Source of the DNA: an uncultured delta proteobacterium
GTDB taxonomy: Bacteria; Myxococcota_A; Polyangia; Haliangiales; Haliangiaceae
Direction: 5' to 3'
DNA: 64,000 nucleotides
Assembly: GCA_963848295.1 (NCBI GenBank)
Contig: CAWKDB010000002.1
Span: 640,001-704,000, forward strand
In this document: in pieces, positions 1 to 64,000 of the stretch
Numbering within the stretch: the first letter of the stretch is position 1
Layout: each line of letters opens with the position of its first letter
Program-made: the position numbers and the translations under genes
Notes under the pieces: generated by a model
What the model was told of the DNA's origin: nothing
The model's database searches: none
What the model saw: the letters and a program-made list of their open reading frames with translations, nothing else

Positions 1-522
1 GACGCCGAAATCGACGAGCTTCACCGTGCCCTCGAAGCTCGCCATGATGTTCGAAGGCGAGACGTCGCGATGGACGATGCCGAGCGGCTTGCCGTCGATG
101 CCGTGGCGCGTGTGCGCGTGATGCAACCCGGCCGCGACGCCCGAGGCGATCGCGAGCACGCAGCCGAGTGGGATCGGTTTCGCGATCGCCGTGGCCTGCC
201 GCAGGATCCCGCGCAGCGTCTCGCCGTGGACGTACTCCATCGTGAAGAAATAGGAGTCGCCGAGCCGACCGATGTCGTAGACCTGCGCGACGTTCGGGTG
301 CTGGAGCTGAGCGGCGAGCCGAGCCTCGTCGAGGAACATCTGGACGAAGCTCGTGTCGCTCGCCTTCTCGCGCAGGATGCGCTTGAGCACGACGTAGCGC
401 TCGACTCCGGCCACGCTGTTGCCGCGCGCGAGATAGATCTCGGCCATGCCGCCGGTAGCGAGCCGGGCCAGCACCTCGTAGTTGCTGGCCGCGGACGCAA
501 CTTCGTCGGCAGCTCTCGGCAC
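1..522 (-). CDS. Ser/Thr protein kinase, N-terminal part (runs off the window start)
   Basis: Manual minus-strand translation from GTG 522 gives YEVLARLATGGMAEIYLAR...YVVLKRI...IVHRDVSPSNIM...VKLVDFGV (Hanks subdomains I-VII). Absent from the ORF track because it has no stop in the window. Confidence 0.9.
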   Translation of the reverse strand, partial: MPRAADEVASAASNYEVLARLATGGMAEIYLARGNSVAGVERYVVLKRILREKASDTSFVQMFLDEARLAAQLQHPNVAQVYDIGRLGDSYFFTMEYVHGETLRGILRQATAIAKPIPLGCVLAIASGVAAGLHHAHTRHGIDGKPLGIVHRDVSPSNIMASFEGTVKLVDFGV

Positions 523-602
523 GTGCGCGAAGTATATACGGACGGCGCGATGGAACGGATTCTTGCCCTACCAGCGCCGCCACCGCTGTACCCTTGACGC
601 AG

Positions 603-1730
603 ATGCGGTACGCGTCGTGGATCGCAGTCGCCGCCGCATTTACGCCGGGTTGCCGGCAGGTTTTCGGGATCGATCCGCCTCGCCTGGCCAGCGATGCCGC
701 GGTCGACGTGGCCGATGCCCCGGTCGGACCGCCGGCCGATGCGAGCTTCTGCTACGGACCGTCGACGTTCTTGATGTGCTTCGACGCGCCGCCGACCGGT
801 TCGTTGAGCCTGATGTCGATCGACGCCGGCAAGGCGGTCACGTGCGCGCCGTCGCTACCCGCGAGCTGGACGGCCGCCGGGCAGCCGGACGTCTGCTTGC
901 TCGCCTACAACGACATCACGATCGCCTCGAACGTCCGCGTGAAAGGCACGCGGCCTCTGGTGCTGCTCGCGGCGACGACGATCAACGTGTCGGCGACGCT
1001 CGACGCTTCGAGCCAAGGCGCGAGCATCGGCGGTCCCGGTGCGAGCTCGCCGCCGTGCTCGACCGCGATCAACGGCTACGACACCACGATCGCCCAGTCG
1101 CCGGGCGGCGGCGGTGCGGGCGGCACGCTCGCAGGTGCGGGCGCGGTAGGCGGCGGCGATCCGGGTGGGACCGGCGTGCCGTGCGCGGCCTCGGTCGAGC
1201 ACACCCCGCTGCGCGGCGGTGCGAACGGCGGCGTGGGCGGCGACCAGCCGGACTACACCCTCAACCCGAAAGCCGGGCTCGGCGGCGGTGCGGTCTACCT
1301 CGCGGCGGGGACGTCGATCACGATCGGCGCGAGCGGCCTGATCAACGCTTCGGGCGGCGGCGGCAACGGCGGCACCAACTTCACCGGCGGTGGCGGCGGT
1401 GGCGCCGGCGGGATGATCGCGCTCTACGCACCGACGATCGACGCGATCGGTACGCTGATGACCAACGGCGGCGGCGGTGGTGGCGGCCGAGGCAACGGCA
1501 GCGATCCCTCGACCGCAGCGCCGACCGCGGGCGGTGCGGGCGGTAGCTTCAACGGCTCGCCGACCGGCGGCAGCGGGTGTGGCCGCGCCGCGCAGCCGAC
1601 CGCCGGTGCGGCGGGCAGCGTCCCGAGCGGCTTCGGCGCGAGCGGCGGCGGCGGCGGTTGCGGCTTCATCCTGTCGAGCGATACCAGCCTACAGAGCGTG
1701 ACGGCGTCGCCGGGCCTGACGCCGTTCTAG
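603..1730 (+). CDS. Gly-rich secreted lipoprotein (GGGGG repeat type)
   Basis: MRYASWIAVAAAFTPGC lipobox-like N-terminus and repeated GGGGAGG motifs. Confidence 0.7.
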   Translation: MRYASWIAVAAAFTPGCRQVFGIDPPRLASDAAVDVADAPVGPPADASFCYGPSTFLMCFDAPPTGSLSLMSIDAGKAVTCAPSLPASWTAAGQPDVCLLAYNDITIASNVRVKGTRPLVLLAATTINVSATLDASSQGASIGGPGASSPPCSTAINGYDTTIAQSPGGGGAGGTLAGAGAVGGGDPGGTGVPCAASVEHTPLRGGANGGVGGDQPDYTLNPKAGLGGGAVYLAAGTSITIGASGLINASGGGGNGGTNFTGGGGGGAGGMIALYAPTIDAIGTLMTNGGGGGGGRGNGSDPSTAAPTAGGAGGSFNGSPTGGSGCGRAAQPTAGAAGSVPSGFGASGGGGGCGFILSSDTSLQSVTASPGLTPF

Positions 1731-2692
1731 AACGAGCCGACCAGCACGACGCCGGCCGACGTCGTGGTCGCGGTCGGCGCGACGATGATCTCGCGCGGCG
1801 CGGTCAGATAGAGCACCGCGCCACCGGCGGCGAGGACGAGCCCGGCGATGCCGATGCCGGTGGCGAGGTTCGCGTCTTTCCCGGCGCGATCGACCTCGTG
1901 GACGCCCGCGGGATTGCACACCGTGCTGTACGCCGGCGTGCTCGTGCAGTTGCCGTTGTCGAACTGCGCGCGATCGAGGTCGTGCGCCGAGATGCCGACG
2001 ATCACGCTCGTCGCGATCGTCGCGAGACCGACGCCCGCCGCCGCGGCCCCGAGGATCACCCGGCCGCGGGCGCGCCGAGTCGGCTGCGGCGGCGGGTTCG
2101 TGCGCGGCGGTGGCGTCTGCGGGGGATTCGGCGTGAACGACGGGATCTTGACGACGACGGTCTTGCTCGCCTCGACCTGGGCCGTGGTCTGGAAGCCGGG
2201 CCGATCGGGGACACGCGCGCTCACCGCGACGCTCCCCGGATCGACCTTGCGCTCGAGCTCCGCCGCCGCGACCACCGGCGCACCGCCGATCGCCACCACG
2301 AGCCCGGGCGCGCCCGGATCCGCCACCTCGACGACGAGCGTGCCGATCTTAGATAGCAGGGCGTTCGCTCGATCGCGCGACACCCCCTCGCGCTTGATGT
2401 CGCCCGCCTGCTCGGCATGGATCGCCGCATCGTCGAACAGCCGCCAGGCGTCGGCGAGATGACCCAGGCGCTCCCGGCAATCGGCGAGGTTGAGCTCGGT
2501 CCCGAGCGCGCGCTCGAGCTCGTAGCTCTTCGCGAACAGCGGGCACGCCTCATCGAGCTTGCCGGCCTTCACCAACGCGCGGCCGTCGTCGAACAGCTTC
2601 TTCGCCTCGGCGTTGCCGCCACCGGCGGGTTGCCCGAACACCCGACCGGTGCTGAACATCCCGAGCATCGCGACCCATGCGAGCGCGCGCAT
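1727..2692 (-). CDS. Secreted TPR / PEGA-like protein with C-terminal membrane helices
   Basis: Signal peptide, TPR-like AKKLFDDGRAL...ACPLFAKSYEL...LNLADC, Pro-rich linker and two hydrophobic segments. Confidence 0.75.
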   Translation of the reverse strand: MRALAWVAMLGMFSTGRVFGQPAGGGNAEAKKLFDDGRALVKAGKLDEACPLFAKSYELERALGTELNLADCRERLGHLADAWRLFDDAAIHAEQAGDIKREGVSRDRANALLSKIGTLVVEVADPGAPGLVVAIGGAPVVAAAELERKVDPGSVAVSARVPDRPGFQTTAQVEASKTVVVKIPSFTPNPPQTPPPRTNPPPQPTRRARGRVILGAAAAGVGLATIATSVIVGISAHDLDRAQFDNGNCTSTPAYSTVCNPAGVHEVDRAGKDANLATGIGIAGLVLAAGGAVLYLTAPREIIVAPTATTTSAGVVLVGSF

Positions 2693-2705
2693 CTTGGTTA
2701 TCGTA

Positions 2706-3695
2706 CTACCGAACGATGACGAGCATGTCGGTCTCGAGGATCTGCTCGGCCCATCGCCGTTTGTAGTCCATCTCGGTGCCGAGGTCGTACCGGCCGACCG
2801 CCTCGGCGCACAGCTCGAGCACTTGCCGGTACTGCAGCAACCCACCGATCCCGAGCTGCGCGACCGAGTCGTCGTAAGAGAATTGCAGTCCGCGGTACTC
2901 GCCCGCGAGCACCGCCCCGAGGATGTAGCCGACGTCGCGATCACCCTTGCGCGCGAAGATCGTCCGCTGCTGACCGAGCGCGCACAGCCGCGGCATCATC
3001 AAGCTGTAGAATCCGCGCATCGGCCCGGCCGAGATCCCGACGCCCTCGCCGGCCTTCCAGCTCGTCGCCTCGACCGCCTGGATCCGTTCGTACAGCGCGT
3101 GCGCCTCGGCCTCGGTCGCGCGCACCGACTCGAACGTCACGCCTTCGGTGTCGGCGACGCGCAGCGATCTGCGGAGCGACTTGCGCAGGTCGCGCGATCG
3201 CCGCGCCAAGAACCCGTCGATGCCGCCGTCGAGGCTCGCGACGTGGCGGATCGTCGGCTGGCCGCGGCGGCGCTCCCACCGCGCCGGCAACGCCGCATCG
3301 AGCGCCCGACGTTGCGCACTCGACGCGGCGTGGCCCGAGATGATCGCGAGCTGCCAGTCGCGCCGGCCGGCAAGCAGCGGCACGACCTCGGCGACGACCG
3401 CCACTGGATCGCGGCCGATCAGCGGCGCGGCGAGCCCCCACGCGAGCTCGATCGGCTCGATGTACGGAAAGCCGGCGGGGTGAACGCCGCGCATCGCCGC
3501 GAAGTAGCCGTGCTCGCCTTGGAACGAGAACGAAGCGCGCGGCGGCATCAACGCGGACGCGGCGGCGAGCACCCACGCCGTCTGCGAGCAGAACCGATCG
3601 ATACCCGGCGTCGCGACGACCTCGCGATCGAAGTCGTCGGCAATGGCCGCGAGGTCGACCGGCTCCACACCTGGCAATGTACCGCCACGTGGCAA
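2706..3695 (-). CDS. GNAT family acetyltransferase (CelD/BcsL-like)
   Basis: LRKSLRRSLR, SWK, SYD...LGIGGLL and YDLGTEMDYKRRWA motifs. True start may be GTG 3668. Confidence 0.75.
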   Translation of the reverse strand: MPRGGTLPGVEPVDLAAIADDFDREVVATPGIDRFCSQTAWVLAAASALMPPRASFSFQGEHGYFAAMRGVHPAGFPYIEPIELAWGLAAPLIGRDPVAVVAEVVPLLAGRRDWQLAIISGHAASSAQRRALDAALPARWERRRGQPTIRHVASLDGGIDGFLARRSRDLRKSLRRSLRVADTEGVTFESVRATEAEAHALYERIQAVEATSWKAGEGVGISAGPMRGFYSLMMPRLCALGQQRTIFARKGDRDVGYILGAVLAGEYRGLQFSYDDSVAQLGIGGLLQYRQVLELCAEAVGRYDLGTEMDYKRRWAEQILETDMLVIVR

Positions 3696-3736
3696 TCGTA
3701 ATGTTGGACCCGCAGCGATTCTGCAATAGTGGGGTC

Positions 3737-4789
3737 ATGCGCATCCGTGCCGCCCTGCTCGCGTACCTGGCTGCGACAGGCTGCGCCGACAACAGCTACC
3801 GGATCCCGCGATCGGAGCTCATGCGGCTCGCCGCGACGCCCCCAGCCCAGCGCGCCGATCACGTCTTCGTCTCGCAGGAGTACTTCGCGACCGACGTTCC
3901 GACCGCGCCGAAGGTATACGAGGAGACCCCGATCGTGCTCGTGCCGCCGGTCTACGTCGACGGCGAGCGGCGTCGCTCCGGCGGCTTCGGCGGCAACGGC
4001 GGCGGCGGTTTCGGCGGTGGTCACGTCAGCGGCGGCGCGCACGGCGGCGGTGGTGGTCACGGCGGAGGTGGCGGCGGCCTGGGCGGTGGTGGTGGCGGCG
4101 ACGGACGCGCGTACGTGATCGGCGCGGTCGTCGTCGCGGTGTCGATCCTCGTCGTCGCCGCGGCAGTCGAAGGCGATCGGTTCGACGGCTACGTGAAGCT
4201 CCACCCGATGCACCCACTCCACCTGATCGGGCAAGACGGCGCCTACGCCGAGATGCCGCTCGCATGGCTCGATCCGCAGACCGCGGCGCTGTCCGACTAC
4301 GCGGTCGTGCGTCCGGACGAAGGCCCATGGCAACGGCTCGAACGCGCGCGGCTGTGGCGCACCGGCTGGACGTACGGCGTGTACAGCGGCATCGGCACGT
4401 ACGTCGCGCGGGATGGCAGCATTGGCACCGGCCCCGCCAACACGATCCAGCTCGGCTACTTTCCGGAGCAGCGCTTCGGCATCGTCAGCTCGGTGTTCCT
4501 CGGTTGGCGCGACGACGCGAAAGAAAATACGTCATACGAGTCGCGCTACACGCTCGAGGCCCAGGCGTTTCCCGTCGCCGCGGGCCCGGTCCACTTCGGC
4601 GCGTACGGCGGCGGCGGCCTCGCGTATCGAGTCGAGCCGAACGGCAACGACGGCGGCGGCGAGCTCCACGGCGGCGCCGCGATCCAACTCGACGTCGCGA
4701 CCCGGCTCGCGCTGACGCTGCGCTTCGGCGTCAGCGACGCGCACGGCGCGATGATGCAAGACGCGATGTTCGGCCTGGCGATTTATTGA
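3737..4789 (+). CDS. Hypothetical lipoprotein with Gly-rich linker and C-terminal beta-rich domain
   Basis: MRIRAALLAYLAATGC lipobox-like start, poly-Gly stretch and amphipathic beta pattern ending in Tyr. Confidence 0.6.
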   Translation: MRIRAALLAYLAATGCADNSYRIPRSELMRLAATPPAQRADHVFVSQEYFATDVPTAPKVYEETPIVLVPPVYVDGERRRSGGFGGNGGGGFGGGHVSGGAHGGGGGHGGGGGGLGGGGGGDGRAYVIGAVVVAVSILVVAAAVEGDRFDGYVKLHPMHPLHLIGQDGAYAEMPLAWLDPQTAALSDYAVVRPDEGPWQRLERARLWRTGWTYGVYSGIGTYVARDGSIGTGPANTIQLGYFPEQRFGIVSSVFLGWRDDAKENTSYESRYTLEAQAFPVAAGPVHFGAYGGGGLAYRVEPNGNDGGGELHGGAAIQLDVATRLALTLRFGVSDAHGAMMQDAMFGLAIY

Positions 4790-4792
4790 CAG

Positions 4793-5038
4793 CTACTTCT
4801 GGTACGTCGCCTTCCACGCGTCGTACGGCATGCCGTAGATCGCCTCGCGCGCCTCGGGGTCGGTCAGCTCGACGCCGCGCTCGCCGGCCTCGGCGCGGTA
4901 CCACTTGGCCAGGCAGTTGCGGCAGAACCCCGCGAGGTTCATGACGTCGAGGTTCTGGACATCGGTGCGCTCGCGGAAGTGGCTGACCAGCCGGCGAAAG
5001 GCGGCCGCTTCGATCTCGATCCGCTGCTGGTCGGTCAT
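4793..5038 (-). CDS. DUF1244 family protein
   Basis: EAAAFRRLVSHFRERTDVQNLDVMNLAGFCRNCLAKWY...REAIYGMPYDAWK signature. Confidence 0.9.
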   Translation of the reverse strand: MTDQQRIEIEAAAFRRLVSHFRERTDVQNLDVMNLAGFCRNCLAKWYRAEAGERGVELTDPEAREAIYGMPYDAWKATYQK

Positions 5039-5095
5039 CCGCTGGCCTTTAGCACATGATCGCCCACGCGGTATCGGCCGTGGTATCGCTGGGGC

Positions 5096-6271
5096 GTGGA
5101 GCTCCCGAGCTCGGTCACGCAGGTCACGGTCGGCGAGACGACGTACTACGTCGTAGGTACGGCGCACGTGTCGAGCCGATCGGTCGACGAGGTCCGCGAG
5201 GTGATCGCGGCCGTCGAGCCCGAGGTCGTGTGCGTCGAGTTATGCCCGGCGCGCCTCGCGGCGCTCACCACCGACGGCGCGTTCCGCAACCTCGACGTGT
5301 TCAAGGTCGTACGCGAAGGCCGCACGCTGTACCTGCTCGTGCACCTCGCGCTCGCGTCGTATCAACGGCGGATCGGCGCCACGCTCGGGGTCAAGCCCGG
5401 CGCCGAGCTGATCGCCGCGGTCGATGCCGCGAAGGAGCGCAACATCCCGCTCGCGCTCGTCGATCGCGATATCAACATCACGCTCAAGCGAACGTGGCGC
5501 AACGTCGGGCTGTGGAAGCGGCTGATGCTCGTCGCGTCGTTGTTCGGCGGTGGCGAGTCGACCGATCCGGGCGGCGAGATCACCGCCGATACGGTCGAGG
5601 ATCTCAAAGAGACCCAGGCGCTCAACGAGATGCTGACCGAGCTATCGAAGGCGCTGCCGCAGGTCAAAGGCCCGCTGATCGACGAGCGCGACGCGTACCT
5701 CGCGAGCAAGACGACCGAGGCCGGCGTCGGCAAGCGCAAGGTCGTCGTGGTGGTCGGCGCGGCGCACGTGCCGGGCATGGTGCCGAAGCTCGGCACGAAG
5801 ATCGATCGCGCGCCGCTCGAGATCGTGCCGCCGCCCGCGCTGTGGTGGCGCCTCGCGAAGTGGATCGTGCCGGTCGCGATCCTGAGTCTCTTGATCTTCT
5901 TCGCGTTGCGCAGCGATCCGGCGACGTTCGCGCGCGCGATGATCGCGTGGATCGTCCCGACGATGATCGGCGCCGGCGCGTTCACGCTGATCGCCGGTGG
6001 AACCGTGTTGTCGGTGATCGCCGCCACGTTCGTGTCGCCGATCGCGCGGATCTATCCGTTGGTGCGGACCGGCATCGTGGTCGGGATCGTCGAGGCCTGG
6101 CGGCGCAAGCCGTCGGTCGCCGACTGCGAGCGCTTGGCCGACGACGCCGACAGCTTTCGGGGCATGCGTCGTAACCCCGTGACGCGCATCCTGATCGTGG
6201 CTGTGGCATCTGGCCTCGGCGCGCTGATCGGGTTCTGGGTCGGTGTGGGCTGGGTCGCTAGCGTTCTGTGA
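5096..6271 (+). CDS. TraB/GumN (pheromone-shutdown) family protein
   Basis: VGTAHVS, VCVELC, PGAEL, DRDINITLKR, LIDERDAYL and VVGAAHVPG motifs, plus C-terminal TM helices. Confidence 0.9.
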   Translation: MELPSSVTQVTVGETTYYVVGTAHVSSRSVDEVREVIAAVEPEVVCVELCPARLAALTTDGAFRNLDVFKVVREGRTLYLLVHLALASYQRRIGATLGVKPGAELIAAVDAAKERNIPLALVDRDINITLKRTWRNVGLWKRLMLVASLFGGGESTDPGGEITADTVEDLKETQALNEMLTELSKALPQVKGPLIDERDAYLASKTTEAGVGKRKVVVVVGAAHVPGMVPKLGTKIDRAPLEIVPPPALWWRLAKWIVPVAILSLLIFFALRSDPATFARAMIAWIVPTMIGAGAFTLIAGGTVLSVIAATFVSPIARIYPLVRTGIVVGIVEAWRRKPSVADCERLADDADSFRGMRRNPVTRILIVAVASGLGALIGFWVGVGWVASVL

Positions 6272-6334
6272 CGACTGCGTGACGCGCTGATCCGTTGCTG
6301 AATCTGCGACGTATCGCAGGTATAAGGGACGTCT

Positions 6335-7732
6335 ATGGTGACCAGGCGAGACGCGATCAAGACGCTCGGCGGCCTGGCCGGCGCGGCGGGGCTATCCCGG
6401 CTGCTGCCCGGCTGCGGCGGCAACGGCAAGAGCGGCATCACGAACTACGTGTTCATGATGCTCGAGAACCGGACCTACGATCATTACTTCGGCGGGCGCT
6501 CGCTGGTCGAAGGGCTGCCCGGCGACGGGCTCACTGCCGCGATGATGAACCCGGACACCAACGGCGTGCCGGTCGCGCCGTACGTCCCCGCGATGGGGCC
6601 CGACGAATGCGTCAAGGATCCCGACCACAGCTGGGACGGCTCGCGCCTGCAATGGAACAACGGCGCGAACGACGGGTTCGTCAAGCAGCAGGAAGCCGCC
6701 TACGGTCTCGGCTCGCACGAGCCGATGCAGTACTACACGCGCGACCTGTTGCCGATCAGCTGGGCGCTCGCCGACGCCTACACGACGTGCGATCGCTGGT
6801 TCGCGTCGGTGCTCGGTCCGACCTGGCCGAATCGGTTCTACTGGATGTGCGGCACGTCCGGCGGGTTGATGGACAACGAGCTGCCGGGCTCGACTGGCAC
6901 GGTCACGTTCCCGACGATCTTCAACAGCCTGCACGACGCGGACATCGACTGGGCCTACTACTACGGGTCGATTCCGGTCGTGTCGGCGCTCGACAGCCCG
7001 GGGCAGTACCAGATCGACGTCTCGACCAACGTCAAGAACTTCACCCATTTCATGACCGACGCGATGGCCGGCAACCTGCCGACCATCACGTACATCGATC
7101 CGGCGTTCTATCAGAACGACGATCATCCGCCGATCCATCCGATCAACGGCCAGGCGCTGATCTCGACCGTGTACACCGCGCTCGCCAGCTCTCCGCAGTG
7201 GAAGAACACGCTGCTCGTCATCACCTACGACGAGCACGGCGGCTTCTTCGATCACGTCTCGCCCGGGATGACGACCGACGACATGCCGGCGTTCATGCAG
7301 CGCGGCTTCCGCGTTCCGGCGATGGTCATCGGCCCGTACGTCAAGCAGGGCTACGTCAGCTCGGTCGAGCTCGAGCACACCTCGGCGCTGCACCACCTCG
7401 AAGAGACCTTCGACCTGCCGCCGCTCAACAGCCGGACCGCCGCGCAGAACGATCTGAGCGACTGCATCGACATGGATCGGCTCGCGAAGGGCGATTGGGC
7501 GCCGCCGATCGAGCTACCCGACGTCGACCCCGATTCGTGGCAGATGGGGCCGGCGTGCGTGTACAGCAGTAGCGCGCGCTTGGAGCCCGAGCACCTCGAT
7601 CCGATCACCGCGTGGGCGAACAAGAACCCCGACCGGATCAAGGGCCTCGACTTGCGGCCGCAGCTGCCGCAGTACGAGAAGGCGATCAAGGACTTCATGC
7701 GCGCGCATCGCGGCAAGGTCCCGGTCCGCTGA
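6335..7732 (+). CDS. Phosphoesterase / phospholipase C family, Tat lipoprotein
   Basis: TRRDAIK Tat motif followed by LPGC; MLENRTYDHYFG, GPTWPNR, DDHPP and TYDEHGGFFDHV motifs. Confidence 0.9.
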   Translation: MVTRRDAIKTLGGLAGAAGLSRLLPGCGGNGKSGITNYVFMMLENRTYDHYFGGRSLVEGLPGDGLTAAMMNPDTNGVPVAPYVPAMGPDECVKDPDHSWDGSRLQWNNGANDGFVKQQEAAYGLGSHEPMQYYTRDLLPISWALADAYTTCDRWFASVLGPTWPNRFYWMCGTSGGLMDNELPGSTGTVTFPTIFNSLHDADIDWAYYYGSIPVVSALDSPGQYQIDVSTNVKNFTHFMTDAMAGNLPTITYIDPAFYQNDDHPPIHPINGQALISTVYTALASSPQWKNTLLVITYDEHGGFFDHVSPGMTTDDMPAFMQRGFRVPAMVIGPYVKQGYVSSVELEHTSALHHLEETFDLPPLNSRTAAQNDLSDCIDMDRLAKGDWAPPIELPDVDPDSWQMGPACVYSSSARLEPEHLDPITAWANKNPDRIKGLDLRPQLPQYEKAIKDFMRAHRGKVPVR

Positions 7733-7843
7733 GAGTTCACCTGCGAGACAAGCAGGCGCGACACGCCCGACAAAGCCGTCGGCGATAACGAGCTCGGAGG
7801 CAAGGTCTCGCTCGATTCGACCGAGATGTCTCCACCGCACGTG

Positions 7844-7862
7844 GCCGAGGTAACCCCTCGGC
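7844..7862. terminator. GC-rich hairpin between convergent genes
   Basis: GCCGAGG-TAACC-CCTCGGC, no strong U-tract. Confidence 0.4.
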
Positions 7863-7877
7863 TTCGTCACTTTCGGC

Positions 7878-8741
7878 CTAGCAGAGGATGTCGAGCAGCT
7901 GCGCGCGGGTCAGGTAGCCCTCGAGCACCGCGACATACTCGTCGATCATGAGATCGAGCTCGAGCGTCATGCGCTGGCCCGCGGTGCGGACGACGCGACC
8001 CGAGATCGGAATCTCGCTGCCCGCGAGGTGAGCGACACCCGAGATCCAGCTGCCGTTGCCCGGCGAGCCCGCCGGCGCGACGATCGACACGTGGGTGCGC
8101 GAGATGTCGGCGATCGGCACGTTGCCGGAGTCGAGCCGGACGTGCGCGGCGAGCGCCGGCGGCGGCTCGACGCGGTAGTTCACTCGCCGGTTGTGCGTGA
8201 TCAGCTTGTCGAGGGTGTCGTGCACCGGCGCCGAGATCGGCGTCTCGGCACTCTCCAGCACGAGCTCGCGCAGTCGCTTGAGGTCTTTTTGCGTCGTCAT
8301 CAAGTTCTGGCGCATGTCGGCCATCCGCCGCTGATCGCGATGGACCTTGTCCGCGACGAACCCGAGCAGGTTGACGAGGAAGCGCACGCCGAGCTCTTGG
8401 CGATTCGCGAGAAACTCCTGGATCTGCTTGGCGGGCAACGCCCACACCGCCGAGCCCGCCACCGGGGTCGCCCGCGTCGAGCGCGCGAGGTTGGTCAGCG
8501 CGCCGAGCTCTCCGATCAGCGCCGGCGGACGCATGCGGAACACGTCATCGCCCGGGCGATCGAGCACGACCTCGCCGCTGGTCAACAGATACAGCGAGGT
8601 CGCCGGATCGCCGACATCGAACAGTGCCGCCTTACCGTCGATCGCGACCGGCGCGAACAGGCGACCGATCTCGCGCAATTCGTCGTCGGAGAATCCGTGG
8701 AACAACGGAATCGTCCTCAGCTCGTTCGCGGTGGGCCCCAT
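7878..8741 (-). CDS. Cyclic-nucleotide-binding domain protein
   Basis: LRTIPLFHGFSDDEL, GDPATSLYLLTSGEV and IGELGAL...RST motifs, then a coiled coil and a PilZ-like C-terminus (RRVNYR...DISRT). Confidence 0.8.
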   Translation of the reverse strand: MGPTANELRTIPLFHGFSDDELREIGRLFAPVAIDGKAALFDVGDPATSLYLLTSGEVVLDRPGDDVFRMRPPALIGELGALTNLARSTRATPVAGSAVWALPAKQIQEFLANRQELGVRFLVNLLGFVADKVHRDQRRMADMRQNLMTTQKDLKRLRELVLESAETPISAPVHDTLDKLITHNRRVNYRVEPPPALAAHVRLDSGNVPIADISRTHVSIVAPAGSPGNGSWISGVAHLAGSEIPISGRVVRTAGQRMTLELDLMIDEYVAVLEGYLTRAQLLDILC

Positions 8742-8809
8742 GCGCGCACCATACCGCGCGCCCCCGCTGGCGCACATCTCGCCGCCCGAAATCGCGTATC
8801 GTGTGGCGC

Positions 8810-9685
8810 ATGCGACAGCTCGCGCTCGCGGCGCTCGCGCTCGCGGCGTGTCACGAGGACGCGAGCCGCGCCGCACCCCGCGATGCCCCGCCGCATCCAG
8901 CGCGCGATGGCGGCACCGCGCGGGTCGCGTTGCCTCACAACACCTACGCGGACCTCGCGAGCGCACTCGCCGCGATCATTCCCGACGACGCGCGCGTCAT
9001 CGGGTTCGGCGAGCTCCACGCGCGCACAGATCGCCCGCACGTCACGTCGGCCCTCGCCCGGTTCACGCGCGACGCCCTGCCCGCGCTGGCCCCGAAGCTC
9101 AGCGATCTCGTGATCGAGACCTGGTTGCTCGACCCCCACTGCGGCAAGACCGCGGCGCAGACGAGCGCGAAGGTCACGACCACGATGAAGCGCCCGGCCG
9201 AGACGACGAACGAGATCGGCGCGCTCGCCGACGCCGCTCGCAAGGCGCGAGTTCAGCCGCGCGCGATGAACGTCAGCTGCGCTGACTACGCGCGGATCGC
9301 GCCCGCAGGCAAAGACATCCAACCCGACGTCTTGCTCACGCTCACGACGAGCGAGCTCGGCCGCGTCGCGACCGAGGCGCTCACCGCGCGCGACGCCGAG
9401 CCGCACCACCGGCCGTGGATCGCGGTGTACGGCGGTGCGCTGCACAACGACCGATTCCCCGACGATAGCGTCGCCGAATGGAGCTACGCCGCGAAGGTCG
9501 ATGCTGCGACCCACGGCCACTTCGTCGAGATCGATCTGATCGTCCCCGAATTCGCCGACGGCGACCCGATGTCGCAGAAGGAGCCGTGGTACGGGCTCGC
9601 GAGCCACGCGGACAACGCGTTCCACGTATGGAAGCGCGGCGACCGGTCGTTCGTCGTCGTGATGCCGCGGACCGAAACGAAATGA
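8810..9685 (+). CDS. Hypothetical lipoprotein (GELH...YGGALHN, TIKI/ChaN-like motifs)
   Basis: MRQLALAALALAAC lipobox; stop overlaps the next ATG (ATGA). Confidence 0.65.
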   Translation: MRQLALAALALAACHEDASRAAPRDAPPHPARDGGTARVALPHNTYADLASALAAIIPDDARVIGFGELHARTDRPHVTSALARFTRDALPALAPKLSDLVIETWLLDPHCGKTAAQTSAKVTTTMKRPAETTNEIGALADAARKARVQPRAMNVSCADYARIAPAGKDIQPDVLLTLTTSELGRVATEALTARDAEPHHRPWIAVYGGALHNDRFPDDSVAEWSYAAKVDAATHGHFVEIDLIVPEFADGDPMSQKEPWYGLASHADNAFHVWKRGDRSFVVVMPRTETK

Positions 9686-10632
9686 TCGGGCCGATCGTCG
9701 AACGCGTCGGCGAGGCGTGGCTCGCTTGCGCGCTGATCCAGGCGATGCTGTGGCTCGTCCAGCGACGCACGCGCAACGCCGGCATCGTCGACGTCGGCTG
9801 GGCGCTGACGTTCACCGTGGCCATCGGGATCTATGCGGCACGAGCGACCTCACCGATCACTGCGTGGCTCCCACTCGCCGCGATCGTCGCCGTGTGGAGC
9901 GTGCGGCTCGGTGGCTATCTGATCGCGCGCGGCGCCGCCTCGCCGCCAGAAGAAGGCCGCTACGTTGAGTTGCGCGCGCGCTGGGGCGATCGCGCCGGCT
10001 CGCGCTTCTTCGTGTTCTTTCAAGCGCAGGCCGCGCTGACCGCGTTGCTGTCCAGCGCGCTGGTCGTGCCGTTCGTCGCGGCACCGCGGTGGTGTGCGCT
10101 GCAAGCTGCCGGCGTCGCGCTATCGGCGATCGGCGTGCTCGGCGAGACCATCGCCGATGCGCAGCTCCATCGCTGGCGCCGCGATCCCGCGCACCGGGGC
10201 CAGGTCTGCGACGTCGGGTTGTGGAGCTGGTCGCGCCACCCGAACTACTTCTTCGAGTGGTGCGTCTGGTTAGGGTACGCGATACACGGTCTGGCTTTCG
10301 CGCCGTACGGGCTGATCGCGATCGTTCCGCAGGCGTTGCTGCTGTGCTCGATCTTGTTCGTCACGGGCATTCCACCGACGGAGAAACAGTCGCTCGCGTC
10401 GCGCGGCGATGCGTATCGCGCGTACCAAGCGCGCGTGAGCAAGTTCGTTCCGTGGCCTCCGAAGCGTCGTGATCCTGACGTCCGGATTTCGGACGAATTT
10501 TACGTTCTACACCGGTTCTACACCGGTATGTCAGCACCCTGTTGTACGCTCGGCTGCCATGATCAAGGTGCACGTCGGCACGGACGGAACGAAATCCTTC
10601 CAGGTCTACGGCCGCTCGCGGGTGCGCGATAA
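9682..10632 (+). CDS. DUF1295 (steroid 5-alpha-reductase-like) membrane protein; integration target with element-supplied 3' end
   Basis: NAGIVDVGW, EEGRY, ADAQL, GLWSWSRHPNYFFEW and GIPPTE...YQARVSKFVPW motifs. The expected stop after PKRR (about 10470) is absent, so the ORF runs on to 10632. Confidence 0.9.
   Translation: MIGPIVERVGEAWLACALIQAMLWLVQRRTRNAGIVDVGWALTFTVAIGIYAARATSPITAWLPLAAIVAVWSVRLGGYLIARGAASPPEEGRYVELRARWGDRAGSRFFVFFQAQAALTALLSSALVVPFVAAPRWCALQAAGVALSAIGVLGETIADAQLHRWRRDPAHRGQVCDVGLWSWSRHPNYFFEWCVWLGYAIHGLAFAPYGLIAIVPQALLLCSILFVTGIPPTEKQSLASRGDAYRAYQARVSKFVPWPPKRRDPDVRISDEFYVLHRFYTGMSAPCCTLGCHDQGARRHGRNEILPGLRPLAGAR
10243..10265 (+). other. attL core
   Basis: TCTTCGAGTGGTGCGT (10250-10265) is identical to 41367-41382, and homology starts here. 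Confidence 0.8.
10504..10525 (+). repeat. Tandem 11-mer GTTCTACACCG x2, putative integrase arm-type sites
   Basis: The same 11-mer occurs at 41233 (followed by the variant GTTGTACACCC) and at 41620. Confidence 0.7.
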
Positions 10633-11674
10633 GAGCGTCCGCGTCTACGTCGGGTCGTTCCCATCGAAGCGCGACGCCGAGCACGCGGACCAGCAGCACC
10701 GCGTCACGCAGCGCGGGATCCGGGAGGGCGACCTACCGCCAGCCGTGGACCACACCCGCACGCTCGGCGACGCGCTGGACGCGTGGCTGCGCGCGATCAA
10801 GGACCAGCGCTCGCACGACGAGTACGCCGATCGCATGCGCCTGTACGTGCGGCCCGAGTTCGACAGCACGCCGGTCGTGAAGATCACGAAGTCGAAGCTC
10901 CTCGAGCTGCGCAGCGACCTGCGCGAGCGCGAGGTGCCGTTGGCGCCCAAGACCGTCAACGGCGTCTTCGCGACGCTCTCCGCGGCGTTCAACTACTTCA
11001 TCGAGCAAGGCTGGTGCAGCGACAACCCGACCAAGTTCATCAAGCAGCTCCCGGTCACCCAGCACCCGTTCCTCTGGCTCCAGTCCGCCGGCGAGGTGCA
11101 GAAGCTGCTCGGCGAGTGCAACGACAACATCCGCAACCTGGTGGCGGTGCTGGTCGGCACCGGCATGCGCCTGGACGAAGCGCTGCACCTGCACTGGACC
11201 GACATCGACCTGCAGCACCGCGTGATCCACGTGCACCGCGGCCGCCGTGGCGCGCCCAAGTCCGGCCGCCTGCGCCACGTCCCGATCTTCGACTCCGTGC
11301 TGACCGTGCTGCGCGAGATGAAGCTCGCGAAGGGCACGAACACCCTGCTCTGGCCCGGCGCGAGGCGCGACAAGCTCGGCGACCAGCTTCCCCGCAACAA
11401 GACGAGCGTCTTCTACCCGTTCAAGGCCGCCGTCGAGCGCGCCGGCCTCTCGAAGAAGTTCCGCCTCCACGACCTCCGCCACACCTTCGCCGGCCTGTTC
11501 CTCGCGTCCGGCGGCGACATCTTCAAGCTCTCGAAGATCCTCGGCCACTCCAGCGTCGCGATCACGCAGCAGGTCTACGCGCACCTCCACCCGGACGCGT
11601 TCGCCGAGGACTACAGCCGCGTCTCGTTCGCGATGCCCGAGAAGTCCGGCGTCGTCTTGAAGCTCCGAGCCTAG
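10559..11674 (+). CDS. int: Tyrosine recombinase / phage-type integrase
   Basis: Catalytic set GMR, PKSG, HDLRHTF, LGH and VYAH; N-terminal arm-binding-like domain. Confidence 0.95.
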   Translation: MIKVHVGTDGTKSFQVYGRSRVRDKSVRVYVGSFPSKRDAEHADQQHRVTQRGIREGDLPPAVDHTRTLGDALDAWLRAIKDQRSHDEYADRMRLYVRPEFDSTPVVKITKSKLLELRSDLREREVPLAPKTVNGVFATLSAAFNYFIEQGWCSDNPTKFIKQLPVTQHPFLWLQSAGEVQKLLGECNDNIRNLVAVLVGTGMRLDEALHLHWTDIDLQHRVIHVHRGRRGAPKSGRLRHVPIFDSVLTVLREMKLAKGTNTLLWPGARRDKLGDQLPRNKTSVFYPFKAAVERAGLSKKFRLHDLRHTFAGLFLASGGDIFKLSKILGHSSVAITQQVYAHLHPDAFAEDYSRVSFAMPEKSGVVLKLRA

Positions 11675-11784
11675 CTGCCGTCTGTCCCCCGAGATCGTTC
11701 CATCGCAGCTGCGTGCTGATCGCCGTCGGCAACACAGGTAACTTCCGTGCCAGTGTCACAGCGCTCGTGTAACTATCTCCGGGG

Positions 11785-14685
11785 ATGTCGGACCAGATCG
11801 TCAGCGATCTCGAAGGCTTCGGTGCAACGCGCACCCAGCTGATCGATCTCGCGCGCGAGCATGGTCCGAGGTCGCTGCCCTACCTCGACCTCGCGCGCGC
11901 CACGACCGACGGACGGCCGCCAGTCGTGTTCGAAGTTCAGGGCCAACCGCGAGCCTATGTCTTCGATGCTCGCGGCGAGAGCGAGAACGTGACTAGGTGG
12001 GTGCGGCGCATCGCGTTTCGCGGTGACGCCGATTGGGTCGCCGTGCTCCGCGCAGGTCGTCTCGACGTGTTCCGCGCATCGCTCGGCGGCGACGCGCCGC
12101 TTCCCTTCTCGGGACTACCGCAGGGCCCCTTCTTGTTCCCGGCGCTCCTACACGCTCGGTGTCCGCGCGACGTGTCGAGCGTGCGCGTGGCCTTGCTCGC
12201 GCTCCTCCGCCGTTCGATCACGGGCGCACGTGCGAGCGGCATGAATGCCCGAGACGCGCTCTCGCTGGTGGGCCGCGCGTTGTTCTGGCGGTTCCTCGTC
12301 GACCGCGATCTTCTCGCAGGCTTGGATCCAGCCGACGTCGCGCCGCGCGCGAAGAGCTGGGAGGGTTGCCTCGACAACAAGACGAATGCGCTCGCGACGT
12401 TCGATTGGCTCGACACGACGTTCAACGGCGGGCTGCTCGGGTTCACCAGCTCGGGAACGCCCGGGCGGGTCAAAGCCGAGGTCTACGAGAGTGTGGTCGG
12501 CAACATTGCGCACGCCGCGACGGCCGATGGCCAGCTTCAGCTGAAGCTCCCGACGGAATGGCGCGAAGTGAACTTTGCCCACGTCCCGGTCGGCTTGCTC
12601 AGCGAGGTCTACGAGGCGTACGCGCACGAGGAGTACACGGAGCAAGCAAAGGCTCAGAGCGTGTTCTACACGCCACGCCACATCGCCGACTTCGTTGTCG
12701 ACGAGGCGCTCGCTGCGATCGATGACGTCGCCCAGCCACGCGTTCTCGATCCCGCATGCGGAGCGGGCGTCTTCCTCGTCACCGCGTTTCGTGCGCTGGT
12801 CGCGCGCGAATGGCACCGGAGCGGAAAGCAGCCGTCGCGCGCCGTGGTGCGGCGCATCCTCAACAAGCAACTCGTTGGCTTCGACATCAACGACGATGCA
12901 CTCCGCTTGTCCGAGCTGGCGCTCTACCTGACGGCAATCGAGCTCGATCCCGAGACCCGACCGCGACCCTTAAGCCTGCTGCGATTCGAGGAGTTGCGGG
13001 ACCGCGTGCTGTTCTTGCGCGAGGACGATCACGGAAGCCTCGGTCCCGTGGACGATCGATTTCGCGCGAAGTTCGATCTTGTCGTCGGGAACCCACCCTG
13101 GACTGCGAAAGCAACCGCTCCAGAGAAACGCGCATGGGTTGCCGCGAGTCAGGACGTGCTGCGCGAACGACTCGGCGAAGAGCGAGCCGCAACATTCGAC
13201 TTCCCTGATACCAATCCCGACCTTCCCTTTGTCTACCGTGCGATCGCGTGGGCGGCACCGGGTGGCTCGATCGCGCTCGTCACGCACGCTCGTTGGTTGT
13301 TCGGACAGAGCCCGCGCGCGACATCGGCGCGACGCGATCTACTGCAGTCGGTCCATGTCACGGGCCTGCTCAACGGAACTGCACTCCGAGACTCGAACGT
13401 CTGGCCGAACGTGCGCCATCCGTTCTGCTTGCTGTTCGCCGTCAACGAACCGCCACCGCCGGCCGCCTCGCTCCAGTTCATCAGCCCGGATCTCGAACGC
13501 ACACCGGATCGACTCCAGGATCACATTCGCATCGACTGGAACGATGCACGCGACGTCGCCATCGCCGACATCATCAAGCGACCGTGGTCGCTGAAGGCAC
13601 TGTTTCGAGGAAGCTCGATCGACGAGTCGATCCTCGCCGACGTGCATCAGCGCGGTGTCTCGCTGTCGGAATACTTCGAGACCTTGGGAACCAAGCTGAG
13701 AAACGGCTATCAGGTTGGAGGCAAGGCCGGTCGCCAGCTCTCGGCGAAACACTTGGCGGGACTCCCTGACTTGAAGGGAAGCGCTCCAGGCTTCTTTGTC
13801 GCTGTCGATTCCTTGCCACGATTCTCCCGCAAGACGCTGTTATTCCCGAGAGAGCGACACGCCTATGAAGCGCCTCTCCTCATTCATGAATCGATGCGAG
13901 CCGATCCGATGGCACCGCGGGCGATCGTCGCCCTCCAGGATGTTGCCTACGACGAGCGGTTCAGCGGCGCGTCGTTCGCGGGGGTTGAGAACGGAGAACA
14001 ACTCGCCGAGTACCTTCAACTCGTTGTCCAATCATCTCTATTCACGCACATCGCCCTGTTCCTCGATGGCCAGTTCGGCGTCGAGCGAGAGGTAGTGCAC
14101 AAGGAAACGATCGACGCCGTACCGGTCGTGCCGTGGTCGCGACTCGCTCGCACTCTACGCACACGGTCATCATCACTGTCCCAACGACTACGGGGAGGCA
14201 TCTCGGTGGAGTTGCTTGCCGACATCGACACGTTCGTCGCCGACGTGTTCGAGCTGAGCGACGTCCAGCGCGACGCGATCATCGACACCCTTTCCGTTTC
14301 GCTGCCAACGGCAGCGTCGAAGAGCAACGCGACGCGTGGCACGAACGATAGCGACCGTAAGCTCTTCATGGAGACCTGCGAGACCGAGCTCTTTGACCTG
14401 CTCGACGCGCAGGTCACCGTGTCCTCGGCGAGGATCGCGGGTGATGGGCCCTGGAGATTCATCAATGTGGTCCTGGCAACTGGCGACAAGACCGCGATTG
14501 GGATCTCGGCGGTCGATGCAAGGCACATCGTCGCGATCGCCGACGATGGAGCGGCCTCGTTGATCAAGATCCAGACCGGCGAGCGAGCCTTCGTCATTGG
14601 TCTGCTCGATCAAGACCGGTACTGGACGAAGACACGTGCGCGCCTGCTCGCCTCGGCGCTCGTCTCAGAGAAGGTCGATGGCTAA
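11785..14685 (+). CDS. N6-adenine DNA methyltransferase, large (Type IIG/Type I M-like) with probable C-terminal specificity region
   Basis: LLSEVYE, FYTPRHIADFVV, VLDPACGAGVFL (motif I), GFDIN and VVGNPPW (motif IV). Confidence 0.92.
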   Translation: MSDQIVSDLEGFGATRTQLIDLAREHGPRSLPYLDLARATTDGRPPVVFEVQGQPRAYVFDARGESENVTRWVRRIAFRGDADWVAVLRAGRLDVFRASLGGDAPLPFSGLPQGPFLFPALLHARCPRDVSSVRVALLALLRRSITGARASGMNARDALSLVGRALFWRFLVDRDLLAGLDPADVAPRAKSWEGCLDNKTNALATFDWLDTTFNGGLLGFTSSGTPGRVKAEVYESVVGNIAHAATADGQLQLKLPTEWREVNFAHVPVGLLSEVYEAYAHEEYTEQAKAQSVFYTPRHIADFVVDEALAAIDDVAQPRVLDPACGAGVFLVTAFRALVAREWHRSGKQPSRAVVRRILNKQLVGFDINDDALRLSELALYLTAIELDPETRPRPLSLLRFEELRDRVLFLREDDHGSLGPVDDRFRAKFDLVVGNPPWTAKATAPEKRAWVAASQDVLRERLGEERAATFDFPDTNPDLPFVYRAIAWAAPGGSIALVTHARWLFGQSPRATSARRDLLQSVHVTGLLNGTALRDSNVWPNVRHPFCLLFAVNEPPPPAASLQFISPDLERTPDRLQDHIRIDWNDARDVAIADIIKRPWSLKALFRGSSIDESILADVHQRGVSLSEYFETLGTKLRNGYQVGGKAGRQLSAKHLAGLPDLKGSAPGFFVAVDSLPRFSRKTLLFPRERHAYEAPLLIHESMRADPMAPRAIVALQDVAYDERFSGASFAGVENGEQLAEYLQLVVQSSLFTHIALFLDGQFGVEREVVHKETIDAVPVVPWSRLARTLRTRSSSLSQRLRGGISVELLADIDTFVADVFELSDVQRDAIIDTLSVSLPTAASKSNATRGTNDSDRKLFMETCETELFDLLDAQVTVSSARIAGDGPWRFINVVLATGDKTAIGISAVDARHIVAIADDGAASLIKIQTGERAFVIGLLDQDRYWTKTRARLLASALVSEKVDG

Positions 14686-15453
14686 CGGTCGGCGCCGTCG
14701 GCTCTCGGTTCGAGCGCAGCAGATCCTCTCGGAACCGGACATCTCCGAGGTGCGCAAGCGCGCCGTCGAACGTGCCCTCCGGTGGGCCTGGAGAGAGGTC
14801 GGACAGCGCTGGCCTACGATCGCGAAGACCGGAAGCGAGGAGCAGGTCACCGCGAAGATGCATCGCGTTCTGAACGAGCACACGCCCACTCATCGTCGTG
14901 CTGCGCCCGGGCTTCATTCCTTCGAGACCGTGAACCGCGGTTCCAAGGTCGAGGCGGCTGACGCTCGGATCGAGCTGATGCCGACCTCGTGTTCCGTCCG
15001 CCGCTCCCCGTAGGCGTCCGCAACCGCGGCGACTGGGGATACTTCGTCGAGTGCAAGATCGTGGACGGAGCGGCATCGATCGGCCTGTACTGCACGCAGG
15101 GTGTCGAGCGCTTCACGAGCGGCGCGTACGCAGCTTGGATGCCCAGCGGCGGGATGCTCGCGTACGTGCGCGACGGAACGCGTCCCTTTGCCTCGTTGAA
15201 GGCTCGATTCGCAAAGGGCTATTCGACCCAGCATCACCTTCACCGATCTGCCGACACCAGCGATTCGATGCACGGGCGCGGCGCACTACCGACACCGTGC
15301 GTCGACATCGCGCTCGTGCACCTGTGGCTGTCCACGAGCTGGCCCTCGCCGTCCGACTGGAGCGCCCGCGTGAGCGGATGGGCCGCCGTCCACGGGCGCC
15401 CACCAATTCTGGTAGCGATCGGTGCCAACGAGGCCGACGGACAGGCGTCGTAG
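14678..15453 (+). CDS. Putative PD-(D/E)xK nuclease, one frameshift near 14982
   Basis: ATG overlaps the MTase stop. Joining two ORFs gives ...SEEQVT...MPDLVFR...YFVECKIV...[15 protein letters not shown]...GGMLAYV. Confidence 0.65.
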
Positions 15454-15489
15454 CCTAGGCGCACGGTCCTACGTAGCCGGCGCGAGGTC

Positions 15490-16545
15490 TGGGCAACCGT
15501 CTTTACCACCGCTCTTGGGGGTGTCGATCGTCGTGGGATCGCGCAAGTTGGCCCACTTCGACGCCGCGCTGGTCGGCTACACGTTCGCGACGCTTTTCGC
15601 GACGTTCGGGATCACCTACCGTTACGCGATGTGGCTCCAGAGGCCGCCGACGCGGATGTACTGGCGGCGCGGCTGGCAGGCGTTTCTGCGCCCTCGGCTC
15701 CTCGGCGCAACCTGGCGGCGCTCGGCCGCCGCGCTGGTCGTGCAGGTCGCCGCGAACCGTTTCATATTCCGGCGCGAGCGGCTCGCGCGGCGCTGGCGCA
15801 CTGGCTGATCATGTGGGGCTGCCTCCTGGCCGCCGCCATCACCTTTCCCCTCGTGTGGGGCTGGATTCACTTCGAGACCGCGCCCGGCACGTTCGACATG
15901 TACCGCACGTTCCTCTTCGGCTGCGCGGCCGGCGACTTCCGTGTCGACTCGGTGTCGGCGTTCATCGTTTTTCACGGCCTGGTCTGGTCGTCGTTCCTCG
16001 TGATCGGTGGCGTGATGTTGGCGTTCCGGCGCCGCATGCGCGATCACGGCGCCGCCGCCGTGCAGCAGTTCGGCGAGGACATCCTGCCGCTCGTTGCTGC
16101 TGTTTGCGATCAGCGTGACGGGGCTGATGCTGACCGCCAGCTACACGTGGATGAAGGGCTACGCCTACGACTTCCTGGCCATCCTGCACGCGATCACCGT
16201 CATCATGACGCTGCTCTGGCTGCCGTTCGGAAAGTTCTTTCACGTCTTTCAGCGCCCGGCCCAGCTCGGCGTCGCGCTTCTACAAGGACGGGGCGCGCGC
16301 AGCAGCAGGCGCGCTGCAGGCGGTGCGGCCGGCCGTTTGCGTCCGCGCTGATGGTCGCGCGACCTCGATCGCCGTGGAGCGCGAGCTCGGGTTCCGCTAC
16401 GAGCTCGGCCGAGGCGGCGCCGGGCACTACCAGGAGATCTGTCCCGCCTGCCGGCGCGCGCTGTTCGGCCTCGCCAAGGCAGGTGGCGCGCTGGGCAGCG
16501 GCGAGCGAATCGGCGCCAAATGGCGCAGCGCGCTGCGTGGCCTGA
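15490..16545 (+). CDS. NarI-like multi-pass membrane protein with C-terminal CxxC...CxxC; frameshifted, start uncertain
   Basis: Fragments [39 protein letters not shown]...[12 protein letters not shown] and CRRCG...ICPAC across several frames. Confidence 0.7.
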
Positions 16546-16579
16546 GCGCAGCGAGCTCGCTCCGAGAGAGAATGATTGA

Positions 16580-18859
<2,280 letters not shown>

Positions 18860-18863
18860 GCGC

Positions 18864-19549
18864 ATGCCGATGCCCGTGCCAGACCTGCGAGTTCTTCATC
18901 GACCCGAGCCGGTGCATCGGCTGCCAGGCGTGCGTGCAGGCGTGCAGCGAATGCGACACGCACCGGGGCCAGTCGATGATCCACCTGGAGTACGTCGACC
19001 GCGCGGAGAGCGGTGCAGACCGTGCCGGTCGTGTGCATGCACTGCGACCAGCCGACGTGCGCCGAGGTGTGCCCGGCCGACGCGATCAAGCGGACCGAGG
19101 ACGGCGTCGTGCAGTCGGCGCGCAAGCCGCGCTGCATCGCCTGCGGCAACTGCGTGCTGGCCTGCCCGTTCGGCGTGCCGGAGGTCTACGTCGACGCAGC
19201 AGCTCATGATGAAGTGCGACATGTGCTACGACCGCTCCGCGTCGGCAAGAAGCCGATGTGCGCGACGGTCTGCCCGAGCCAGGCGCTGTTCTTCGGCACG
19301 CGCGAGGAGATCGAACAGCTGCGGCCCGCCTCCGCGCCGGTGAACGAGTTCCAGTTCGGCGCGCAGACGATCACGACCGGGTGCGTGATGATGACGCCCG
19401 GAACGTCGCCAGCCGCGCGCCCGTGGTGGACGTGACGGCCGCGATGAGCGAACAGGCGCGGCCGCGGGCGATCTCGTTCAAGGTCGTGGCGCCGTCGGGC
19501 GACCGACGACGGGCCGGACCCGTACGCGGACGTGAAGGTGGAGGAATGA
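18864..19549 (+). CDS. 4Fe-4S dicluster electron-transfer subunit (DmsB/NrfC-like); frameshifted
   Basis: [39 protein letters not shown] and KCDMCYDR...PMCATVCP. Confidence 0.88.
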
Positions 19550-20105
19550 GCGTGAGCCGCACCGACCTCGACGTGCACGAGACCATCACGGTCGCCCCGG
19601 ACGGCCGGCCCATGCACGAGCAGCCCGCGTGGCGCCGGGACTTCCCCATCGACTGGGCGCGGGACCACTACGTCGAGCGCCGCGAGTTGATGAAGTTCCT
19701 CGTGCTGACGAGCCTCGCTTTCCGTCCGGCCAATTCTGGATTGGCGCGCGCGAGTGGCTGGCGCCGCCGGCGCCCGCGGACGCGCGCCGGATTGCGGCGG
19801 TCGCCGACCTCGCGATCGGCGGGGCGCTCGTCTTCCACTACCCGTCGGCGGACGATCCGTGCGTGCTCGTCCGGCTGGCCGAGGACCGGTTCGTCGCCTA
19901 CAATCAGCGCTGCACCCACCTGTCCTGCGCGGTGATCCCGCGGGGAGCTCGGCCAGGCCTCCGCTGCCCCTGTCATCACGGCGTCTTCGACTTGCAGTCC
20001 GGACGGCCGCTCGCCGGACCGCCGCGGCGTCCGCTGCCGCGGATCGCGCTCGACGTCCGCGGAGGCGCCATCTACGCCACCGGCGTCGCCCGAAGCGCGG
20101 TGTGA
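19546..20105 (+). CDS. Rieske 2Fe-2S protein with RR motif and TM helix; frameshifted
   Basis: ERRELMKFLVLTSLAF, CTHLSC and CPCHHG. Confidence 0.88.
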
Positions 20106-20106
20106 C

Positions 20107-20342
20107 ATGCCGACCGCCCCTCGCTCAGCCGCGCGCAGCGCACGACCATCGTCTCGGGCATGGTGGCGTTCGTGCTGATCATCCTCGTGCTGCAGCTCTG
20201 GCTGCTCACGGCCACGATGAACGCGTATCTCGGCGGCGACACGAGCGTGATCTGGCCGGCGGCGCTCGCGAGCCTCGGCTGCCTGCTGCTCAACGCCGGC
20301 CTGCTTCGCTACGTGCTGCGGCTCGAGGGCCGCCGGCGGTGA
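20107..20342 (+). CDS. Small two-TM protein (DUF6755-like)
   Basis: LQLWLLTATMNAYLGG motif. Start uncertain because of a frameshift. Confidence 0.7.
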
Positions 20343-20344
20343 CG

Positions 20345-21404
20345 ATGCGACGCCCGGGGCCGCGCCCGCGACGGCTCGGCCCTCGCCGGCCTCCATCCCG
20401 CCTACTTCGCGATGGTGATGGCCACCGGCATCGTGTCCATCGCCTCGCTGCTCGTCGGCTTCCGCGCGATCGCGGTCGCGCTCCTGCCGGCCAACGTCCT
20501 CTTCGCCATCGTCCTTGGCCGTGTTGACCGCCTGCGCGTGGTCCGGTATCCGCGGCGGGTCGCGGCCGATCTCGCCGACCACGGGCGCGCGGTCGGTTTC
20601 TTCACGCTGGTCGCCGCCACGAGCGTGCTCGGAAGCGAGCCAGACCCTGCTCCTCACCGGCGCGCGATCGATCGCGACATCGCTCTGGATCCTGGCGATC
20701 GTGTTCTGGGCGACGTTGACCTATACGGTGTTCACGGTCTTGACCGTCAAGCGGGTCAAGCCGACGCTGGCGGGAGGGATCAACGGCGGCTGGCTCGTGG
20801 CGGTGGTCGCGCCGCAGTCGATCGTCATTCTCGGCGCGCAACTCGCGGCCGGCTTCGGCGCGCACGCGCAGGCGGTGCTGTTCTTCTGCCTAGCATGTGG
20901 CTGGGCGCGGGGATGCTCTACATCTGGATCATCTCGCTCATCTTCTATCGCTACACGTTCTTCGTGCTCGAACCATCGGACCTGGCGCCGCCGTACTGGA
21001 TCAACATGGGCGCGGTGGCGATCTCGACCCTGGCGGGAAGCTTCCTCATCCTCGACGCCCCCCAGTCGCCGCTGCTGGCGCAACTGGTGCCGTTCCTAAG
21101 GGCTTCACGTTGCTCTTCTGGGCCACGGCGACGTGGTGGATTCCAATGCTGGTGATCCTCGGGGTCTGGCGCCACGGCGTCGCGCGGTTCCCCCTGCGCT
21201 ACGACCCGCTCTACTGGGGCGCCGTCTTCCCGCTCGGCATGTACACCGCCTGCACGTGGCGGCTGGCGCAGGCCATCGACGGTGCCCTCGCTCATGGCGA
21301 TTCCCCGCGTGTTCATCTTCGTCGCGCTGGCCGCGTGGTGCATCGTCGCGGCCGGCATGGCGTGGCACCTCCTCGGCCGGCCTCGTCTTGCAGCAAGTCG
21401 ATGA
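20345..21404 (+). CDS. TDT / SLAC1 family (tellurite-resistance/dicarboxylate) anion channel; frameshifted
   Basis: PAYFAMVMATGIVS, INGGWLVAVVA, PPYWINMGAVAISTLAG and YWGAVFPLGMY. Confidence 0.85.
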
Positions 21405-21457
21405 GGAATAGCCCGGCGTTTCTAGCAGTTCGATCGTGACGGCGCGCTTGGCGTGTT

Positions 21458-23757
21458 TCAACCGGCGTTCGTCAGCCGCTCGACCGGTTCGCGCGCCGGG
21501 ATCTTTCCCGGTCGATTCCGGTTCGCGACCATGCGCAGCGCGAGGTAAAGGAGCGGCACGACCCCGCCGATGATGAAGACGACGTCTCCGGGTAACCGCA
21601 GCCACTCGAGGAGCGTACGTCGCCGCGAGCAAAGAACTCCGGGCTGCGGGCATGCCAGTATCCGTGACGAGCGCGTCGTGAAGCTGGAGCGCGCCGATCG
21701 GGAAGAGGTTGACGCAGACCATCCAGGCGAGACCACCATTGAGCGACCAGAATGACCACTTCATCGCCCGTTCGGTCCGCGCATCGCGCGGGACGAAGTA
21801 GGCGGCCACGAACATGAAGAAGCCGATGGCGAGCATGCCGTAGACGCCCATCATCGCCGCGTGGCCGTGGTTCGCGGTGAACTGAGTGCCGATCTCCCAG
21901 TAGCTGACGATCGGCAGGTTGATGAGGAACCCGAAGACGCCGGCGCCCACGAAGTTCCAAAAGCCCACGGCGGTCAGGAACATGACGGCCCACTTGTGCG
22001 GAAACCGCTCGTCGCGTGTGTCCATCGTTCGCTGGCCGGGGCTCCTCCCCCAGGCGCATGAACCGCCACGCTTCGAAGGTCAGGAGCACGAGCGGAACCA
22101 CCTCCATCGCCGAGAAGAACGCTCCGAGCGCCATGTGCATCGCCGGCGTCCCGCTGAAATAGAGGTGGTGCATCGTCCCGACCACGCCGCCGATCGAATA
22201 GAGGATGATCTCGAGATAGATAAGCCGCGTCGCCGACCGCTCGGGAACCATTCCGATCAGCACGAACATGTAGGCGACCGTCACCGTGGTGAAGATCTCG
22301 AGGAAGTCCTCGACCCAGAGATGAACGACCCAGAAGCGCCAGAAGTCGATCACCGCGAAGTGCGACTTCGGCCCGAAAAGCATTCCCACTCCGTAGAAGA
22401 GAGGGATGGAGAGTGCCGCATAGAGGAACAGCGACGGGAGGCTCCCGAGATGTTCTGCGCTCAGCTTGGAGCGAAGGCCTCTGAAGATGATGACGAGCCA
22501 CAGCACGAGCCCGGCGGTGAGGGCAATCTGCCAAAGCCGGCCCAGATCGAGATACTCCCAGCCTTGCGCCCCCACCCACCACGCCGTGGAGGGCGACCTA
22601 ATGATGCCTCGATAGCTCAGCGTCTCGCCGGCCAGCGAGCCCCCCACGACGACGATCAGCGCGCCGAACAGCAAGAGCGCGAGCGTGTCCTGGTGGCGCG
22701 GCTCCTTCCCGGCGATCATCGGCGCGATGAAGATCCCGATCGCCAGGTACGCGGTCGCGACGAAGAACAGCGCGAGCTGGAGATGCCAGGTCCGCGTCAG
22801 GTTGTACGGAAACCAAGACGCGACATCGAGCCCGAAGAAGGTCGTCGGATCTGCGTGGTAGTGAGCGTTGGCCCCGCCGCAGAGCGCTTGAAGTAGGAAC
22901 AAGCTGATGACGACCAGGAAATACCAGACCGTCGAGCGCTGCCCGGAGGTGAGCCCGACCTCGCCAGGCTGGCGGAAGATGATCGTCCGTGCGCCGTCCG
23001 GGGCCTCGTCCGGCCAGCCGAGATCACGGAAGCGCCCGAAGGCAAAGAGCGTCGCGCCGATTCCGCCGAGCAGCGCGATGAGCGAAAGGGTCGACCAGAG
23101 GATCGCGTCGGCGGTGAGGGTGTTCCCGATCTCCGGCGCGGGTGGCCAGTTGTTCGTATAGGAGTACGGTTTGTTGGGGCGGTTCGCCGTCGCGACCCAC
23201 GCGGACCAGGAAAAATACGCGACGAGCGCCGGGATCTCTTCCGGCGAGATGGTCGGGCGCCGCAGCCCGCGCTGGCTCTCGGCCGGGCCAAACCATTGGC
23301 GATAGTAGTCTCGGAGCTCGCGGAAGGCGGCAGCCTGCGCGGGCGTGAAGACGAGGACGTCCCGAGTCGCATCCCAGCGATTGGTCTTGAAGTCCTCGAG
23401 GACGCGCCGCGCGGGATTCGTGGCGGCGTTCGACGCGTAGAAGTGGCCCATCGCCTCGCGCGCGCGCTCGATGTAGTCGGCGGTGAAATCGGGACCGAGG
23501 TAGGCACCGTGGCCGAAGATCGTCCCGTACTCCATGAGGCCGTATTTCCCGAAGATCAGCTGCCCCGCAAAGACATCGTCTCCCGTGAAAAGAATGCTGC
23601 CATCCATGGCGACGGTCTTTCGGGCAACAGGCGGATGCTCGGCGTACACGCGGTAAGCGAGGTAGCCGAGGATGGCGAACCCGACTACGAACGTGAGAAG
23701 CGCCACCTGAATCCAGGTGGGCGAGACGGCGAGCGGGGACCGGGCGGGCTTGGCCAT
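21458..23757 (-). CDS. norB: Quinol-dependent nitric oxide reductase (qNor); frameshifts near 22030 and 21620-21660
   Basis: GHGAYLGPDFTA, SYTNNWP, RTWHLQL, GWEYLDLGR, HLWVEDFLE, GTMHHLYF, SAMEVVPL, NHGHAAMMGVYG and WLRLPGD. Confidence 0.93.
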
Positions 23758-23878
23758 CCGAGCCTTATATCCCGCGGGGCGATTGGTTCGGTGGCGCAAG
23801 TGCGATGGCCTCCGGAGCGGGTACTGCTGCTCCTCCCGCCCTCGAATGCGAGCTCGGCCCGTCGCGTGCATCGCATAG

Positions 23879-24470
23879 GTGTCGCGCCAAGCGAGGCACG
23901 AACCCCCTGTACACCGTCGGCCACTGGACGCGCACCGCCGGCGAGCTCGTCAAGGTCCTCCTAACGCGTACGCTGCGACGAGGCTGGTCGATATCCGCAG
24001 CATTCCACGCTCTCGGACCAACCCGCAGTTCAACCTTGACGTCCTGCCCGACACGCTCCACGCAGCGAAGATCAGCCACGTCGATCTCGCCGCGCTCGGT
24101 GGTCGCCGAGGCAAGAGCAAGAGCATCGAGAACGGGCGTCAACGCCGCTGGCTGGGAGCGGCAGCCATTTCACAACTACGCCGACTACGCCGAGACCGAG
24201 CCGTTTCACAGGAGGGCTCTCGAAGCGCAGCTCTCCGCGATGGCGGCGAACGAGACGTGCGCGATGATGTGTGCCGCAGGCGCTCCGGTGGCGCTGCCAC
24301 CGCCGGATCGTCCGCGGGTATCATGTGCTCGCGCGGGGAGTCCCGGTCTTCCACATCAGCACGCGCGCAACGAGCCGCGCCGGCCGTGATGACGCCGTTC
24401 GCGGTCGTGAGCAAGGCGGGCGGCGTCTCGTACCCCGCGCCCGCCGGGACGGACACCGCGAGTCGTGCCA
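23879..24470 (+). CDS. DUF488 family protein; frameshifted, end approximate
   Basis: YTVGHWTR, LVDIRSIPRSRTNPQFN, LGGRR, FHNYADYA and MC...WRCHRRIV. Confidence 0.8.
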
Positions 24471-24480
24471 TCCCCCCCCG

Positions 24481-24572
24481 GCGCGGCGCATCACCGAAGC
24501 GACGCGCCCCCGCTCCGCCGAGACGGCGATTGCCTGCACGAAATAGATCTCGAACACCTTCGCCCACGGCTG
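24481..24572 (-). pseudogene. Remnant of a truncated-hemoglobin 3' end
   Basis: Colinear with 31225-31316: QPWAKVFEIYFVQAIAVSAERGRVAS versus QPWAEAFKLYFMQAIAVPAERVRAAS. Confidence 0.8.
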
Positions 24573-24618
24573 TGCTTGGCATCGTGTTGCTCGCCCATAT
24601 GCGAGCAGGAGGTTCCAG

Positions 24619-24972
24619 ATGACCGACGGCATCTATCCAGCTCCGACCCAAGACCTGTCCCGCATGCGAAGCGAAGCCTCGGCGCCTGACACCGACGCTG
24701 CGTTCCGCGCGTTTTCGAAGCAGGTCTTCGCAGAAGGTGCGCTGTCCGCGAAGACCAAGACATTTTATCGCGGTGGCGGTCGCGCACGTCACGCAGTGCC
24801 CGTACTGCATTCGCGGCCATACGAAAGCCGCGCTACGTGCCGGCGCGACGCCGCAGGAGCTGATGGATGCGATCCGGGTGGCCGCGGAGATGCGCGCCGG
24901 CGGTGCTTCGCGCACGCGACGATCGCGCTCGCAGAGATCGAGGCAGAGCAGCCGCCGCACGAGCACGGATAG
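24619..24972 (+). CDS. Carboxymuconolactone decarboxylase / AhpD-like protein; compensating frameshifts
   Basis: GALSAKTK..IAVAVAHVTQCPYCIRGH...AAEMRAG; AGGAGG RBS. Confidence 0.85.
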   Translation: MTDGIYPAPTQDLSRMRSEASAPDTDAAFRAFSKQVFAEGALSAKTKTFYRGGGRARHAVPVLHSRPYESRATCRRDAAGADGCDPGGRGDARRRCFAHATIALAEIEAEQPPHEHG

Positions 24973-24999
24973 CGGATAAGCTGTATCCATCGGCGATCC

Positions 25000-25110
25000 C
25001 GGTGCGGCAGCGCGGTGTGGCCGTCAGCGAGGCGGATCGCTGGGCGCTCGTCGCATACGTGTTGTCGATGTCGCCTCCCGAGCGGCCCGTGCTCCATGCA
25101 CGCGACTTCG
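25000..25110 (+). pseudogene. Possible remnant of a cytochrome c C-terminal helix
   Basis: SEADRWALVAYVLSM resembles class I cytochrome c terminal helices. No CxxCH and no start. Confidence 0.35.
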
Positions 25111-25228
25111 CCGCCGATCGCGCGCATCGGTCCGGACGGGCGCGTGCGCCCGTGACGCGACAGGACGATGCCAGAGGCCGAGCACGCGAGACGAGAGCTA
25201 CGGGTGTGTCGTCCGCCGATCAGCTCGT

Positions 25229-25962
25229 TCAGTAGCCCGTAAACTCCTGCGTCCGGATGTCGTCATCATCGACTCCGGTCGCGTTAAGCATCGCGTGCAG
25301 CCCCTTCACCATCCCGGGCGGCCCGGCGATGTAATAGATCGGCGATGCGGCGTCCTTGAGGTGACGAGAGAGGAGCTGCTAATCGATCAGCCCGGTCTCT
25401 CCCGTCCACGGCCGATGCGAGCTGGCCATGTCGGTCATCGTCGCGACCAACTTGTAGTTCGAATTCGTCTGCTGCAGCGCGACGAGCTCGTCGAGGAACG
25501 CCGCATCTTCCGGTCGCCGATTCGAATAGAACACGAAGATGTGATGCGGGAGCTTTTGCCGTGCGGCGTGGACGAGGATGCTTCGAAACGGCGTGATCCC
25601 GATGCCTCCCGAAAGGATCACCGCGGCCCGCGCGAATTGTTGTGAGCGCCAAGTGGGCGAACGGACCTCGATCGTCACTGTGGTGCCGAGCGCCAAGGTC
25701 TTCAGCACGCGTTTGAAAGCAGTGTCACGCATGCGGGTCGTGATCATCAGCGTCGCCTCTTCAGGAGCGCTCGAATCGAGAACCCTCGCTTGTCACCCTC
25801 GGCGTCGGTTTCCGGGGGCGACAGGAGGCTGATATCGATGAACTGACCAGCCTTGAAGGTCCAGCCGGATGGCTTCGAACTGAAAGGCCATCGTCGCTCG
25901 GCGACTTCCTCTCGGCCGATCAACGTGGAGTGAAACATCGGCCAACTTGCGGTGACTGCCAT
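25229..25962 (-). CDS. FAD/NAD(P)-binding oxidoreductase (ferredoxin-reductase fold); frameshifted
   Basis: FKAGQF, RGFSI, TTRMRDTAFK, GGIGITPF, YSNRRPEDAAF, YIAGPPGMV and terminal EFTGY. Confidence 0.85.
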
Positions 25963-26001
25963 GGTTCCCTGCTTTCCATCACATCGAGTGGATCATCGTG
26001 G

Positions 26002-27086
26002 TCATCGGCTCGATTTCAAGGCCGCGCTCTTGTCCGCGATCCGCTGGAGCAACTCGTTCCACGACTTCACGAACGACTTCGCGCCATCGATCTGGAGCTG
26101 CTTCGCGACCGCATCGATATCGATGCCCTCCTTGGCGAATCGCGCGAGGACCGCTTCCGCGTCGCCGCCGTCGGCGGCCAGTACACCCGAGACGTTGCCG
26201 TGGTCGGCAAACGCTGCGAGCGTCTTCTCGGGGATCGTGTTGATCGTGTCTGGAGCCGCGAGTGCTTCGACATAGAGCGTATCGGAGGCGTGCGGATTTT
26301 TCGTCCCGGTGCTCGCCCACAGCAAGCGTTGTGGACGAGCGCCCGCCGCCGCGAGCTTGGTCCACCGCGGCGATCCGAGCAGCTCGCGATACGCGCGGTA
26401 CGTACGCTTCGCGATCGCGATGCCGAGCTGATTGCGGAGCTTGGGCGGCACCTTGTCGCTCACGGCCTTGTCCCACCGGCTGACGAACAGCGACGCCACC
26501 GAGCTCACCCGCGGATCGCGTCCCGCGGCGATCCGACGCTCGATCGCGCGCAGATAAGCCTCGGCGGCCGCGACGTAGTGTTCCCGCGAGAACAGGAGCG
26601 TGACGTTGATCGGTACGCCGGCAAAGATCGATTCCTCGATCGCAGGAACGCCCTCGGGTGTCCCGGGAATCTTGACGAACAGGTTGCTCCGGTCGGCCTG
26701 TCGATGGATCTGTGCGCGGCCGCGACCGAGCCTGCGGTATCGGCCGGCAACCGCGGTGAGATCTCCATGGAGATCCAGCCATCGACACCCTCAGTGGCAT
26801 CGAAGACCGGCCGGAATAGATCCGCCGCCCGGCGGAGATCCTCGAGTGCGAGCTCGATGAACAACGCCTCGCCCGATCGACCGGCCTTGGCCTTGTCACG
26901 GATGCCGGCGTCGTACGCGGTTGTCTTGCCTATCGCCTCGTCGAAGATCGTTGGATTCGAGGTCAGGCCGGTGACCGAGTACTCCGCGATGTAGCGGCAC
27001 ATCGTGCCGTTATCGAGAAGATCGCGGGTGATGTTGTCGAGCCACACACTCTGGCCGAGCGCGCGAAGCTTGCTGGTCTTGTTCAT
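26002..27086 (-). CDS. tal: Transaldolase; frameshifted
   Basis: GQSVWLDNI, GLTSNPTIF, LFVKIPGT, NVTLLFS, SVASLFVSR, LLWASTGTK and TINTIP. Confidence 0.9.
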
Positions 27087-27271
27087 GTTCGAAGCTCCGT
27101 ACCGTCACCATGGTCGACTCGTGAACCGGCGCCCACCTTGGGAGCACCATCTCTCGCCGGGAGTCGACCGTCGACGACGAGGAACCTAGCGCGCCGCCCT
27201 CGTTCTCCCAGCGGCGAATTGCACGCGTCTCCAGATCATTGCGGCAGGCCGGTCGTCGCGCTTCGCTTCGA

Positions 27272-28294
27272 TCATGCTCGATCAGGTTGCAGCGCATGTG
27301 CCAGAGCGACCGGGCCCAGGTAGCCGCGCTCGACGAGTCGGGCGAGTAGCAGATGATAGTAGAGCATTCCACGCTGCGGGCCGAGTGCATCGAGCACGTG
27401 GTCGACATCCACCCCACCGACGAGCTCGAGATTACGAACAACGCTGGAATCGTTCATCGGAAAGACATCGAGCCGACCGAGTCCACGTAGCAGGATCACG
27501 GTGGCGGTCCACGGACCGATTCCTTTGATCCGGCAGAGCAACGCCACGGCGTCCGGGCTCGGCAGCGCTTCCAGCATCGCTTCATCGAGCGTGCCGGTCA
27601 GCAAGGCCTCGGCCACTCGGCGGAGCGCCGCCAGCTTGTTCGCGCTCAAACCGGTTGCGCTCGACACGACATCGTTCGCGCCTTGTAGGCTCTCGGCCGT
27701 CGGGAACATATGGAGTTTCAACGCGCCACACTCGATCGGCACTCCGAGCGCCTCGACGAGATGTCGCGAGATCGAGCTGGCCGCGCTGAGACTTACCTGC
27801 TGAAACACGATCGCGTTGACGCAGGCCTCCCACAGCGTCGGATAGCGTGGCGGCTTGACGCCGAGCATGCGCCGGGCCAGCGGTCGTAACCATCGGACAC
27901 CGCGGAGCGCGCGGTAGAAGTGCGAGAGCTCGCGATCGACTCCCAGAATCCGGCGCAAGACGGCAAGCTCTCGGAGGCGACCGTCAGCGCGGTTCTCGCG
28001 GCCGTCGAACTCACCCGTAGTGCGTCGGCTCGGTCCTGGGTCACGTGCGCGATCACCGGTGCACCCGCCCCGCCGAGCGCGCGGATGTACTGACCTTCTG
28101 CGGTGAGCACGTCCACGATATTCGTCGGGAGCCTTCGGAGCGCGCTCACCGTCAGGTCGAGCCGATAGGGCGCGACCACCGCGATATCGTACGCGCTCGA
28201 GCTCGGTGGCAACGATCGCGGACGTTGGCGATGGGGTGTGGCTCGTCGCGAAGGATTCACGTTTCTCACGGGTCTCGTCGTTGTAGGGTTTCAC
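27272..28294 (-). CDS. AlkA-like DNA-3-methyladenine glycosylase (HhH-GPD); N-terminal frameshifts
   Basis: WEACVNAIVFQQVS, FPTAE, IKGIGPWTA and LDVFPMND. Confidence 0.85.
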   Translation of the reverse strand: MKPYNDETREKRESFATSHTPSPTSAIVATELERVRYRGGRALSARPDGERAPKAPDEYRGRAHRRRSVHPRARRGGCTGDRARDPGPSRRTTGEFDGRENRADGRLRELAVLRRILGVDRELSHFYRALRGVRWLRPLARRMLGVKPPRYPTLWEACVNAIVFQQVSLSAASSISRHLVEALGVPIECGALKLHMFPTAESLQGANDVVSSATGLSANKLAALRRVAEALLTGTLDEAMLEALPSPDAVALLCRIKGIGPWTATVILLRGLGRLDVFPMNDSSVVRNLELVGGVDVDHVLDALGPQRGMLYYHLLLARLVERGYLGPVALAHALQPDRA

Positions 28295-28384
28295 GAACCG
28301 CCGATCGCCACCGGTCCGAAGGGCACGCGCACATTCCTGCCACAGCGAGCGTCATCGCACGATCGCAGGCGAACGCAACGCCGT

Positions 28385-28880
28385 TCAAACCAGCGGGCGT
28401 TGCTTCACGTCAGACGGGATTTGCCGTTCGTCGAGCCTCGCTTGCTTGTCGTGCTCGAGGCTGAGTCGTGCGAGGGCGAGCGCACCGAGGAACAGGCCGA
28501 AATCGCGGAGCGCGACGTCGAGGTAGCCCCTGACCATGATGAGATTCACCATGATTCCAACGAGCCACGCTGCAACGACGTAGGCGCCCACGCGTGGCCG
28601 TACGAGGACGATGATCGAGCGATGATCCCGACGACTCCGACGACACCCATGAATGCGTGGCCGCTGATCGGAAGTGCGGCGACGACGTTGGGTGCGAGGT
28701 ATTTGTCCCAGTTCGTCAGCACGTGGAAGAACTTGTCGATGCCGGCGACCAAGGGGCGACGACGAACCCCAGGTGAAGAATGTCGTAGGCCTCGTGCGCG
28801 TGACGGGTCAGCTTGACGTTGCTTCGTGCGCTAGCCGCCGCTTGCTCGGCTCCAGAGTAAGGCAGATTGATGCTCGCCAT
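28385..28880 (-). CDS. DoxX-like membrane protein; frameshifted
   Basis: AGIDKFFHVLTNWDKYLAP...GAYVVAAWL...DVALRDFGL; AAGGAG RBS. Confidence 0.75.
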
Positions 28881-28990
28881 GGTTCGCTCCTTGGGGACGC
28901 TAGTCGGAGTTCGTGCATCACCAGAGCCAGGCGATTGTCGCCGACGCCGACGACGAGCTCACGGTACGCGTGGTGCACCGAATCCACTCG

Positions 28991-29263
28991 ATGACGACGT
29001 TCAAGGTTGGAGATCGAGTGAGCTGGAGCTCGGAAGCCGGCCGCGCTACCGGAGTCATTCGCAAGAAGATCAGCTCGCCGACGAAGTTCAAGAGCTACAC
29101 GGTCCGAGCATCCGCCGCAGAGCCGCAGTACCTGATCGAGAGCGAGAAGACCGACCATCTCGCGGTTCACAAAGCAAAGGCCCTGCACAAGTTGCGTCCA
29201 CGTACGCAGAAGGTGCAGCGCGCGCGTTCGAAGCCGAGCCGGCGCGGTCACGGCACAAGATGA
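28991..29263 (+). CDS. DUF2945 (HVA1-like) small protein
   Basis: FKVGDRVSWSSEAG...RASAAEPQYLIESEKTDHLAVHK. Confidence 0.85.
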   Translation: MTTFKVGDRVSWSSEAGRATGVIRKKISSPTKFKSYTVRASAAEPQYLIESEKTDHLAVHKAKALHKLRPRTQKVQRARSKPSRRGHGTR

Positions 29264-29302
29264 GTCTCTATTACCCGATGCGGATCGCAGCGCGCCTGCT
29301 CG

Positions 29303-29695
29303 TCAGGGCGGCGAAGCCTTGTCTTTCCAGCCGAACGTGAGCAGGAACGCGCTGTCCTCGACCGCTTCGACGTCGTGTTCGATCCCTCGGTCGAGCACGA
29401 GAAGTCGCCCCATGGGCAGATCGACGATCCGATCCTCGCGCTGTCGCGCGAGCCGCGGCAACTGCAAGCGCACGTGCCCCGCGAGGGTCTGGATCGACAC
29501 TGTCTCGTTCGCGATGTGCTGCGCGATGTGGGCGCCGGCCTTCATGGCGATCAGCACCACGCGCATGTCGTGCTCTCGCACCAGCGTTCGCCCCGTATGG
29601 CCTTCACGGAGATAGGCATCCTCGCTTCGCATCTCCCGAACGATCGTCGCGAAGTCGAAGGTCGTCCCGAATTCTGGAGACTCTGGTTTCGCCAT
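29303..29695 (-). CDS. Cupin-fold protein (paralog of 31634-31996)
   Basis: RVVLIAMKAGAHIAQH...SIQTLAG...HDVEA..DSAFLL. Confidence 0.85.
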   Translation of the reverse strand: MAKPESPEFGTTFDFATIVREMRSEDAYLREGHTGRTLVREHDMRVVLIAMKAGAHIAQHIANETVSIQTLAGHVRLQLPRLARQREDRIVDLPMGRLLVLDRGIEHDVEAVEDSAFLLTFGWKDKASPP

Positions 29696-29854
29696 CGACG
29701 AGCCTAGTGCACGATCGAGACCGAACGCCGCACGCGCCTCCCGAGCCGCTGTTCACGGCCGCGTCCAGCATAGTCCGGTCATGAGCGAGCGCAGCGGCGT
29801 GCCCTCGGGCGTCCCGAGTGAGGTGTCTCCGGAGACCGTCCGCGCGTATCGGGC

Positions 29855-30020
29855 GCTGCTGATCTTCTACCGCTACACGTTCTTCACGATGAGCCCATCC
29901 GACCTCGCCCCGCCGCACTCGCCGGCGCTCGAGCAGATCCTGCCGTTCGTGCGCGGCTTCACGTGGATGTGGTGGGCGACCGCGACGTGGTGGATCCCGA
30001 TGCTGCTGATCCTCGTCGTG
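29855..30020 (+). pseudogene. Internally deleted fragment of a TDT/SLAC1 gene
   Basis: LIFYRYTFFTMSPSDLAPP|HSPALEQILPFVRGFT..WATATWWIPML matches the 20.9-21.2 kb gene minus the YWINMG...LDAP segment. Confidence 0.8.
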
Positions 30021-30045
30021 CAGCACACCAATGATGAACGTCGTC

Positions 30046-30606
30046 TCACGACGCGCCGAAGCCGTCGTTCTTCGCGAGCCAGCGGACGATATCCATCGTG
30101 GACACGATCCCGATGAGCCGACCATCATCGTCGACGATCGGAGTGTGATGCACGTCCTCGCTCGCCATCAGCGCGGCCGCATGGGCGACGGTGGCGCGCT
30201 GCCCGAGCGTGATGGCGAGAGGCATCATCAGCTCGTTGGCAGTCTTTGTTCTGAGATCGTTGGAGGTCGGGCTCTCCGCCTGCTCCAGATCGTTCTCGAG
30301 TAGCTGTTCGACGAGATCGAGCTTCGTGATCATGCCGATCGGACGCCCCGGCTCCTCCACGACGGGAACGCAGCCGATGTGCTCCCGTACCATGAGCTCC
30401 GCGATCAGCGCCGCAGACAGATCGCGGCTCGCGCACGTGACGTTGCGAGTCATGATCTCCGTGACGGGAATCAGGTCGGCGATCGTCCGAACGGATGCGA
30501 GGTCGGGATCGGGTTTGGCGCAGGAGAGAAACCGGTCGGTGTGTGCCCCGCCCATCCGGAAGATGCGCAGGTTCAGCTGGCTGTCGGCTGCCATCGTCTT
30601 CGTCAT
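30046..30606 (-). CDS. CBS-pair domain protein
   Basis: VTEIMT...IGCVPVV...IGMITKLD and LIGIVSTMDIV. Confidence 0.85.
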   Translation of the reverse strand: MTKTMAADSQLNLRIFRMGGAHTDRFLSCAKPDPDLASVRTIADLIPVTEIMTRNVTCASRDLSAALIAELMVREHIGCVPVVEEPGRPIGMITKLDLVEQLLENDLEQAESPTSNDLRTKTANELMMPLAITLGQRATVAHAAALMASEDVHHTPIVDDDGRLIGIVSTMDIVRWLAKNDGFGAS

Positions 30607-30763
30607 GACGATCAGCTCAGCAAGGTTCGCGCCCGAACCAACAGGCGTGCCCCCCAGGCAACGCGCAGAAGTTTCGCCGCGGAGCGACGGCAGCGCAGCC
30701 GATTCGCGGTTCCTCCAGAGACGTCCGGCGGCATCTGGCGCGTCGGCTGCAAGTCCATCTAGC

Positions 30764-31168
30764 GTGAACCCACAACAAGCTCTCGAGGATGTCCTCGCCC
30801 AACACGCCGAGCTGCGCGAGCTAACGGATCGTTGCGATGTGCTCGCCGACGAGCTGGACGCCGGGCAGATCGAACCCGACGCTGTGCTGCGCGAGGTCGT
30901 ACGTCTACGCCTTCGATTCGAGGCGCAACGCCGGTTTGAGGAGCTGGTTCTGCACCCGATGCTTCGCGAAGCAGGCCTGTTTCGCGCGATTCCCGTGGCG
31001 AGTGTCTCTTGGCGCAAGCCGCTTCCGCAGCTTGCGCTCGCTTCGGACGTCACGGTCGAGCTTCGACTCACGCTCGACGCGCTGCGTACCGGTCTCGACG
31101 CGGAAGATCGGCCTTATCGGTCGTTGCGTGTCCTTCAGTACACCACCGAGCTGGGCGGGCCGCGATGA
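30764..31168 (+). CDS. Hemerythrin-like helical-bundle protein (degenerate ligands)
   Basis: LAQHAELR...QRRFEELVLHP..DAED pattern. Confidence 0.55.
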   Translation: MNPQQALEDVLAQHAELRELTDRCDVLADELDAGQIEPDAVLREVVRLRLRFEAQRRFEELVLHPMLREAGLFRAIPVASVSWRKPLPQLALASDVTVELRLTLDALRTGLDAEDRPYRSLRVLQYTTELGGPR

Positions 31169-31214
31169 TGTCGTTCGCGGTGGCGAGCAAGCTGTGCCGC
31201 AGCGCGTGCTGCGA

Positions 31215-31637
31215 TCATGAGTCCGCGCGGCGCCTCACCGAAGCGGCGCGCACCCGCTCCGCCGGCACGGCGATCGCCTGCATGAAGTAGAGCTTGAACG
31301 CTTCGGCCCACGGCTGCTCGTCGACCGCACGCGCCATGCACAAGAGCCACGCGTCACGCTCGGCCTCGTCGATCGCAAAGCGTGCGTGGAAGCCGGGGAT
31401 CGAGATGGCTCCGAATCGCGCCCGATATTCGTTGGGGCCACCGAGCCAGGCCACGAGGAAGACCGCGAGCTTGTCGCGGACCTCCGTCAGATCGGTGGCG
31501 TGCATCGCGCGAAGCGCTCGCGCCGCGGGGAGCGTCTCCATGTGCTCGTAGAACCGATGGACGAGGCGGTCGATCCCATCGGCACCACCCGCGGCGCGGT
31601 ACGAAGCGTCGTCAGTTCCGTAGCTTGATGAGGTCAA
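31215..31637 (-). CDS. Group II truncated hemoglobin
   Basis: YRAAGG..GIDRLVHRFY, WLGGP..Y, FHARFAI and ERDAWLLCM. Confidence 0.9.
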   Translation of the reverse strand: MTSSSYGTDDASYRAAGGADGIDRLVHRFYEHMETLPAARALRAMHATDLTEVRDKLAVFLVAWLGGPNEYRARFGAISIPGFHARFAIDEAERDAWLLCMARAVDEQPWAEAFKLYFMQAIAVPAERVRAASVRRRADS

Positions 31638-31996
31638 GCCGCGCCCCGCGCGAGCACGAGAACGAACGCGCTCTCGGCGATGGCCTCGACGTCGTGGGCC
31701 GGGCCGCGCTCGAGTGGCAGGAGATGCCCGGCACCGAGCTCGACCACGCGATCGTTCAACCGGACCCGCAGCTCCCCGTGGAGGACCTGCACCGTCGCCG
31801 TATCGCTGGCGTGGTGCTCGGCGAGCGTGGCGCCGGCCTCCATCGCGATCACCACGACCCGGAGGTCGGGCTCGCGGAGGATCGTGCGCGCGGCGTGTTT
31901 GACCGCTGACGCGATGGCGTCCGCGCGTAGCTCGCGCGCCACCGCGACGAGGTCAATCACGCCACCGGCGTGGGCTGCCTCGGGCTGGGACTTCAC
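31634..31996 (-). CDS. Cupin-fold protein
   Basis: LRVVVIAMEAGATLAEHHA...HDVEAIAESAF; GTGA and TTGA overlaps with both neighbours. Confidence 0.85.
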   Translation of the reverse strand: MKSQPEAAHAGGVIDLVAVARELRADAIASAVKHAARTILREPDLRVVVIAMEAGATLAEHHASDTATVQVLHGELRVRLNDRVVELGAGHLLPLERGPAHDVEAIAESAFVLVLARGAA

Positions 31997-32457
31997 GCGG
32001 CACCTCCCAGCGCGCCTTGACGCCATGCCATGAGGTGTTCTTCGAGAACGATCTGCGCCTGGACATGATCGTCGAGGCGCGCGAGCTCGAGATACAGCGC
32101 GCGCTCGGTCGGGTCCGCGCCGGCGCGGGCCTGGTACTCGGTGCCCGCGACGGACCGAATGTGATCGATCAGCGCGATGACCGCGAGATGGTCCGCGTGC
32201 ATCCCATCGCGGATGCGCGTCGTGACCGAGGCCGCGGCCCGATGCGCGAGGAGCGCCTCCTCGCGGTCGAGGTGGCCGAGCAGAAGGGGTTGAAGCTCGA
32301 CGATCGAGCGCGCGAGCTCGCGGGTGGTGTGATCGCCACGACGGCGTGCAGCCGCGATCGCCATCGGCACGACGAACGGCAGGCGCGCCCACACGTAGTC
32401 GTGATGGTTCGCGACCGCATCGTCGAGCAACGTCGGCGGCGCGACCACGGCGCTCAT
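31993..32457 (-). CDS. Hemerythrin-domain protein, Ric-like without the N-terminal ScdA domain
   Basis: NHHDY...LP, HLDREE, MHADH and LYLELARL...QIVLEE; ATGA overlap with ric. Confidence 0.75.
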   Translation of the reverse strand: MSAVVAPPTLLDDAVANHHDYVWARLPFVVPMAIAAARRRGDHTTRELARSIVELQPLLLGHLDREEALLAHRAAASVTTRIRDGMHADHLAVIALIDHIRSVAGTEYQARAGADPTERALYLELARLDDHVQAQIVLEEHLMAWRQGALGGAA

Positions 32458-33125
32458 ACGGTCCCGCGGGTAGCGCGCGAGAACAGGATGTTGTTCTCGA
32501 GATGGATGTGCTGCATCAGCTCGGACTCGACGGTCTCGAGGCCGTGGTAGAGCGCCGTCCAGGTCGCGCACGCGTGCGCCGGCAGCCGCAGGTCATCCGT
32601 GAGTTCGCGGATCTTCACGAGCTGTTCGCGATGCGAGTCGTGCTCGCCTTCCATCACCCGGACCGGCATATAGACCGCCTCCCCGCGCTCACCGCGGCGG
32701 ATCATCGGGAACAGGATCTTCTCCTCCTTGCCCATGTGGCTCTGCATCTCGGCGAAGAACTCGGTCAGCACGTCCGCGAGTCCCGATGGAACGCCCGGCT
32801 TGGTCGCGTGGACTCGCTCCACCTTGCGTGCCGCTTCGATCAGCGGAGGCAGGTCGCGGCGGAGGCCGGCGTGGTAGTGACCCTCGATGTGATCGGCGAG
32901 CTCGGTCTGCGACCGGCTCTCCCAACGCGTGGCTGAGTCGCCTCGCGTGGCCTCCTGCTCGAGCTCGGCCGCGATCTCCGCCGGATTCAGGCCGGCGCGC
33001 TCGCATGCCTCCGCCAGCGTGCGGCGGCCACCGCAACAGAAGTCGAGGCGGTGTCGCAGGAAGACGCGAGTCGCCGACGGATTCGCGGCTGCAAGCTCTC
33101 CGAGGGGGGTTGTCATCGGCTGCAT
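32454..33125 (-). CDS. ytfE: Iron-sulfur cluster repair di-iron protein Ric/YtfE
   Basis: LDFCCGG, HYH, HMGKEEKILFP, MEGEHD, ACATW and HIHLENNILF. Confidence 0.95.
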   Translation of the reverse strand: MQPMTTPLGELAAANPSATRVFLRHRLDFCCGGRRTLAEACERAGLNPAEIAAELEQEATRGDSATRWESRSQTELADHIEGHYHAGLRRDLPPLIEAARKVERVHATKPGVPSGLADVLTEFFAEMQSHMGKEEKILFPMIRRGERGEAVYMPVRVMEGEHDSHREQLVKIRELTDDLRLPAHACATWTALYHGLETVESELMQHIHLENNILFSRATRGTV

Positions 33126-33138
33126 GACGACGTCTTTT

Positions 33139-33152
33139 GCATGACCGACTCC
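33139..33152 (-). promoter_or_regulatory. sigma54 -24/-12 promoter of the ric operon
   Basis: Minus strand TGG-AGTCGGTCAT-GCA (GG-N10-GC), 13 nt before ATG 33125, next to the NorR sites. Confidence 0.75.
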
Positions 33153-33183
33153 ACTGCTAACCCCTCGTGATCAGGGGGGACGA

Positions 33184-33237
33184 GTGAGCGCGACAACACG
33201 CCTCGTTGTGGTCCGCACAACACGTTGTACGAATCAC
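33184..33237. promoter_or_regulatory. Three NorR binding sites (GT-N7-AC)
   Basis: Sites at 33184-33194, 33208-33218 (perfect GTTGT-N7-ACAAC) and 33227-33237, between divergent ric and norR. Confidence 0.85.
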
Positions 33238-33239
33238 CT

Positions 33240-34795
<1,556 letters not shown>

Positions 34796-34803
34796 CCGCG
34801 CCA

Positions 34804-34817
34804 GGCACGCGCCTTGC
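34804..34817 (+). promoter_or_regulatory. sigma54-type promoter upstream of the YwiC-like gene
   Basis: AGGCACGCGCCTTGCG, close to the TGGCACG-N4-TTGC consensus. Confidence 0.7.
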
Positions 34818-34826
34818 GTTGACGGG

Positions 34827-35675
34827 ATGGTGATGTCCGCACGTCCGCCTCGCGCCCGGTCGCTGTGGCCTCGAGAGCATGGTGCCTACATCCAGTTGCT
34901 CGTTCCGCTCGTCACGTCGTTGCTCGCGACGGGGGCAACCCGGCCGGGAGTCATGCTCGCGCTCGGTGCGGCATTCGCATTCCTGGCGAGCGAGCCGCTC
35001 AGGGTCACGCTCGGCGGACGCGGACCGCGATTGCAGAAGGTGGCCGGTGCGCGAGCGCGGTCGCGGTTCGCGCTGCTGGGCACGATAGCGGTGATCGCAG
35101 GCGGGACGGGCCTCGCGCTCGCGCCCAGGCCCACCTTCTGGCTGTCCGTGGGGCTCGCGCCAGTGATCGGCTTCGTGATGATCGCGTCGTGCCGCGGGAC
35201 CGTCCAGACGGTGGTTGGCGAGTGCGTCGCGGCTATCGCGCTCGCCGGGGCAGCGGCGCCGGTGGCGGTGGCCGGGGGAATGAACCTCCGCGATGCGCTG
35301 GTGATCTGGTCCGCATGGTCGCTGGCCTACGCGGCGACGGTGATCGTCGTGCACCACGTGATCGCGCATCACCGACGGGCGAGCTCGCTGGCCAATGCCG
35401 GGTCCGGACTTGCGGTGGTCCTCCTCTGCGGAACCCTCGCCGCATGGATCACGGCATTCCCCTTGGCGTCGTTCGCGATTCCGCTGGCGATCGCCGCGGT
35501 GCTGGTGCTCATCTGGGCGCCACGCGCGACACACTTGCGCGCCATCGGAGTCTCGTTCCTGGTGAGCTCGGTCGTCGCCGCGCTGTGCGCGATCACGACC
35601 CTGCGTCGTTCGGCTCGAGACAACGAGCTCGAGGATTCCTTCCGCGCCGCGATGGCCGCGCACCATCCCCGCTGA
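34827..35675 (+). CDS. YwiC-like membrane protein
   Basis: PREHGAY N-terminal motif, multiple TM helices and a C-terminal LRAIGV motif. Confidence 0.85.
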   Translation: MVMSARPPRARSLWPREHGAYIQLLVPLVTSLLATGATRPGVMLALGAAFAFLASEPLRVTLGGRGPRLQKVAGARARSRFALLGTIAVIAGGTGLALAPRPTFWLSVGLAPVIGFVMIASCRGTVQTVVGECVAAIALAGAAAPVAVAGGMNLRDALVIWSAWSLAYAATVIVVHHVIAHHRRASSLANAGSGLAVVLLCGTLAAWITAFPLASFAIPLAIAAVLVLIWAPRATHLRAIGVSFLVSSVVAALCAITTLRRSARDNELEDSFRAAMAAHHPR

Positions 35676-35717
35676 TGGGTCCTGTCGCCGCTTGCTGGCC
35701 GCTCGCAACGTGACGCT

Positions 35718-36191
35718 TCAGGCCGGCTCGGTACTCGCGCGATGGAACTCGACGAAGAACCGCACCTCGCCCTCCGGTACGACGCGATGCAGGACCTCGG
35801 GTACGACGATCCCCGGCACGCCGGGCTCGAGGAGTCGCTCGCAGGCCAACGGCGGTTCGACGATGTAGCGCAACCGACCGGCGAGCACGTGGATCACGCC
35901 CCAGACACCGGGCTTCGTCGAATGATCCTTTCTCAGCCCGTCCGGGATCGAGAGCTGATCGAAATCGCGCGTGCGCTTGTAGGGCACGTGGCGCGCGGGC
36001 AGCTCGAAGCGATCGCAGAGGACGCACGGCAGCTCGACGCCGACTTTCTCGGCGCGACCCTCGGGCGTCAGCACCCACTCGCGAACCCAGAACGGAGGGC
36101 GGTGGCGAACGTGCTGGCCGTGGCCACACCGCAGCTCGGCCACCCAGTCACCGACCTCGTCCTGATGAAACCCGTCGATCACGCGCAACAT
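35718..36191 (-). CDS. DUF3565 + DUF1971 (YeaR/TehB-N-like) fusion protein
   Basis: DWVAELRCGHGQHVRHRPP...CVLC, then YKRT..F...IPDGL...HSTKPGVWG...P...HRV...FFVEF. Confidence 0.85.
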   Translation of the reverse strand: MLRVIDGFHQDEVGDWVAELRCGHGQHVRHRPPFWVREWVLTPEGRAEKVGVELPCVLCDRFELPARHVPYKRTRDFDQLSIPDGLRKDHSTKPGVWGVIHVLAGRLRYIVEPPLACERLLEPGVPGIVVPEVLHRVVPEGEVRFFVEFHRASTEPA

Positions 36192-36193
36192 GC

Positions 36194-37048
36194 TCAAGGC
36201 TTCCCCGGCGACGCGATCAGGGTCCGGACCTCCCACAGCTCGGGAAAGAACGTGAGGTCGAGCGCCTTCTTCAGAAAGCCAACCCCCGAGCTTCCGCCGG
36301 TGCCGGGCGCGAACCCGATGATGCGCTTGACGGTGGTCATGTGGCGGAAGCGCCAGAGCTGGAAGCGCTCCTCGACGTCGACGAGCTTCTCGCACATGTC
36401 GTAGGCGTCGTAGTTGCGCGCCGGGTCGGCGTAGATCGTGCGAACCACTTCGAGCACGCCGGCGCTCGACTCGTAGGGCTGGGTGAAGTCCCTCGCGAGG
36501 CGGTCGGCCGGGACCGCGTGGCCATGGCGAGCGAGCCAGCTCAGGAACTCGTCGTACAGCGAGGGCGACGCGAGCCGGGCCATGAGCTCGGCGTGAATGC
36601 GCGGGTCGTGCCGGTGCGGCTTGAGCGCGTTCGCGTCCTTGTTCCCGAGGACGAACTCGAGCGCGCGGTACTGGTAGCTCTGGAAGCCGCTCGCCTTGCC
36701 GAGCGCGTCGCGAAACTGCGCGTACTCGCTGGGCGTCATCGTCTCGAGGACCGCCCACTGCTCGAACAGCATCCGCTGGATGTGCGCGACGCGCGCGAAG
36801 ATCTTGAACGACTCCGCGAGCCGGTCGGTGCGCACCAGGGTCGCCGCGCAGTCGAGCTCGTGGAGGAGGAGCTTGATCCACAGCTCGCTGGTGTGGTGCT
36901 GGATGATGAACAGCATCTCGTCGTGCACCGTGGTTAGCGGTCGCTGCGCGGCCAGCAGCTCGTCGAGGTGCAAGTAGTCGCCGTACGTCCCGCCCTTGTA
37001 GAGCTCGATGTGGATGCCGGTCTCCAGCTCGCGACGGTTCTCGCTCAT
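36194..37048 (-). CDS. kynA: Tryptophan 2,3-dioxygenase
   Basis: YGDYL.LDELL, HDEMLFIIQH, ASGFQSYQYR, WRFRH and GTGGSSG. Confidence 0.95.
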   Translation of the reverse strand: MSENRRELETGIHIELYKGGTYGDYLHLDELLAAQRPLTTVHDEMLFIIQHHTSELWIKLLLHELDCAATLVRTDRLAESFKIFARVAHIQRMLFEQWAVLETMTPSEYAQFRDALGKASGFQSYQYRALEFVLGNKDANALKPHRHDPRIHAELMARLASPSLYDEFLSWLARHGHAVPADRLARDFTQPYESSAGVLEVVRTIYADPARNYDAYDMCEKLVDVEERFQLWRFRHMTTVKRIIGFAPGTGGSSGVGFLKKALDLTFFPELWEVRTLIASPGKP

Positions 37049-37173
37049 TCGCTCCAGCCGATGCTGGTTCCAGGCCAGCCCACGGAGTTGGATGGATGCC
37101 CAGCCGAGCTTGCAGCCTGCCCCGCAGGAACCATCTTCGCGAACGCCGACGATCTCTCCGAGCTGCTCGTCGA

Positions 37174-38070
37174 CTACCTGCGCGAAGCGAGGTCCGGTGT
37201 GGCGATCATCTCACGGGCGAGCTGCAGCGCCGAGTGCGGCTTCGTGGTCGGCGCGCACCGCGCCAGGATCACCTTCCAGCCGTTCCGCGCGCTCGCCGCC
37301 TCCGCGACGATGCTCGCCACCTCGGCCGAATCCACGCGCTCTGCCGAGATCCGGCGCTTCGAGCCGTACTCGGCCGCCAGTGCTCGGCGCTCGGCCGGGT
37401 TCCTCGCGCGCGTGACGATGCGCGCGTACGCCTCGCACGAGTAGGCGAAGGTCTCGCGCTTCCGGAACTCGATGTCGAGCAGCCACTCCTTGGTGCGCGT
37501 CTCGCGGAGTCTGATCGTCCGTCGCTTGCAGTTGTGGAAGATGTGCGCGGCCTCGTGGACGATGAAGTCGGCGAACGGATCGCCTTCGGCGAAGTAGTCC
37601 GGAGAGACGTAGCAGGTGGTCTCCTCACTCATCCCGACGATGCGCGCGGCCTTCTTGCCCAGCAACTTCGCGCCAACACTGAGCAGATACATGTTCGCGA
37701 TGTCCCACCTGGAGTGATCCCACATGTGATTCAGAAGGATCGACTCGATCGTTTCGCTCGTGACGTAGACGACGGACTTCTCGAACGTCGCGAGCACGAT
37801 GTCCTGCTCGGCGCGCGCGAAGAGCCCGCGCACCATCGGCTCGACCTTGGCGCGCGTGAGCTCGATGCCGACGTTCGCGGGCACCGGCTCGTGGGAGTGT
37901 CCCTTCGCGAGACGACGAACCGCATCGACGAGCGCGCCGCGAAGATCTGCGTCCTGAAGCCGTCCGCGCTCCATGAAGTCGCCCGGCCACGCTCGGGCAT
38001 CCATATCGCTGTCCCCGGTACGGAGGTAGCGCTTGATCTCGTCAGCAATGTTCGGCGTAGGTTTAGGCAT
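37174..38070 (-). CDS. Hypothetical protein with HEXXH zinc-metalloprotease-like motif
   Basis: DFIVHEAAHIF followed about 25 aa later by RETFAY. Confidence 0.6.
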   Translation of the reverse strand: MPKPTPNIADEIKRYLRTGDSDMDARAWPGDFMERGRLQDADLRGALVDAVRRLAKGHSHEPVPANVGIELTRAKVEPMVRGLFARAEQDIVLATFEKSVVYVTSETIESILLNHMWDHSRWDIANMYLLSVGAKLLGKKAARIVGMSEETTCYVSPDYFAEGDPFADFIVHEAAHIFHNCKRRTIRLRETRTKEWLLDIEFRKRETFAYSCEAYARIVTRARNPAERRALAAEYGSKRRISAERVDSAEVASIVAEAASARNGWKVILARCAPTTKPHSALQLAREMIATPDLASRR

Positions 38071-38354
38071 CGTTTCTTGCCGTCGCTCGGGGTGGCGCCT
38101 CGGCAGTCGTCGAGCTGCCTGTCGTGGTCTCGCGTTGGGATTCGTAAACGATCGCCGAGCGAATTTGCAGCAGCTGCTGCAAGATTGGTGATGGAGTCCG
38201 CAGCTGATCGCGAGCACCGACACCGGGAATTCATAGACGGACCGAGCCCGGCAATCGGGCAACGACCGTTGCACAATTGCCGATTCTTTCTCCGGGGGCC
38301 GGGGACAATGTGCCCGGCGTTGCGATCGGCGACGTGGCGCGGCAACCTGCTTCC

Positions 38355-38981
38355 GTGACAATCAACGTCGACACGCCACTCACCGATGACGAGCTCGACC
38401 TGCTCGAGGAGCGGGGGCTCGACGTCCACCACGCTCTCGGCGTGATCCACGCCGTTGGCGTCGCGCCCGGCATGATCCCAACCCCGCAGTGGCTGCCGCT
38501 CGCGTTTGGGGACGCGCCACCAGATCAGACCACGATCGGGCTCGTGCTTCGCCTGTACAACGCGGTCCTCGGCATGCTCTCCAAAGGTCGGGAAGTCATG
38601 ATTCCCGAGGCGGACGACGAGGCTGCTTGCATCGCGTTCGCCTCCGGCTATGTGGCCGCTGCGACACTCGACCCGGCATGGGTCGGACACACCGCGCGGT
38701 GGACGTTCGCCGCGCCGCTCGCGTTTCTCGCCGAGCGCCATGACCTGGTCCCGGCTGGATTCCTCGCCGAGGTTCCGGATCAGCAGGAAGCACGCAAGGT
38801 CGCCCTCCGAGATCTCGGCAAGCTGGTCTACGCGGCCTATCAAAGCTTCGCGAAGGATCGCCTCGCGACGGCCCACGCCGCGCATGCCCGCGCGACCACG
38901 GCACGCGTCGGGCGCAACGAGCCTTGCCCGTGCGGGTCGGGCAAGAAATACAAGCGCTGTTGCATCGAACGAACAACGTGA
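38355..38981 (+). CDS. UPF0149/YecA-like protein with SEC-C motif
   Basis: PGMIPTPQWLP, FASGY and C-terminal GRNEPCPCGSGKKYKRCC. Confidence 0.85.
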   Translation: MTINVDTPLTDDELDLLEERGLDVHHALGVIHAVGVAPGMIPTPQWLPLAFGDAPPDQTTIGLVLRLYNAVLGMLSKGREVMIPEADDEAACIAFASGYVAAATLDPAWVGHTARWTFAAPLAFLAERHDLVPAGFLAEVPDQQEARKVALRDLGKLVYAAYQSFAKDRLATAHAAHARATTARVGRNEPCPCGSGKKYKRCCIERTT

Positions 38982-39013
38982 TCGTTCACGACGGGTTGCC
39001 TCGAGCTGGTCGA

Positions 39014-40198
39014 TCACTTCTTCCGATGGCCGACCTTCGTGCCGGCCGCCTTGGGCTTCGCAGCACGGCGCGTCTCGATGGCGTGGATCGTCTTCTCGAT
39101 CTCCGCGACCAGGACTGGCTCCTTCGGCAACACGGTGCGGTACTCCGCGGCCAGCACTTTGTTCGGCAGGTTCTCGAGCGTGTAGTGCGCGACAGCGCTG
39201 TCCCTCTCGGCGCACAGGATCAGCCCGACCGGTGGGTTCTCGCCCTCGACCATCCAGTGCTCCCGCGCGTAGTTCAGGTAGAGGTGCATCTGGCCGGCGT
39301 CCGCGTGCGTGAGCTTGTCGAGCTTCAGGTCGATGATGACGAGGCAGCGAAGGCGCCGGTGGAAGAACAGCAGATCGATCCGGTACCACGCGTCGCCGAC
39401 ACGCAGCCGTCGCTGGCGCCCCACGAACGTGAAGTCGCCGCCGAGCTCGAGGAGGAATGACTCCAGCTTGGCGATCAGCGCGGACTCGAGGTCGTTCTCG
39501 GAGTACTCGTCCTTGAGGTTCAAGAACTCGAAGAAGAACGGATCCTTGATCTCCTCCTCGGCAGTTATCACGTCATCGGGCATCTGCTCCTGGCCCTTGC
39601 GCAGCATCGCTGCCTTGTTCTTCGAGAGCGCGGTGCGCTCGTAGAACTGGCTGCCGATCTGCCGGTCGAGCTGGCGGACGGTCCAGCCGCCGCGTAGCGC
39701 CTCGGCTTCGTAGAACCGCTGCGCCTCGGGGTTTCGAACCGAGAGCAGACGCACGTAACACGACCAGGGCAGCGGGAAGTGTCCCGCAACGTGGGCCAGC
39801 TCGTTCAGGCCGGCGAATTTTGCAGACACCGTCTGCAATTTCTGGAGTGCCGGCTCGGACCGCGATTCTGCAGACGCTGTCTGCAAAGTCTCGTCTCGAT
39901 GCGCGAGGTAGAAGGCGCGCATGTTGAACACGTTCCGCTGACCGAATCCGCGGCCAAACCGGGACGCGAGGTCCACGGCGAGGCGAGCGACCAGCACGTC
40001 GCCGTAGTCGGCGCGCGCCTTGCCATGCTGCTCCTCCTCGACGATGCGTCGCCCGACCGCCCAGTAGGTCATCGTGATGACGGCATTCGACGTACGAACG
40101 ACCGCGCGCCGGCCGGCATCGATCAACGCGACGACGTCCGCGAGCATCGCATCGTAGCCCGGCGCGACTCTCACGAGACTGGTCTTCTTGCGGGTCAC
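39014..40198 (-). CDS. DUF1016 / YhcG PDDEXK nuclease-domain protein
   Basis: YWAVGRRIVEEEQ.G..RADYG, LPWS.Y, KDPFFFEFL, ELGGDFTFVGRQ, IDLLFFHR, IIDLK and GQMHLY. Confidence 0.92.
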   Translation of the reverse strand: MTRKKTSLVRVAPGYDAMLADVVALIDAGRRAVVRTSNAVITMTYWAVGRRIVEEEQHGKARADYGDVLVARLAVDLASRFGRGFGQRNVFNMRAFYLAHRDETLQTASAESRSEPALQKLQTVSAKFAGLNELAHVAGHFPLPWSCYVRLLSVRNPEAQRFYEAEALRGGWTVRQLDRQIGSQFYERTALSKNKAAMLRKGQEQMPDDVITAEEEIKDPFFFEFLNLKDEYSENDLESALIAKLESFLLELGGDFTFVGRQRRLRVGDAWYRIDLLFFHRRLRCLVIIDLKLDKLTHADAGQMHLYLNYAREHWMVEGENPPVGLILCAERDSAVAHYTLENLPNKVLAAEYRTVLPKEPVLVAEIEKTIHAIETRRAAKPKAAGTKVGHRKK

Positions 40199-40293
40199 GA
40201 CGCCTCCGGCAATTGCGCAAGCGGCGCGTGCGCGATTGGACGTCGAGCCAGGGTGCGCGTCGACTTGCTTGTCCTCTTTCGAGTTGTCGCCAT

Positions 40294-41070
40294 CTAGCTC
40301 GCCTCCTCGCCCAAGCGCACGAGCACTTCCCAGCGCAGGCCGCGAGGGTCGAAGCCGTACGCGGTCACACGGTACTCGCCTGCCCCGACGCGCGCCACGA
40401 GGTCGGCGAGCGCGACCGAACCCGACACATTGAAGCCGCCCAGCTCGGTGAGGTTGCGATACTCGACGAAGCCGTTCGCGTTGTTCTCGTCGGGGATCAT
40501 GAAGTCGCCCTGCATGCGCGCGACGCTGAGACGCGTCGACTGCTTCTCCGGCAACGACATGAGCAGCTGGGACAGTTGTACGGGCGTGACGCGCCGGACG
40601 ACATCCCGAGGGTCGTGGAGCGGCGGTAGCGCGGGCTCGGGACGCTGCAGCTCGCCCGACCACAGGCCGACCAGCCACGTGTGGTAGAGGTCGCGGACGT
40701 CTTCCGGCGGTACGCGCAGCGCGATCACGATCTCGGCAAGCGAGTGGCGCTGCTCGAGACGCTCGAACACGAGCGCCGCGAGCTCGCCCTTCGAGAGCTG
40801 CGCGGCGTTCACCACGGCTTGCTGCGCGTTCCGCGGCGACCGGTGCTCCGCTACCAGCTCCTTCGCAAGCCGCTCGACATCGGACGCCTTGAAGCGGCGC
40901 ACGCTGTTCGCGTCGATCGTCGGGTGCAGACGCGTGCCTTCGAAGCGGCGCACGGTCGAGATGCTGACGTCTAGGCGCTTGGCAACGTCATCGCGGGTCA
41001 ATGCTGCCAAAGACGGCCCGTCGTCGCCCTGTTTTGCGTCTAAACGCTTGGCTTTCTCGCGCTTCGGCAC
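40294..41070 (-). CDS. MerR-like HTH protein, putative excisionase/directionality factor with C-terminal extension
   Basis: LTRDDVAKRLDVSISTVRRFE...RRFKASDVE winged-helix motif; located next to attR. Confidence 0.65.
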   Translation of the reverse strand: MPKREKAKRLDAKQGDDGPSLAALTRDDVAKRLDVSISTVRRFEGTRLHPTIDANSVRRFKASDVERLAKELVAEHRSPRNAQQAVVNAAQLSKGELAALVFERLEQRHSLAEIVIALRVPPEDVRDLYHTWLVGLWSGELQRPEPALPPLHDPRDVVRRVTPVQLSQLLMSLPEKQSTRLSVARMQGDFMIPDENNANGFVEYRNLTELGGFNVSGSVALADLVARVGAGEYRVTAYGFDPRGLRWEVLVRLGEEAS

Positions 41071-41232
41071 CCCAAAACCATACCCTAACCCTCTGATCTT
41101 TAGACCATCCGGAAAGCGCGGAGAAATGCACGACCATGTCAAAAACAGACTAAAAGTCTGTCTGTCATCAGCCTGTCAAGCCTGGCAGACAGACCATTGC
41201 CTGACGCGTGACACCTCGTGGCAGGCAAATCC

Positions 41233-41254
41233 GTTCTACACCGGTTGTACACCC
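41233..41254 (+). repeat. Arm-type repeat pair at the right end
   Basis: GTTCTACACCG-GTTGTACACCC, matching 10504-10525. Confidence 0.7.
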
Positions 41255-41359
41255 GGCCTTTTTCAGTGATCTTGCCAGCCTCGGCGACTGCTCACGTGTT
41301 CAGTGGACCTACGTGTCACAAGATCTCCAAGAATCACGAGTTATTACAGGTATTTCGGC

Positions 41360-41590
41360 AACTACCTCTTCGAGTGGTGCGTGTGGCTGGGCTATGCCGT
41401 GTATGGAATCGCGTTCGCGCCGTGGGGGCTCGTCGCGCTCGTGCCGCAGCTGATCATCCTCGCGAGCATCTGGGGCGTCACCGGCATTCCACCGACGGAG
41501 GCGCAGTCATTGCGCTCGCGCGGTGATGCGTATCGCGAGTACCAGAAGCGCGTGTCGAAGTTCGTCCCGTGGCCGTCGAAGCGCCGGTAG
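41360..41590 (+). pseudogene. attR core plus displaced DUF1295 3' end
   Basis: NYLFEWCVWLGY...GIPPTEAQSLRSRGDAYREYQKRVSKFVPWPSKRR*, homologous to 10243-10470, with no 5' part. Confidence 0.9.
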
Positions 41591-41599
41591 CGCGGCGTC

Positions 41600-41720
41600 T
41601 GGTTTTCGGACAATTTTGCGTTCTACACCGGTCTATCAGACCCCTGTCATTGGCTCCGGTGCCATGATCAAGGATGCACGTTGTCACGGACGGAACGAAA
41701 TCCTTCCAGGTCTACGGTCG
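41600..41720 (+). pseudogene. Degraded integrase leader and first ~19 codons of a second element
   Basis: GTTCTACACCG at 41620. GCCATGATCAAGG(A)TGCACG...CACGGACGGAACGAAATCCTTCCAGGTCTACGG is nearly identical to 10556-10611. Confidence 0.85.
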
Positions 41721-41747
41721 TGCTCTTGTTCGCCGTTGGCCTTGCGT

Positions 41748-41779
41748 CTAACCATTCGGTTAGGTAACCATCTGGTGAG
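41748..41779. promoter_or_regulatory. Tandem palindromic operator of the ArsR-SRPBCC operon
   Basis: CTAACC-ATTC-GGTTAG followed by the imperfect copy GTAACC-ATCT-GGTGAG directly before ATG; TTGCGT -35-like element upstream. Confidence 0.65.
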
Positions 41780-42139
41780 ATGCAAGCCGACGCGTTGAGC
41801 CAGACGTTCGCCGCGCTCGCCGATCCGACCCGCCGCGCGATCTTGAAACGGCTGGCTGCGGGACCCGCGAACGTGAAGGAGCTGTCGCGACCGTTCGACA
41901 TGAGCGGTCCGGCGGTGTGCAAGCACCTGCGCGTCCTCGAGCGTGTGGGCCTGGTCCGGCGCCGTCGAGAAGCGCAGTCGCGCCCGCGCGAGCTCGATCC
42001 CGCGCCGCTCAAGGAGATCGCCGCGTGGACCGACGCGTACCGCGAGCTTTGGGACGCCAGCTTCGATCGGCTGGGTGCTTATCTGAAACAACTGCAGCAA
42101 CCCACCGGAGGGCGCCGTGCGCGTCGCCGTAAGCGCTGA
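41780..42139 (+). CDS. ArsR/SmtB family transcriptional regulator
   Basis: FAALADPTRRAIL, KHLRVLERVGLV and SFDRL. Confidence 0.92.
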   Translation: MQADALSQTFAALADPTRRAILKRLAAGPANVKELSRPFDMSGPAVCKHLRVLERVGLVRRRREAQSRPRELDPAPLKEIAAWTDAYRELWDASFDRLGAYLKQLQQPTGGRRARRRKR

Positions 42140-42638
42140 TCTGATCGACGACCGCGAGTACGCGGCGCCGCCCGAGCTGGTCTTCGAGGCGTGGACCAAG
42201 GCCGAGCACTTCGCGCGCTGGTTCGCGCCCGACAACGTCGAGGTGCCGCTCTGCGAGCTCGATGCGCGCCCCGGTGGCGTGATCCGATTCCAGCATCGCT
42301 GGCCGGAGGGACCGCTCGTCTCGATCCGCGGCGTGTTCGACGAGGTCGTGGCGCCGACGCGCCTGTCGTTCACGTTCACGTTCGTCGATTCGAACGATCG
42401 CCCGATGGTCAACGCGATGATGCCCGAGTGGCCCGTCGGGGCGCACATCGTGATGACGGTGGAGCTAGTTGCCACCGCGCGCGGGACCCGCATGACCGTG
42501 GCGCAGCGGGTCGCCGAACCGGAGCTCGCCGGTTCGGCACCGATCGTGCGCCATCGGAACCTCGCGGCGATCGGTTGGAGCCAGACGGCAAAGCGTCTGG
42601 TCGCGTATCTCGAACGGAGGACACCATGGGACTCTTGA
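42117..42638 (+). CDS. SRPBCC/AHSA1 domain protein
   Basis: REYAAPPELVFEAWT, DARPGG and GW..T..RL. Confidence 0.88.
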   Translation: MRVAVSADLIDDREYAAPPELVFEAWTKAEHFARWFAPDNVEVPLCELDARPGGVIRFQHRWPEGPLVSIRGVFDEVVAPTRLSFTFTFVDSNDRPMVNAMMPEWPVGAHIVMTVELVATARGTRMTVAQRVAEPELAGSAPIVRHRNLAAIGWSQTAKRLVAYLERRTPWDS

Positions 42639-43183
42639 TCTTCAGCATCAACGTCACCCTGGATGGCTGCGTCGACCACCGGGAGGGAATCGCCGACGAC
42701 GAGACCCACGCCTTCTTCACCCACCTCATGGACGAGGGCGGGGCGATGCTGTGGGGCCGCGTCACCTACGAGATGATGGAGAGCTCCTGGCCGGCGATCG
42801 CCCGCGGCGACGCGGAGGCGCCGCCGGCGATGCGCGAGTGGGCGGTCAAGCTGGAGGCCAAGCCGAAGTACGTGGTGTCGTCGACGCGAAACGACTTCCC
42901 CTGGACCAACAGCCACCACATCGCCGGCGACCTGCGCACGGGCGTGCAGAAGCTCAAGAACGCGACCCCGGCCGGCGTGCTCCTGGGTAGCGGCAAGCTC
43001 GCGACCGAGCTGGACCGGCTGGATCTGATCGACGAGTACGAGTTCCTCGTCCACCCCAGGATCGCCGGCCACGGCCCGACCCTGTACCAGAGCGGGCTGC
43101 CCAGCACGCGACGGCTCGAGCTTGTCTCGGCGAAGCCGCTCCGCAGCGGCGCGGTCGCCATGCACTACCGGCGCGCGCGCTGA
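42626..43183 (+). CDS. Dihydrofolate reductase / RibD C-terminal family
   Basis: NVTLDG, WGRVTYEMM, KYVVSST and LIDEY...HP.IAG.G. Confidence 0.9.
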   Translation: MGLLIFSINVTLDGCVDHREGIADDETHAFFTHLMDEGGAMLWGRVTYEMMESSWPAIARGDAEAPPAMREWAVKLEAKPKYVVSSTRNDFPWTNSHHIAGDLRTGVQKLKNATPAGVLLGSGKLATELDRLDLIDEYEFLVHPRIAGHGPTLYQSGLPSTRRLELVSAKPLRSGAVAMHYRRAR

Positions 43184-43389
43184 CTCAGAGCAGCCCCATC
43201 GCGCCCAGCGCGTCGCCGGGAGCCTTCTTTGTTCGCTGCCCTATCCGGTCGGGTTGCGGCGAATCGGCTCGAGGTCGTGCGCACACCGCGATAGACCACG
43301 GCGCCCGTCATGACACCACCGCCTACGAGAAGAAGTTTCGCCGACTACCGCCGCCGTGGGCACACCGAGCTCGCGTGCAGCCCCGCTGG

Positions 43390-43811
43390 AGGGCGGCCAG
43401 CCGTGCTCGATCGCTCGTGCCCCGTACCAACACCGGGTGGCCTGGTCGTCGAGGGCATCGAGTAGCACCATGTGGTCGCCCCACGGCAATTTGGCAGCAA
43501 GCTGCTGCAAGATTGGCCGGCTCGTCCATGTCGTCGCGAACGACCGCATGTAGCGCAGGTTCCTCGACGAGAACCCGGACATGTCGGGGGATGCGGTGCG
43601 GATGTCGGCGGCGAGGCGGTCGATGACCTTGGCTCCCCATGGCTCGGCTTCCATCCGTGCGGCAACGACGTTTCCGATCTCCCAATACAGCAAGATTGCG
43701 GCGGAGTTCGCTGCGATCACCGTCGAGAGCCGGGCTTTGCCGATGCGCTCCTTGATATCGCGGAGCGTTCGCGCGTAGCTGTGCGGCAAACCCTGCCACG
43801 GGAGGCGGCAC
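43390..43811 (-). pseudogene. N-terminal half of a DUF1016/YhcG gene
   Basis: LLYWEIG, WGAKVIDRLAAD, GFSSRNLRYMRSF, LPWG and WY...AIEHGW; homology then stops. Confidence 0.85.
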
Positions 43812-43868
43812 CGGAAACAGCGCGTCGTTCCCGCCGCGGATCGACCATCGAGCACGATAACGGAAAGC

Positions 43869-44483
43869 TCACTGCAGATCTTCACGAACGGTGCACGCGC
43901 CGCGGGTTGGACAGGGCCGGCAGTCGGTCGTGACTGCGAGACCCTCGACCGAGACCGCCGACGGCGCGCTGCAGTTCGCGAAGCGCAGTTGCTTGCAGCG
44001 TACGCCCGGGTCGGTTCGCCTGCACGCGACGCCGTCCGTGTGATGGAACCAGGCTCCCCACAAGCCGGTCCGATCTTCGGTCGTGCCCGCTTCCAGGAAG
44101 CCTGGTTTAGTGAACTGACGGAGAGGCACATCCACTTTCAGGATCGCAATGCGATCGTGGACCGCGAACGCATAGTGGGGCCTGCCGTTCGTGCCCTCGC
44201 AGCAGTTGCTGGAGAGAAACGCGCTGCCCAGGTCGAGATCGATCGCGAGGCTCGCGTCGTCGACCCATCGCCACCCGTCATCGTTGACCGCGATCGCGTA
44301 GGTGTATGTGTACTTGGTCTCGACGACGACCGCGGCATAGTCATGCGCGCGCTCGAGCACCAGGCACCTACCGGAGCCCCGCGACGCACACAACGCGGCA
44401 AGCGAGCCGAACGATTCACCGTCGCCACGCGCCACGCCCCGACCTGTGAGTGCAAGCACGACCACCAAGACGGCCCAGCGCAT
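43869..44483 (-). CDS. Hypothetical secreted Cys-rich protein
   Basis: Signal-peptide-like N-terminus and plausible amino-acid composition. Confidence 0.5.
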   Translation of the reverse strand: MRWAVLVVVLALTGRGVARGDGESFGSLAALCASRGSGRCLVLERAHDYAAVVVETKYTYTYAIAVNDDGWRWVDDASLAIDLDLGSAFLSSNCCEGTNGRPHYAFAVHDRIAILKVDVPLRQFTKPGFLEAGTTEDRTGLWGAWFHHTDGVACRRTDPGVRCKQLRFANCSAPSAVSVEGLAVTTDCRPCPTRGACTVREDLQ

Positions 44484-44945
44484 GGCCCTATCAACGCGCG
44501 ACTACGGAGCCCTATTGCCCCGACCGCATGATCTACGCAAGACGGTCTCTCCGAATCGGCCGCAGATCCCGCGGATGCTGCTCGATCGCCCGATGGCGCG
44601 AGGCGAGGTGCGTCCGGCGCTCGTAGTCGCAGCCGTACGCCGGCTTTCACCGCTACTACGCGACCCTCACGCAAGCGTCGCCAGCGGTCTCCCTCGTCGT
44701 CGATGCCTCCGTTCGGCGCGACCTGGGGCGCTGCATGTCAAGGCCGCCCGCGGCAACGGCCCGCGCGCGCCATCGCAGCGGCGCGGCGGGGATCGACTTC
44801 TACCGCATCACGCTCGGTAGCCTTCGCATGGTGTCGGTTTCGACTTCCGCCTGCGAAGTGCTCGCAGCGTCGGCGGCAATCGGCGCACAGAAGCTGCGCG
44901 CGCGGGGACAGCGTCGGTCGGGATGCGCTACGCTTCGCGGGGTCC

Positions 44946-45704
44946 GTGCGACGCGAGATTCGATGTAGACCGCTGCTCGCGATCGTCGTGCTCTCGGTCG
45001 GCTGCGGGCGGATCAGCTTCGATCCGTTGGGGGGCGGTCCGAGTGACGCGACGGCCGCCGACACGCTCGCCAGCGCATGCCCGCCATTCGCGACGCTGTG
45101 TGACGACTTCGAATCGGGCGGGCTGGCCAAGTGGACCGGGAGCGATGTCTCGCCGGGCGCGGAGGCTATCGTCGATCAATCGACCGCGCACTCGGGCGTC
45201 TATGGGCTCGACGCGACCGTCCCGGTCGAACCGAGCGACGGCGCGTTGGCGACGGCGGCGCTCGTCACCTTGCCGCAGAGCACCGGGATGCTGGCCGTGC
45301 GCGAATGGATCGAGCTGTCGGCGCCGCTCGTCGACTACGAGTCGGTGATCATCATCTACAGCTCGTCGCCGACGCACTACGCGATCGTCGGCGGCGATAA
45401 CAACAGCCTGTGGAACGCTGGCGAAGACAGTCCCAGCGGCGGCCTCGTCGATCACCCGAGCAGCCTGCCGGTCCCCGCGCTCGGCGTGTGGACTTGCGTC
45501 GAGCTCGACTACACCTTTCCGTCGACCGGCTCGGCGCAGATCCAAGTCTTCGTCGGTGACGCCAAGATCGTGGACGTGCTCGCCGCTGATGCGGCGCCGG
45601 TCTACGATCACGTCGAGGTCGGAGTCGCCCGCGCGAACATGCCCGGTTACCACCTCTCGACGGACGATGTCGTCATCGCGCCGCAGCACATCGGCTGCCA
45701 GTAG
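44946..45704 (+). CDS. Hypothetical lipoprotein with beta-sandwich (CDDFE) domain
   Basis: LSVGCGRISFDP lipobox, LCDDFE, WTCVEL and terminal DDVVIA..HIGC. Start uncertain. Confidence 0.7.
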   Translation: MRREIRCRPLLAIVVLSVGCGRISFDPLGGGPSDATAADTLASACPPFATLCDDFESGGLAKWTGSDVSPGAEAIVDQSTAHSGVYGLDATVPVEPSDGALATAALVTLPQSTGMLAVREWIELSAPLVDYESVIIIYSSSPTHYAIVGGDNNSLWNAGEDSPSGGLVDHPSSLPVPALGVWTCVELDYTFPSTGSAQIQVFVGDAKIVDVLAADAAPVYDHVEVGVARANMPGYHLSTDDVVIAPQHIGCQ

Positions 45705-45780
45705 CGCGAACGTCGCGTACGTCGGTCAAGGGCTCGATCGTCCGTGCCGCCTCGCTCGATCTCCATCGCCACTCTGCTCG

Positions 45781-47721
45781 TCACGGATAGCAGGTCGATG
45801 GATCGAACGGCTGGTTCGCGTGCGGGCCGCCGGTCCAGTAGCAGTCATACGCCGCGTTGGTGCCGACCAGGCCCGAGGTGCCGTCCAGATCGCCGGCGGT
45901 GACGTCGGGGCCGATCAGTGGCCACGGTTTGCCGTGCAGATACCCCGGCTGTGTCGCGTAGTACCAGGACGGCGCGAAGTCGTGCTCGTCGCCGCCGTCC
46001 CAGTAGGCCACGCCGTGGGTCGCGAAGTCGTAGTTACCGTGGTTGATCGATGTGGTGTCCGGGCTCGGCACCGAGCCGACGGCCGCGGCGTAGCTGTAGG
46101 CAATCGGGTTGTCGGTGGTGCCGTACTCGTTGAAGCCGCGCACCGTCGCCGCAGACCAGTCGGCGTGCATCCCGGTCCGACCGAGCACGTTCGCGACGAA
46201 GCTCATGTATGTGTTGAGCGTGTAGACGTCGATCGCATCGAAGCCCGACATCGTCGCGGCGTCGAAGCTCGGCACGGTGCCGCAGGTCGGCGCCGGCGTC
46301 GCGTACGAGCAGCCACCGTCGTCGTTCGATTCGTCGCCCCACATGCTGTTGCGGAAGAACACGAAGTGAGAGGCACTCCCGTGAAAGTCGTCCTCGGCGA
46401 TGTGCGAGAAGATGTTGCCCTCGAACAGCGTCATGTAGGGATGCGCGCCGTGGTTTGGCCGAGCCGAACCGAGGTAGGTCAGGTCGTCGGTGTACTCGTC
46501 GTCGACGTAGTTGTAGAGCACCACGTCGCCGCCGCCGCCGCCCTCCCAGATGAGGCCGTGGCGGTTGTGGCGCATGATGTTGTTCTCGATCTTGTGGTTA
46601 CCGTTCGTGAAGAACACGTAGATGCCGTAGCCCGCGCCGCTCGCGCCCGAGCGCTGCTCGTGCACGTAGCAGTCGCGGACCTCGTTGCCGTACGAGTAGG
46701 CGAGCTGGATGTGCGCCGACCCGCTGTCGGAGCCCGTGTACTGGGTCTCGACACCTTTGACCCAGCAGTACAAGCAGCCCTGCATCGTGATGATCTGACC
46801 GGCGCCGATATCACCGGTCGCGACCACGTGAAAGTCTTCGTAGCCGGCCTGCTTCGTCGGGAAGTCGATGATGTCGTACTTCGCACCCGCGGGCTCGGTG
46901 CCCGCGGGATCGGTCAGCGTCACCGCGGCGGTGTACGGTGTGTAGTAGAGCGGCTGACTGGTCACGATCACGGAGCCGGGTCCACCCGAGCCGCTCGAGA
47001 TCGCCGTGACCTGGACGATCTGCTGCATCAAGTACGCGCCGGTATCGTCGCCGCAGTAGTCGCAGCTGCCGTCGGGATCGCTGACCAGCGACGGATCGTC
47101 GTTGCCGAACACCTTGATCCACGTGCCCACGCTCACGGTGCCCGAGCCGATCGTGAGCGTGGTGTCGCCCTTGTGGGGCGAGCCCGCCAGCACGTACGTC
47201 GCGGGGATCTGGTCGTAGTCGGTGGCCGGCTCGATGTTGTTCGAATGCGAGAAGTCTTGCGTGGTGAGCCAGCCGTTCGGCCCTTCGAGGATCAGCGTGC
47301 CCGGGCCCGCGCCGCGCAGCACGACGCCGGTCTTCAGCCGCACCGTGCCGTCGATATAGAAGTTGCCGACCGGCAGATAGACCGCGCTGCCCGTGCCGGC
47401 GGCGGCGATGCAGTTGTTGAGCGCGGTCGTGTTGTCGGTCGTACCGTTGCCGACCGCCGCGCTGCACGCGACCTGCGGCATGTAGACCGGCAGCGTGCCG
47501 CCGTTCCACAGATCCGATCCGGCCTTCCACGGGATCTGCCGGCAATTGGTCGGGCATCCCGCGTCGTCGTCGGGGAGGCGATAGCCGCCGCCGGGCCCCA
47601 CACCGTCGCCCGGCGTGTCCCGGGGGAGGTGGGCATCTCCGTTCGCGCGATCGCTGTGGCCGCACCCCGCGGCAAGCCACAGCGCCGCGCACGCGCTCGC
47701 GATCACGTCGATGCGTTTCAC
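45781..47721 (-). CDS. Secreted pectin-lyase-like beta-helix lipoprotein
   Basis: LAAGC lipobox, GNGTTDNT.ALN, VYLPVGNF, VVLRGAG and GYG...ENNI repeats. Confidence 0.85.
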   Translation of the reverse strand: MKRIDVIASACAALWLAAGCGHSDRANGDAHLPRDTPGDGVGPGGGYRLPDDDAGCPTNCRQIPWKAGSDLWNGGTLPVYMPQVACSAAVGNGTTDNTTALNNCIAAAGTGSAVYLPVGNFYIDGTVRLKTGVVLRGAGPGTLILEGPNGWLTTQDFSHSNNIEPATDYDQIPATYVLAGSPHKGDTTLTIGSGTVSVGTWIKVFGNDDPSLVSDPDGSCDYCGDDTGAYLMQQIVQVTAISSGSGGPGSVIVTSQPLYYTPYTAAVTLTDPAGTEPAGAKYDIIDFPTKQAGYEDFHVVATGDIGAGQIITMQGCLYCWVKGVETQYTGSDSGSAHIQLAYSYGNEVRDCYVHEQRSGASGAGYGIYVFFTNGNHKIENNIMRHNRHGLIWEGGGGGDVVLYNYVDDEYTDDLTYLGSARPNHGAHPYMTLFEGNIFSHIAEDDFHGSASHFVFFRNSMWGDESNDDGGCSYATPAPTCGTVPSFDAATMSGFDAIDVYTLNTYMSFVANVLGRTGMHADWSAATVRGFNEYGTTDNPIAYSYAAAVGSVPSPDTTSINHGNYDFATHGVAYWDGGDEHDFAPSWYYATQPGYLHGKPWPLIGPDVTAGDLDGTSGLVGTNAAYDCYWTGGPHANQPFDPSTCYP

Positions 47722-47878
47722 GACCCCGAGTGTTCATCGAGGCCGGCCGCGGTTGCCAGCCGCGAGTCGTTACATGCTCGCAGGTGGTTCGACCTTTGGG
47801 CGCCGATCTCGAGGGGTTACTCGACGATGTTCTTGCACGGTCGTGCTCGAGCTCGGGCGTGACCGGCGCGAGTGCGGG

Positions 47879-48922
47879 TCAGTGGCCGTCATCCGCCTCG
47901 AGAGCGACCTTGGCGCGAAACGAGCGGAACAGGTACGTGAAGTAGCCGAGCGCGAGCAGGATCGCGGGAATCCACCACACGAGTCCGATCGCGAGCCCGG
48001 CGCGGTCGTTCGCGGTATTAGGCACGTCGAGGCTGAACGACGGGTCGATGGACGACCGCAAGATCACCGGATAGAGCGCGCCCGCCGTCATGCCGAGGAG
48101 CGCCGCGATCACGAGCGACGAGGCCAGGAAGCCAGCAAGCTCGCGTTCACGCGCGAGCGCAACGAACACGCCGATCCACGCGGCGACGGCAGCAAGAGGC
48201 AGGAGCCACAGCAGGGGGCGATCGGCAAGGTTCGCCAGTAGCGTCGGGTTCACGAATGCCGTCTCGACCGTGACGAGGATCGCGAGGACGAGCGCGACGA
48301 TCCACGCCCACCGGGCGACGCGCGCCGACCGGGCGTTGACATCGCCCGCGGTCTTCCACTGCAGGAACATAGCGCCGTGGGCCGCGAGCAACGCGAGCGC
48401 GAACAAGCCGACCGACAGCGTGTACCAGTCGATCGCACCGAGCTCGCCACCGAGGCCGAAGTTCGTGAACAGCGGAGCCGCGAAGTAGCCGCTGGCATCG
48501 ATCGGGACGCCGCGCAGGACGTTGCCAAGCGCGACGCCGAGCACGAGTGCGAGCACCGCCGACGACAACGCGAAGACCGCGTCGAAGAACTGCCGCCACA
48601 GCGGGTTCGCCTGGTGCGAGCGGAGCTCGATCGAGATGCCGCGCAAGATGAGCAGCCACAGGACCAGCATGAGCGGCAGGTAGAAGCCGCTGAACGCGAC
48701 CGCGTACACGCGCGGGAACGCGAACACGAGCAACCCGCCGGCCGCGAGTAGCCAGACCTCGTTGCCATTCCACACCGGGCCGATCGCCGCCAGCACCGTC
48801 CGGCGGTCGTCGTCGGAGCGCGCGACGAACAGGTGAAGGGCACCGGCTCCGAGGTCGAAGCCGTCGAGCACGACATACACGATCAACATGAATCCGAGCA
48901 GCACGAACCAGGTGGTCGCCAT
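47879..48922 (-). CDS. cydB: Cytochrome bd oxidase subunit II
   Basis: YVVLDGFDLG, IGPVWNGNEVWL and AFP..Y...FSGFY. Confidence 0.95.
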   Translation of the reverse strand: MATTWFVLLGFMLIVYVVLDGFDLGAGALHLFVARSDDDRRTVLAAIGPVWNGNEVWLLAAGGLLVFAFPRVYAVAFSGFYLPLMLVLWLLILRGISIELRSHQANPLWRQFFDAVFALSSAVLALVLGVALGNVLRGVPIDASGYFAAPLFTNFGLGGELGAIDWYTLSVGLFALALLAAHGAMFLQWKTAGDVNARSARVARWAWIVALVLAILVTVETAFVNPTLLANLADRPLLWLLPLAAVAAWIGVFVALARERELAGFLASSLVIAALLGMTAGALYPVILRSSIDPSFSLDVPNTANDRAGLAIGLVWWIPAILLALGYFTYLFRSFRAKVALEADDGH

Positions 48923-48930
48923 ATCGCTCC

Positions 48931-50262
48931 TCAGCTCTCCGGCTGACCGGGGGTCGGGCCGCGCGCGATCTGGCGGCCGACGAGATAGACGAACAACAGG
49001 CCGATCACGAGGTAGAGCCCGAGGAACCCGAGCGTCGAGAACGCGACGTCACCTGCCCCGACGCGCGGCGACGACGCTTGTGCCGTGCGTTGCAGCCCGT
49101 AGACCGCCCACGGCTGCCGGCCGAGCTCGGCGGTCATCCAGCCGAACGCCGTCGCGATGTACGGGAATGGAACCGCGAGCATCAGGATCCAGCGTAGCGG
49201 CCGCGAGCGGTACAGCGTCTTGCGCCACAGCCCGATCGCCGCGATGCCCATGACGAGGATGAGCAACGTCCCGAGCCCGACCATGATGTGATAGGCGAAG
49301 TACAGGAGCTCGACGTTATCGGGCCACTGATCCTTCGGGATGTCGTTCAGACCTTTGACCTCCGCGCCGAACGACCCGTACGCGAGGAAGCTGAGCGCGC
49401 GGGGGACGACGATCGGATTCTCGAGCCGGCCCTCGGCGACGTTCGGCTGGCCGATGATCGCCAGCTCGGCCTCCGATCCGGTCTCGAACTTTCCCTCCAT
49501 CGCCGCCAGCGCCGCGGGCTGGTACTCCGCGACGAGCTTCCCGCTGCGGTCGCCGGTCGGGAACAGCTGGACGAGCGACGCCACGAGGCCGGCGATCACG
49601 CCGAGCTTGAGACAGCGCTTCGCCGACTCCGCGTGTTTGCCCACGAGCGACCAGTACGCGCCGACGGCGGCGACCACGAACGAGCCGGTGATGACGGCCG
49701 CGCACATGTTGTGGGCGTACTCCCAGAGTGCCCAGCGATTGAACATGAACGCGGTGACATCGACGAGGTGCAGGTTGCCGTCAGCGCCGACGGCAAAACC
49801 CTCCGGGTGTTGCATGAAGGCGTTGGTGGTGATGATGAAGTATCCGGACGCCCACGATCCGACGAACAGCATGATCGCCGCGATGAGGTGGGCGCGCGGG
49901 CCGAGCTTCTTCTCGCCGTACAAGAAGACGCCGAGGAACGCGGACTCGGCGATGAATGCGAACATGCCCTCCATCGCGAGCGTCATTCCGATCACGCCGC
50001 CCGAGTAGCTCGAGAATCGTGCCCAGTTCGTGCCGAACTGGAACTCGAGCGGGATCCCGGTCACGACACCGACCGCAAAGTTGATCGCGAAGATGCGAGC
50101 CCAGAACCGGGCCACGTCATCCCATCGCGGGTCGTTACGTCTGATCGCGAGGATCTTGCTGACGAGGATGAGGAACGCGAGACCCATCGTCAGCTGCGGG
50201 AACAGGTAGTGGTAGGTGACGGTGAAGCCGAACTGAAACCGACTCCACGTGACCGCGTCCAT
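48931..50262 (-). CDS. cydA: Cytochrome bd oxidase subunit I (short Q-loop)
   Basis: YHYLF, GVVTG..LEFQFGTNW, NAFMQHP, HIMVGLG and AELGRQPW. Confidence 0.95.
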   Translation of the reverse strand: MDAVTWSRFQFGFTVTYHYLFPQLTMGLAFLILVSKILAIRRNDPRWDDVARFWARIFAINFAVGVVTGIPLEFQFGTNWARFSSYSGGVIGMTLAMEGMFAFIAESAFLGVFLYGEKKLGPRAHLIAAIMLFVGSWASGYFIITTNAFMQHPEGFAVGADGNLHLVDVTAFMFNRWALWEYAHNMCAAVITGSFVVAAVGAYWSLVGKHAESAKRCLKLGVIAGLVASLVQLFPTGDRSGKLVAEYQPAALAAMEGKFETGSEAELAIIGQPNVAEGRLENPIVVPRALSFLAYGSFGAEVKGLNDIPKDQWPDNVELLYFAYHIMVGLGTLLILVMGIAAIGLWRKTLYRSRPLRWILMLAVPFPYIATAFGWMTAELGRQPWAVYGLQRTAQASSPRVGAGDVAFSTLGFLGLYLVIGLLFVYLVGRQIARGPTPGQPES

Positions 50263-50310
50263 GGGGTGACTGTGCTCCTCTTCGAGTCCGCAACAAGAGT
50301 GCGCGCGACC

Positions 50311-50694
50311 TCAAATCCGGTCGAGCACGCGACCGAGCCGCTCCCGAACCTCGGCCGCGATCGCGCCGAGTCGCGGGTCCTGCGACGCCATGGTCTGCGC
50401 TGGATCGATCGCCACGACGGTCGCCCCGCCGCCGTCGCGCTCGTACACGATGACGTTGCACGGGAGCATCACGCCGACCTCGAGCATGATGCCGAGCGCC
50501 TTGTGGGCGAGCGCCGGGTTGCACGCGCCGAGGATCTTGTAGCGCCGGAAATCGACGTCGAGCTTCTGCTTGAGCGTCGCCGCGACATCGATCTCGGTCA
50601 GCACGCCGAAGCCTTCCGTCTTGAGGGCCTCGGGCACGCGAACGAGTGCCTCGTCGTAGCTGATCGCGAGCTCTTTGCGAATTCCTGGCGTCAT
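50311..50694 (-). CDS. DUF302 family protein
   Basis: GFGVLTEID..ATLK.KL, YKILGACNP and MLPCNVIV. Confidence 0.92.
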   Translation of the reverse strand: MTPGIRKELAISYDEALVRVPEALKTEGFGVLTEIDVAATLKQKLDVDFRRYKILGACNPALAHKALGIMLEVGVMLPCNVIVYERDGGGATVVAIDPAQTMASQDPRLGAIAAEVRERLGRVLDRI

Positions 50695-50732
50695 GTCGGT
50701 GAGAGCGGACCACGCCCCCAAGGGTCCCGCAA

Positions 50733-50924
50733 TCACTTGCCGAAGATCCGTCGAAGTGCTCCTCCGAGCCCGGGGCTCGCTGTCTGGGATCCGGCGGTGG
50801 TCGAGGCGTCTCGACAGGTACAGCGCGATTCCTTGGGCACGTGGCCGAGGACCTGCTCGACGTGGGCCCCGCACCCGGCCCAGGTTGGCTTGTGGCACTT
50901 GTTGCATTGCACGACACGACACAT
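50733..50924 (-). CDS. Small Cys-rich protein (63 aa)
   Basis: MCRVVQCNKCHKPTWAGCGAHVEQVL...RCTC; AAGGAG RBS. Confidence 0.8.
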   Translation of the reverse strand: MCRVVQCNKCHKPTWAGCGAHVEQVLGHVPKESRCTCRDASTTAGSQTASPGLGGALRRIFGK

Positions 50925-50945
50925 GTGGATGCTCCTTCTCTCGTA

Positions 50946-50973
50946 GGAGCCATCCACGGCACCGAGGGTTCGC
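50946..50973 (-). promoter_or_regulatory. ECF promoter motif A
   Basis: GCGAACCC-N14-GGCTCC. A weaker copy, CGGGACCC-N14-CGCTCT, lies at 50702-50729 before DUF302. Confidence 0.75.
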
Positions 50974-51006
50974 ACAAACGACCGCGGCGGGTAGACTGCG
51001 ACGCAG

Positions 51007-51813
51007 ATGGAACGCTCCGACGCAGATCTCGTGACGGCCGCCCGCGGCGGAGACCGTGCCGCGGTCGAGGAGCTGCTCGCTCGCTACGAGCCGAACATCT
51101 ATCGATTCGGCCTACGCATGTGCGGCAACGAGGAGGCCGCGCGCGAGGTGCTCCAGGAGACGCTACTCGCGGTCTTCCGGTATCTCCCGGGCTTTCGCGG
51201 CGATGCCGCGCTGTCGACGTGGCTGTATCAGATCGCGCGGAGCTTCTGCATCAAGGAGCGCCGCGGCGAGCACCCGACCCGCTCGCTCGACGACGCCGGC
51301 GCACCCCAGCTCGTCGATCCGGCGCCCCAGCCCGACGCGCGCGCGCATGCCCGCGAGATCGGCGAGGCCCTGTCGCGCGCGATCGCAGTCCTCCCGCCCG
51401 AGCAGCGCGAGGTGCTGATCCTCCGCGACGTCGAGGGCCTCAGCGCCGAGGAAGCCGCCCGGGTCGTCGGCATCGAGGTCGGGGCGCTCAAGAGCCGGTT
51501 GCACCGGGCTCGCATGGCGCTGCGTAGCGAGCTCGCGGGCATCCTCGGGACGAACGACAACCCAGAACCGTGTCCCGAGCTGGCGCAGGAGCTCGCGGCG
51601 TATGTCGGCGCCGAGATCGATCAGGCGACGTGCGTGCAGATCGAGAAGCACCTCGCGACCTGTGCGCGGTGCGCCGGCGCGTGCGACGCGCTCAAACGGA
51701 CGGTCTCGCTGTGTCGGCGGCTGCCCGGAGATGTCGTGCCCGCCGCGGTGCGAACGGCGGTCCGCGATGCGATCATGGCCGCGATCCCGGCGTCAGCAAG
51801 CCTCGACCGCTGA
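51007..51813 (+). CDS. ECF sigma factor fused to a C-terminal zinc-finger (ZAS, HxxxCxxC) domain
   Basis: Region 2 (LQET..., LSTWLYQIA) and region 4 (LRDVEGLS..E.A, KSRLHRAR), then PCPEL...IEKHLATCARC. Confidence 0.9.
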   Translation: MERSDADLVTAARGGDRAAVEELLARYEPNIYRFGLRMCGNEEAAREVLQETLLAVFRYLPGFRGDAALSTWLYQIARSFCIKERRGEHPTRSLDDAGAPQLVDPAPQPDARAHAREIGEALSRAIAVLPPEQREVLILRDVEGLSAEEAARVVGIEVGALKSRLHRARMALRSELAGILGTNDNPEPCPELAQELAAYVGAEIDQATCVQIEKHLATCARCAGACDALKRTVSLCRRLPGDVVPAAVRTAVRDAIMAAIPASASLDR

Positions 51814-51843
51814 ATCGTTCGGCGCCGGCAGGGCCTCGCCATG

Positions 51844-52443
51844 TCACCCGCGACGAACGCCCACGAGCTGCACCGTGGCGCTCGGGCCGTCGTGGAAGCG
51901 TCCCTCGTGGATCTCGCGGTTCGCGTCACGCGCCACGACGAGCTCGAGCGGGCTCAGCTGCTCGCGCAGCTCGGCGAGCGTGCTGAGCAGGCTCAGCTCC
52001 TTCGGGCCGCCGGTGCCGAGTGCGAGCTGCTCCGGCCGATAGGTCTCGAGGACGAGGCAACCGGCGGCGCGCAACGCATGCGGGATCTGGGCGTGGATTC
52101 GGTGGCGCACCGCCAGCGGCACGTGCGCGAAGATCTCGACGATGCCGCTCCAGCGGTCGATCCCGAGATCGAACGTCGCGAGATCGGCCTGGATGACCTC
52201 GATCGTGACGTCGTGAGCTCGCGCCAATCGCTCGGCCTTGCGCAGGCCTTCGATCGACAGGTCGATCGCGGTGACCTGATGACCGAGGCCGGCGAGGAAC
52301 ACCGCATTGCGCCCCTCGCCCTCGGCCAGGCACAGCACCGGCCCGGGCGGAATCCGGTACGCCTCGGCGCGCAGAAAGTCGTTGGGCTCGACGCCGTACG
52401 CGTACTCGTCGGAGCCGTATCGTTCATCCCAGAAGTTCGTCAT
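51844..52443 (-). CDS. Class I SAM methyltransferase (TehB-like)
   Basis: FWDERY...YAYG.EPNDFL, LAEGEGRNAVFLA, EIFAH, TGGP and EG.FH.G. Confidence 0.88.
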   Translation of the reverse strand: MTNFWDERYGSDEYAYGVEPNDFLRAEAYRIPPGPVLCLAEGEGRNAVFLAGLGHQVTAIDLSIEGLRKAERLARAHDVTIEVIQADLATFDLGIDRWSGIVEIFAHVPLAVRHRIHAQIPHALRAAGCLVLETYRPEQLALGTGGPKELSLLSTLAELREQLSPLELVVARDANREIHEGRFHDGPSATVQLVGVRRG

Positions 52444-52500
52444 CAAGCCTCGAGCTCGGGTGGTGCGTGCCAGCATCATGCCGGGTCCAAGCGTCGGGTG

Positions 52501-52566
52501 AGAGCCACCGTGCGCGGAAACGGTTCGCGCTCATCGAGGCGAATCCTTTTCTTGTCGCGCGGCTCT
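52501..52566. promoter_or_regulatory. Back-to-back pair of ECF motif A promoters
   Basis: Minus GCGAACCG-N14-GGCTCT (52501-52528) and plus GCGAATCC-N14-GGCTCT (52539-52566). Confidence 0.8.
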
Positions 52567-52574
52567 CGACCGAT

Positions 52575-53474
52575 ATGTCCACGCGTCCCCCGCAGGTCGA
52601 GCACTTCTACGACCTCGTGACATCTACCCTCACCTACCTGGTGTTCGATCCGACGACCCGGGATGCCGTCGTGATCGACCCGGTGATGGACTTCGATGCG
52701 GCGAGCGGCAAGACGTCGACGGCCTCGACCGACCGAGTCGCGCGCGCGATCGCGGAGCACGGCCTGACGCTCCACTACGTCCTCGAGACGCATCCGCATG
52801 CCGATCATCTGTCCGGCTCGCAACACCTCAAGCGACTGCTCGGCGCCAGGGTCGCGATCGGCGAGCGCATCACGGAGGTCCAGGCGACGTTCCAGCCGAT
52901 CTTCGATCTCCCGGCGGGGTTCGCGCTCGATGGCTCGCAGTTCGATCGCCTGCTCCGCGACGGCGAGACGCTGCACGCCGGGTCACTCGCGATCGACGTG
53001 ATCGCGACGCCCGGCCACACGCCCGCTTGCGTCTCGTACGCGATCGGCGACGCGGTGTTCACCGGCGACGCGCTGTTCGTCGAGGACTCCGGGACCGGCC
53101 GGTGCGACTTCCCGCGCGGTGACGCCGACGTGCTCTACCACTCGGTCCACGACCGGTTGTACGCGCTGCCCGGCGAGACCCGGGTGTTCGTCGGGCACGA
53201 CTACCAGCCCGGCGGGCGCGCGCTCGCGTACGAGACCACGATCGAGCGCGAGCGGCAGCACAACATCCAGCTGACCGCGTCGACCACGGCGCCAGAGTTC
53301 GTGGCCTTCCGGACGGCGCGCGATCGCACACTCGGGGCGCCGAAGCTCCTCTTGCCGAGCATCCAGGTCAACGTCGATGCCGGTCGCCTGCCGGCTCCGG
53401 ACCCGCACGGCCGGCGGTTCCTGCGACTGCCCGTCAACCCCGGCGCCGCCACACTCGACGATGGCTCGACATGA
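52575..53474 (+). CDS. MBL-fold persulfide (sulfur) dioxygenase, Blh/ETHE1-like
   Basis: [49 protein letters not shown] and QVNVDAG. Confidence 0.9.
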
Positions 53475-54415
53475 CCCGCAACACCGGGTTCTGGATCTTC
53501 GTCGCGATCATCGGCACCGCGCTGGTCGTATTCGGCGCGCCGAGCTGGCTCGCGCTCGGCGCGGGGCTGGTGGTCGCCGTGGCGTCGGGCAAGGCACCTC
53601 CGGCCGCGGTCAGAAAGCTCACCGGCCGCACCTTGCAACTCGGCGTCGTCGCGCTCGGCGCGGGCATGAACCTCGAGGTGGTCTGGCGGATCGGCTCGAG
53701 CGGCGCGCTCATCACGGCGATCAGCCTCAGCGCCGCGCTGGCACTGGGCTTCGCACTCGGCCGCTGGCTCCGGGTCGGCGGCGATACGCCGTTGCTCGTC
53801 TCGGTCGGCACCGCGGTCTGCGGTGGCAGCGCCATCGCCGCGGTGTCGAGCGTGATCAAGCCCAAGGAGCACGAGATCTCGGTCGCGCTCGCCGTCGTGT
53901 TCATCCTGAACGCCGTCGGGCTCGTGCTGTTCCCGGTGCTGGGGCACGCCTTCGGACTCTCGCAGCCCGTGTTCGGCCGCTGGGCAGCGCTCGCGATCCA
54001 CGACACGAGCTCGGTCGTCGGCGCCGGGATGGCGTACGGCCCGGTCGCGCTCGGCATCGCCACGACGACCAAGCTCGCGCGCGCTCTCTGGATCGTCCCG
54101 CTCACGCTCGCGATCGCGATCGGCCGCCAGCGCGGCTCCGGCGCGAGCCTCCGCGACGTGAGGTGGCCGTGGTTCATCCTCGCATTCGTCGTGGTCGCCG
54201 CGCTGTTCACGTGGATCCCGGCACTCGCCGCGGTCTCGCATCCGATCGTGGTGATCGGGCAGCGCGCGCTCGTGCTCGCGTTGTTCCTGATCGGGCTCTC
54301 GCTGTCGCGCAGCGCGATGTCGAGCGTTGGTGCTCGGCCACTGCTCCTCGGCGTGATCTTGTGGATCGCGGTGGCGGCGGTGTCGCTGCCGCTCGCGATG
54401 ATGGCGCCGGGATAG
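53471..54415 (+). CDS. YeiH / putative sulfate exporter family
   Basis: GTAVCGGSAIAAV, AIHDTSSVVGA, KLARALWI and PWFI; ATGA-coupled to the dioxygenase. Confidence 0.9.
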   Translation: MTRNTGFWIFVAIIGTALVVFGAPSWLALGAGLVVAVASGKAPPAAVRKLTGRTLQLGVVALGAGMNLEVVWRIGSSGALITAISLSAALALGFALGRWLRVGGDTPLLVSVGTAVCGGSAIAAVSSVIKPKEHEISVALAVVFILNAVGLVLFPVLGHAFGLSQPVFGRWAALAIHDTSSVVGAGMAYGPVALGIATTTKLARALWIVPLTLAIAIGRQRGSGASLRDVRWPWFILAFVVVAALFTWIPALAAVSHPIVVIGQRALVLALFLIGLSLSRSAMSSVGARPLLLGVILWIAVAAVSLPLAMMAPG

Positions 54416-54425
54416 CGGTGCGAGG

Positions 54426-55043
54426 TCAGGCGGGACGCGCGGTGCCCGCGAACGTGTAGCTCAACCAGCGCGCACCGTCGGTGTAGTCGGCATGCAGGTC
54501 GTCGGAGCGATAGCCCGCGTCGCGCAGGATCCCGGCAATGTCACGATCGAGGTGACAGCCACCACCGACGCGCCGCCACACCGGCGTGAGCCAGCGTTGC
54601 CAGCGCCGAGTCGCGGCATCGCGCGCGAGCCCGTGCTCGACAAGCACGAGCTCGCCGCCGGGGCGCAGCACGCGGCGAAGCTCGGCGAGAGCGCGCGCCG
54701 GGTCATCGAGGCTACACAGCGAGTACGTGATCACCGCCGAGTCGAACGCCCGATCTGGGAACGGGAGGTTCTCGGCGTAGCCGCGGATCAGCTCGACCTG
54801 CACCGGCGCCGCCGAAGCGCGACTCGCGGCACGGGCGAGGAGTGGCGCCGATGGATCGAGGCCCGTCACCTTCGCGACCGTCGCGGCGTCGTAGAACGCG
54901 AGGTTGAGGCCGGACCCGACCCCGAGCTCGAGCACGTCGCCGTGTGCGCGCGGTACCCAACGCTTGCGCTCGTCGAGGATCGCCGCGCTACGGCACGCCT
55001 TCTCGACGAGGTGGGGCAAGACGTGGTCGGCCCAGAGGCTCAT
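54426..55043 (-). CDS. Class I SAM methyltransferase (METTL7-like)
   Basis: VLELGVGSGLNL, LCS, RRVLRPGG...EHG and GGCHLDR. Confidence 0.88.
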   Translation of the reverse strand: MSLWADHVLPHLVEKACRSAAILDERKRWVPRAHGDVLELGVGSGLNLAFYDAATVAKVTGLDPSAPLLARAASRASAAPVQVELIRGYAENLPFPDRAFDSAVITYSLCSLDDPARALAELRRVLRPGGELVLVEHGLARDAATRRWQRWLTPVWRRVGGGCHLDRDIAGILRDAGYRSDDLHADYTDGARWLSYTFAGTARPA

Positions 55044-55064
55044 GGCCCGGCTGCCTCCGCATGC

Positions 55065-55451
55065 TCAATCACGCGACATCTCGCTGTCACGGTGGGCGAC
55101 CGTCTCGGCGACCTCGCGGCGAATCGCGTCCATGTCGAGCGCTTCGACCTGCGTGACCAGCGAATCGATCGTGGAACCAGGGAGCGCACCAGGCCTCGAG
55201 AATACGAGGACTCCATCGCGAAACACCATCAACGTCGGGATCGCTTGGACCCCGAGCTCACCCGCGAGCTGTTGCTCGGTCTCGGTGTCCACCTTCGCGA
55301 ACACGATGGAGGGATTCCGCGCCGCCGCGGCTTCGAACGTGGGTGCGAACGCCCGGCACGGGCCGCACCAGCTCGCCCACAGATCGACCACGACAATGCC
55401 CTGCTCGATCGTGGCCTCGAACGTCTCGGCTGTCAGATTCTTGATCGCCAT
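55065..55451 (-). CDS. trxA: Thioredoxin
   Basis: WASWCGPC, KVDTE and IPTL; AGGAGG RBS. Confidence 0.92.
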   Translation of the reverse strand: MAIKNLTAETFEATIEQGIVVVDLWASWCGPCRAFAPTFEAAAARNPSIVFAKVDTETEQQLAGELGVQAIPTLMVFRDGVLVFSRPGALPGSTIDSLVTQVEALDMDAIRREVAETVAHRDSEMSRD

Positions 55452-55470
55452 GTGCGACCTCCTGTCCTTC

Positions 55471-55498
55471 AGAGCCGTCGCTGACCGGAAGGATTCGC
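55471..55498 (-). promoter_or_regulatory. ECF promoter motif A before thioredoxin
   Basis: GCGAATCC-N14-GGCTCT. Confidence 0.8.
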
Positions 55499-55499
55499 G

Positions 55500-55735
55500 A
55501 GTGTGGCGACGCCCGGATGAGACAGCGCCGCGGCGGCGCGCGCCTCCTGCAGGAACCGGTCGACGGCGAGCTGGACGGCCGGCCCGCGCAGACTGGCGAC
55601 GTGCTCGGGCTTGATGGCGACCTCGCGTCGGAGGTCGAGATCCTCGGCGCGATACACCGCGCCCATCCCGCCCTCGCCGACCTTGGTCACGATGCGATAC
55701 GGAAAGCTCGCCGTCGGCTCGCTGGGTGGGAACAT
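55500..55735 (-). pseudogene. Truncated Ser/Thr kinase (subdomains I-IV only)
   Basis: VGEGGMGAVYRAED..LRREVAIK...RFLQEARAAAALSHPG; breaks at the trx promoter. Confidence 0.8.
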
Positions 55736-55744
55736 CGGTAGGCC

Positions 55745-55876
55745 TCAGATCACGTGCAGGCCCCAATGCATCGCGGCGAACCCGACGAACATGACCCCCA
55801 TCAGGATCATGAGCTTGTCGTGGATACACGGACCCTGTTTCGCCTTGCAGCCGTCGATCGGGCACATCTTCGCCAT
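55745..55876 (-). CDS. 43-aa Cys/His peptide with C-terminal TM helix
   Basis: MAKMCPIDGCKAKQGPCIHDKLMILMGVMFVGFAAMHWGLHVI; GAGGAG RBS and its own motif-B promoter. Confidence 0.75.
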   Translation of the reverse strand: MAKMCPIDGCKAKQGPCIHDKLMILMGVMFVGFAAMHWGLHVI

Positions 55877-55926
55877 CGGATTCTCCTCGGGGTTCGGTCG
55901 GTTCGTGGACTGAGTCTCCCCTTCCA

Positions 55927-55951
55927 GTCTTCCGAGACGGCACAGCGTTAC
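55927..55951 (-). promoter_or_regulatory. ECF promoter motif B
   Basis: GTAAC-N16-AGAC overlapping the TAA of DUF2063. Confidence 0.75.
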
Positions 55952-56682
55952 AGGCCATCGGAGGCGACGAGGATCTCCGCACGCAGCCACCGCAGCAGGA
56001 GCTCGATGGCGCGGACAGGAGCATCGTCGCCGTGGCTCGTCGCGAGCCGCTCGCAGACCTCGGCGAACCGGATCCCGGTCACGAGGTGAGGTGCGAGCTC
56101 GGCCTCGTCGCGTTCGAGCGTGCGATGAAACACCGCGACGCCGCGACGCCAGACCAGCACGGTCCGCGCGGCTCGCGCCGGCACCAGGCCGGTCGCGCCG
56201 TCTTCGATCGCGCTCCACGTATCGTCGACGGTCCACGCGAGCGAGACGAGGACACTCGCGGGGACCAGGCGCAGCTCGAGGTCGGGCAACGCGAGATCGA
56301 GCGCCGCGACCTCGTCCTGGGCCAACGGCCGTGCCTCCGGCCCGTCGAAGACCTCGATGCGCGCGCGCTCCAGCTCGGCGAGCTCGGCCAGCCACGGCGT
56401 CGCCGTGCGCGCCAGGAACGCGGGCAGGTCGAGCCCCGCGTCGCGCAGCGTGTACGAGCGCGGTGGGTGGAGCTCGAGGTACCGCGCGACCAAGTCCGCG
56501 AACGCGTCGTCGCCGAGCATGGCGCGGACCTTGGGGTAGTCGGCCGCGAGCGTGTCGTGCAACCGGCTCGCGTACATCCGGGCATAGATCCAGAGGTCGC
56601 CGGACGCGATGATCGCGTCGGTGTCGCCACCCGTGATCACGCGCGCGTAGAACGTCCGCTGGAGCGCCGCGAGGTCACCCAT
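55948..56682 (-). CDS. DUF2063 (BufC/HvfC-like) MNIO partner protein
   Basis: LQRTF, IYARMY..RL...LAADYP, YLELHPP, ELAELE and VWRR; overlaps the DUF692 end. Confidence 0.88.
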   Translation of the reverse strand: MGDLAALQRTFYARVITGGDTDAIIASGDLWIYARMYASRLHDTLAADYPKVRAMLGDDAFADLVARYLELHPPRSYTLRDAGLDLPAFLARTATPWLAELAELERARIEVFDGPEARPLAQDEVAALDLALPDLELRLVPASVLVSLAWTVDDTWSAIEDGATGLVPARAARTVLVWRRGVAVFHRTLERDEAELAPHLVTGIRFAEVCERLATSHGDDAPVRAIELLLRWLRAEILVASDGL

Positions 56683-57529
56683 ATGCGGGCACCTTCGCCG
56701 CGAACCGAGGCAGGCCGAGCGCGATGCTCCGCGCGTGATCGAGCTCGCCGACCAGCTCGCCGAGCGGTGGGATGTGGTCGTCGCGTTCGATCATCGTCGA
56801 GACCGCGCCGAACCGCGCGACCGCCGCGGCGTACAGGTCCCACACGGCCGCGCAGACCGGCTCGTCATGGGTATCGAGCAAGTGACTGCCGTGATCGCTG
56901 TGCCCGGCGAGGTGTATCTGGCCGACGCGCTCGACCGGGATCGCCGAGAGATAGGCGTGTGCGTCCCAGCCGTGGTTCTGCGAGCTGACATAGACGTTGT
57001 TGACGTCGAGCAAGATCCCGCAGTCCGCGCGGCGCGCGACCTCGGCGAGAAACTCGGCTTCGCCGAGCTCGCTCGCCGCGAACGTGACGTAGCTCGACGG
57101 ATTCTCGAGGAGGATCCGCCGACCGAGGCGATCCTGCACGCGGCCAACGCGGTCGACCACGTGCGCGAGCGCCTCAGCTGTATACGGCAGCGGCCACAGG
57201 TCGTGCGCCGCGTGCCCGCCGACGCCGGACCAGCACAGATGATCCGATACGATCGCCGCCTCGACCTCGGCGACGAGCGCCGCGAGCCGAGCGAGGTACG
57301 CCTCGTCGAGCGGATGGACCGATCCGATCGACAGCGACACGCCGTGGAGCACGATCGGCGCGCGCTCGCGCATCGCGCGCAACACGCGCCGCGGGTTGCC
57401 GCCCGCGACCATGAAGTTCTCGCTGATCACCTCCCACCAGTCGACACCGGCCGCGCCTGCCGAGCCCGCGAGTGCGTCCTGATAGTGCCGCGGCCGGAGC
57501 CCGAGGCCGAAGCCGAGACGCGGCCACAT
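56675..57529 (-). CDS. DUF692 multinuclear non-heme iron oxidative enzyme (MNIO, BufB-like)
   Basis: GLGLRPRH, EVISENF, HGVSLSIG, SDHLCW, LENPSSY, LLDVNN, QIHLAGH, DTH and IERD. Confidence 0.95.
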   Translation of the reverse strand: MWPRLGFGLGLRPRHYQDALAGSAGAAGVDWWEVISENFMVAGGNPRRVLRAMRERAPIVLHGVSLSIGSVHPLDEAYLARLAALVAEVEAAIVSDHLCWSGVGGHAAHDLWPLPYTAEALAHVVDRVGRVQDRLGRRILLENPSSYVTFAASELGEAEFLAEVARRADCGILLDVNNVYVSSQNHGWDAHAYLSAIPVERVGQIHLAGHSDHGSHLLDTHDEPVCAAVWDLYAAAVARFGAVSTMIERDDHIPPLGELVGELDHARSIALGLPRFAAKVPAYG

Positions 57530-57531
57530 GG

Positions 57532-57837
57532 CTACATCTTCTGCGCGACGACGGTCCCGCCCTTGGTCTTGCACTCGTCCTCGGTCGCGGTCTTGACGAA
57601 GCTCTTGCCCTTGCAGCCGTTCTGGCCGGCGCACGCGTTCTGGGCGCTCTTGCAACTACCGTGACCCTTGCAGTCGTTGATGCCGTCGCAGTGGACCATC
57701 GCGGCGGTCTTCTCCGCGGGCTGCATCGCGGCCGGGGCCGGCTTGCTGCTCGTGTCTTCCTTCTTGCTGCATGCCGACGCGAACAAGCTGGCGGCGGCAA
57801 TCGCGATCATCGTTCCGGTGCGGACAGGGTTCTTCAT
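57532..57837 (-). CDS. Bufferin (BufA2)-like RiPP precursor with lipoprotein signal
   Basis: Hydrophobic leader ending FASAC, then CDGINDCKGHGSCK...NACAGQNGCKGK...ECKTKGG; AAGGAG RBS; directly upstream of DUF692. Confidence 0.88.
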   Translation of the reverse strand: MKNPVRTGTMIAIAAASLFASACSKKEDTSSKPAPAAMQPAEKTAAMVHCDGINDCKGHGSCKSAQNACAGQNGCKGKSFVKTATEDECKTKGGTVVAQKM

Positions 57838-57886
57838 CGCATTCTCCTTGGCAGTCGAGGTTTGTTCGACCGCTTCTGCGATGTCT

Positions 57887-57911
57887 GTCTCGCGACGTCG
57901 CCCGACGTTAC
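57887..57911 (-). promoter_or_regulatory. ECF promoter motif B before the precursor
   Basis: GTAAC-N16-AGAC overlapping the anti-sigma TAA. Confidence 0.78.
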
Positions 57912-58177
57912 GTCGGCTCTGGCTTTTTCTTCGCACCGGCGAGCCGCACCTCGTTCCACGCCGCGAATCGCTTGCGCATCTCGTCGCGCACATCGGCGGG
58001 AATCGGCTCGTCGGGCAACCGGCCGAGGCTGCCGATCGTGGCCCTCATCTGCCGCAGGTACGCGCGGCAGTGCTTGCACATGCCGACGTGCATCTGGAAC
58101 CGCATGCGGTCCCGCAGGCTCAGCCGACCCTCGAGATAGTCGGTGATGATCTCGGTGATCTCTTGGCAGCTCAGCAT
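57908..58177 (-). CDS. Soluble zf-HC2 anti-sigma factor
   Basis: LSCQE....TDYLEG.L...HVGMCKHC..Y..Q. Confidence 0.9.
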   Translation of the reverse strand: MLSCQEITEIITDYLEGRLSLRDRMRFQMHVGMCKHCRAYLRQMRATIGSLGRLPDEPIPADVRDEMRKRFAAWNEVRLAGAKKKPEPT

Positions 58178-58803
58178 TCGGTCTTCGCGAAGTGCGCCTC
58201 CAGCCGGGCCCGGAGCCGGGTCCGCGCACGGTGCAGGAGCACCCGCTGGTTGGTCTCGTTGATCTCGAGCGCGTTACAGACTTCTTCTGCGGTCCAGCCG
58301 AGCGTATCGCGAAGGACGATGATCACGCGCTGTCTTTCGGGCAGCTCGCGAAGCTCGACCTCGAGCAGCGTCATCGCCTGCTGGTTGCCGACGAGCTTCT
58401 CCGGAGACTCATCCTCCCACCGGATCGGCGGAGCGCTCCACTTGCCGTTGGCGTTGAACCGCGCCGCATCGACGACGGCGAGCTCGTCGGCGTTCTCGTC
58501 GCCGTCGCCGATCGCCGAGAACGGTGTCATCCGTGCCTCGCGCACGCCCTTGGTCTTGGCGCGGTTCACCAGGATCCCCGAGATCCAGGTTCCGAGTGCG
58601 GAGCGCTCCTCGAACGAGGCGAGGCCGTCGAGCACCGCGACCCAGGTGTCTTGCACGACCTCCTCGGCAGACGCGTCCGTCGACACGAACATGCGCGCGA
58701 GTCGCCTGAGCCGACCATGGTACTTCGCCACGAGCGCGTCGAAGGCATCCGCATCGCCCGCGCGAAGTCGCGCGAGGAGCTGCCTATCCTCAGAGTTCGC
58801 CAT
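58171..58803 (-). CDS. ECF RNA polymerase sigma factor
   Basis: AEEVVQDTW, FEERS...TW, LPERQR, EEVCNALEI and NQRVLLHRAR. Confidence 0.93.
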   Translation of the reverse strand: MANSEDRQLLARLRAGDADAFDALVAKYHGRLRRLARMFVSTDASAEEVVQDTWVAVLDGLASFEERSALGTWISGILVNRAKTKGVREARMTPFSAIGDGDENADELAVVDAARFNANGKWSAPPIRWEDESPEKLVGNQQAMTLLEVELRELPERQRVIIVLRDTLGWTAEEVCNALEINETNQRVLLHRARTRLRARLEAHFAKTEC

Positions 58804-58916
58804 AGCTATCGAGGGCTTCACCCTAGGCGGGTGCACCTGCGCCGTCCAGTCGGGATCCCCTCGGAAGATCGCGCGTAACGAAACCTCGGCCCGCGAGACC
58901 AATCGGATCGAGGCGT

Positions 58917-59384
58917 TCATGCGTGGTCACCAACCACGAGGTGCCGGCGACGCGCCAGCCAGTGATCGACGGACGCAGCACCCGCCCCCGCCAACGCGAG
59001 CCACGTGAACGCGGCCAGATACGCGATCTCGACGGTCCCCGCGAGCTCCGCGATGCCGTGAACCTCGGGGAGCTTCGCGGTCAAGATCGCGACCGCCATC
59101 ACCCCGATCAGGAAGAGCGCGGCGATCCGCGTCCCCAACCCGACGAGCACCGCGAGCCCGCCGAGCAGCTCGACGGTCGAGACGAACACGGCCTGCGCGT
59201 GCGGAGCCGGGATGCCGAGCGAGCCGAAGTATTGCGTGACGTCGTCAAGGCTATGAAGCTTGCCCCAGCCCGAGGCCACGAACACGATCCCGAGGGCCAC
59301 CCGAACGAACAGCGGGCCGAGCCATTCCACCTTGTGCGTGACCGAGAGAGAGCGATCGTACGCGACCTTGAGAGCTCCGAGCAT
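58917..59384 (-). CDS. DoxX family membrane protein (BufD-like)
   Basis: RVALG.VF..SGWGK, F.SLGIP.P, ELLGG...GLGTR and GAG..SVD. Confidence 0.9.
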   Translation of the reverse strand: MLGALKVAYDRSLSVTHKVEWLGPLFVRVALGIVFVASGWGKLHSLDDVTQYFGSLGIPAPHAQAVFVSTVELLGGLAVLVGLGTRIAALFLIGVMAVAILTAKLPEVHGIAELAGTVEIAYLAAFTWLALAGAGAASVDHWLARRRHLVVGDHA

Positions 59385-59392
59385 GACGCCTT

Positions 59393-59417
59393 GTCTGCCG
59401 ACCGGGCGATCTGTTAC
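59393..59417 (-). promoter_or_regulatory. ECF promoter motif B before doxX (leaderless spacing)
   Basis: GTAAC-N16-AGAC, 8 nt before the ATG. Confidence 0.78.
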
Positions 59418-59697
59418 GCGCCATCCGAACCACGCCGCTGAAGCGACGCACCGACCCAGTGGGCCGTCCTTCATCTAGCTAGGGGAGCACCGACGAGCTC
59501 GGGCGCCGACGGTGGCGCGCCGGTCGTCCGAACCGCTAGCCACACGCCGATCAGGGCGGCGATGACCGCGATCCCGCGGCGAGCTTCGATCGCGATCACG
59601 GCAGTGCGACACCAGCGCTCGCCGCCGGTTCCCTCGTGGCAAGCGCCCGCCGGCTTGGCACACTAGGGTGGTCATGAGCGTCGCTTCGGCCGCGTAC

Positions 59698-59780
59698 GTC
59701 GCCGAGCGTCCGTTCCTCTGGCTTCAGTCCGCCGGCGAGGTGCAGAAGCTCCTGAGCGCGTGCAACGACAATATCCTAAC
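59698..59780 (+). pseudogene. Internal fragment of the same integrase family
   Basis: PFLWLQSAGEVQKLLSACNDNI versus PFLWLQSAGEVQKLLGECNDNI at 11066-11131. Confidence 0.85.
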
Positions 59781-60383
59781 GTGCTCCTGTACGCTCGGGA
59801 CGCATGTCACGGCGTGTTGGTGGGCCAGCGATCAGTCCTCGCTACCATCGCCGGCGCGAAGCGCTTCGACGACGGCTTCGTGGTCCGCGGCGATCGTCGT
59901 CATCGTTCCGGGCGCGAGATGCTCGAGTCGCTCGTACAGCGGACGACTCGCGATGGCGACGACGCCGGGCAGCGCCGAGATGAGCGCGCGCGCCGACATC
60001 CGCACGTGGGTTCCGTCATAAAGGTCGGCCGGAGGGAGCGGCTTCTTGGTCTCGAGCGGCACGCGGACCGGCCGGCCGGCTTCGGCACCCGAACCTTTGA
60101 GGTTTGCCGTCCGGTGGCCTTCGAGTGGATCCGGATCGGCGCGCCGGAGGATCATGAAGTCATTCATCGTAGCGATCGTAGCGGATGAGCCGAGCGAAAT
60201 GCTCGAGGACGCCGGAAAGTGAAGGGCTAGTGGCCATCCCCGCGCGCGAGCATGGAAGCCTTGCGTGGCCTCCCGGCCGCCCGCATGCGCCCCGATTCTG
60301 CCTCGGAGTTCGCTCAGGCCCGCCTGGATCATGTGATCGCGCAGACGCTCGTGCACCCACCGCCGGCCGACTCCTGCTTCATG

Positions 60384-61697
60384 TCAGATGCTCGCGATCT
60401 CGAGCCAGCCGCCGCGAAATCCAGCGCGGCGCAGTCCTTCGCGGATGGCTGGAACCGTCCGGACCAGCTTCCACATCAGCTCGTTCGCGTGGTTCTCGAT
60501 CATCAAGACGATCGGGCCTTCGTTTAGCCCGAGGCGCCACTGCGAGACCCAGCCGTGCGGATGGCCACCTTCGTCGGGGAAGATCGGGTTGAAGCTCGCG
60601 TCGAAGCCAGCGCCATTGCGGTCCTTGAGCGCGAGGCGTTCGATCGCGTGATGGAGTGTCGCGCACACGATCTGCGGCGCGAACGGCAGCGACGCGACGA
60701 CGGCCCATGGCGCGATCGTGCCATCGTCGGGGCCTTCGGGAGCTCCGCGTGCGACATAGCCGTAGAACTCGCGCATCACACCGTCGACCAAGCGCTTCGT
60801 CGGGCCCGGGCCGTTGCTCGCGGTCAGGCCCCAGAGATTGCGCGAATAGTGGGTGTAGCGATGTGGATTTGCGATCGCGTACCGCTGTTGCACGATGGTC
60901 GCGCGCCGGCTGTTCTCGAAGTAATCGCAATCGAGCTCGCGGTTGCGGTCGTCGCGAATGCCGCGGAAGTCGATCCACAAGTGTGAGAGCTGGTGGATGA
61001 ACAGCGGCCCTGCGTAGAAGTAGCGCTGGTCGTATGCCGTCTTGATCTCGAACGTCGCCGTCCATTGCCGGTACCCGGCCGGATCGATCGGAAACGTCGG
61101 CGAGCCGAGCGCGAGCGCGTAGAGCACGAGCGCCTCGCAGTAGCCGCGGTCCCAACGCGCCGGCAAGAACCCGGCCTCGGGTGACCAGCCGTGACTTAGC
61201 GTGTCCGCGCCGTTGCACGCCCACACCCAATCGATGCGGCGATATAGCAGGTCGACGAGCCGCCTCAGCTCGTGCTCTCGCGCGTCGTCGCCGCTGAAGT
61301 ACGCCGCGACGGTCAGCATGCCGGCGACGAGCACCGCGGTGTCGATCGTCGACAGCTCGCTCTCGGCCGCGCGCCTTCCGGTCTTCATGTCGAGGAAGTG
61401 GTAGTAGAAGCCGTGATAGCCGGTCGAATCGGCCGAGGTGCCTTGGGCACTCGCGTGAAACACGCGCAGGGTCGCGAGTGCGCGCTCGATCGCGACGGAC
61501 CTCGACATCCAGTGGTGCTCTACCGCGACGCACAGGATCGAGAGCCCGAGCCCCGTCGTCGCGATACTCGCGAAGCTGCCGGGCTGATTCTTGTCGGCGA
61601 CGAGGCCGGTGTGAGGGTCGGCATTCCGCACGAAGTAGTCGTAGGTGTCGAGCTGGAGTGTGTCGAGCATCTCTCGATCGTGCGTGTCGTCGGTCAT
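60384..61697 (-). CDS. Glucoamylase-family (GH144-like) glycoside hydrolase
   Basis: ASIA.TG, GFYYHFLD, ELSTIDTA, HGW.PE, GPLFIHQ.SH.WIDFRG, WGLTAS and DDGTIAP. Confidence 0.85.
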   Translation of the reverse strand: MTDDTHDREMLDTLQLDTYDYFVRNADPHTGLVADKNQPGSFASIATTGLGLSILCVAVEHHWMSRSVAIERALATLRVFHASAQGTSADSTGYHGFYYHFLDMKTGRRAAESELSTIDTAVLVAGMLTVAAYFSGDDAREHELRRLVDLLYRRIDWVWACNGADTLSHGWSPEAGFLPARWDRGYCEALVLYALALGSPTFPIDPAGYRQWTATFEIKTAYDQRYFYAGPLFIHQLSHLWIDFRGIRDDRNRELDCDYFENSRRATIVQQRYAIANPHRYTHYSRNLWGLTASNGPGPTKRLVDGVMREFYGYVARGAPEGPDDGTIAPWAVVASLPFAPQIVCATLHHAIERLALKDRNGAGFDASFNPIFPDEGGHPHGWVSQWRLGLNEGPIVLMIENHANELMWKLVRTVPAIREGLRRAGFRGGWLEIASI

Positions 61698-64000
61698 GCG
61701 GGCTCCGCCGGATCGATCGGACTCGCGGTCGCGGAAGGATCACAGACGACGCGAGTCACGAGATGCACCGGATCGTCCGCGAGCAGCTCGGCTAGGTGGC
61801 GCGCGTGCACGTTGCCGAGCTGGCGCAACTGTTCGCGGCAACTGAAGCCGTCGGCGACGACTGTCGCGGTCGGCGCTTCGCGCACGGCCGGCAGCAACAC
61901 GCGCTCGGCGAGTGCGACCGATATCGGGTACTTCGCACGCTGGAACCCGAACGCACCGGCCATCCCGCAACAACCGCTATCGAGCACGTCGACGGCGTGA
62001 CCTGCCGCGCGCAGCAGCGCGATCTCGTGGTCCGGCTCGAGCACGGCGGACTGATGACAATGCCGGTGATAGATCACGTTCTGTGACGGCACCTGTGCCG
62101 GTCGATAGCCGACCGATGCCAAGAGCTCGCCGAGCGAGAACGTCTGCTTGCCGAGCCGCGTTGCGCGCGGATGTTCCGGGAAAAGCGACGGCAGCTCGTC
62201 GCGGAATGCGCTCGTGCAACTCGGTTCGAGCGCCACGACGGGCACACCCGCATCGATGTCCTCGGCGAGCACCTCGAGCGTCCGGTGCCACAGCTTGCGC
62301 GCGTCGTCGAGCCAACCGTACTCGTAGAGTGGCCGGCCGCAGCAGACGCGGCGCGCCGGAATGTCGACCGCGAAACCTGCCTGCGACAACACGCGCACGG
62401 CGTCGTGCAGCACCTGCGGATAGAAGGCGTCGTTGAACGTGTCGGGCCACAGGATGACGCGCTTCGAGCCGGGTGTAGCGGCCGGTCGGCGAAAGCTGCG
62501 GCGAAAAGTCCGGCGTGCGATCCGCGGGATATCGCGCTCGTTCGCGACGCCCGCGATCGACTTCGCGAGTACTCGGAACCCGGGTGCGTGCGTGAAGAAG
62601 TTCACGAGCGGGGCGAGCGGCCGGCCGATCATCAACCAGCGATGCAGCCACCCGAACACGTAGGCCTCCCTCGGGCGGAGTCGACCTTCGTAATGGTGTG
62701 CCATGAACTCGGCCTTGTACGACGCCATATCGACATGGGTCGGGCACTCCTTCTTGCAGGCCTTACACGCGAGGCAGAGGTCGAGTGACTCGCGCACGTC
62801 TTCGCTGCGCCAGCCGTCCGTGATCACGTCGCCGCGCATCATCTCGAACAACATGTGTGCCCGGCCGCGCGTCGAGTGCCGCTCGTCGAGCGTCACCATG
62901 TAGCTCGGACACATCGTCGCTTCGTCTCGCTTGCGGCACTTGCCGGTGCCGACACAGCGCACGCCGGCATGTCCGAAGTCGTGACCGTCGTCACCGTGTG
63001 ACATGTCGATCGGCCCCGGGTGCGGCTGATAATCAACGAGCCGGAGATGCGACGTGCGCGGGTTCGGCCACACCAGCTTGCCCGGGTTCATCGCGCGATC
63101 TGGATCCCAGATCGTCTTGAACTCTTGGAACGCTTGGACGAGCTCGGCGCCGAACATGATCTCGTGCAGGTCGGCGCGTGACTGCCCGTCGCCGTGCTCG
63201 CCGGAGAGTGAGCCGCCATGCGACACGACGAGGCGCGCGGCATCGGCGGTGAACTTGCGATAGCGCTCGAGTCCCTCGGGCTTGTCGAGCCCGAAGTCGA
63301 TCCGGCTGTGCACGCAGCCCTGGCCGAAGTGGCCGTACAGCGAGCCTTCCAAGCCGTACTGGTCGTAGAGCGCGTGCAGCTCACGCAGGTACGCCTCGAG
63401 GTGTGCGGGCGGCACGGCCGAGTCTTCCCAACCCTCGTAGTTATCGGGCTTGCCCGGCTCGAACGCGTCGACGCCGAGTGCTTGCTCGCGCATGTCAGCG
63501 AGCTTGTGCTGGCTCGCGACGTCGACGAGGATGTTGACGCCCTGAGGCTCGAGGAGCTTCGCCGTCAGTTCGGCTGCGGCCCGTGCCTCCGCGACCGTGT
63601 CGGCGCCGTGCTCGACCATCAGCCACGCCTTGCCGGCGGGGAGCAGCGAGAGCGCATGAGCGTGATCGCGGTGCTGGCTCTTGATCCGCCGGGTCAATAC
63701 GTCGTCCATCGCCTCGCAGCCGACCGGTCGACGTTCGCGCGCCAGGTTCGCCGCTGCCGCAGCGCGATAGATGTCCGGATAGCCGAGGATCGCGAGCACG
63801 CGTGCCGGTTTCGCGCGCACGAGCTCGAGCTTCGCGCCGAGCAGGATCACGCAGGTCGCCTCGCTGCCGACGAGCGCCCGCCCGACGTGAAAGCCGCGAT
63901 CGTCGAGCAGGTCCGGCAAGTTATAGCCGGACACCAGGCGAGGCATGACGGGAAACCTGGTCTTGATCAGCGGCTGATAGCGCTCGCGAAGCGCGAGCAG
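61694..64000 (-). CDS. FAD-linked oxidase with 4Fe-4S/CCG domains (YdiJ-like); 5' end beyond the window
   Basis: GSEAT, YGHFGQGCVH, SGEHGDGQSR, CVGTGKC, CLACKACKKECP, CCGRP and CCGMAG. Frame is open to 64000. Confidence 0.9.
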   Translation of the reverse strand: MLALRERYQPLIKTRFPVMPRLVSGYNLPDLLDDRGFHVGRALVGSEATCVILLGAKLELVRAKPARVLAILGYPDIYRAAAAANLARERRPVGCEAMDDVLTRRIKSQHRDHAHALSLLPAGKAWLMVEHGADTVAEARAAAELTAKLLEPQGVNILVDVASQHKLADMREQALGVDAFEPGKPDNYEGWEDSAVPPAHLEAYLRELHALYDQYGLEGSLYGHFGQGCVHSRIDFGLDKPEGLERYRKFTADAARLVVSHGGSLSGEHGDGQSRADLHEIMFGAELVQAFQEFKTIWDPDRAMNPGKLVWPNPRTSHLRLVDYQPHPGPIDMSHGDDGHDFGHAGVRCVGTGKCRKRDEATMCPSYMVTLDERHSTRGRAHMLFEMMRGDVITDGWRSEDVRESLDLCLACKACKKECPTHVDMASYKAEFMAHHYEGRLRPREAYVFGWLHRWLMIGRPLAPLVNFFTHAPGFRVLAKSIAGVANERDIPRIARRTFRRSFRRPAATPGSKRVILWPDTFNDAFYPQVLHDAVRVLSQAGFAVDIPARRVCCGRPLYEYGWLDDARKLWHRTLEVLAEDIDAGVPVVALEPSCTSAFRDELPSLFPEHPRATRLGKQTFSLGELLASVGYRPAQVPSQNVIYHRHCHQSAVLEPDHEIALLRAAGHAVDVLDSGCCGMAGAFGFQRAKYPISVALAERVLLPAVREAPTATVVADGFSCREQLRQLGNVHARHLAELLADDPVHLVTRVVCDPSATASPIDPAEPA

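Follow-up and report, generated by a model that had tools for sequence, protein, structure and literature searches.

A DUF1295-targeting family of tyrosine-integrase islands carrying an in-frame replacement 3' end in one Kofleriaceae genus

The 64,000-nucleotide stretch of DNA analysed here (the window, G000:C2:640001-704000, G000 being the source genome) carries a 31,117-bp tyrosine-integrase island (10243–41359) inserted within the Asn-Tyr-Phe codons of a DUF1295 gene. This island very probably represents a DUF1295-targeting family of one Kofleriaceae genus, brings with it an in-frame 75-codon 3' end for the gene that it enters, and is likely to have integrated site-specifically through a 7-bp overlap, ahead of an island that is older and now decayed. 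The junction is fixed, as is the geometry of the arm repeats; the tail co-travels with the integrase; the gene is intact; junctions are stacked; and DUF1295 has been split from its ancestral cfa-like neighbour. We are likewise strongly confident that the observation is real and family-wide, and that a known mechanism acts here on an apparently new target. What is apparently new is the DUF1295 target and the apparent sweep of the tail; the recombination chemistry and the stacking were already known from the icd/e14, dusA, fda and thdF islands. The source assembly is 85% complete, yet contiguous across the island region.

The chimeric DUF1295 gene (9682..10632, + strand; Pfam PF06966, E 1e-55) consists in translation of host codons 1-187 followed by the island tail. 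It does not have the usual stop and runs to 10632, about 54 extra codons into the start of the integrase, while its homologues end near 10472. The attL core is placed at 10243..10249 (+) from right-end junctions and junction variants, as an inferred 7-bp overlap AACTACT followed by TCTTCGAGTGG. Behind it, and recognised by a step in identity at the core, lies the island-borne replacement 3' end (10250..10472, +), of 75 codons, four predicted helices and the GIPPTE type. The residues encoded by the core, N188-Y189-F190, are invariant in 45 aligned proteins and are predicted to stand at the start of a helix, the swapped part comprising the four predicted helices. Host escape through synonymous change of the core found no support: variant cores occur in 7/22 empty against 6/39 occupied genes (Fisher p 0.19, among related genomes). 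The structure model of the protein (pLDDT 95) weakly resembles sterol reductase and SRD5A in its fold (E 0.004-0.009), its best, still weak, matches being sterol and steroid reductases and ICMT; its sequence found no match to any solved structure. DUF1295 is likely a lipid enzyme and a membrane protein. A Chlamydomonas DUF1295 gene is listed among singlet-oxygen-induced genes alongside CFA1/CFA2 in PMC4067076, which fits a lipid-modifying role.

The original prediction was that the island repairs its target, and the data bear this out: the element-borne replacement keeps DUF1295 in frame, and a stop in the tail frame occurs in 2/61 full genes against 6/32 tail-only copies. When 10242 is joined to 41360 in silico, the predicted empty site is in frame and restores an open 263-codon gene. 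Sequence comparison further indicates that the replacement tail travels with the integrase and belongs to the island. Three relatives (G067, G088 and G019) carry intact integrases 91-94% identical in DNA to that of the window and tails 90-91% identical, in hosts with DUF1295 5' parts of only 66-74% identity, and the identity jump falls at the core. Over 20 genomes, tails correlate with integrases (Mantel rho 0.44, p 0.001) more strongly than with 5' parts (0.17, p 0.053), p values that are overstated because the genomes are kin and not independent. The sharp break at the core, together with left ends at unrelated secondary sites that also start at the core, speaks against the view that the islands are now mostly immobile, the locus being a variable hotspot whose borders spread by homologous recombination with the integrase as a passenger. 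For that view count the many integrase relics, the variation of cargo among genomes and the transfer genes that were found neither in the ORFs scanned nor in three family searches; we hold it to be improbable.

The ends of the island have a constant anatomy. Arm-like direct repeats had been noted to the right of attL and to the left of attR, and they are there: a left pair (GTTCTACACCG; 10504..10525, +) at +261/+272 from the core start and a right pair (41233..41254, +) at -127/-116. The motif GTT(C/G)TACACC occurs five times in the window (10504, 10515, 41233, 41244 and 41620) against an expectation of 0.14 copies per 64 kb based on the remainder of the genome, and the two tandem pairs of the window are the only ones in the whole genome. 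Across islands the first left repeat lies at +261 in 24/32 (range 258-267), and the right pair lies at -125 in 13 of the 16 right ends in which a pair was detected (20 examined). By their position, and by general knowledge of lambda-type integrases, these repeats would bind the integrase, with excisionase binding alongside. The integrase itself (10559..11674, +) is intact and 371 aa long, is recognised by PF00589, PHROG 1 (E 2e-62) and alignment to XerA, and has in translation the residues R204, K234, H304-x-x-R307, H330 and Y340.

Homology among the right ends extends over about 340 bp, and these ends carry a divergently oriented helix-turn-helix (HTH) gene, a pentamer array and the arm pair. 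In the window the HTH gene (40294..41019, -) encodes a conserved protein of about 240 aa with an N-terminal MerR/HTH_17-type helix-turn-helix (PHROG 66, E 1e-5); HTH_17 is detected in 14/16 of its homologues, and the gene precedes 20/32 tail-only DUF1295 copies. From these features it is likely an excisionase (recombination directionality factor). The TG(T/G)CA-like pentamers (41137..41224), spaced by about 11 bp, are candidate excisionase sites, with offsets of -222, -199, -184, -172, -162, -150 and -139 that recur over 20 right ends, a recurrence judged without a shuffle control. Next to the HTH gene, a YhcG/DUF1016 PD-(D/E)XK protein (39014..40297, -; Pfam, PADLOC and related loci) is often near-terminal in these islands.

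Direct-repeat cores stand at both borders, at the same site across genomes, and the tail is joined to island right ends exactly before AAC. By sequence comparison the attR core, which is also the inter-island junction, is AACTACC (41360..41366, +), and the only base at which it departs from the attL core is base 7 (AACTACTT vs AACTACCT). Right ends show the junction variants AGCTACT, ACCTACT, AATTATT and AACTACC, and left ends at unrelated sites begin with AACTAAT, AGCTAAT or AACCAAT, each followed by an intact TCTTCGAG. All junction variation thus falls in core positions 2-7, from which we infer the 7-bp overlap AACTACT. Inverted repeats flanking the core appear weak by eye.

A diverged DUF1295 3' end does follow each core, as first noted. 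The tails at 10243 (NYFFEW...) and 41360 (NYLFEW...) are 76% identical over 75 aa and differ by 20 synonymous and 18 non-synonymous codons in 75; the longer blocks 10243-10614 and 41360-41720 (375 nt) are 76.5% identical. The displaced end (41360..41590, +) is intact, with 76 codons, and of island type by its identity to the tail groups. It is followed by what reads as the left end of an older island (41620..41720, +), namely one arm repeat at 41620 and an integrase start (ATG at 41664, to 41720) that is 93% identical in nucleotides, frameshifted by 1 nt and truncated. A further relic, an integrase fragment covering aa 166-192 with 87% nucleotide identity, lies at 59698..59776 (+). Frameshifts affect several cargo genes, as they do in assemblies from noisy long reads, and one could ask whether the repeat is an assembly artefact; the chance of this is negligible, since the copies are about 24% diverged, the same layout occurs in dozens of other genomes, and short-read contigs from runs X1 and X9, which come from one study and possibly from the source sample, agree without a single difference with 41381-41674 and 41389-41631. 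Contigs of related strains in X2 and X3 likewise span right end, core and tail, which shows the second tail to be real rather than an artefact of long reads.

The original prediction also took the 41360 copy for the fragment of an earlier element, and comparison with relatives agrees that it is an older island's tail and not the ancestral host end. The ancestral state can be read from sister genera: each of the 14 genomes there in which DUF1295 was matched has a single copy, the gene is coupled to a cfa-like methyltransferase gene in 11 of the 13 counted (14 retrieved), with neither arm nor integrase, and their tails read GIP(A/H/Y/S)TE in 13/13 cases. Island-followed tails read GI(P/L)PTE in 39/39. 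Within the genus, cfa coupling of DUF1295 is found in 0/61 genes. The 41360 tail bears the island motif GIPPTE, and its median identity is 76% to 49 island-followed tails versus 63% to 12 cfa-coupled tails. In addition, the cfa-like gene of G000 lies further along, at C2:733,656, which is 83 kb past DUF1295 and 52 kb past the second tail. All of this makes it very improbable that position 41360 still holds the host's ancestral end, with the arm and integrase start behind it arising from local duplication, even though the absence of a third tail downstream counts in favour of that origin. Elsewhere the ancestral end survives: in G087, G054 and L243 an island right end stands before an ancestral-type tail, which in G054 is still fused to the cfa-like gene.

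That third DUF1295 3' copy had been expected beyond the window, and here the expectation failed: motif search, tblastn and a 73-sequence nhmmer profile found two copies and one right end in the G000 assembly, with neither a third tail nor a second right end, so the far border of the older island has likely been deleted. Tandem stacking itself does occur in relatives. Of 20 tails behind an HTH gene, 17 are island-type and 5 are then followed by an arm or integrase, which gives stacked junctions (the right end of one element and the left end of another) in 5/20 right ends; two HTH-tail ends lie on a single contig of one relative (G073:C63), and six genomes have at least 3 DUF1295 3' copies. The stack in the window might instead have arrived as a ready-made composite of island and decayed island, or the newcomer might have entered by RecA recombination between tails, and there would then not have been two separate integrations. 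Composite transfer of tandems is described in PMC5704250, and tails within a genome are often homogenised: a displaced tail is closest to the active tail of the same genome in 8/27 cases, with a median of 0.81 within versus 0.71 between genomes. This pattern suggests homologous recombination or local re-entry in long-resident lineages. However, the G000 pair (0.72) is no more alike than tails from different genomes and begins to differ at base 7, without any long stretch of identity, and the 95% subgroup is found as single islands in hosts whose 5' parts are unrelated. We therefore regard composite or RecA-mediated entry as unlikely, and prefer two successive integrations; a pair that has not been homogenised fits a recent arrival of the newcomer.

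We surveyed 91 genomes of the genus, 78 of which have a DUF1295 match (a tally that includes two unpublished genomes, which support none of our claims). Among integrases of at least 70% identity that retain the N-terminus, 33/34 lie directly behind a DUF1295 3' end, by a comparison of coordinates that left out G010, G057, weak paralogue matches and matches without a 3' end; the gap is mostly 91-97 bp. More distant integrases are adjacent in 0/2 cases at 57-69% identity and in 2/28 at 40-56%. Independent scans place the integrase next to DUF1295 in 28/28 informative GTDB loci and 11/13 informative metagenome loci, the two exceptions being an integrase cut by IS-like sequence and a core-bearing secondary site. 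Tail-only DUF1295 matches begin at residue 182-190 in 30/44 cases. Arm repeats or an integrase start stand behind 39/61 full DUF1295 genes from 60 genomes and are absent behind the remaining 22/61, a count made on retrieved DNA after 8 matches with no locatable core had been dropped; with these 22 genes and 13/13 in sister genera, the predicted empty sites do exist in relatives. Outside the genus the close integrase clade was not found in a sample of 401 genomes across the phylum, where it occurs in 2 genomes, both of this genus, the 7 other matches being at most 43% identical. Most relatives are represented by fragmented MAGs, and attL and attR for this reason usually fall on different contigs. 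The prediction of an unusual hotspot thus held in one respect, as DUF1295 is a family-wide target, but not in another, because coding-sequence targets are not rare: TIGER/Islander placed 43.4% of mapped islands in coding sequences (PMC12424338).

The cargo is mosaic and differs between genomes, with restriction-modification, nitric oxide (NO) detoxification, mercury-transport-like, efflux and, in some relatives, eCIS-type genes. In the window a type IIG restriction-methyltransferase-like protein (11785..14685, +; Pfam N6_Mtase; PADLOC REase_MTase_IIG, E 5e-20) is followed by a cluster of NO and stress genes (16323..37048, Pfam): molybdopterin oxidoreductase, qNor, globin, Ric-like hemerythrin, sigma-54 regulator, transaldolase and Trp dioxygenase, several of them split by frameshifts. 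No relaxase, coupling protein or type IV secretion gene was found in selected window ORFs or in the cargo of 9 related genomes (45 ORFs, 10 loci), and family searches for the T4SS coupling protein (PF02534), TrwC relaxase (PF08751) and Terminase_6N (PF03237) found none in the 85%-complete G000. This argues against an ICE or a relaxase-carrying IME. Virion, terminase and primase genes were not found among selected window ORFs, nor were matches to viral contigs, which argues against a prophage or a phage satellite of the PICI or P4 kind. Among assembled contigs we saw no circle, attP junction or empty-site junction.

The events at this locus may be reconstructed as follows. The island would exist as a circle whose attP spans about 400 bp, made up of arm pair, 125 bp, core, tail, arm pair and int, and would recombine with the host core; each newcomer would enter beside the 5' part of the gene, pushing the previous tail, arms and integrase to its own right end. 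Older islands would then lose their integrase and right end by deletion and, in the case of G000, the ancestral tail as well. The HTH protein would direct excision, rebuilding an intact 263-codon gene with the older tail. As recognised transfer genes are lacking, the island likely moves by borrowing a helper, either a conjugative element or a phage, or as free DNA. Of these, a helper is our best guess, and this step is the weakest of the explanation.

Integrases that target genes have, as a rule, a replacement sequence in their attP (PMC10111431), and the DUF1295 islands resemble several known systems, though with clear differences from each. (i) The e14 and lambdoid prophages at E. coli icd (PMC13626634, PMC10111431) also integrate inside a coding gene and carry its 3' end, the displaced end icdC stays as a pseudogene, and excision yields a chimeric functional enzyme. 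However, they are prophages, and the icd/icdC swap concerns about 2 residues, whereas no phage genes were found in the DUF1295 island and the tails differ at 18/75 residues, over four predicted helices of a membrane protein. (ii) The dusA islands (PMC4482086) are like ours in that a single integrase clade goes with one coding gene, a segment of that gene is replaced, the cargo is mosaic and the main gene in common is the integrase. They replace the 5' end of dusA, are known from >200 Proteobacteria and have had their excision shown by PCR; the DUF1295 islands replace a 3' end, were found in one genus, and have a second shared gene (HTH) and fixed arms. Assignment to the dusA-associated integrase family was rejected, the target being DUF1295 and not the 5' end of a dus gene. 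(iii) Tandem accretion is described at thdF and prfC, as are ICESt1/3 in fda (PMC5704250, PMC5812530). ICESt1/ICESt3 and CIMEs at fda, SXT/R391 at prfC and SGI1 at thdF resemble our islands in successive site-specific entry into one coding target, decayed older elements and chimeric internal att sites, but those elements carry conjugation or mobilisation functions and none were found here. The older unit at 41360 is not a CIME as defined, because the definition needs both attL and attR and this unit has lost one border, with neither distal tail nor right end in G000. (iv) The iOriTs, oriT-only islands (bioRxiv 10.64898/2026.01.13.699239), are likewise integrative islands with no relaxase or mating-pore genes, a likeness that we take as a lead only. 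We found no published report of DUF1295 as an integration target in the literature searched, although island catalogues (TIGER/Islander, GTDB r214) may list some; the DUF1295 papers screened show no integration topic in titles or abstract openings, and one supplement of PMC12884075 gave no match.

The consequences for the target gene extend beyond the islands now in place. Island-type tails stand in about 50/61 full genes and the ancestral type is kept in only 10/61; even the 22 empty genes divide into 11 with island-type, 10 with ancestral and 1 with unclear tails. Tail sequences suggest an apparent sweep of the island type through most DUF1295 copies in the genus. On a tree of 56 5' parts, which is a short gene tree and not a species tree, tail type changes 8 times, at least 5 of them forced by strong branches, and this is not fewer than with shuffled labels (mean 9.3-9.4). 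With at least 5 such changes, DUF1295 trees and functional inference in this genus are chimeric.

These findings add a new integrase-target pair for myxobacteria, with core and arm geometry mapped, and, since other relatives at the Haliangiaceae level also conserve the target codons, a possible integration tool. They identify the DUF1295 site as the principal entry point for cargo in an abundant uncultured genus, through which NO detoxification, mercury-resistance-like, defence and eCIS-type genes enter, and provide a natural record, of unusual clarity, of how a sizeable portion of a host protein has been replaced by a mobile element. A further reading, which we offer tentatively and rate as rather doubtful, is that the island family constitutes a pool of alleles, spreading horizontally, for the C-terminal 29% of a membrane lipid enzyme of the host: most tails would have been replaced independently of ancestry and would persist after island loss, with integration and excision toggling functionally different forms of the enzyme and uncoupling its cfa-like partner. 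If true, a selfish element has rewritten a lipid pathway across the genus.

The DUF1295 gene (9682..10632, + strand), which likely encodes a lipid enzyme and is the target of the tyrosine-integrase island at 10243–41359, is preceded in most relatives by a conserved gene of 353 aa (8624-9685 in the window), whose stop overlaps the DUF1295 start and which has no match in Pfam, PHROG or NCBIfam. The cfa-like methyltransferase gene, coupled to DUF1295 in sister genera, is inverted relative to DUF1295 and adjoins gcvP in loci L169 and L171 (genomes G085 and G044). At the opposite end of the active DUF1295 copy (10462-10632), one nucleotide has been lost and one gained, relative to genome G012, near the usual stop; consequently, the open frame is extended by about 54 codons and runs into the start of the integrase. 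The normal stop is present in a related contig of the short-read run X1, and the altered region may be genuine or stem from an assembly error.

As regards the cargo, the molybdopterin oxidoreductase, SLAC1-type channel, qNor and transaldolase genes at 16323-27086 are split across frames, whereas the integrase, the HTH gene (a likely excisionase) and the flanking host genes are intact; the splits may reflect decay or sequencing error. The NO-response cargo contains internal duplications of 60-115 nt with 75-84% identity (20936-24572 versus 29858-31316). The region of the older, decayed island carries, at 56678-58920, a cluster encoding an MbnB/TglH/ChrH-family (DUF692) enzyme, DUF2063, ECF sigma/anti-sigma and DoxX. 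In three related islands, genes for a Tc-toxin-B-like protein or of eCIS type lie directly 3' of the integrase (L197:2376-10202, L192:3286-17465 and L063:6154-11592).

Elsewhere in the same genome, contig C9 carries a frameshifted sister integrase (51497-52571, - strand), 44-58% identical by segment; it has an excisionase-like gene upstream, without DUF1295, and belongs to an element of a different type. A distant HTH-gene copy (45-55%) lies away from DUF1295 on contig C10 (51959-52617). Among related loci, eight island left ends (L053 from G015, L073 from G008, L051, L076, L087, L222, L228 and L243) begin at the core, without the 5' part of DUF1295. Those of G015 and G008 lie 67 bp and 1.4 kb, respectively, behind a full DUF1295 gene with synonymous changes in its core. 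Such left ends may represent integration at secondary sites or deletions made by the integrase.

Follow-up and report, generated by a model that had tools for sequence, protein, structure and literature searches.

Four transcription units in the 64,000-nt stretch of DNA analysed here (hereafter the window) are preceded by the same bipartite motif, and among them lies a gene for an ECF sigma factor with a fused zinc anti-sigma (ZAS) domain. The locus thus raises two questions: whether the motif is the promoter of this sigma factor, the site of another regulator or a chance similarity, and which signal the sigma factor would respond to.

The gene identities were confirmed by domain and profile matches, barring one correction. 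On the minus strand, cydB (cytochrome bd oxidase subunit II, 47879..48922; PF02322, TIGR00203 above the cut-off) is likely the last gene of a unit with cydA (subunit I, 48931..50262; PF01654), the sole copy found in the assembly by tblastn, and a DUF302 gene (50311..50694; PF03625). Next on this strand is a 63-aa Cys-rich peptide (50733..50924), which belongs to no Pfam family and has look-alikes in unnamed clusters. The sigma factor gene (51007..51813, plus strand) encodes 268 aa. It is followed by a class I SAM methyltransferase (methyltransferase 1, 51844..52479, minus strand), whose start, judging by the homologs, is probably at 52443; the earlier note was right in calling it a methyltransferase, but its likeness to TehB is weak and it is rather Slr1183-like. 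On the plus strand, the persulfide dioxygenase gene (PDO, 52575..53474) encodes a protein of the Blh/SDO-type metallo-beta-lactamase fold, matching the SDO half of NF040641 at 344 bits and the PDB entries 9g8t, 4ysk and 4efz at 286-292 bits; its stop is overlapped by a gene for a YeiH family putative sulfate/sulfite exporter (53471..54415; PF03601, TIGR00698 below the cut-off). The last two genes, both on the minus strand, encode a second SAM methyltransferase (methyltransferase 2, 54426..55043; PF08241) and a thioredoxin with the WCGPC motif (55065..55451; PF00085). Methyltransferase 2, a candidate H2S/methanethiol S-methyltransferase, aligns by eye over its full length with MddH, the two having Cys positions in common as well as EHG and GGCHL motifs; about 84 of 206 residues (~41%, by eye) are identical to EF61 MddH (PMC11445057 Supplementary Table 10), under the family cut-off of >45% identity to that protein (PMC11445057). 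As had been claimed, no Sqr gene was found in the window, nor did three queries find one in the genome, which is 85% complete.

The window pattern, GCGAAYCS-N14-GGCTCY, has exactly four matches in the whole window and none elsewhere in it, confirming the sites and transcription units listed in the earlier note. They precede the Cys-rich peptide (50946..50973, minus strand), methyltransferase 1 (52501..52528, minus), PDO-yeiH (52539..52566, plus; back to back with the preceding one) and thioredoxin-methyltransferase 2 (55471..55498, minus). None of 100 shuffled sequences gave four matches (mean 0.01). Since the pattern was built from the very sites it then counts, more weight is due to matrices trained without the window, either on 51 ortholog loci or only on the 33 distant ones. 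With either matrix, the predicted promoters of methyltransferase 1, thioredoxin-methyltransferase 2, PDO-yeiH and the Cys-rich peptide rank 1, 2, 3 and 5, respectively, in the entire 7.8-Mb genome. These window-free matrices, together with the spacer controls given below, rule out a chance or post-hoc motif. The PDO start codon lies 9 nt past GGCTC, a leaderless spacing. The weaker copy reported before DUF302-cydAB (50702..50729, minus strand; score 11.8) is present, also at a leaderless spacing with the ATG 8 nt past the -10 block, but it ranks 254 genome-wide, 78 genome sites score as well, and alone it is not significant; it is possible that DUF302-cydAB is transcribed by read-through from the Cys-peptide promoter. 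Two other high-scoring genome sites (C2:124024 and C1:71665) lie ahead of a DnaJ/DnaK-like unit or across a start codon; neither was counted as a member. No motif was observed upstream of the second PDO-rhodanese, the second thioredoxin, the YgaP-like gene or the second YeiH of this genome.

Across the family the motif takes the form GAAYCsTTT-N15/16-GGCTCTCA. The spacing, said to be identical, is so at the four sites of the window, but varies between 15 and 16 nt in the family: in the 51 ortholog loci there are 61 matches at 15 nt and 47 at 16 nt, compared to 2-8 at other spacers. Conservation near orthologs, which the earlier note had named among the points to check, was indeed observed, with a site in 41 of the 51 ortholog loci vs. 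2 of 29 unfused-ECF loci, and in 15 of 20 further loci outside the training set. Among Myxococcota genomes, the motif is found in 31 of 38 sigma-positive and 29 of 262 sigma-negative ones, and 5 of 10 re-tested sigma-negative genomes actually hold an ortholog; as the genomes are related, these counts overstate independence. In five genomes where the sigma gene is distant from the cluster there are 26 motif matches vs. 3 for the control, some of them preceding PDO, rhodanese and thioredoxin genes. In a de novo count of gapped words, the sigma coding sequence common to the loci masked everything else, and this count was uninformative. The distance between the motif and the start codon is bimodal, with 35 sites at 8-11 nt and no SD, and 31 sites at 19-26 nt, 30 of these with an SD. 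This spacing fits a promoter and thus supports reading the motif as one. In the split sister systems (L054, L055), a variant motif is situated directly upstream of their own sigma gene. As proposed initially, the motif is well supported as the likely promoter of the fused sigma factor, and it is very probable that it acts as a promoter many of whose transcripts are leaderless.

The sigma factor comprises sigma2, sigma4 and the fused CHCC-type ZAS domain (51556..51786, plus strand; PF13490 at the cut-off). The ligand pattern of the latter is C189-x25-H215-x3-C219-x2-C222, with additional invariant C209, C226 and C236; counting C39 and C81 of sigma2 as well, all 240 homologs keep eight Cys and one His without exception. 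The profile search with this domain matches RsiW, RsrA and 3hug_B. CHCC-type ZAS domains are defined by a Cys 23-26 residues ahead of HxxxCxxC, and in RsrA the N-terminal Cys confers redox release (PMC4960319); C189 lies 26 residues ahead of H215, within this definition in all 240 homologs, and the spacing aligns gap-free with C11/H37 of RsrA. The sequence thus gives good support to a CHCC-type anti-sigma domain of the RsrA kind in the tail, with predicted zinc binding and sigma inhibition. Redox-sensitive RsrA homologs are marked by E39, E40, L45 and E46 (PMC3177212); the RsrA-type acidic residues on either side of the CxxC are not conserved here, positions 217, 218, 223 and 224 being mostly A/E/Q, A/T/R, R/A and G/A. 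In the AlphaFold model the domains are confident and their packing is not (pTM 0.41), and the fold search returned generic ECF structures only. The fusion of the zinc sensor to sigma is the majority form, but three orthologs (L132, L192, L193) stop after sigma4 and the adjoining sequence encodes no zinc domain; two of them have motif-bearing neighbours. In the unfused sister sigmas, a ZAS gene is at position +1 in 9 of 9 cases. The statement that no separate anti-sigma is present requires a correction, as a second ECF sigma (58174-58803) with its own separate ZAS (57911-58177) lies 2.4-2.7 kb away in a bufferin cluster. In the family of the window's organism, 28 of 80 other genomes match the sigma profile, one of the 28 matches not being an ortholog. 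Cultured carriers of the sigma include Corallococcus exercitus and C. interemptor. The sigma gene itself has a possible housekeeping-type promoter (50969..50997, plus strand; TTCGCA-N17-TAGACT, 8/12 consensus), which falls under the threshold of the promoter scan and was not called by it; TAnnnT is found 5-10 nt upstream of the sigma start in 21 of 45 orthologs.

The core targets in the family are thioredoxin, rhodanese, YgaP-like, DUF302, OsmC and Cys-peptide genes, while PDO, TauE, YeeE, SQR, the MddH-like methyltransferase and cydAB join the set in a minority of cases. Among 99 ortholog hits, the first gene after the motif is the Cys peptide in 13, thioredoxin in 12 and DUF302 in 10, and the last count lends support to the weak copy before DUF302-cydAB. 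Sulfur-handling genes are first in 27 of 99 hits, and 28 of 51 ortholog loci contain none. Further targets include an SQR type III (above the cut-off), SorA-like, DsrE2 and CoA-disulfide-reductase-like genes; the automatic per-locus 'CoADR' count, inflated by rhodanese domains, was left out. In sigma-positive genomes of the window's family, the motif occurs within 1.5 kb of 3 of 15 PDO and 2 of 11 MddH-like genes, and six PDO loci of the same family have a sigma-54 activator alongside instead. Hence the regulon of detoxification and respiration proposed earlier holds in part: the gene set is thiol- and sulfur-related and motif-driven PDO-cydAB recurs in one other genome, but PDO and cydAB are not among the core. 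It is well supported that the gene set, including the MddH-like S-methyltransferase, is related to thiol/sulfur stress. A switch dedicated to persulfide is weakened by the low share of PDO genes with the motif, by the sigma-54 activators nearby and by the three zinc-less orthologs.

Our main reading, to which we assign a probability of about 0.6, is that the fused sigma factor reads the motif and that its zinc tail keeps it inactive until thiol-reactive stress hits the cysteines. The first step is directly visible in the motif before four units and in its co-occurrence with the sigma clade across Myxococcota; GAAYCsTTT and GGCTCTCA would be the -35 and -10 elements. In the lineage of the window the sigma gene would be transcribed from a housekeeping promoter, and therefore control would be post-translational. 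By analogy with RsrA, the tail, with zinc on C189/H215/C219/C222, would hold on to sigma2/sigma4 in cis; its cysteines would be attacked by reactive sulfur species or disulfide stress, and persulfidation or disulfide formation would eject the zinc and free the sigma, with the induced thioredoxin re-reducing the tail and closing the loop. This sequence of a zinc-held tail, oxidative ejection and thioredoxin reset seems rather probable. Judging by gene families, Trx and OsmC would provide thiol repair, rhodanese and PDO the transfer and oxidation of sulfane sulfur, and YeiH/TauE sulfite export; in the window's genome, the output would probably also include sulfide S-methylation and sulfide-tolerant respiration.

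The alternatives differ in the sensor, the signal or the regulator. With the promoter and the regulon unchanged, the sensor could be the C39/C81 pair of sigma2, or the tail could be removed by proteolysis, the zinc domain being accessory. Both cysteines are kept in the split Ignavibacteria relatives and in all three tail-less orthologs, and a review predicts fused ECF270 sigmas to be proteolysis-activated (PMC8999054 Table 2); however, the seven tail ligands and cysteines are as invariant in the fused majority, the sister sigmas consistently retain a ZAS gene, and the tail-less forms may just be constitutive. We regard this variant as unlikely. Somewhat less likely still, the Cys-rich tail could sense metal (Cu, Zn, Cd) like CorE/CorE2 of Myxococcus xanthus, the thiol genes mending metal damage. 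Of the 51 loci, 10 contain RND/MFP/OEP efflux genes, which account for 5 of the 99 first genes, and 4 contain P-type ATPases; a bufferin cluster adjoins the locus in the window, and MddH is found beside metal-resistance genes (PMC11445057). On the other hand, the ZAS tail is 80 aa long, whereas the Cys-rich tail of CorE has ~20 aa, there is no linker CxC, and a P-type ATPase is never the first gene after the motif (0 of 99), in contrast to the sulfur-handling genes.

If another regulator read the motif, the fused sigma would be a bystander, and the bufferin-associated ECF would be the obvious example, as it and its ZAS lie less than 3 kb from the last motif. However, no homolog of this ECF (at least 40% identity), of its ZAS or of BufB is present in any fetched locus, the motif tracks the fused sigma across families, and the matrix scan found no motif inside the bufferin cluster. 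The bufferin ECF was hence rejected as the cognate sigma, and a different reader of the motif is very improbable.

The fused sigma matches the ECF270 group, compared by description only. According to the supplement of Casas-Pastor et al. 2021 (PMC7826278), ECF270 sigmas have a soluble ZAS at +1, fused to sigma in subgroup 2, come from Deltaproteobacteria, Planctomycetes, Ignavibacteriae and Nitrospirae, and are reported with neither a conserved promoter nor a conserved context. Similarly, the ZAS here is soluble, fused in the Myxococcota clade and separate in the sister loci, and homologs were found in Deltaproteobacteria, Planctomycetes and Ignavibacteriae, as well as Elusimicrobia and Omnitrophota, with none from Nitrospirae among the loci returned. 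Thus the arrangement, of which the earlier note knew no description, is already in the ECF classification as an architecture, but in the literature searched, partly available in full, we found no promoter, regulon or function for ECF270; the promoter and gene context of the fused clade are defined here. SigR-RsrA of Streptomyces coelicolor and SigH-RshA (ECF12) likewise have a CHCC zinc anti-sigma domain, identical in ligand spacing, and thioredoxin as a target, but their anti-sigma is a separate soluble protein at +1 instead of part of a single ORF, and their promoter is GGAAT-N17/18-GTT, compared to GAAYC-N15/16-GGCTCTCA. The fused sigma also lacks the acidic redox determinants of RsrA, has extra invariant Cys, has a small regulon rich in sulfurtransferase genes and usually is not directly autoregulated. 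CorE/CorE2 (ECF238) and the membrane-anchored ZAS fusions ECF48/52/53 are likewise one-component ECFs with a Cys-containing C-terminal regulator; the former, however, combine a linker CxC with a short tail that binds metal, where the fused sigma has no linker cysteines, and the latter have transmembrane helices and long extensions, both absent here.

The known persulfide sensors CstR (CsoR family), SqrR/BigR (ArsR family) and FisR (a sigma-54 activator) control PDO, SQR, sulfurtransferases, TauE, YeeE/YedE and CoA persulfide reductase-like genes (PMC13467558), kinds of target that recur in part after the motif. They are, however, repressors that bind DNA or an enhancer-binding protein, whereas the fused protein has no CsoR, ArsR or Fis fold and consists of sigma-70 region 2 and 4 domains with the tail. 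In the reviews consulted, the primary sensors of reactive sulfur all belong to the CsoR, ArsR and Fis families, and the literature searched, which included few subscription papers and may miss a prior description, describes no sigma factor as a persulfide sensor. A fourth class of such sensors, a single-chain sigma with a zinc-thiolate domain selective for sulfane sulfur and a full sulfide defence, is a tentative and rather doubtful extension. Taken jointly, the three extra invariant cysteines would then tune the zinc-thiolate domain; the defence would combine oxidation by SQR or PDO with sulfur transfer, the export of sulfite, DMS formation through MddH-type methylation, and cytochrome bd; in many myxobacteria the system would take the place of FisR, SqrR and CstR; and sulfur handling would be the unrecognised role of DUF302, the YgaP-like membrane protein and the Cys-rich peptide.

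It is likely that stress from thiol-reactive or reactive sulfur compounds makes the fused sigma switch on the motif-bearing genes. For a widespread, uncharacterised group of Myxococcota sigma factors, this proposes a promoter, a regulon and a signal open to testing, and the regulon hints at what three small protein families of no assigned function may do. A one-piece switch of 268 aa with a sharp promoter can easily be tried in E. coli and could serve as a biosensor for thiols or sulfur, and the natural split and tail-less forms open the evolution of the fusion to study. A sigma factor acting as a primary reactive-sulfur sensor would, if true, be a new regulatory class.

The pattern GCGAAYCS-N14-GGCTCY, proposed as the promoter motif of the fused ECF sigma factor (51007..51813 (+)), has exactly four exact matches in the window, at 50946-73 (-), 52501-28 (-), 52539-66 (+) and 55471-98 (-), and none of 100 shuffled windows contained four, confirming the motif observation of the earlier note. 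The gene set it named, comprising cydB, cydA, DUF302, a 63-aa Cys peptide, a class I methyltransferase, persulfide dioxygenase (PDO, 52575..53474 (+)), YeiH, a second methyltransferase and thioredoxin, was identified in full, as was the zf-HC2 tail on the sigma. When the 7.78-Mb genome was scored with a matrix derived from ortholog loci without the window, the four sites had ranks 1, 2, 3 and 5, and these ranks did not change with a matrix trained on 33 distant loci only. The fifth copy, before DUF302, is weak, as the note had said: it ranks 254 with the distant-loci matrix, and 78 genome sites score equally high with the first one. Immediately past the sigma stop, at 51809-51836 (+), there is a decayed motif copy (score 8), at the place where in relatives such as L003, L005 and L012 an intact copy leads a gene. 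An 88-aa fragment at 55469-55735 (-), similar to the start of a Ser/Thr kinase, ends across the thioredoxin promoter and is probably a remnant.

Conservation near orthologs, a check suggested in the earlier note, was assessed in 80 loci from one scan, 51 with fused orthologs and 29 controls (other ECFs, almost all unfused); the closest relatives are Kofleriaceae (Myxococcota), with sigma factors 85-94% identical. In the ortholog loci GAAYC-N-GGCTC had 61 matches at spacer 15 and 47 at spacer 16, compared to 2-8 at each other spacer between 10 and 22, and the control loci yielded 0-4 matches at any spacer. The two-block matrix built without the window (consensus GAAYCsTTT and GGCTCTCAC) found a site in 41/51 ortholog loci versus 2/29 control loci. 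Among 20 untrained loci, picked from 38 tail-domain matches of the phylum sample and none used in training, 15 had a site, mostly before a thioredoxin, DUF302, Cys peptide, OsmC or YgaP-like gene.

In a hand tally of 300 further genomes from the phylum, the strict pattern occurred in 31/38 genomes with the fused tail (68 matches) versus 29/262 without it (35 matches), and a backwards control pattern had 25 matches in 301 genomes. Re-testing ten of the 29 motif-bearing tail-negative genomes revealed a sigma ortholog in five. In a one-family subset the motif was present in 11/13 sigma-positive and 0/10 sigma-negative genomes. Such co-occurrence counts overstate independence, because the genomes are kin. 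Five genomes with the sigma outside any such cluster had 26 motif matches versus three control ones; here, 8/24 following genes encoded PDO, rhodanese, thioredoxin, MoaA or Tll0287-like proteins, and 16/24 were other genes. One genus (G078, G093, G148) has an enlarged, scattered set of 6-9 sites, including those before ArsM-like and thioredoxin genes.

In a tree built quickly from 111 core sequences the fused family forms one clade (75 rows, SH-aLRT 99), whose sisters are split sigma and zinc anti-sigma (ZAS) pairs from Ignavibacteria, Elusimicrobia, Omnitrophota and Planctomycetia. The ZAS gene is at +1 in 9/9 split loci, and 7/9 have a variant motif ending in GCATCT (the pattern was loosened after three had been seen). 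In two of them, L054 and L055, the variant is directly upstream of the sigma gene, an autoregulatory arrangement that links the motif to this clade of sigmas. Two Ignavibacteria loci (L057, 4076-8275; L059, 2283-6564) have the order sigma, ZAS, YgaP-like gene, second ZAS copy, cydAB.

Of 111 motif sites, 99 had a following ORF. In 35 cases the ORF begins 8-11 nt past GGCTC with no SD-like sequence (there is little room by construction), and in 31 cases 19-26 nt past it, 30 of these with an SD-like sequence. These two distances fit a start site approximately 8-10 nt past the second block and many leaderless messages; thus, judging by sequence, the motif likely behaves as a promoter. The fused sigma gene never came first after one of these sites, being second in a motif-led unit in several loci, and TAnnnT is found 5-10 nt ahead of its start in 21/45 orthologs.

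The first genes after the 99 sites encode Cys peptides (13), rhodaneses (13), YgaP-like proteins (12), thioredoxins (12), DUF302 (10), OsmC (8), PDO (5), efflux proteins (5), TauE (3), YeeE (3), methyltransferases (2), glutamine amidotransferases (2), single cases of SQR, SorA-like, DsrE, MoaA, Tll0287-like and a second small peptide, and five others. E. coli YgaP is connected to the persulfide sensor YgaV, and 4YSK, one of the structures that the window's PDO matches, is the Pseudomonas putida enzyme. The motif-led SQR scores above the NCBIfam type III cut-off, CoA-disulfide-reductase-like genes were found in trans, and in a same-genus genome the motif precedes PDO-cydA-cydB. By eye, the second methyltransferase of the window resembles MddH over its full length at ~41%, just below the 45% cut-off of PMC11445057 (Supplementary Table 10). 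Gene sets of the PDO/SQR/sulfurtransferase type are described as controlled by CstR, SqrR/BigR and FisR (PMC13467558, PMC9774590), and a Streptomyces PDO cluster as controlled by a CsoR-like repressor (PMC7533328). The fused sigma would serve similar targets, yet belongs to none of the CstR, SqrR and FisR systems.

The fused sigma fits ECF270 as far as the published description of that group goes (PMC7826278): members are reported from Deltaproteobacteria, Planctomycetes, Ignavibacteriae and Nitrospirae, a soluble ZAS stands at +1, 60% of subgroup 2 carry it fused, and neither context nor promoter is described as conserved; the entry in the review PMC8999054 carries no experimental data. Our literature search found no paper with this promoter or with a sigma factor as a persulfide sensor.

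Residues C39, C81, C189, C209, H215, C219, C222, C226 and C236 are invariant in 240/240 top-scoring homologs, and C226 is present in 47/50 of the locus set. The tail profile matches RsiW, RsrA and 3hug_B (E 0.0004-0.005), and the alignment with RsrA is gap-free from the first Cys through CxxC; by sequence, the tail is a CHCC-type ZAS domain. In the AlphaFold model the domains are good (pLDDT 84), but the way they pack is not confident (pTM 0.41). In RsrA, the N-terminal Cys of this type is reported as needed for oxidative release (PMC4960319), and acidic flanking residues as connected with diamide sensitivity (PMC3177212). The latter are not conserved in the fused-sigma homologs, and three orthologs (L132, L192, L193) stop after sigma4, retaining C39 and C81, with no ZAS found in adjacent sequence; both facts disfavour a simple RsrA copy. 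Tail-less L192 (G360:C3:6114441-6114971) is accompanied by three intact motif sites, one leading PDO-cydA-cydB. Sensing by the sigma2 cysteines, or activation by proteolysis, seems improbable to us, and sensing of a metal by the sigma slightly more so.

The sulfide/persulfide-stress regulon of the earlier note is supported in part. The motif, its distribution with the sigma, the conserved Cys and His residues and the sulfur-related targets stand, but several results speak against a dedicated sulfide role: 28/51 ortholog loci have no sulfur-handling gene, cyd matches occur in only 1/51, and of the family's 29 best PDO loci (self excluded) the motif is found at 3 of the 15 in sigma-positive genomes and at none of the 14 in sigma-negative ones. 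For MddH-like loci of the family these values are 2/11 and 0/11, and in two other genomes the close homologs of cydAB have no strong motif site. Six family PDO loci adjoin a sigma-54 activator, one of them in a sigma-positive genome; in these Kofleriaceae-family loci (L225, L229, L231, L233, L234, L239) the PDO gene, mostly with rhodanese, is downstream of the activator, resembling FisR systems. Nor did three queries against the 85%-complete genome turn up an Sqr, which the earlier note had missed in the window. A second PDO, fused to rhodanese, has no motif upstream (G000:C10:805317-806369). Strict persulfide selectivity of the switch is doubtful.

The window also contains a bufferin cluster (55948-59474 (-)). 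Besides DoxX, DUF2063 and BufB, the last scoring above the cut-off, it encodes another ECF sigma (58174-58803), its 101-aa Cys-rich precursor (57535-57837) and, as a protein of its own, an 89-aa zf-HC2 anti-sigma (57911-58177). The ECF partner here is a soluble zinc-finger anti-sigma, not the membrane NrsF-type one usual in bufferin clusters, and this ECF has no counterpart in any locus fetched. Downstream of the bufferin genes, a 43-aa ORF (55745-55876 (-)) has three Cys, one His, a hydrophobic tail and no Pfam match. Nitric-oxide stress genes encode a NorB-type reductase, a hemerythrin/ScdA repair protein and a sigma-54 activator (21475-23871 (-), 32457-33125 (-), 33815-34792 (+)). At 10559-14682 (+) a 966-aa N6 DNA methylase comes after a phage-type integrase, which, with a YhcG/DUF1016 nuclease further along (39014-40678 (-)), suggests mobile DNA.

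What was observed directly is the motif, where it occurs and which residues are conserved; beyond this, we infer the mechanism from RsrA and the target families. The fused sigma is proposed to work like SigR-RsrA, yet falls outside that system. It would be made at a steady level, and the tail, with its zinc bound, would hold it inactive in cis; disulfide stress or thiol-reactive sulfur would cause zinc loss and free the sigma, which thioredoxin would then reset. We assign this account as a whole a probability of about 0.6.
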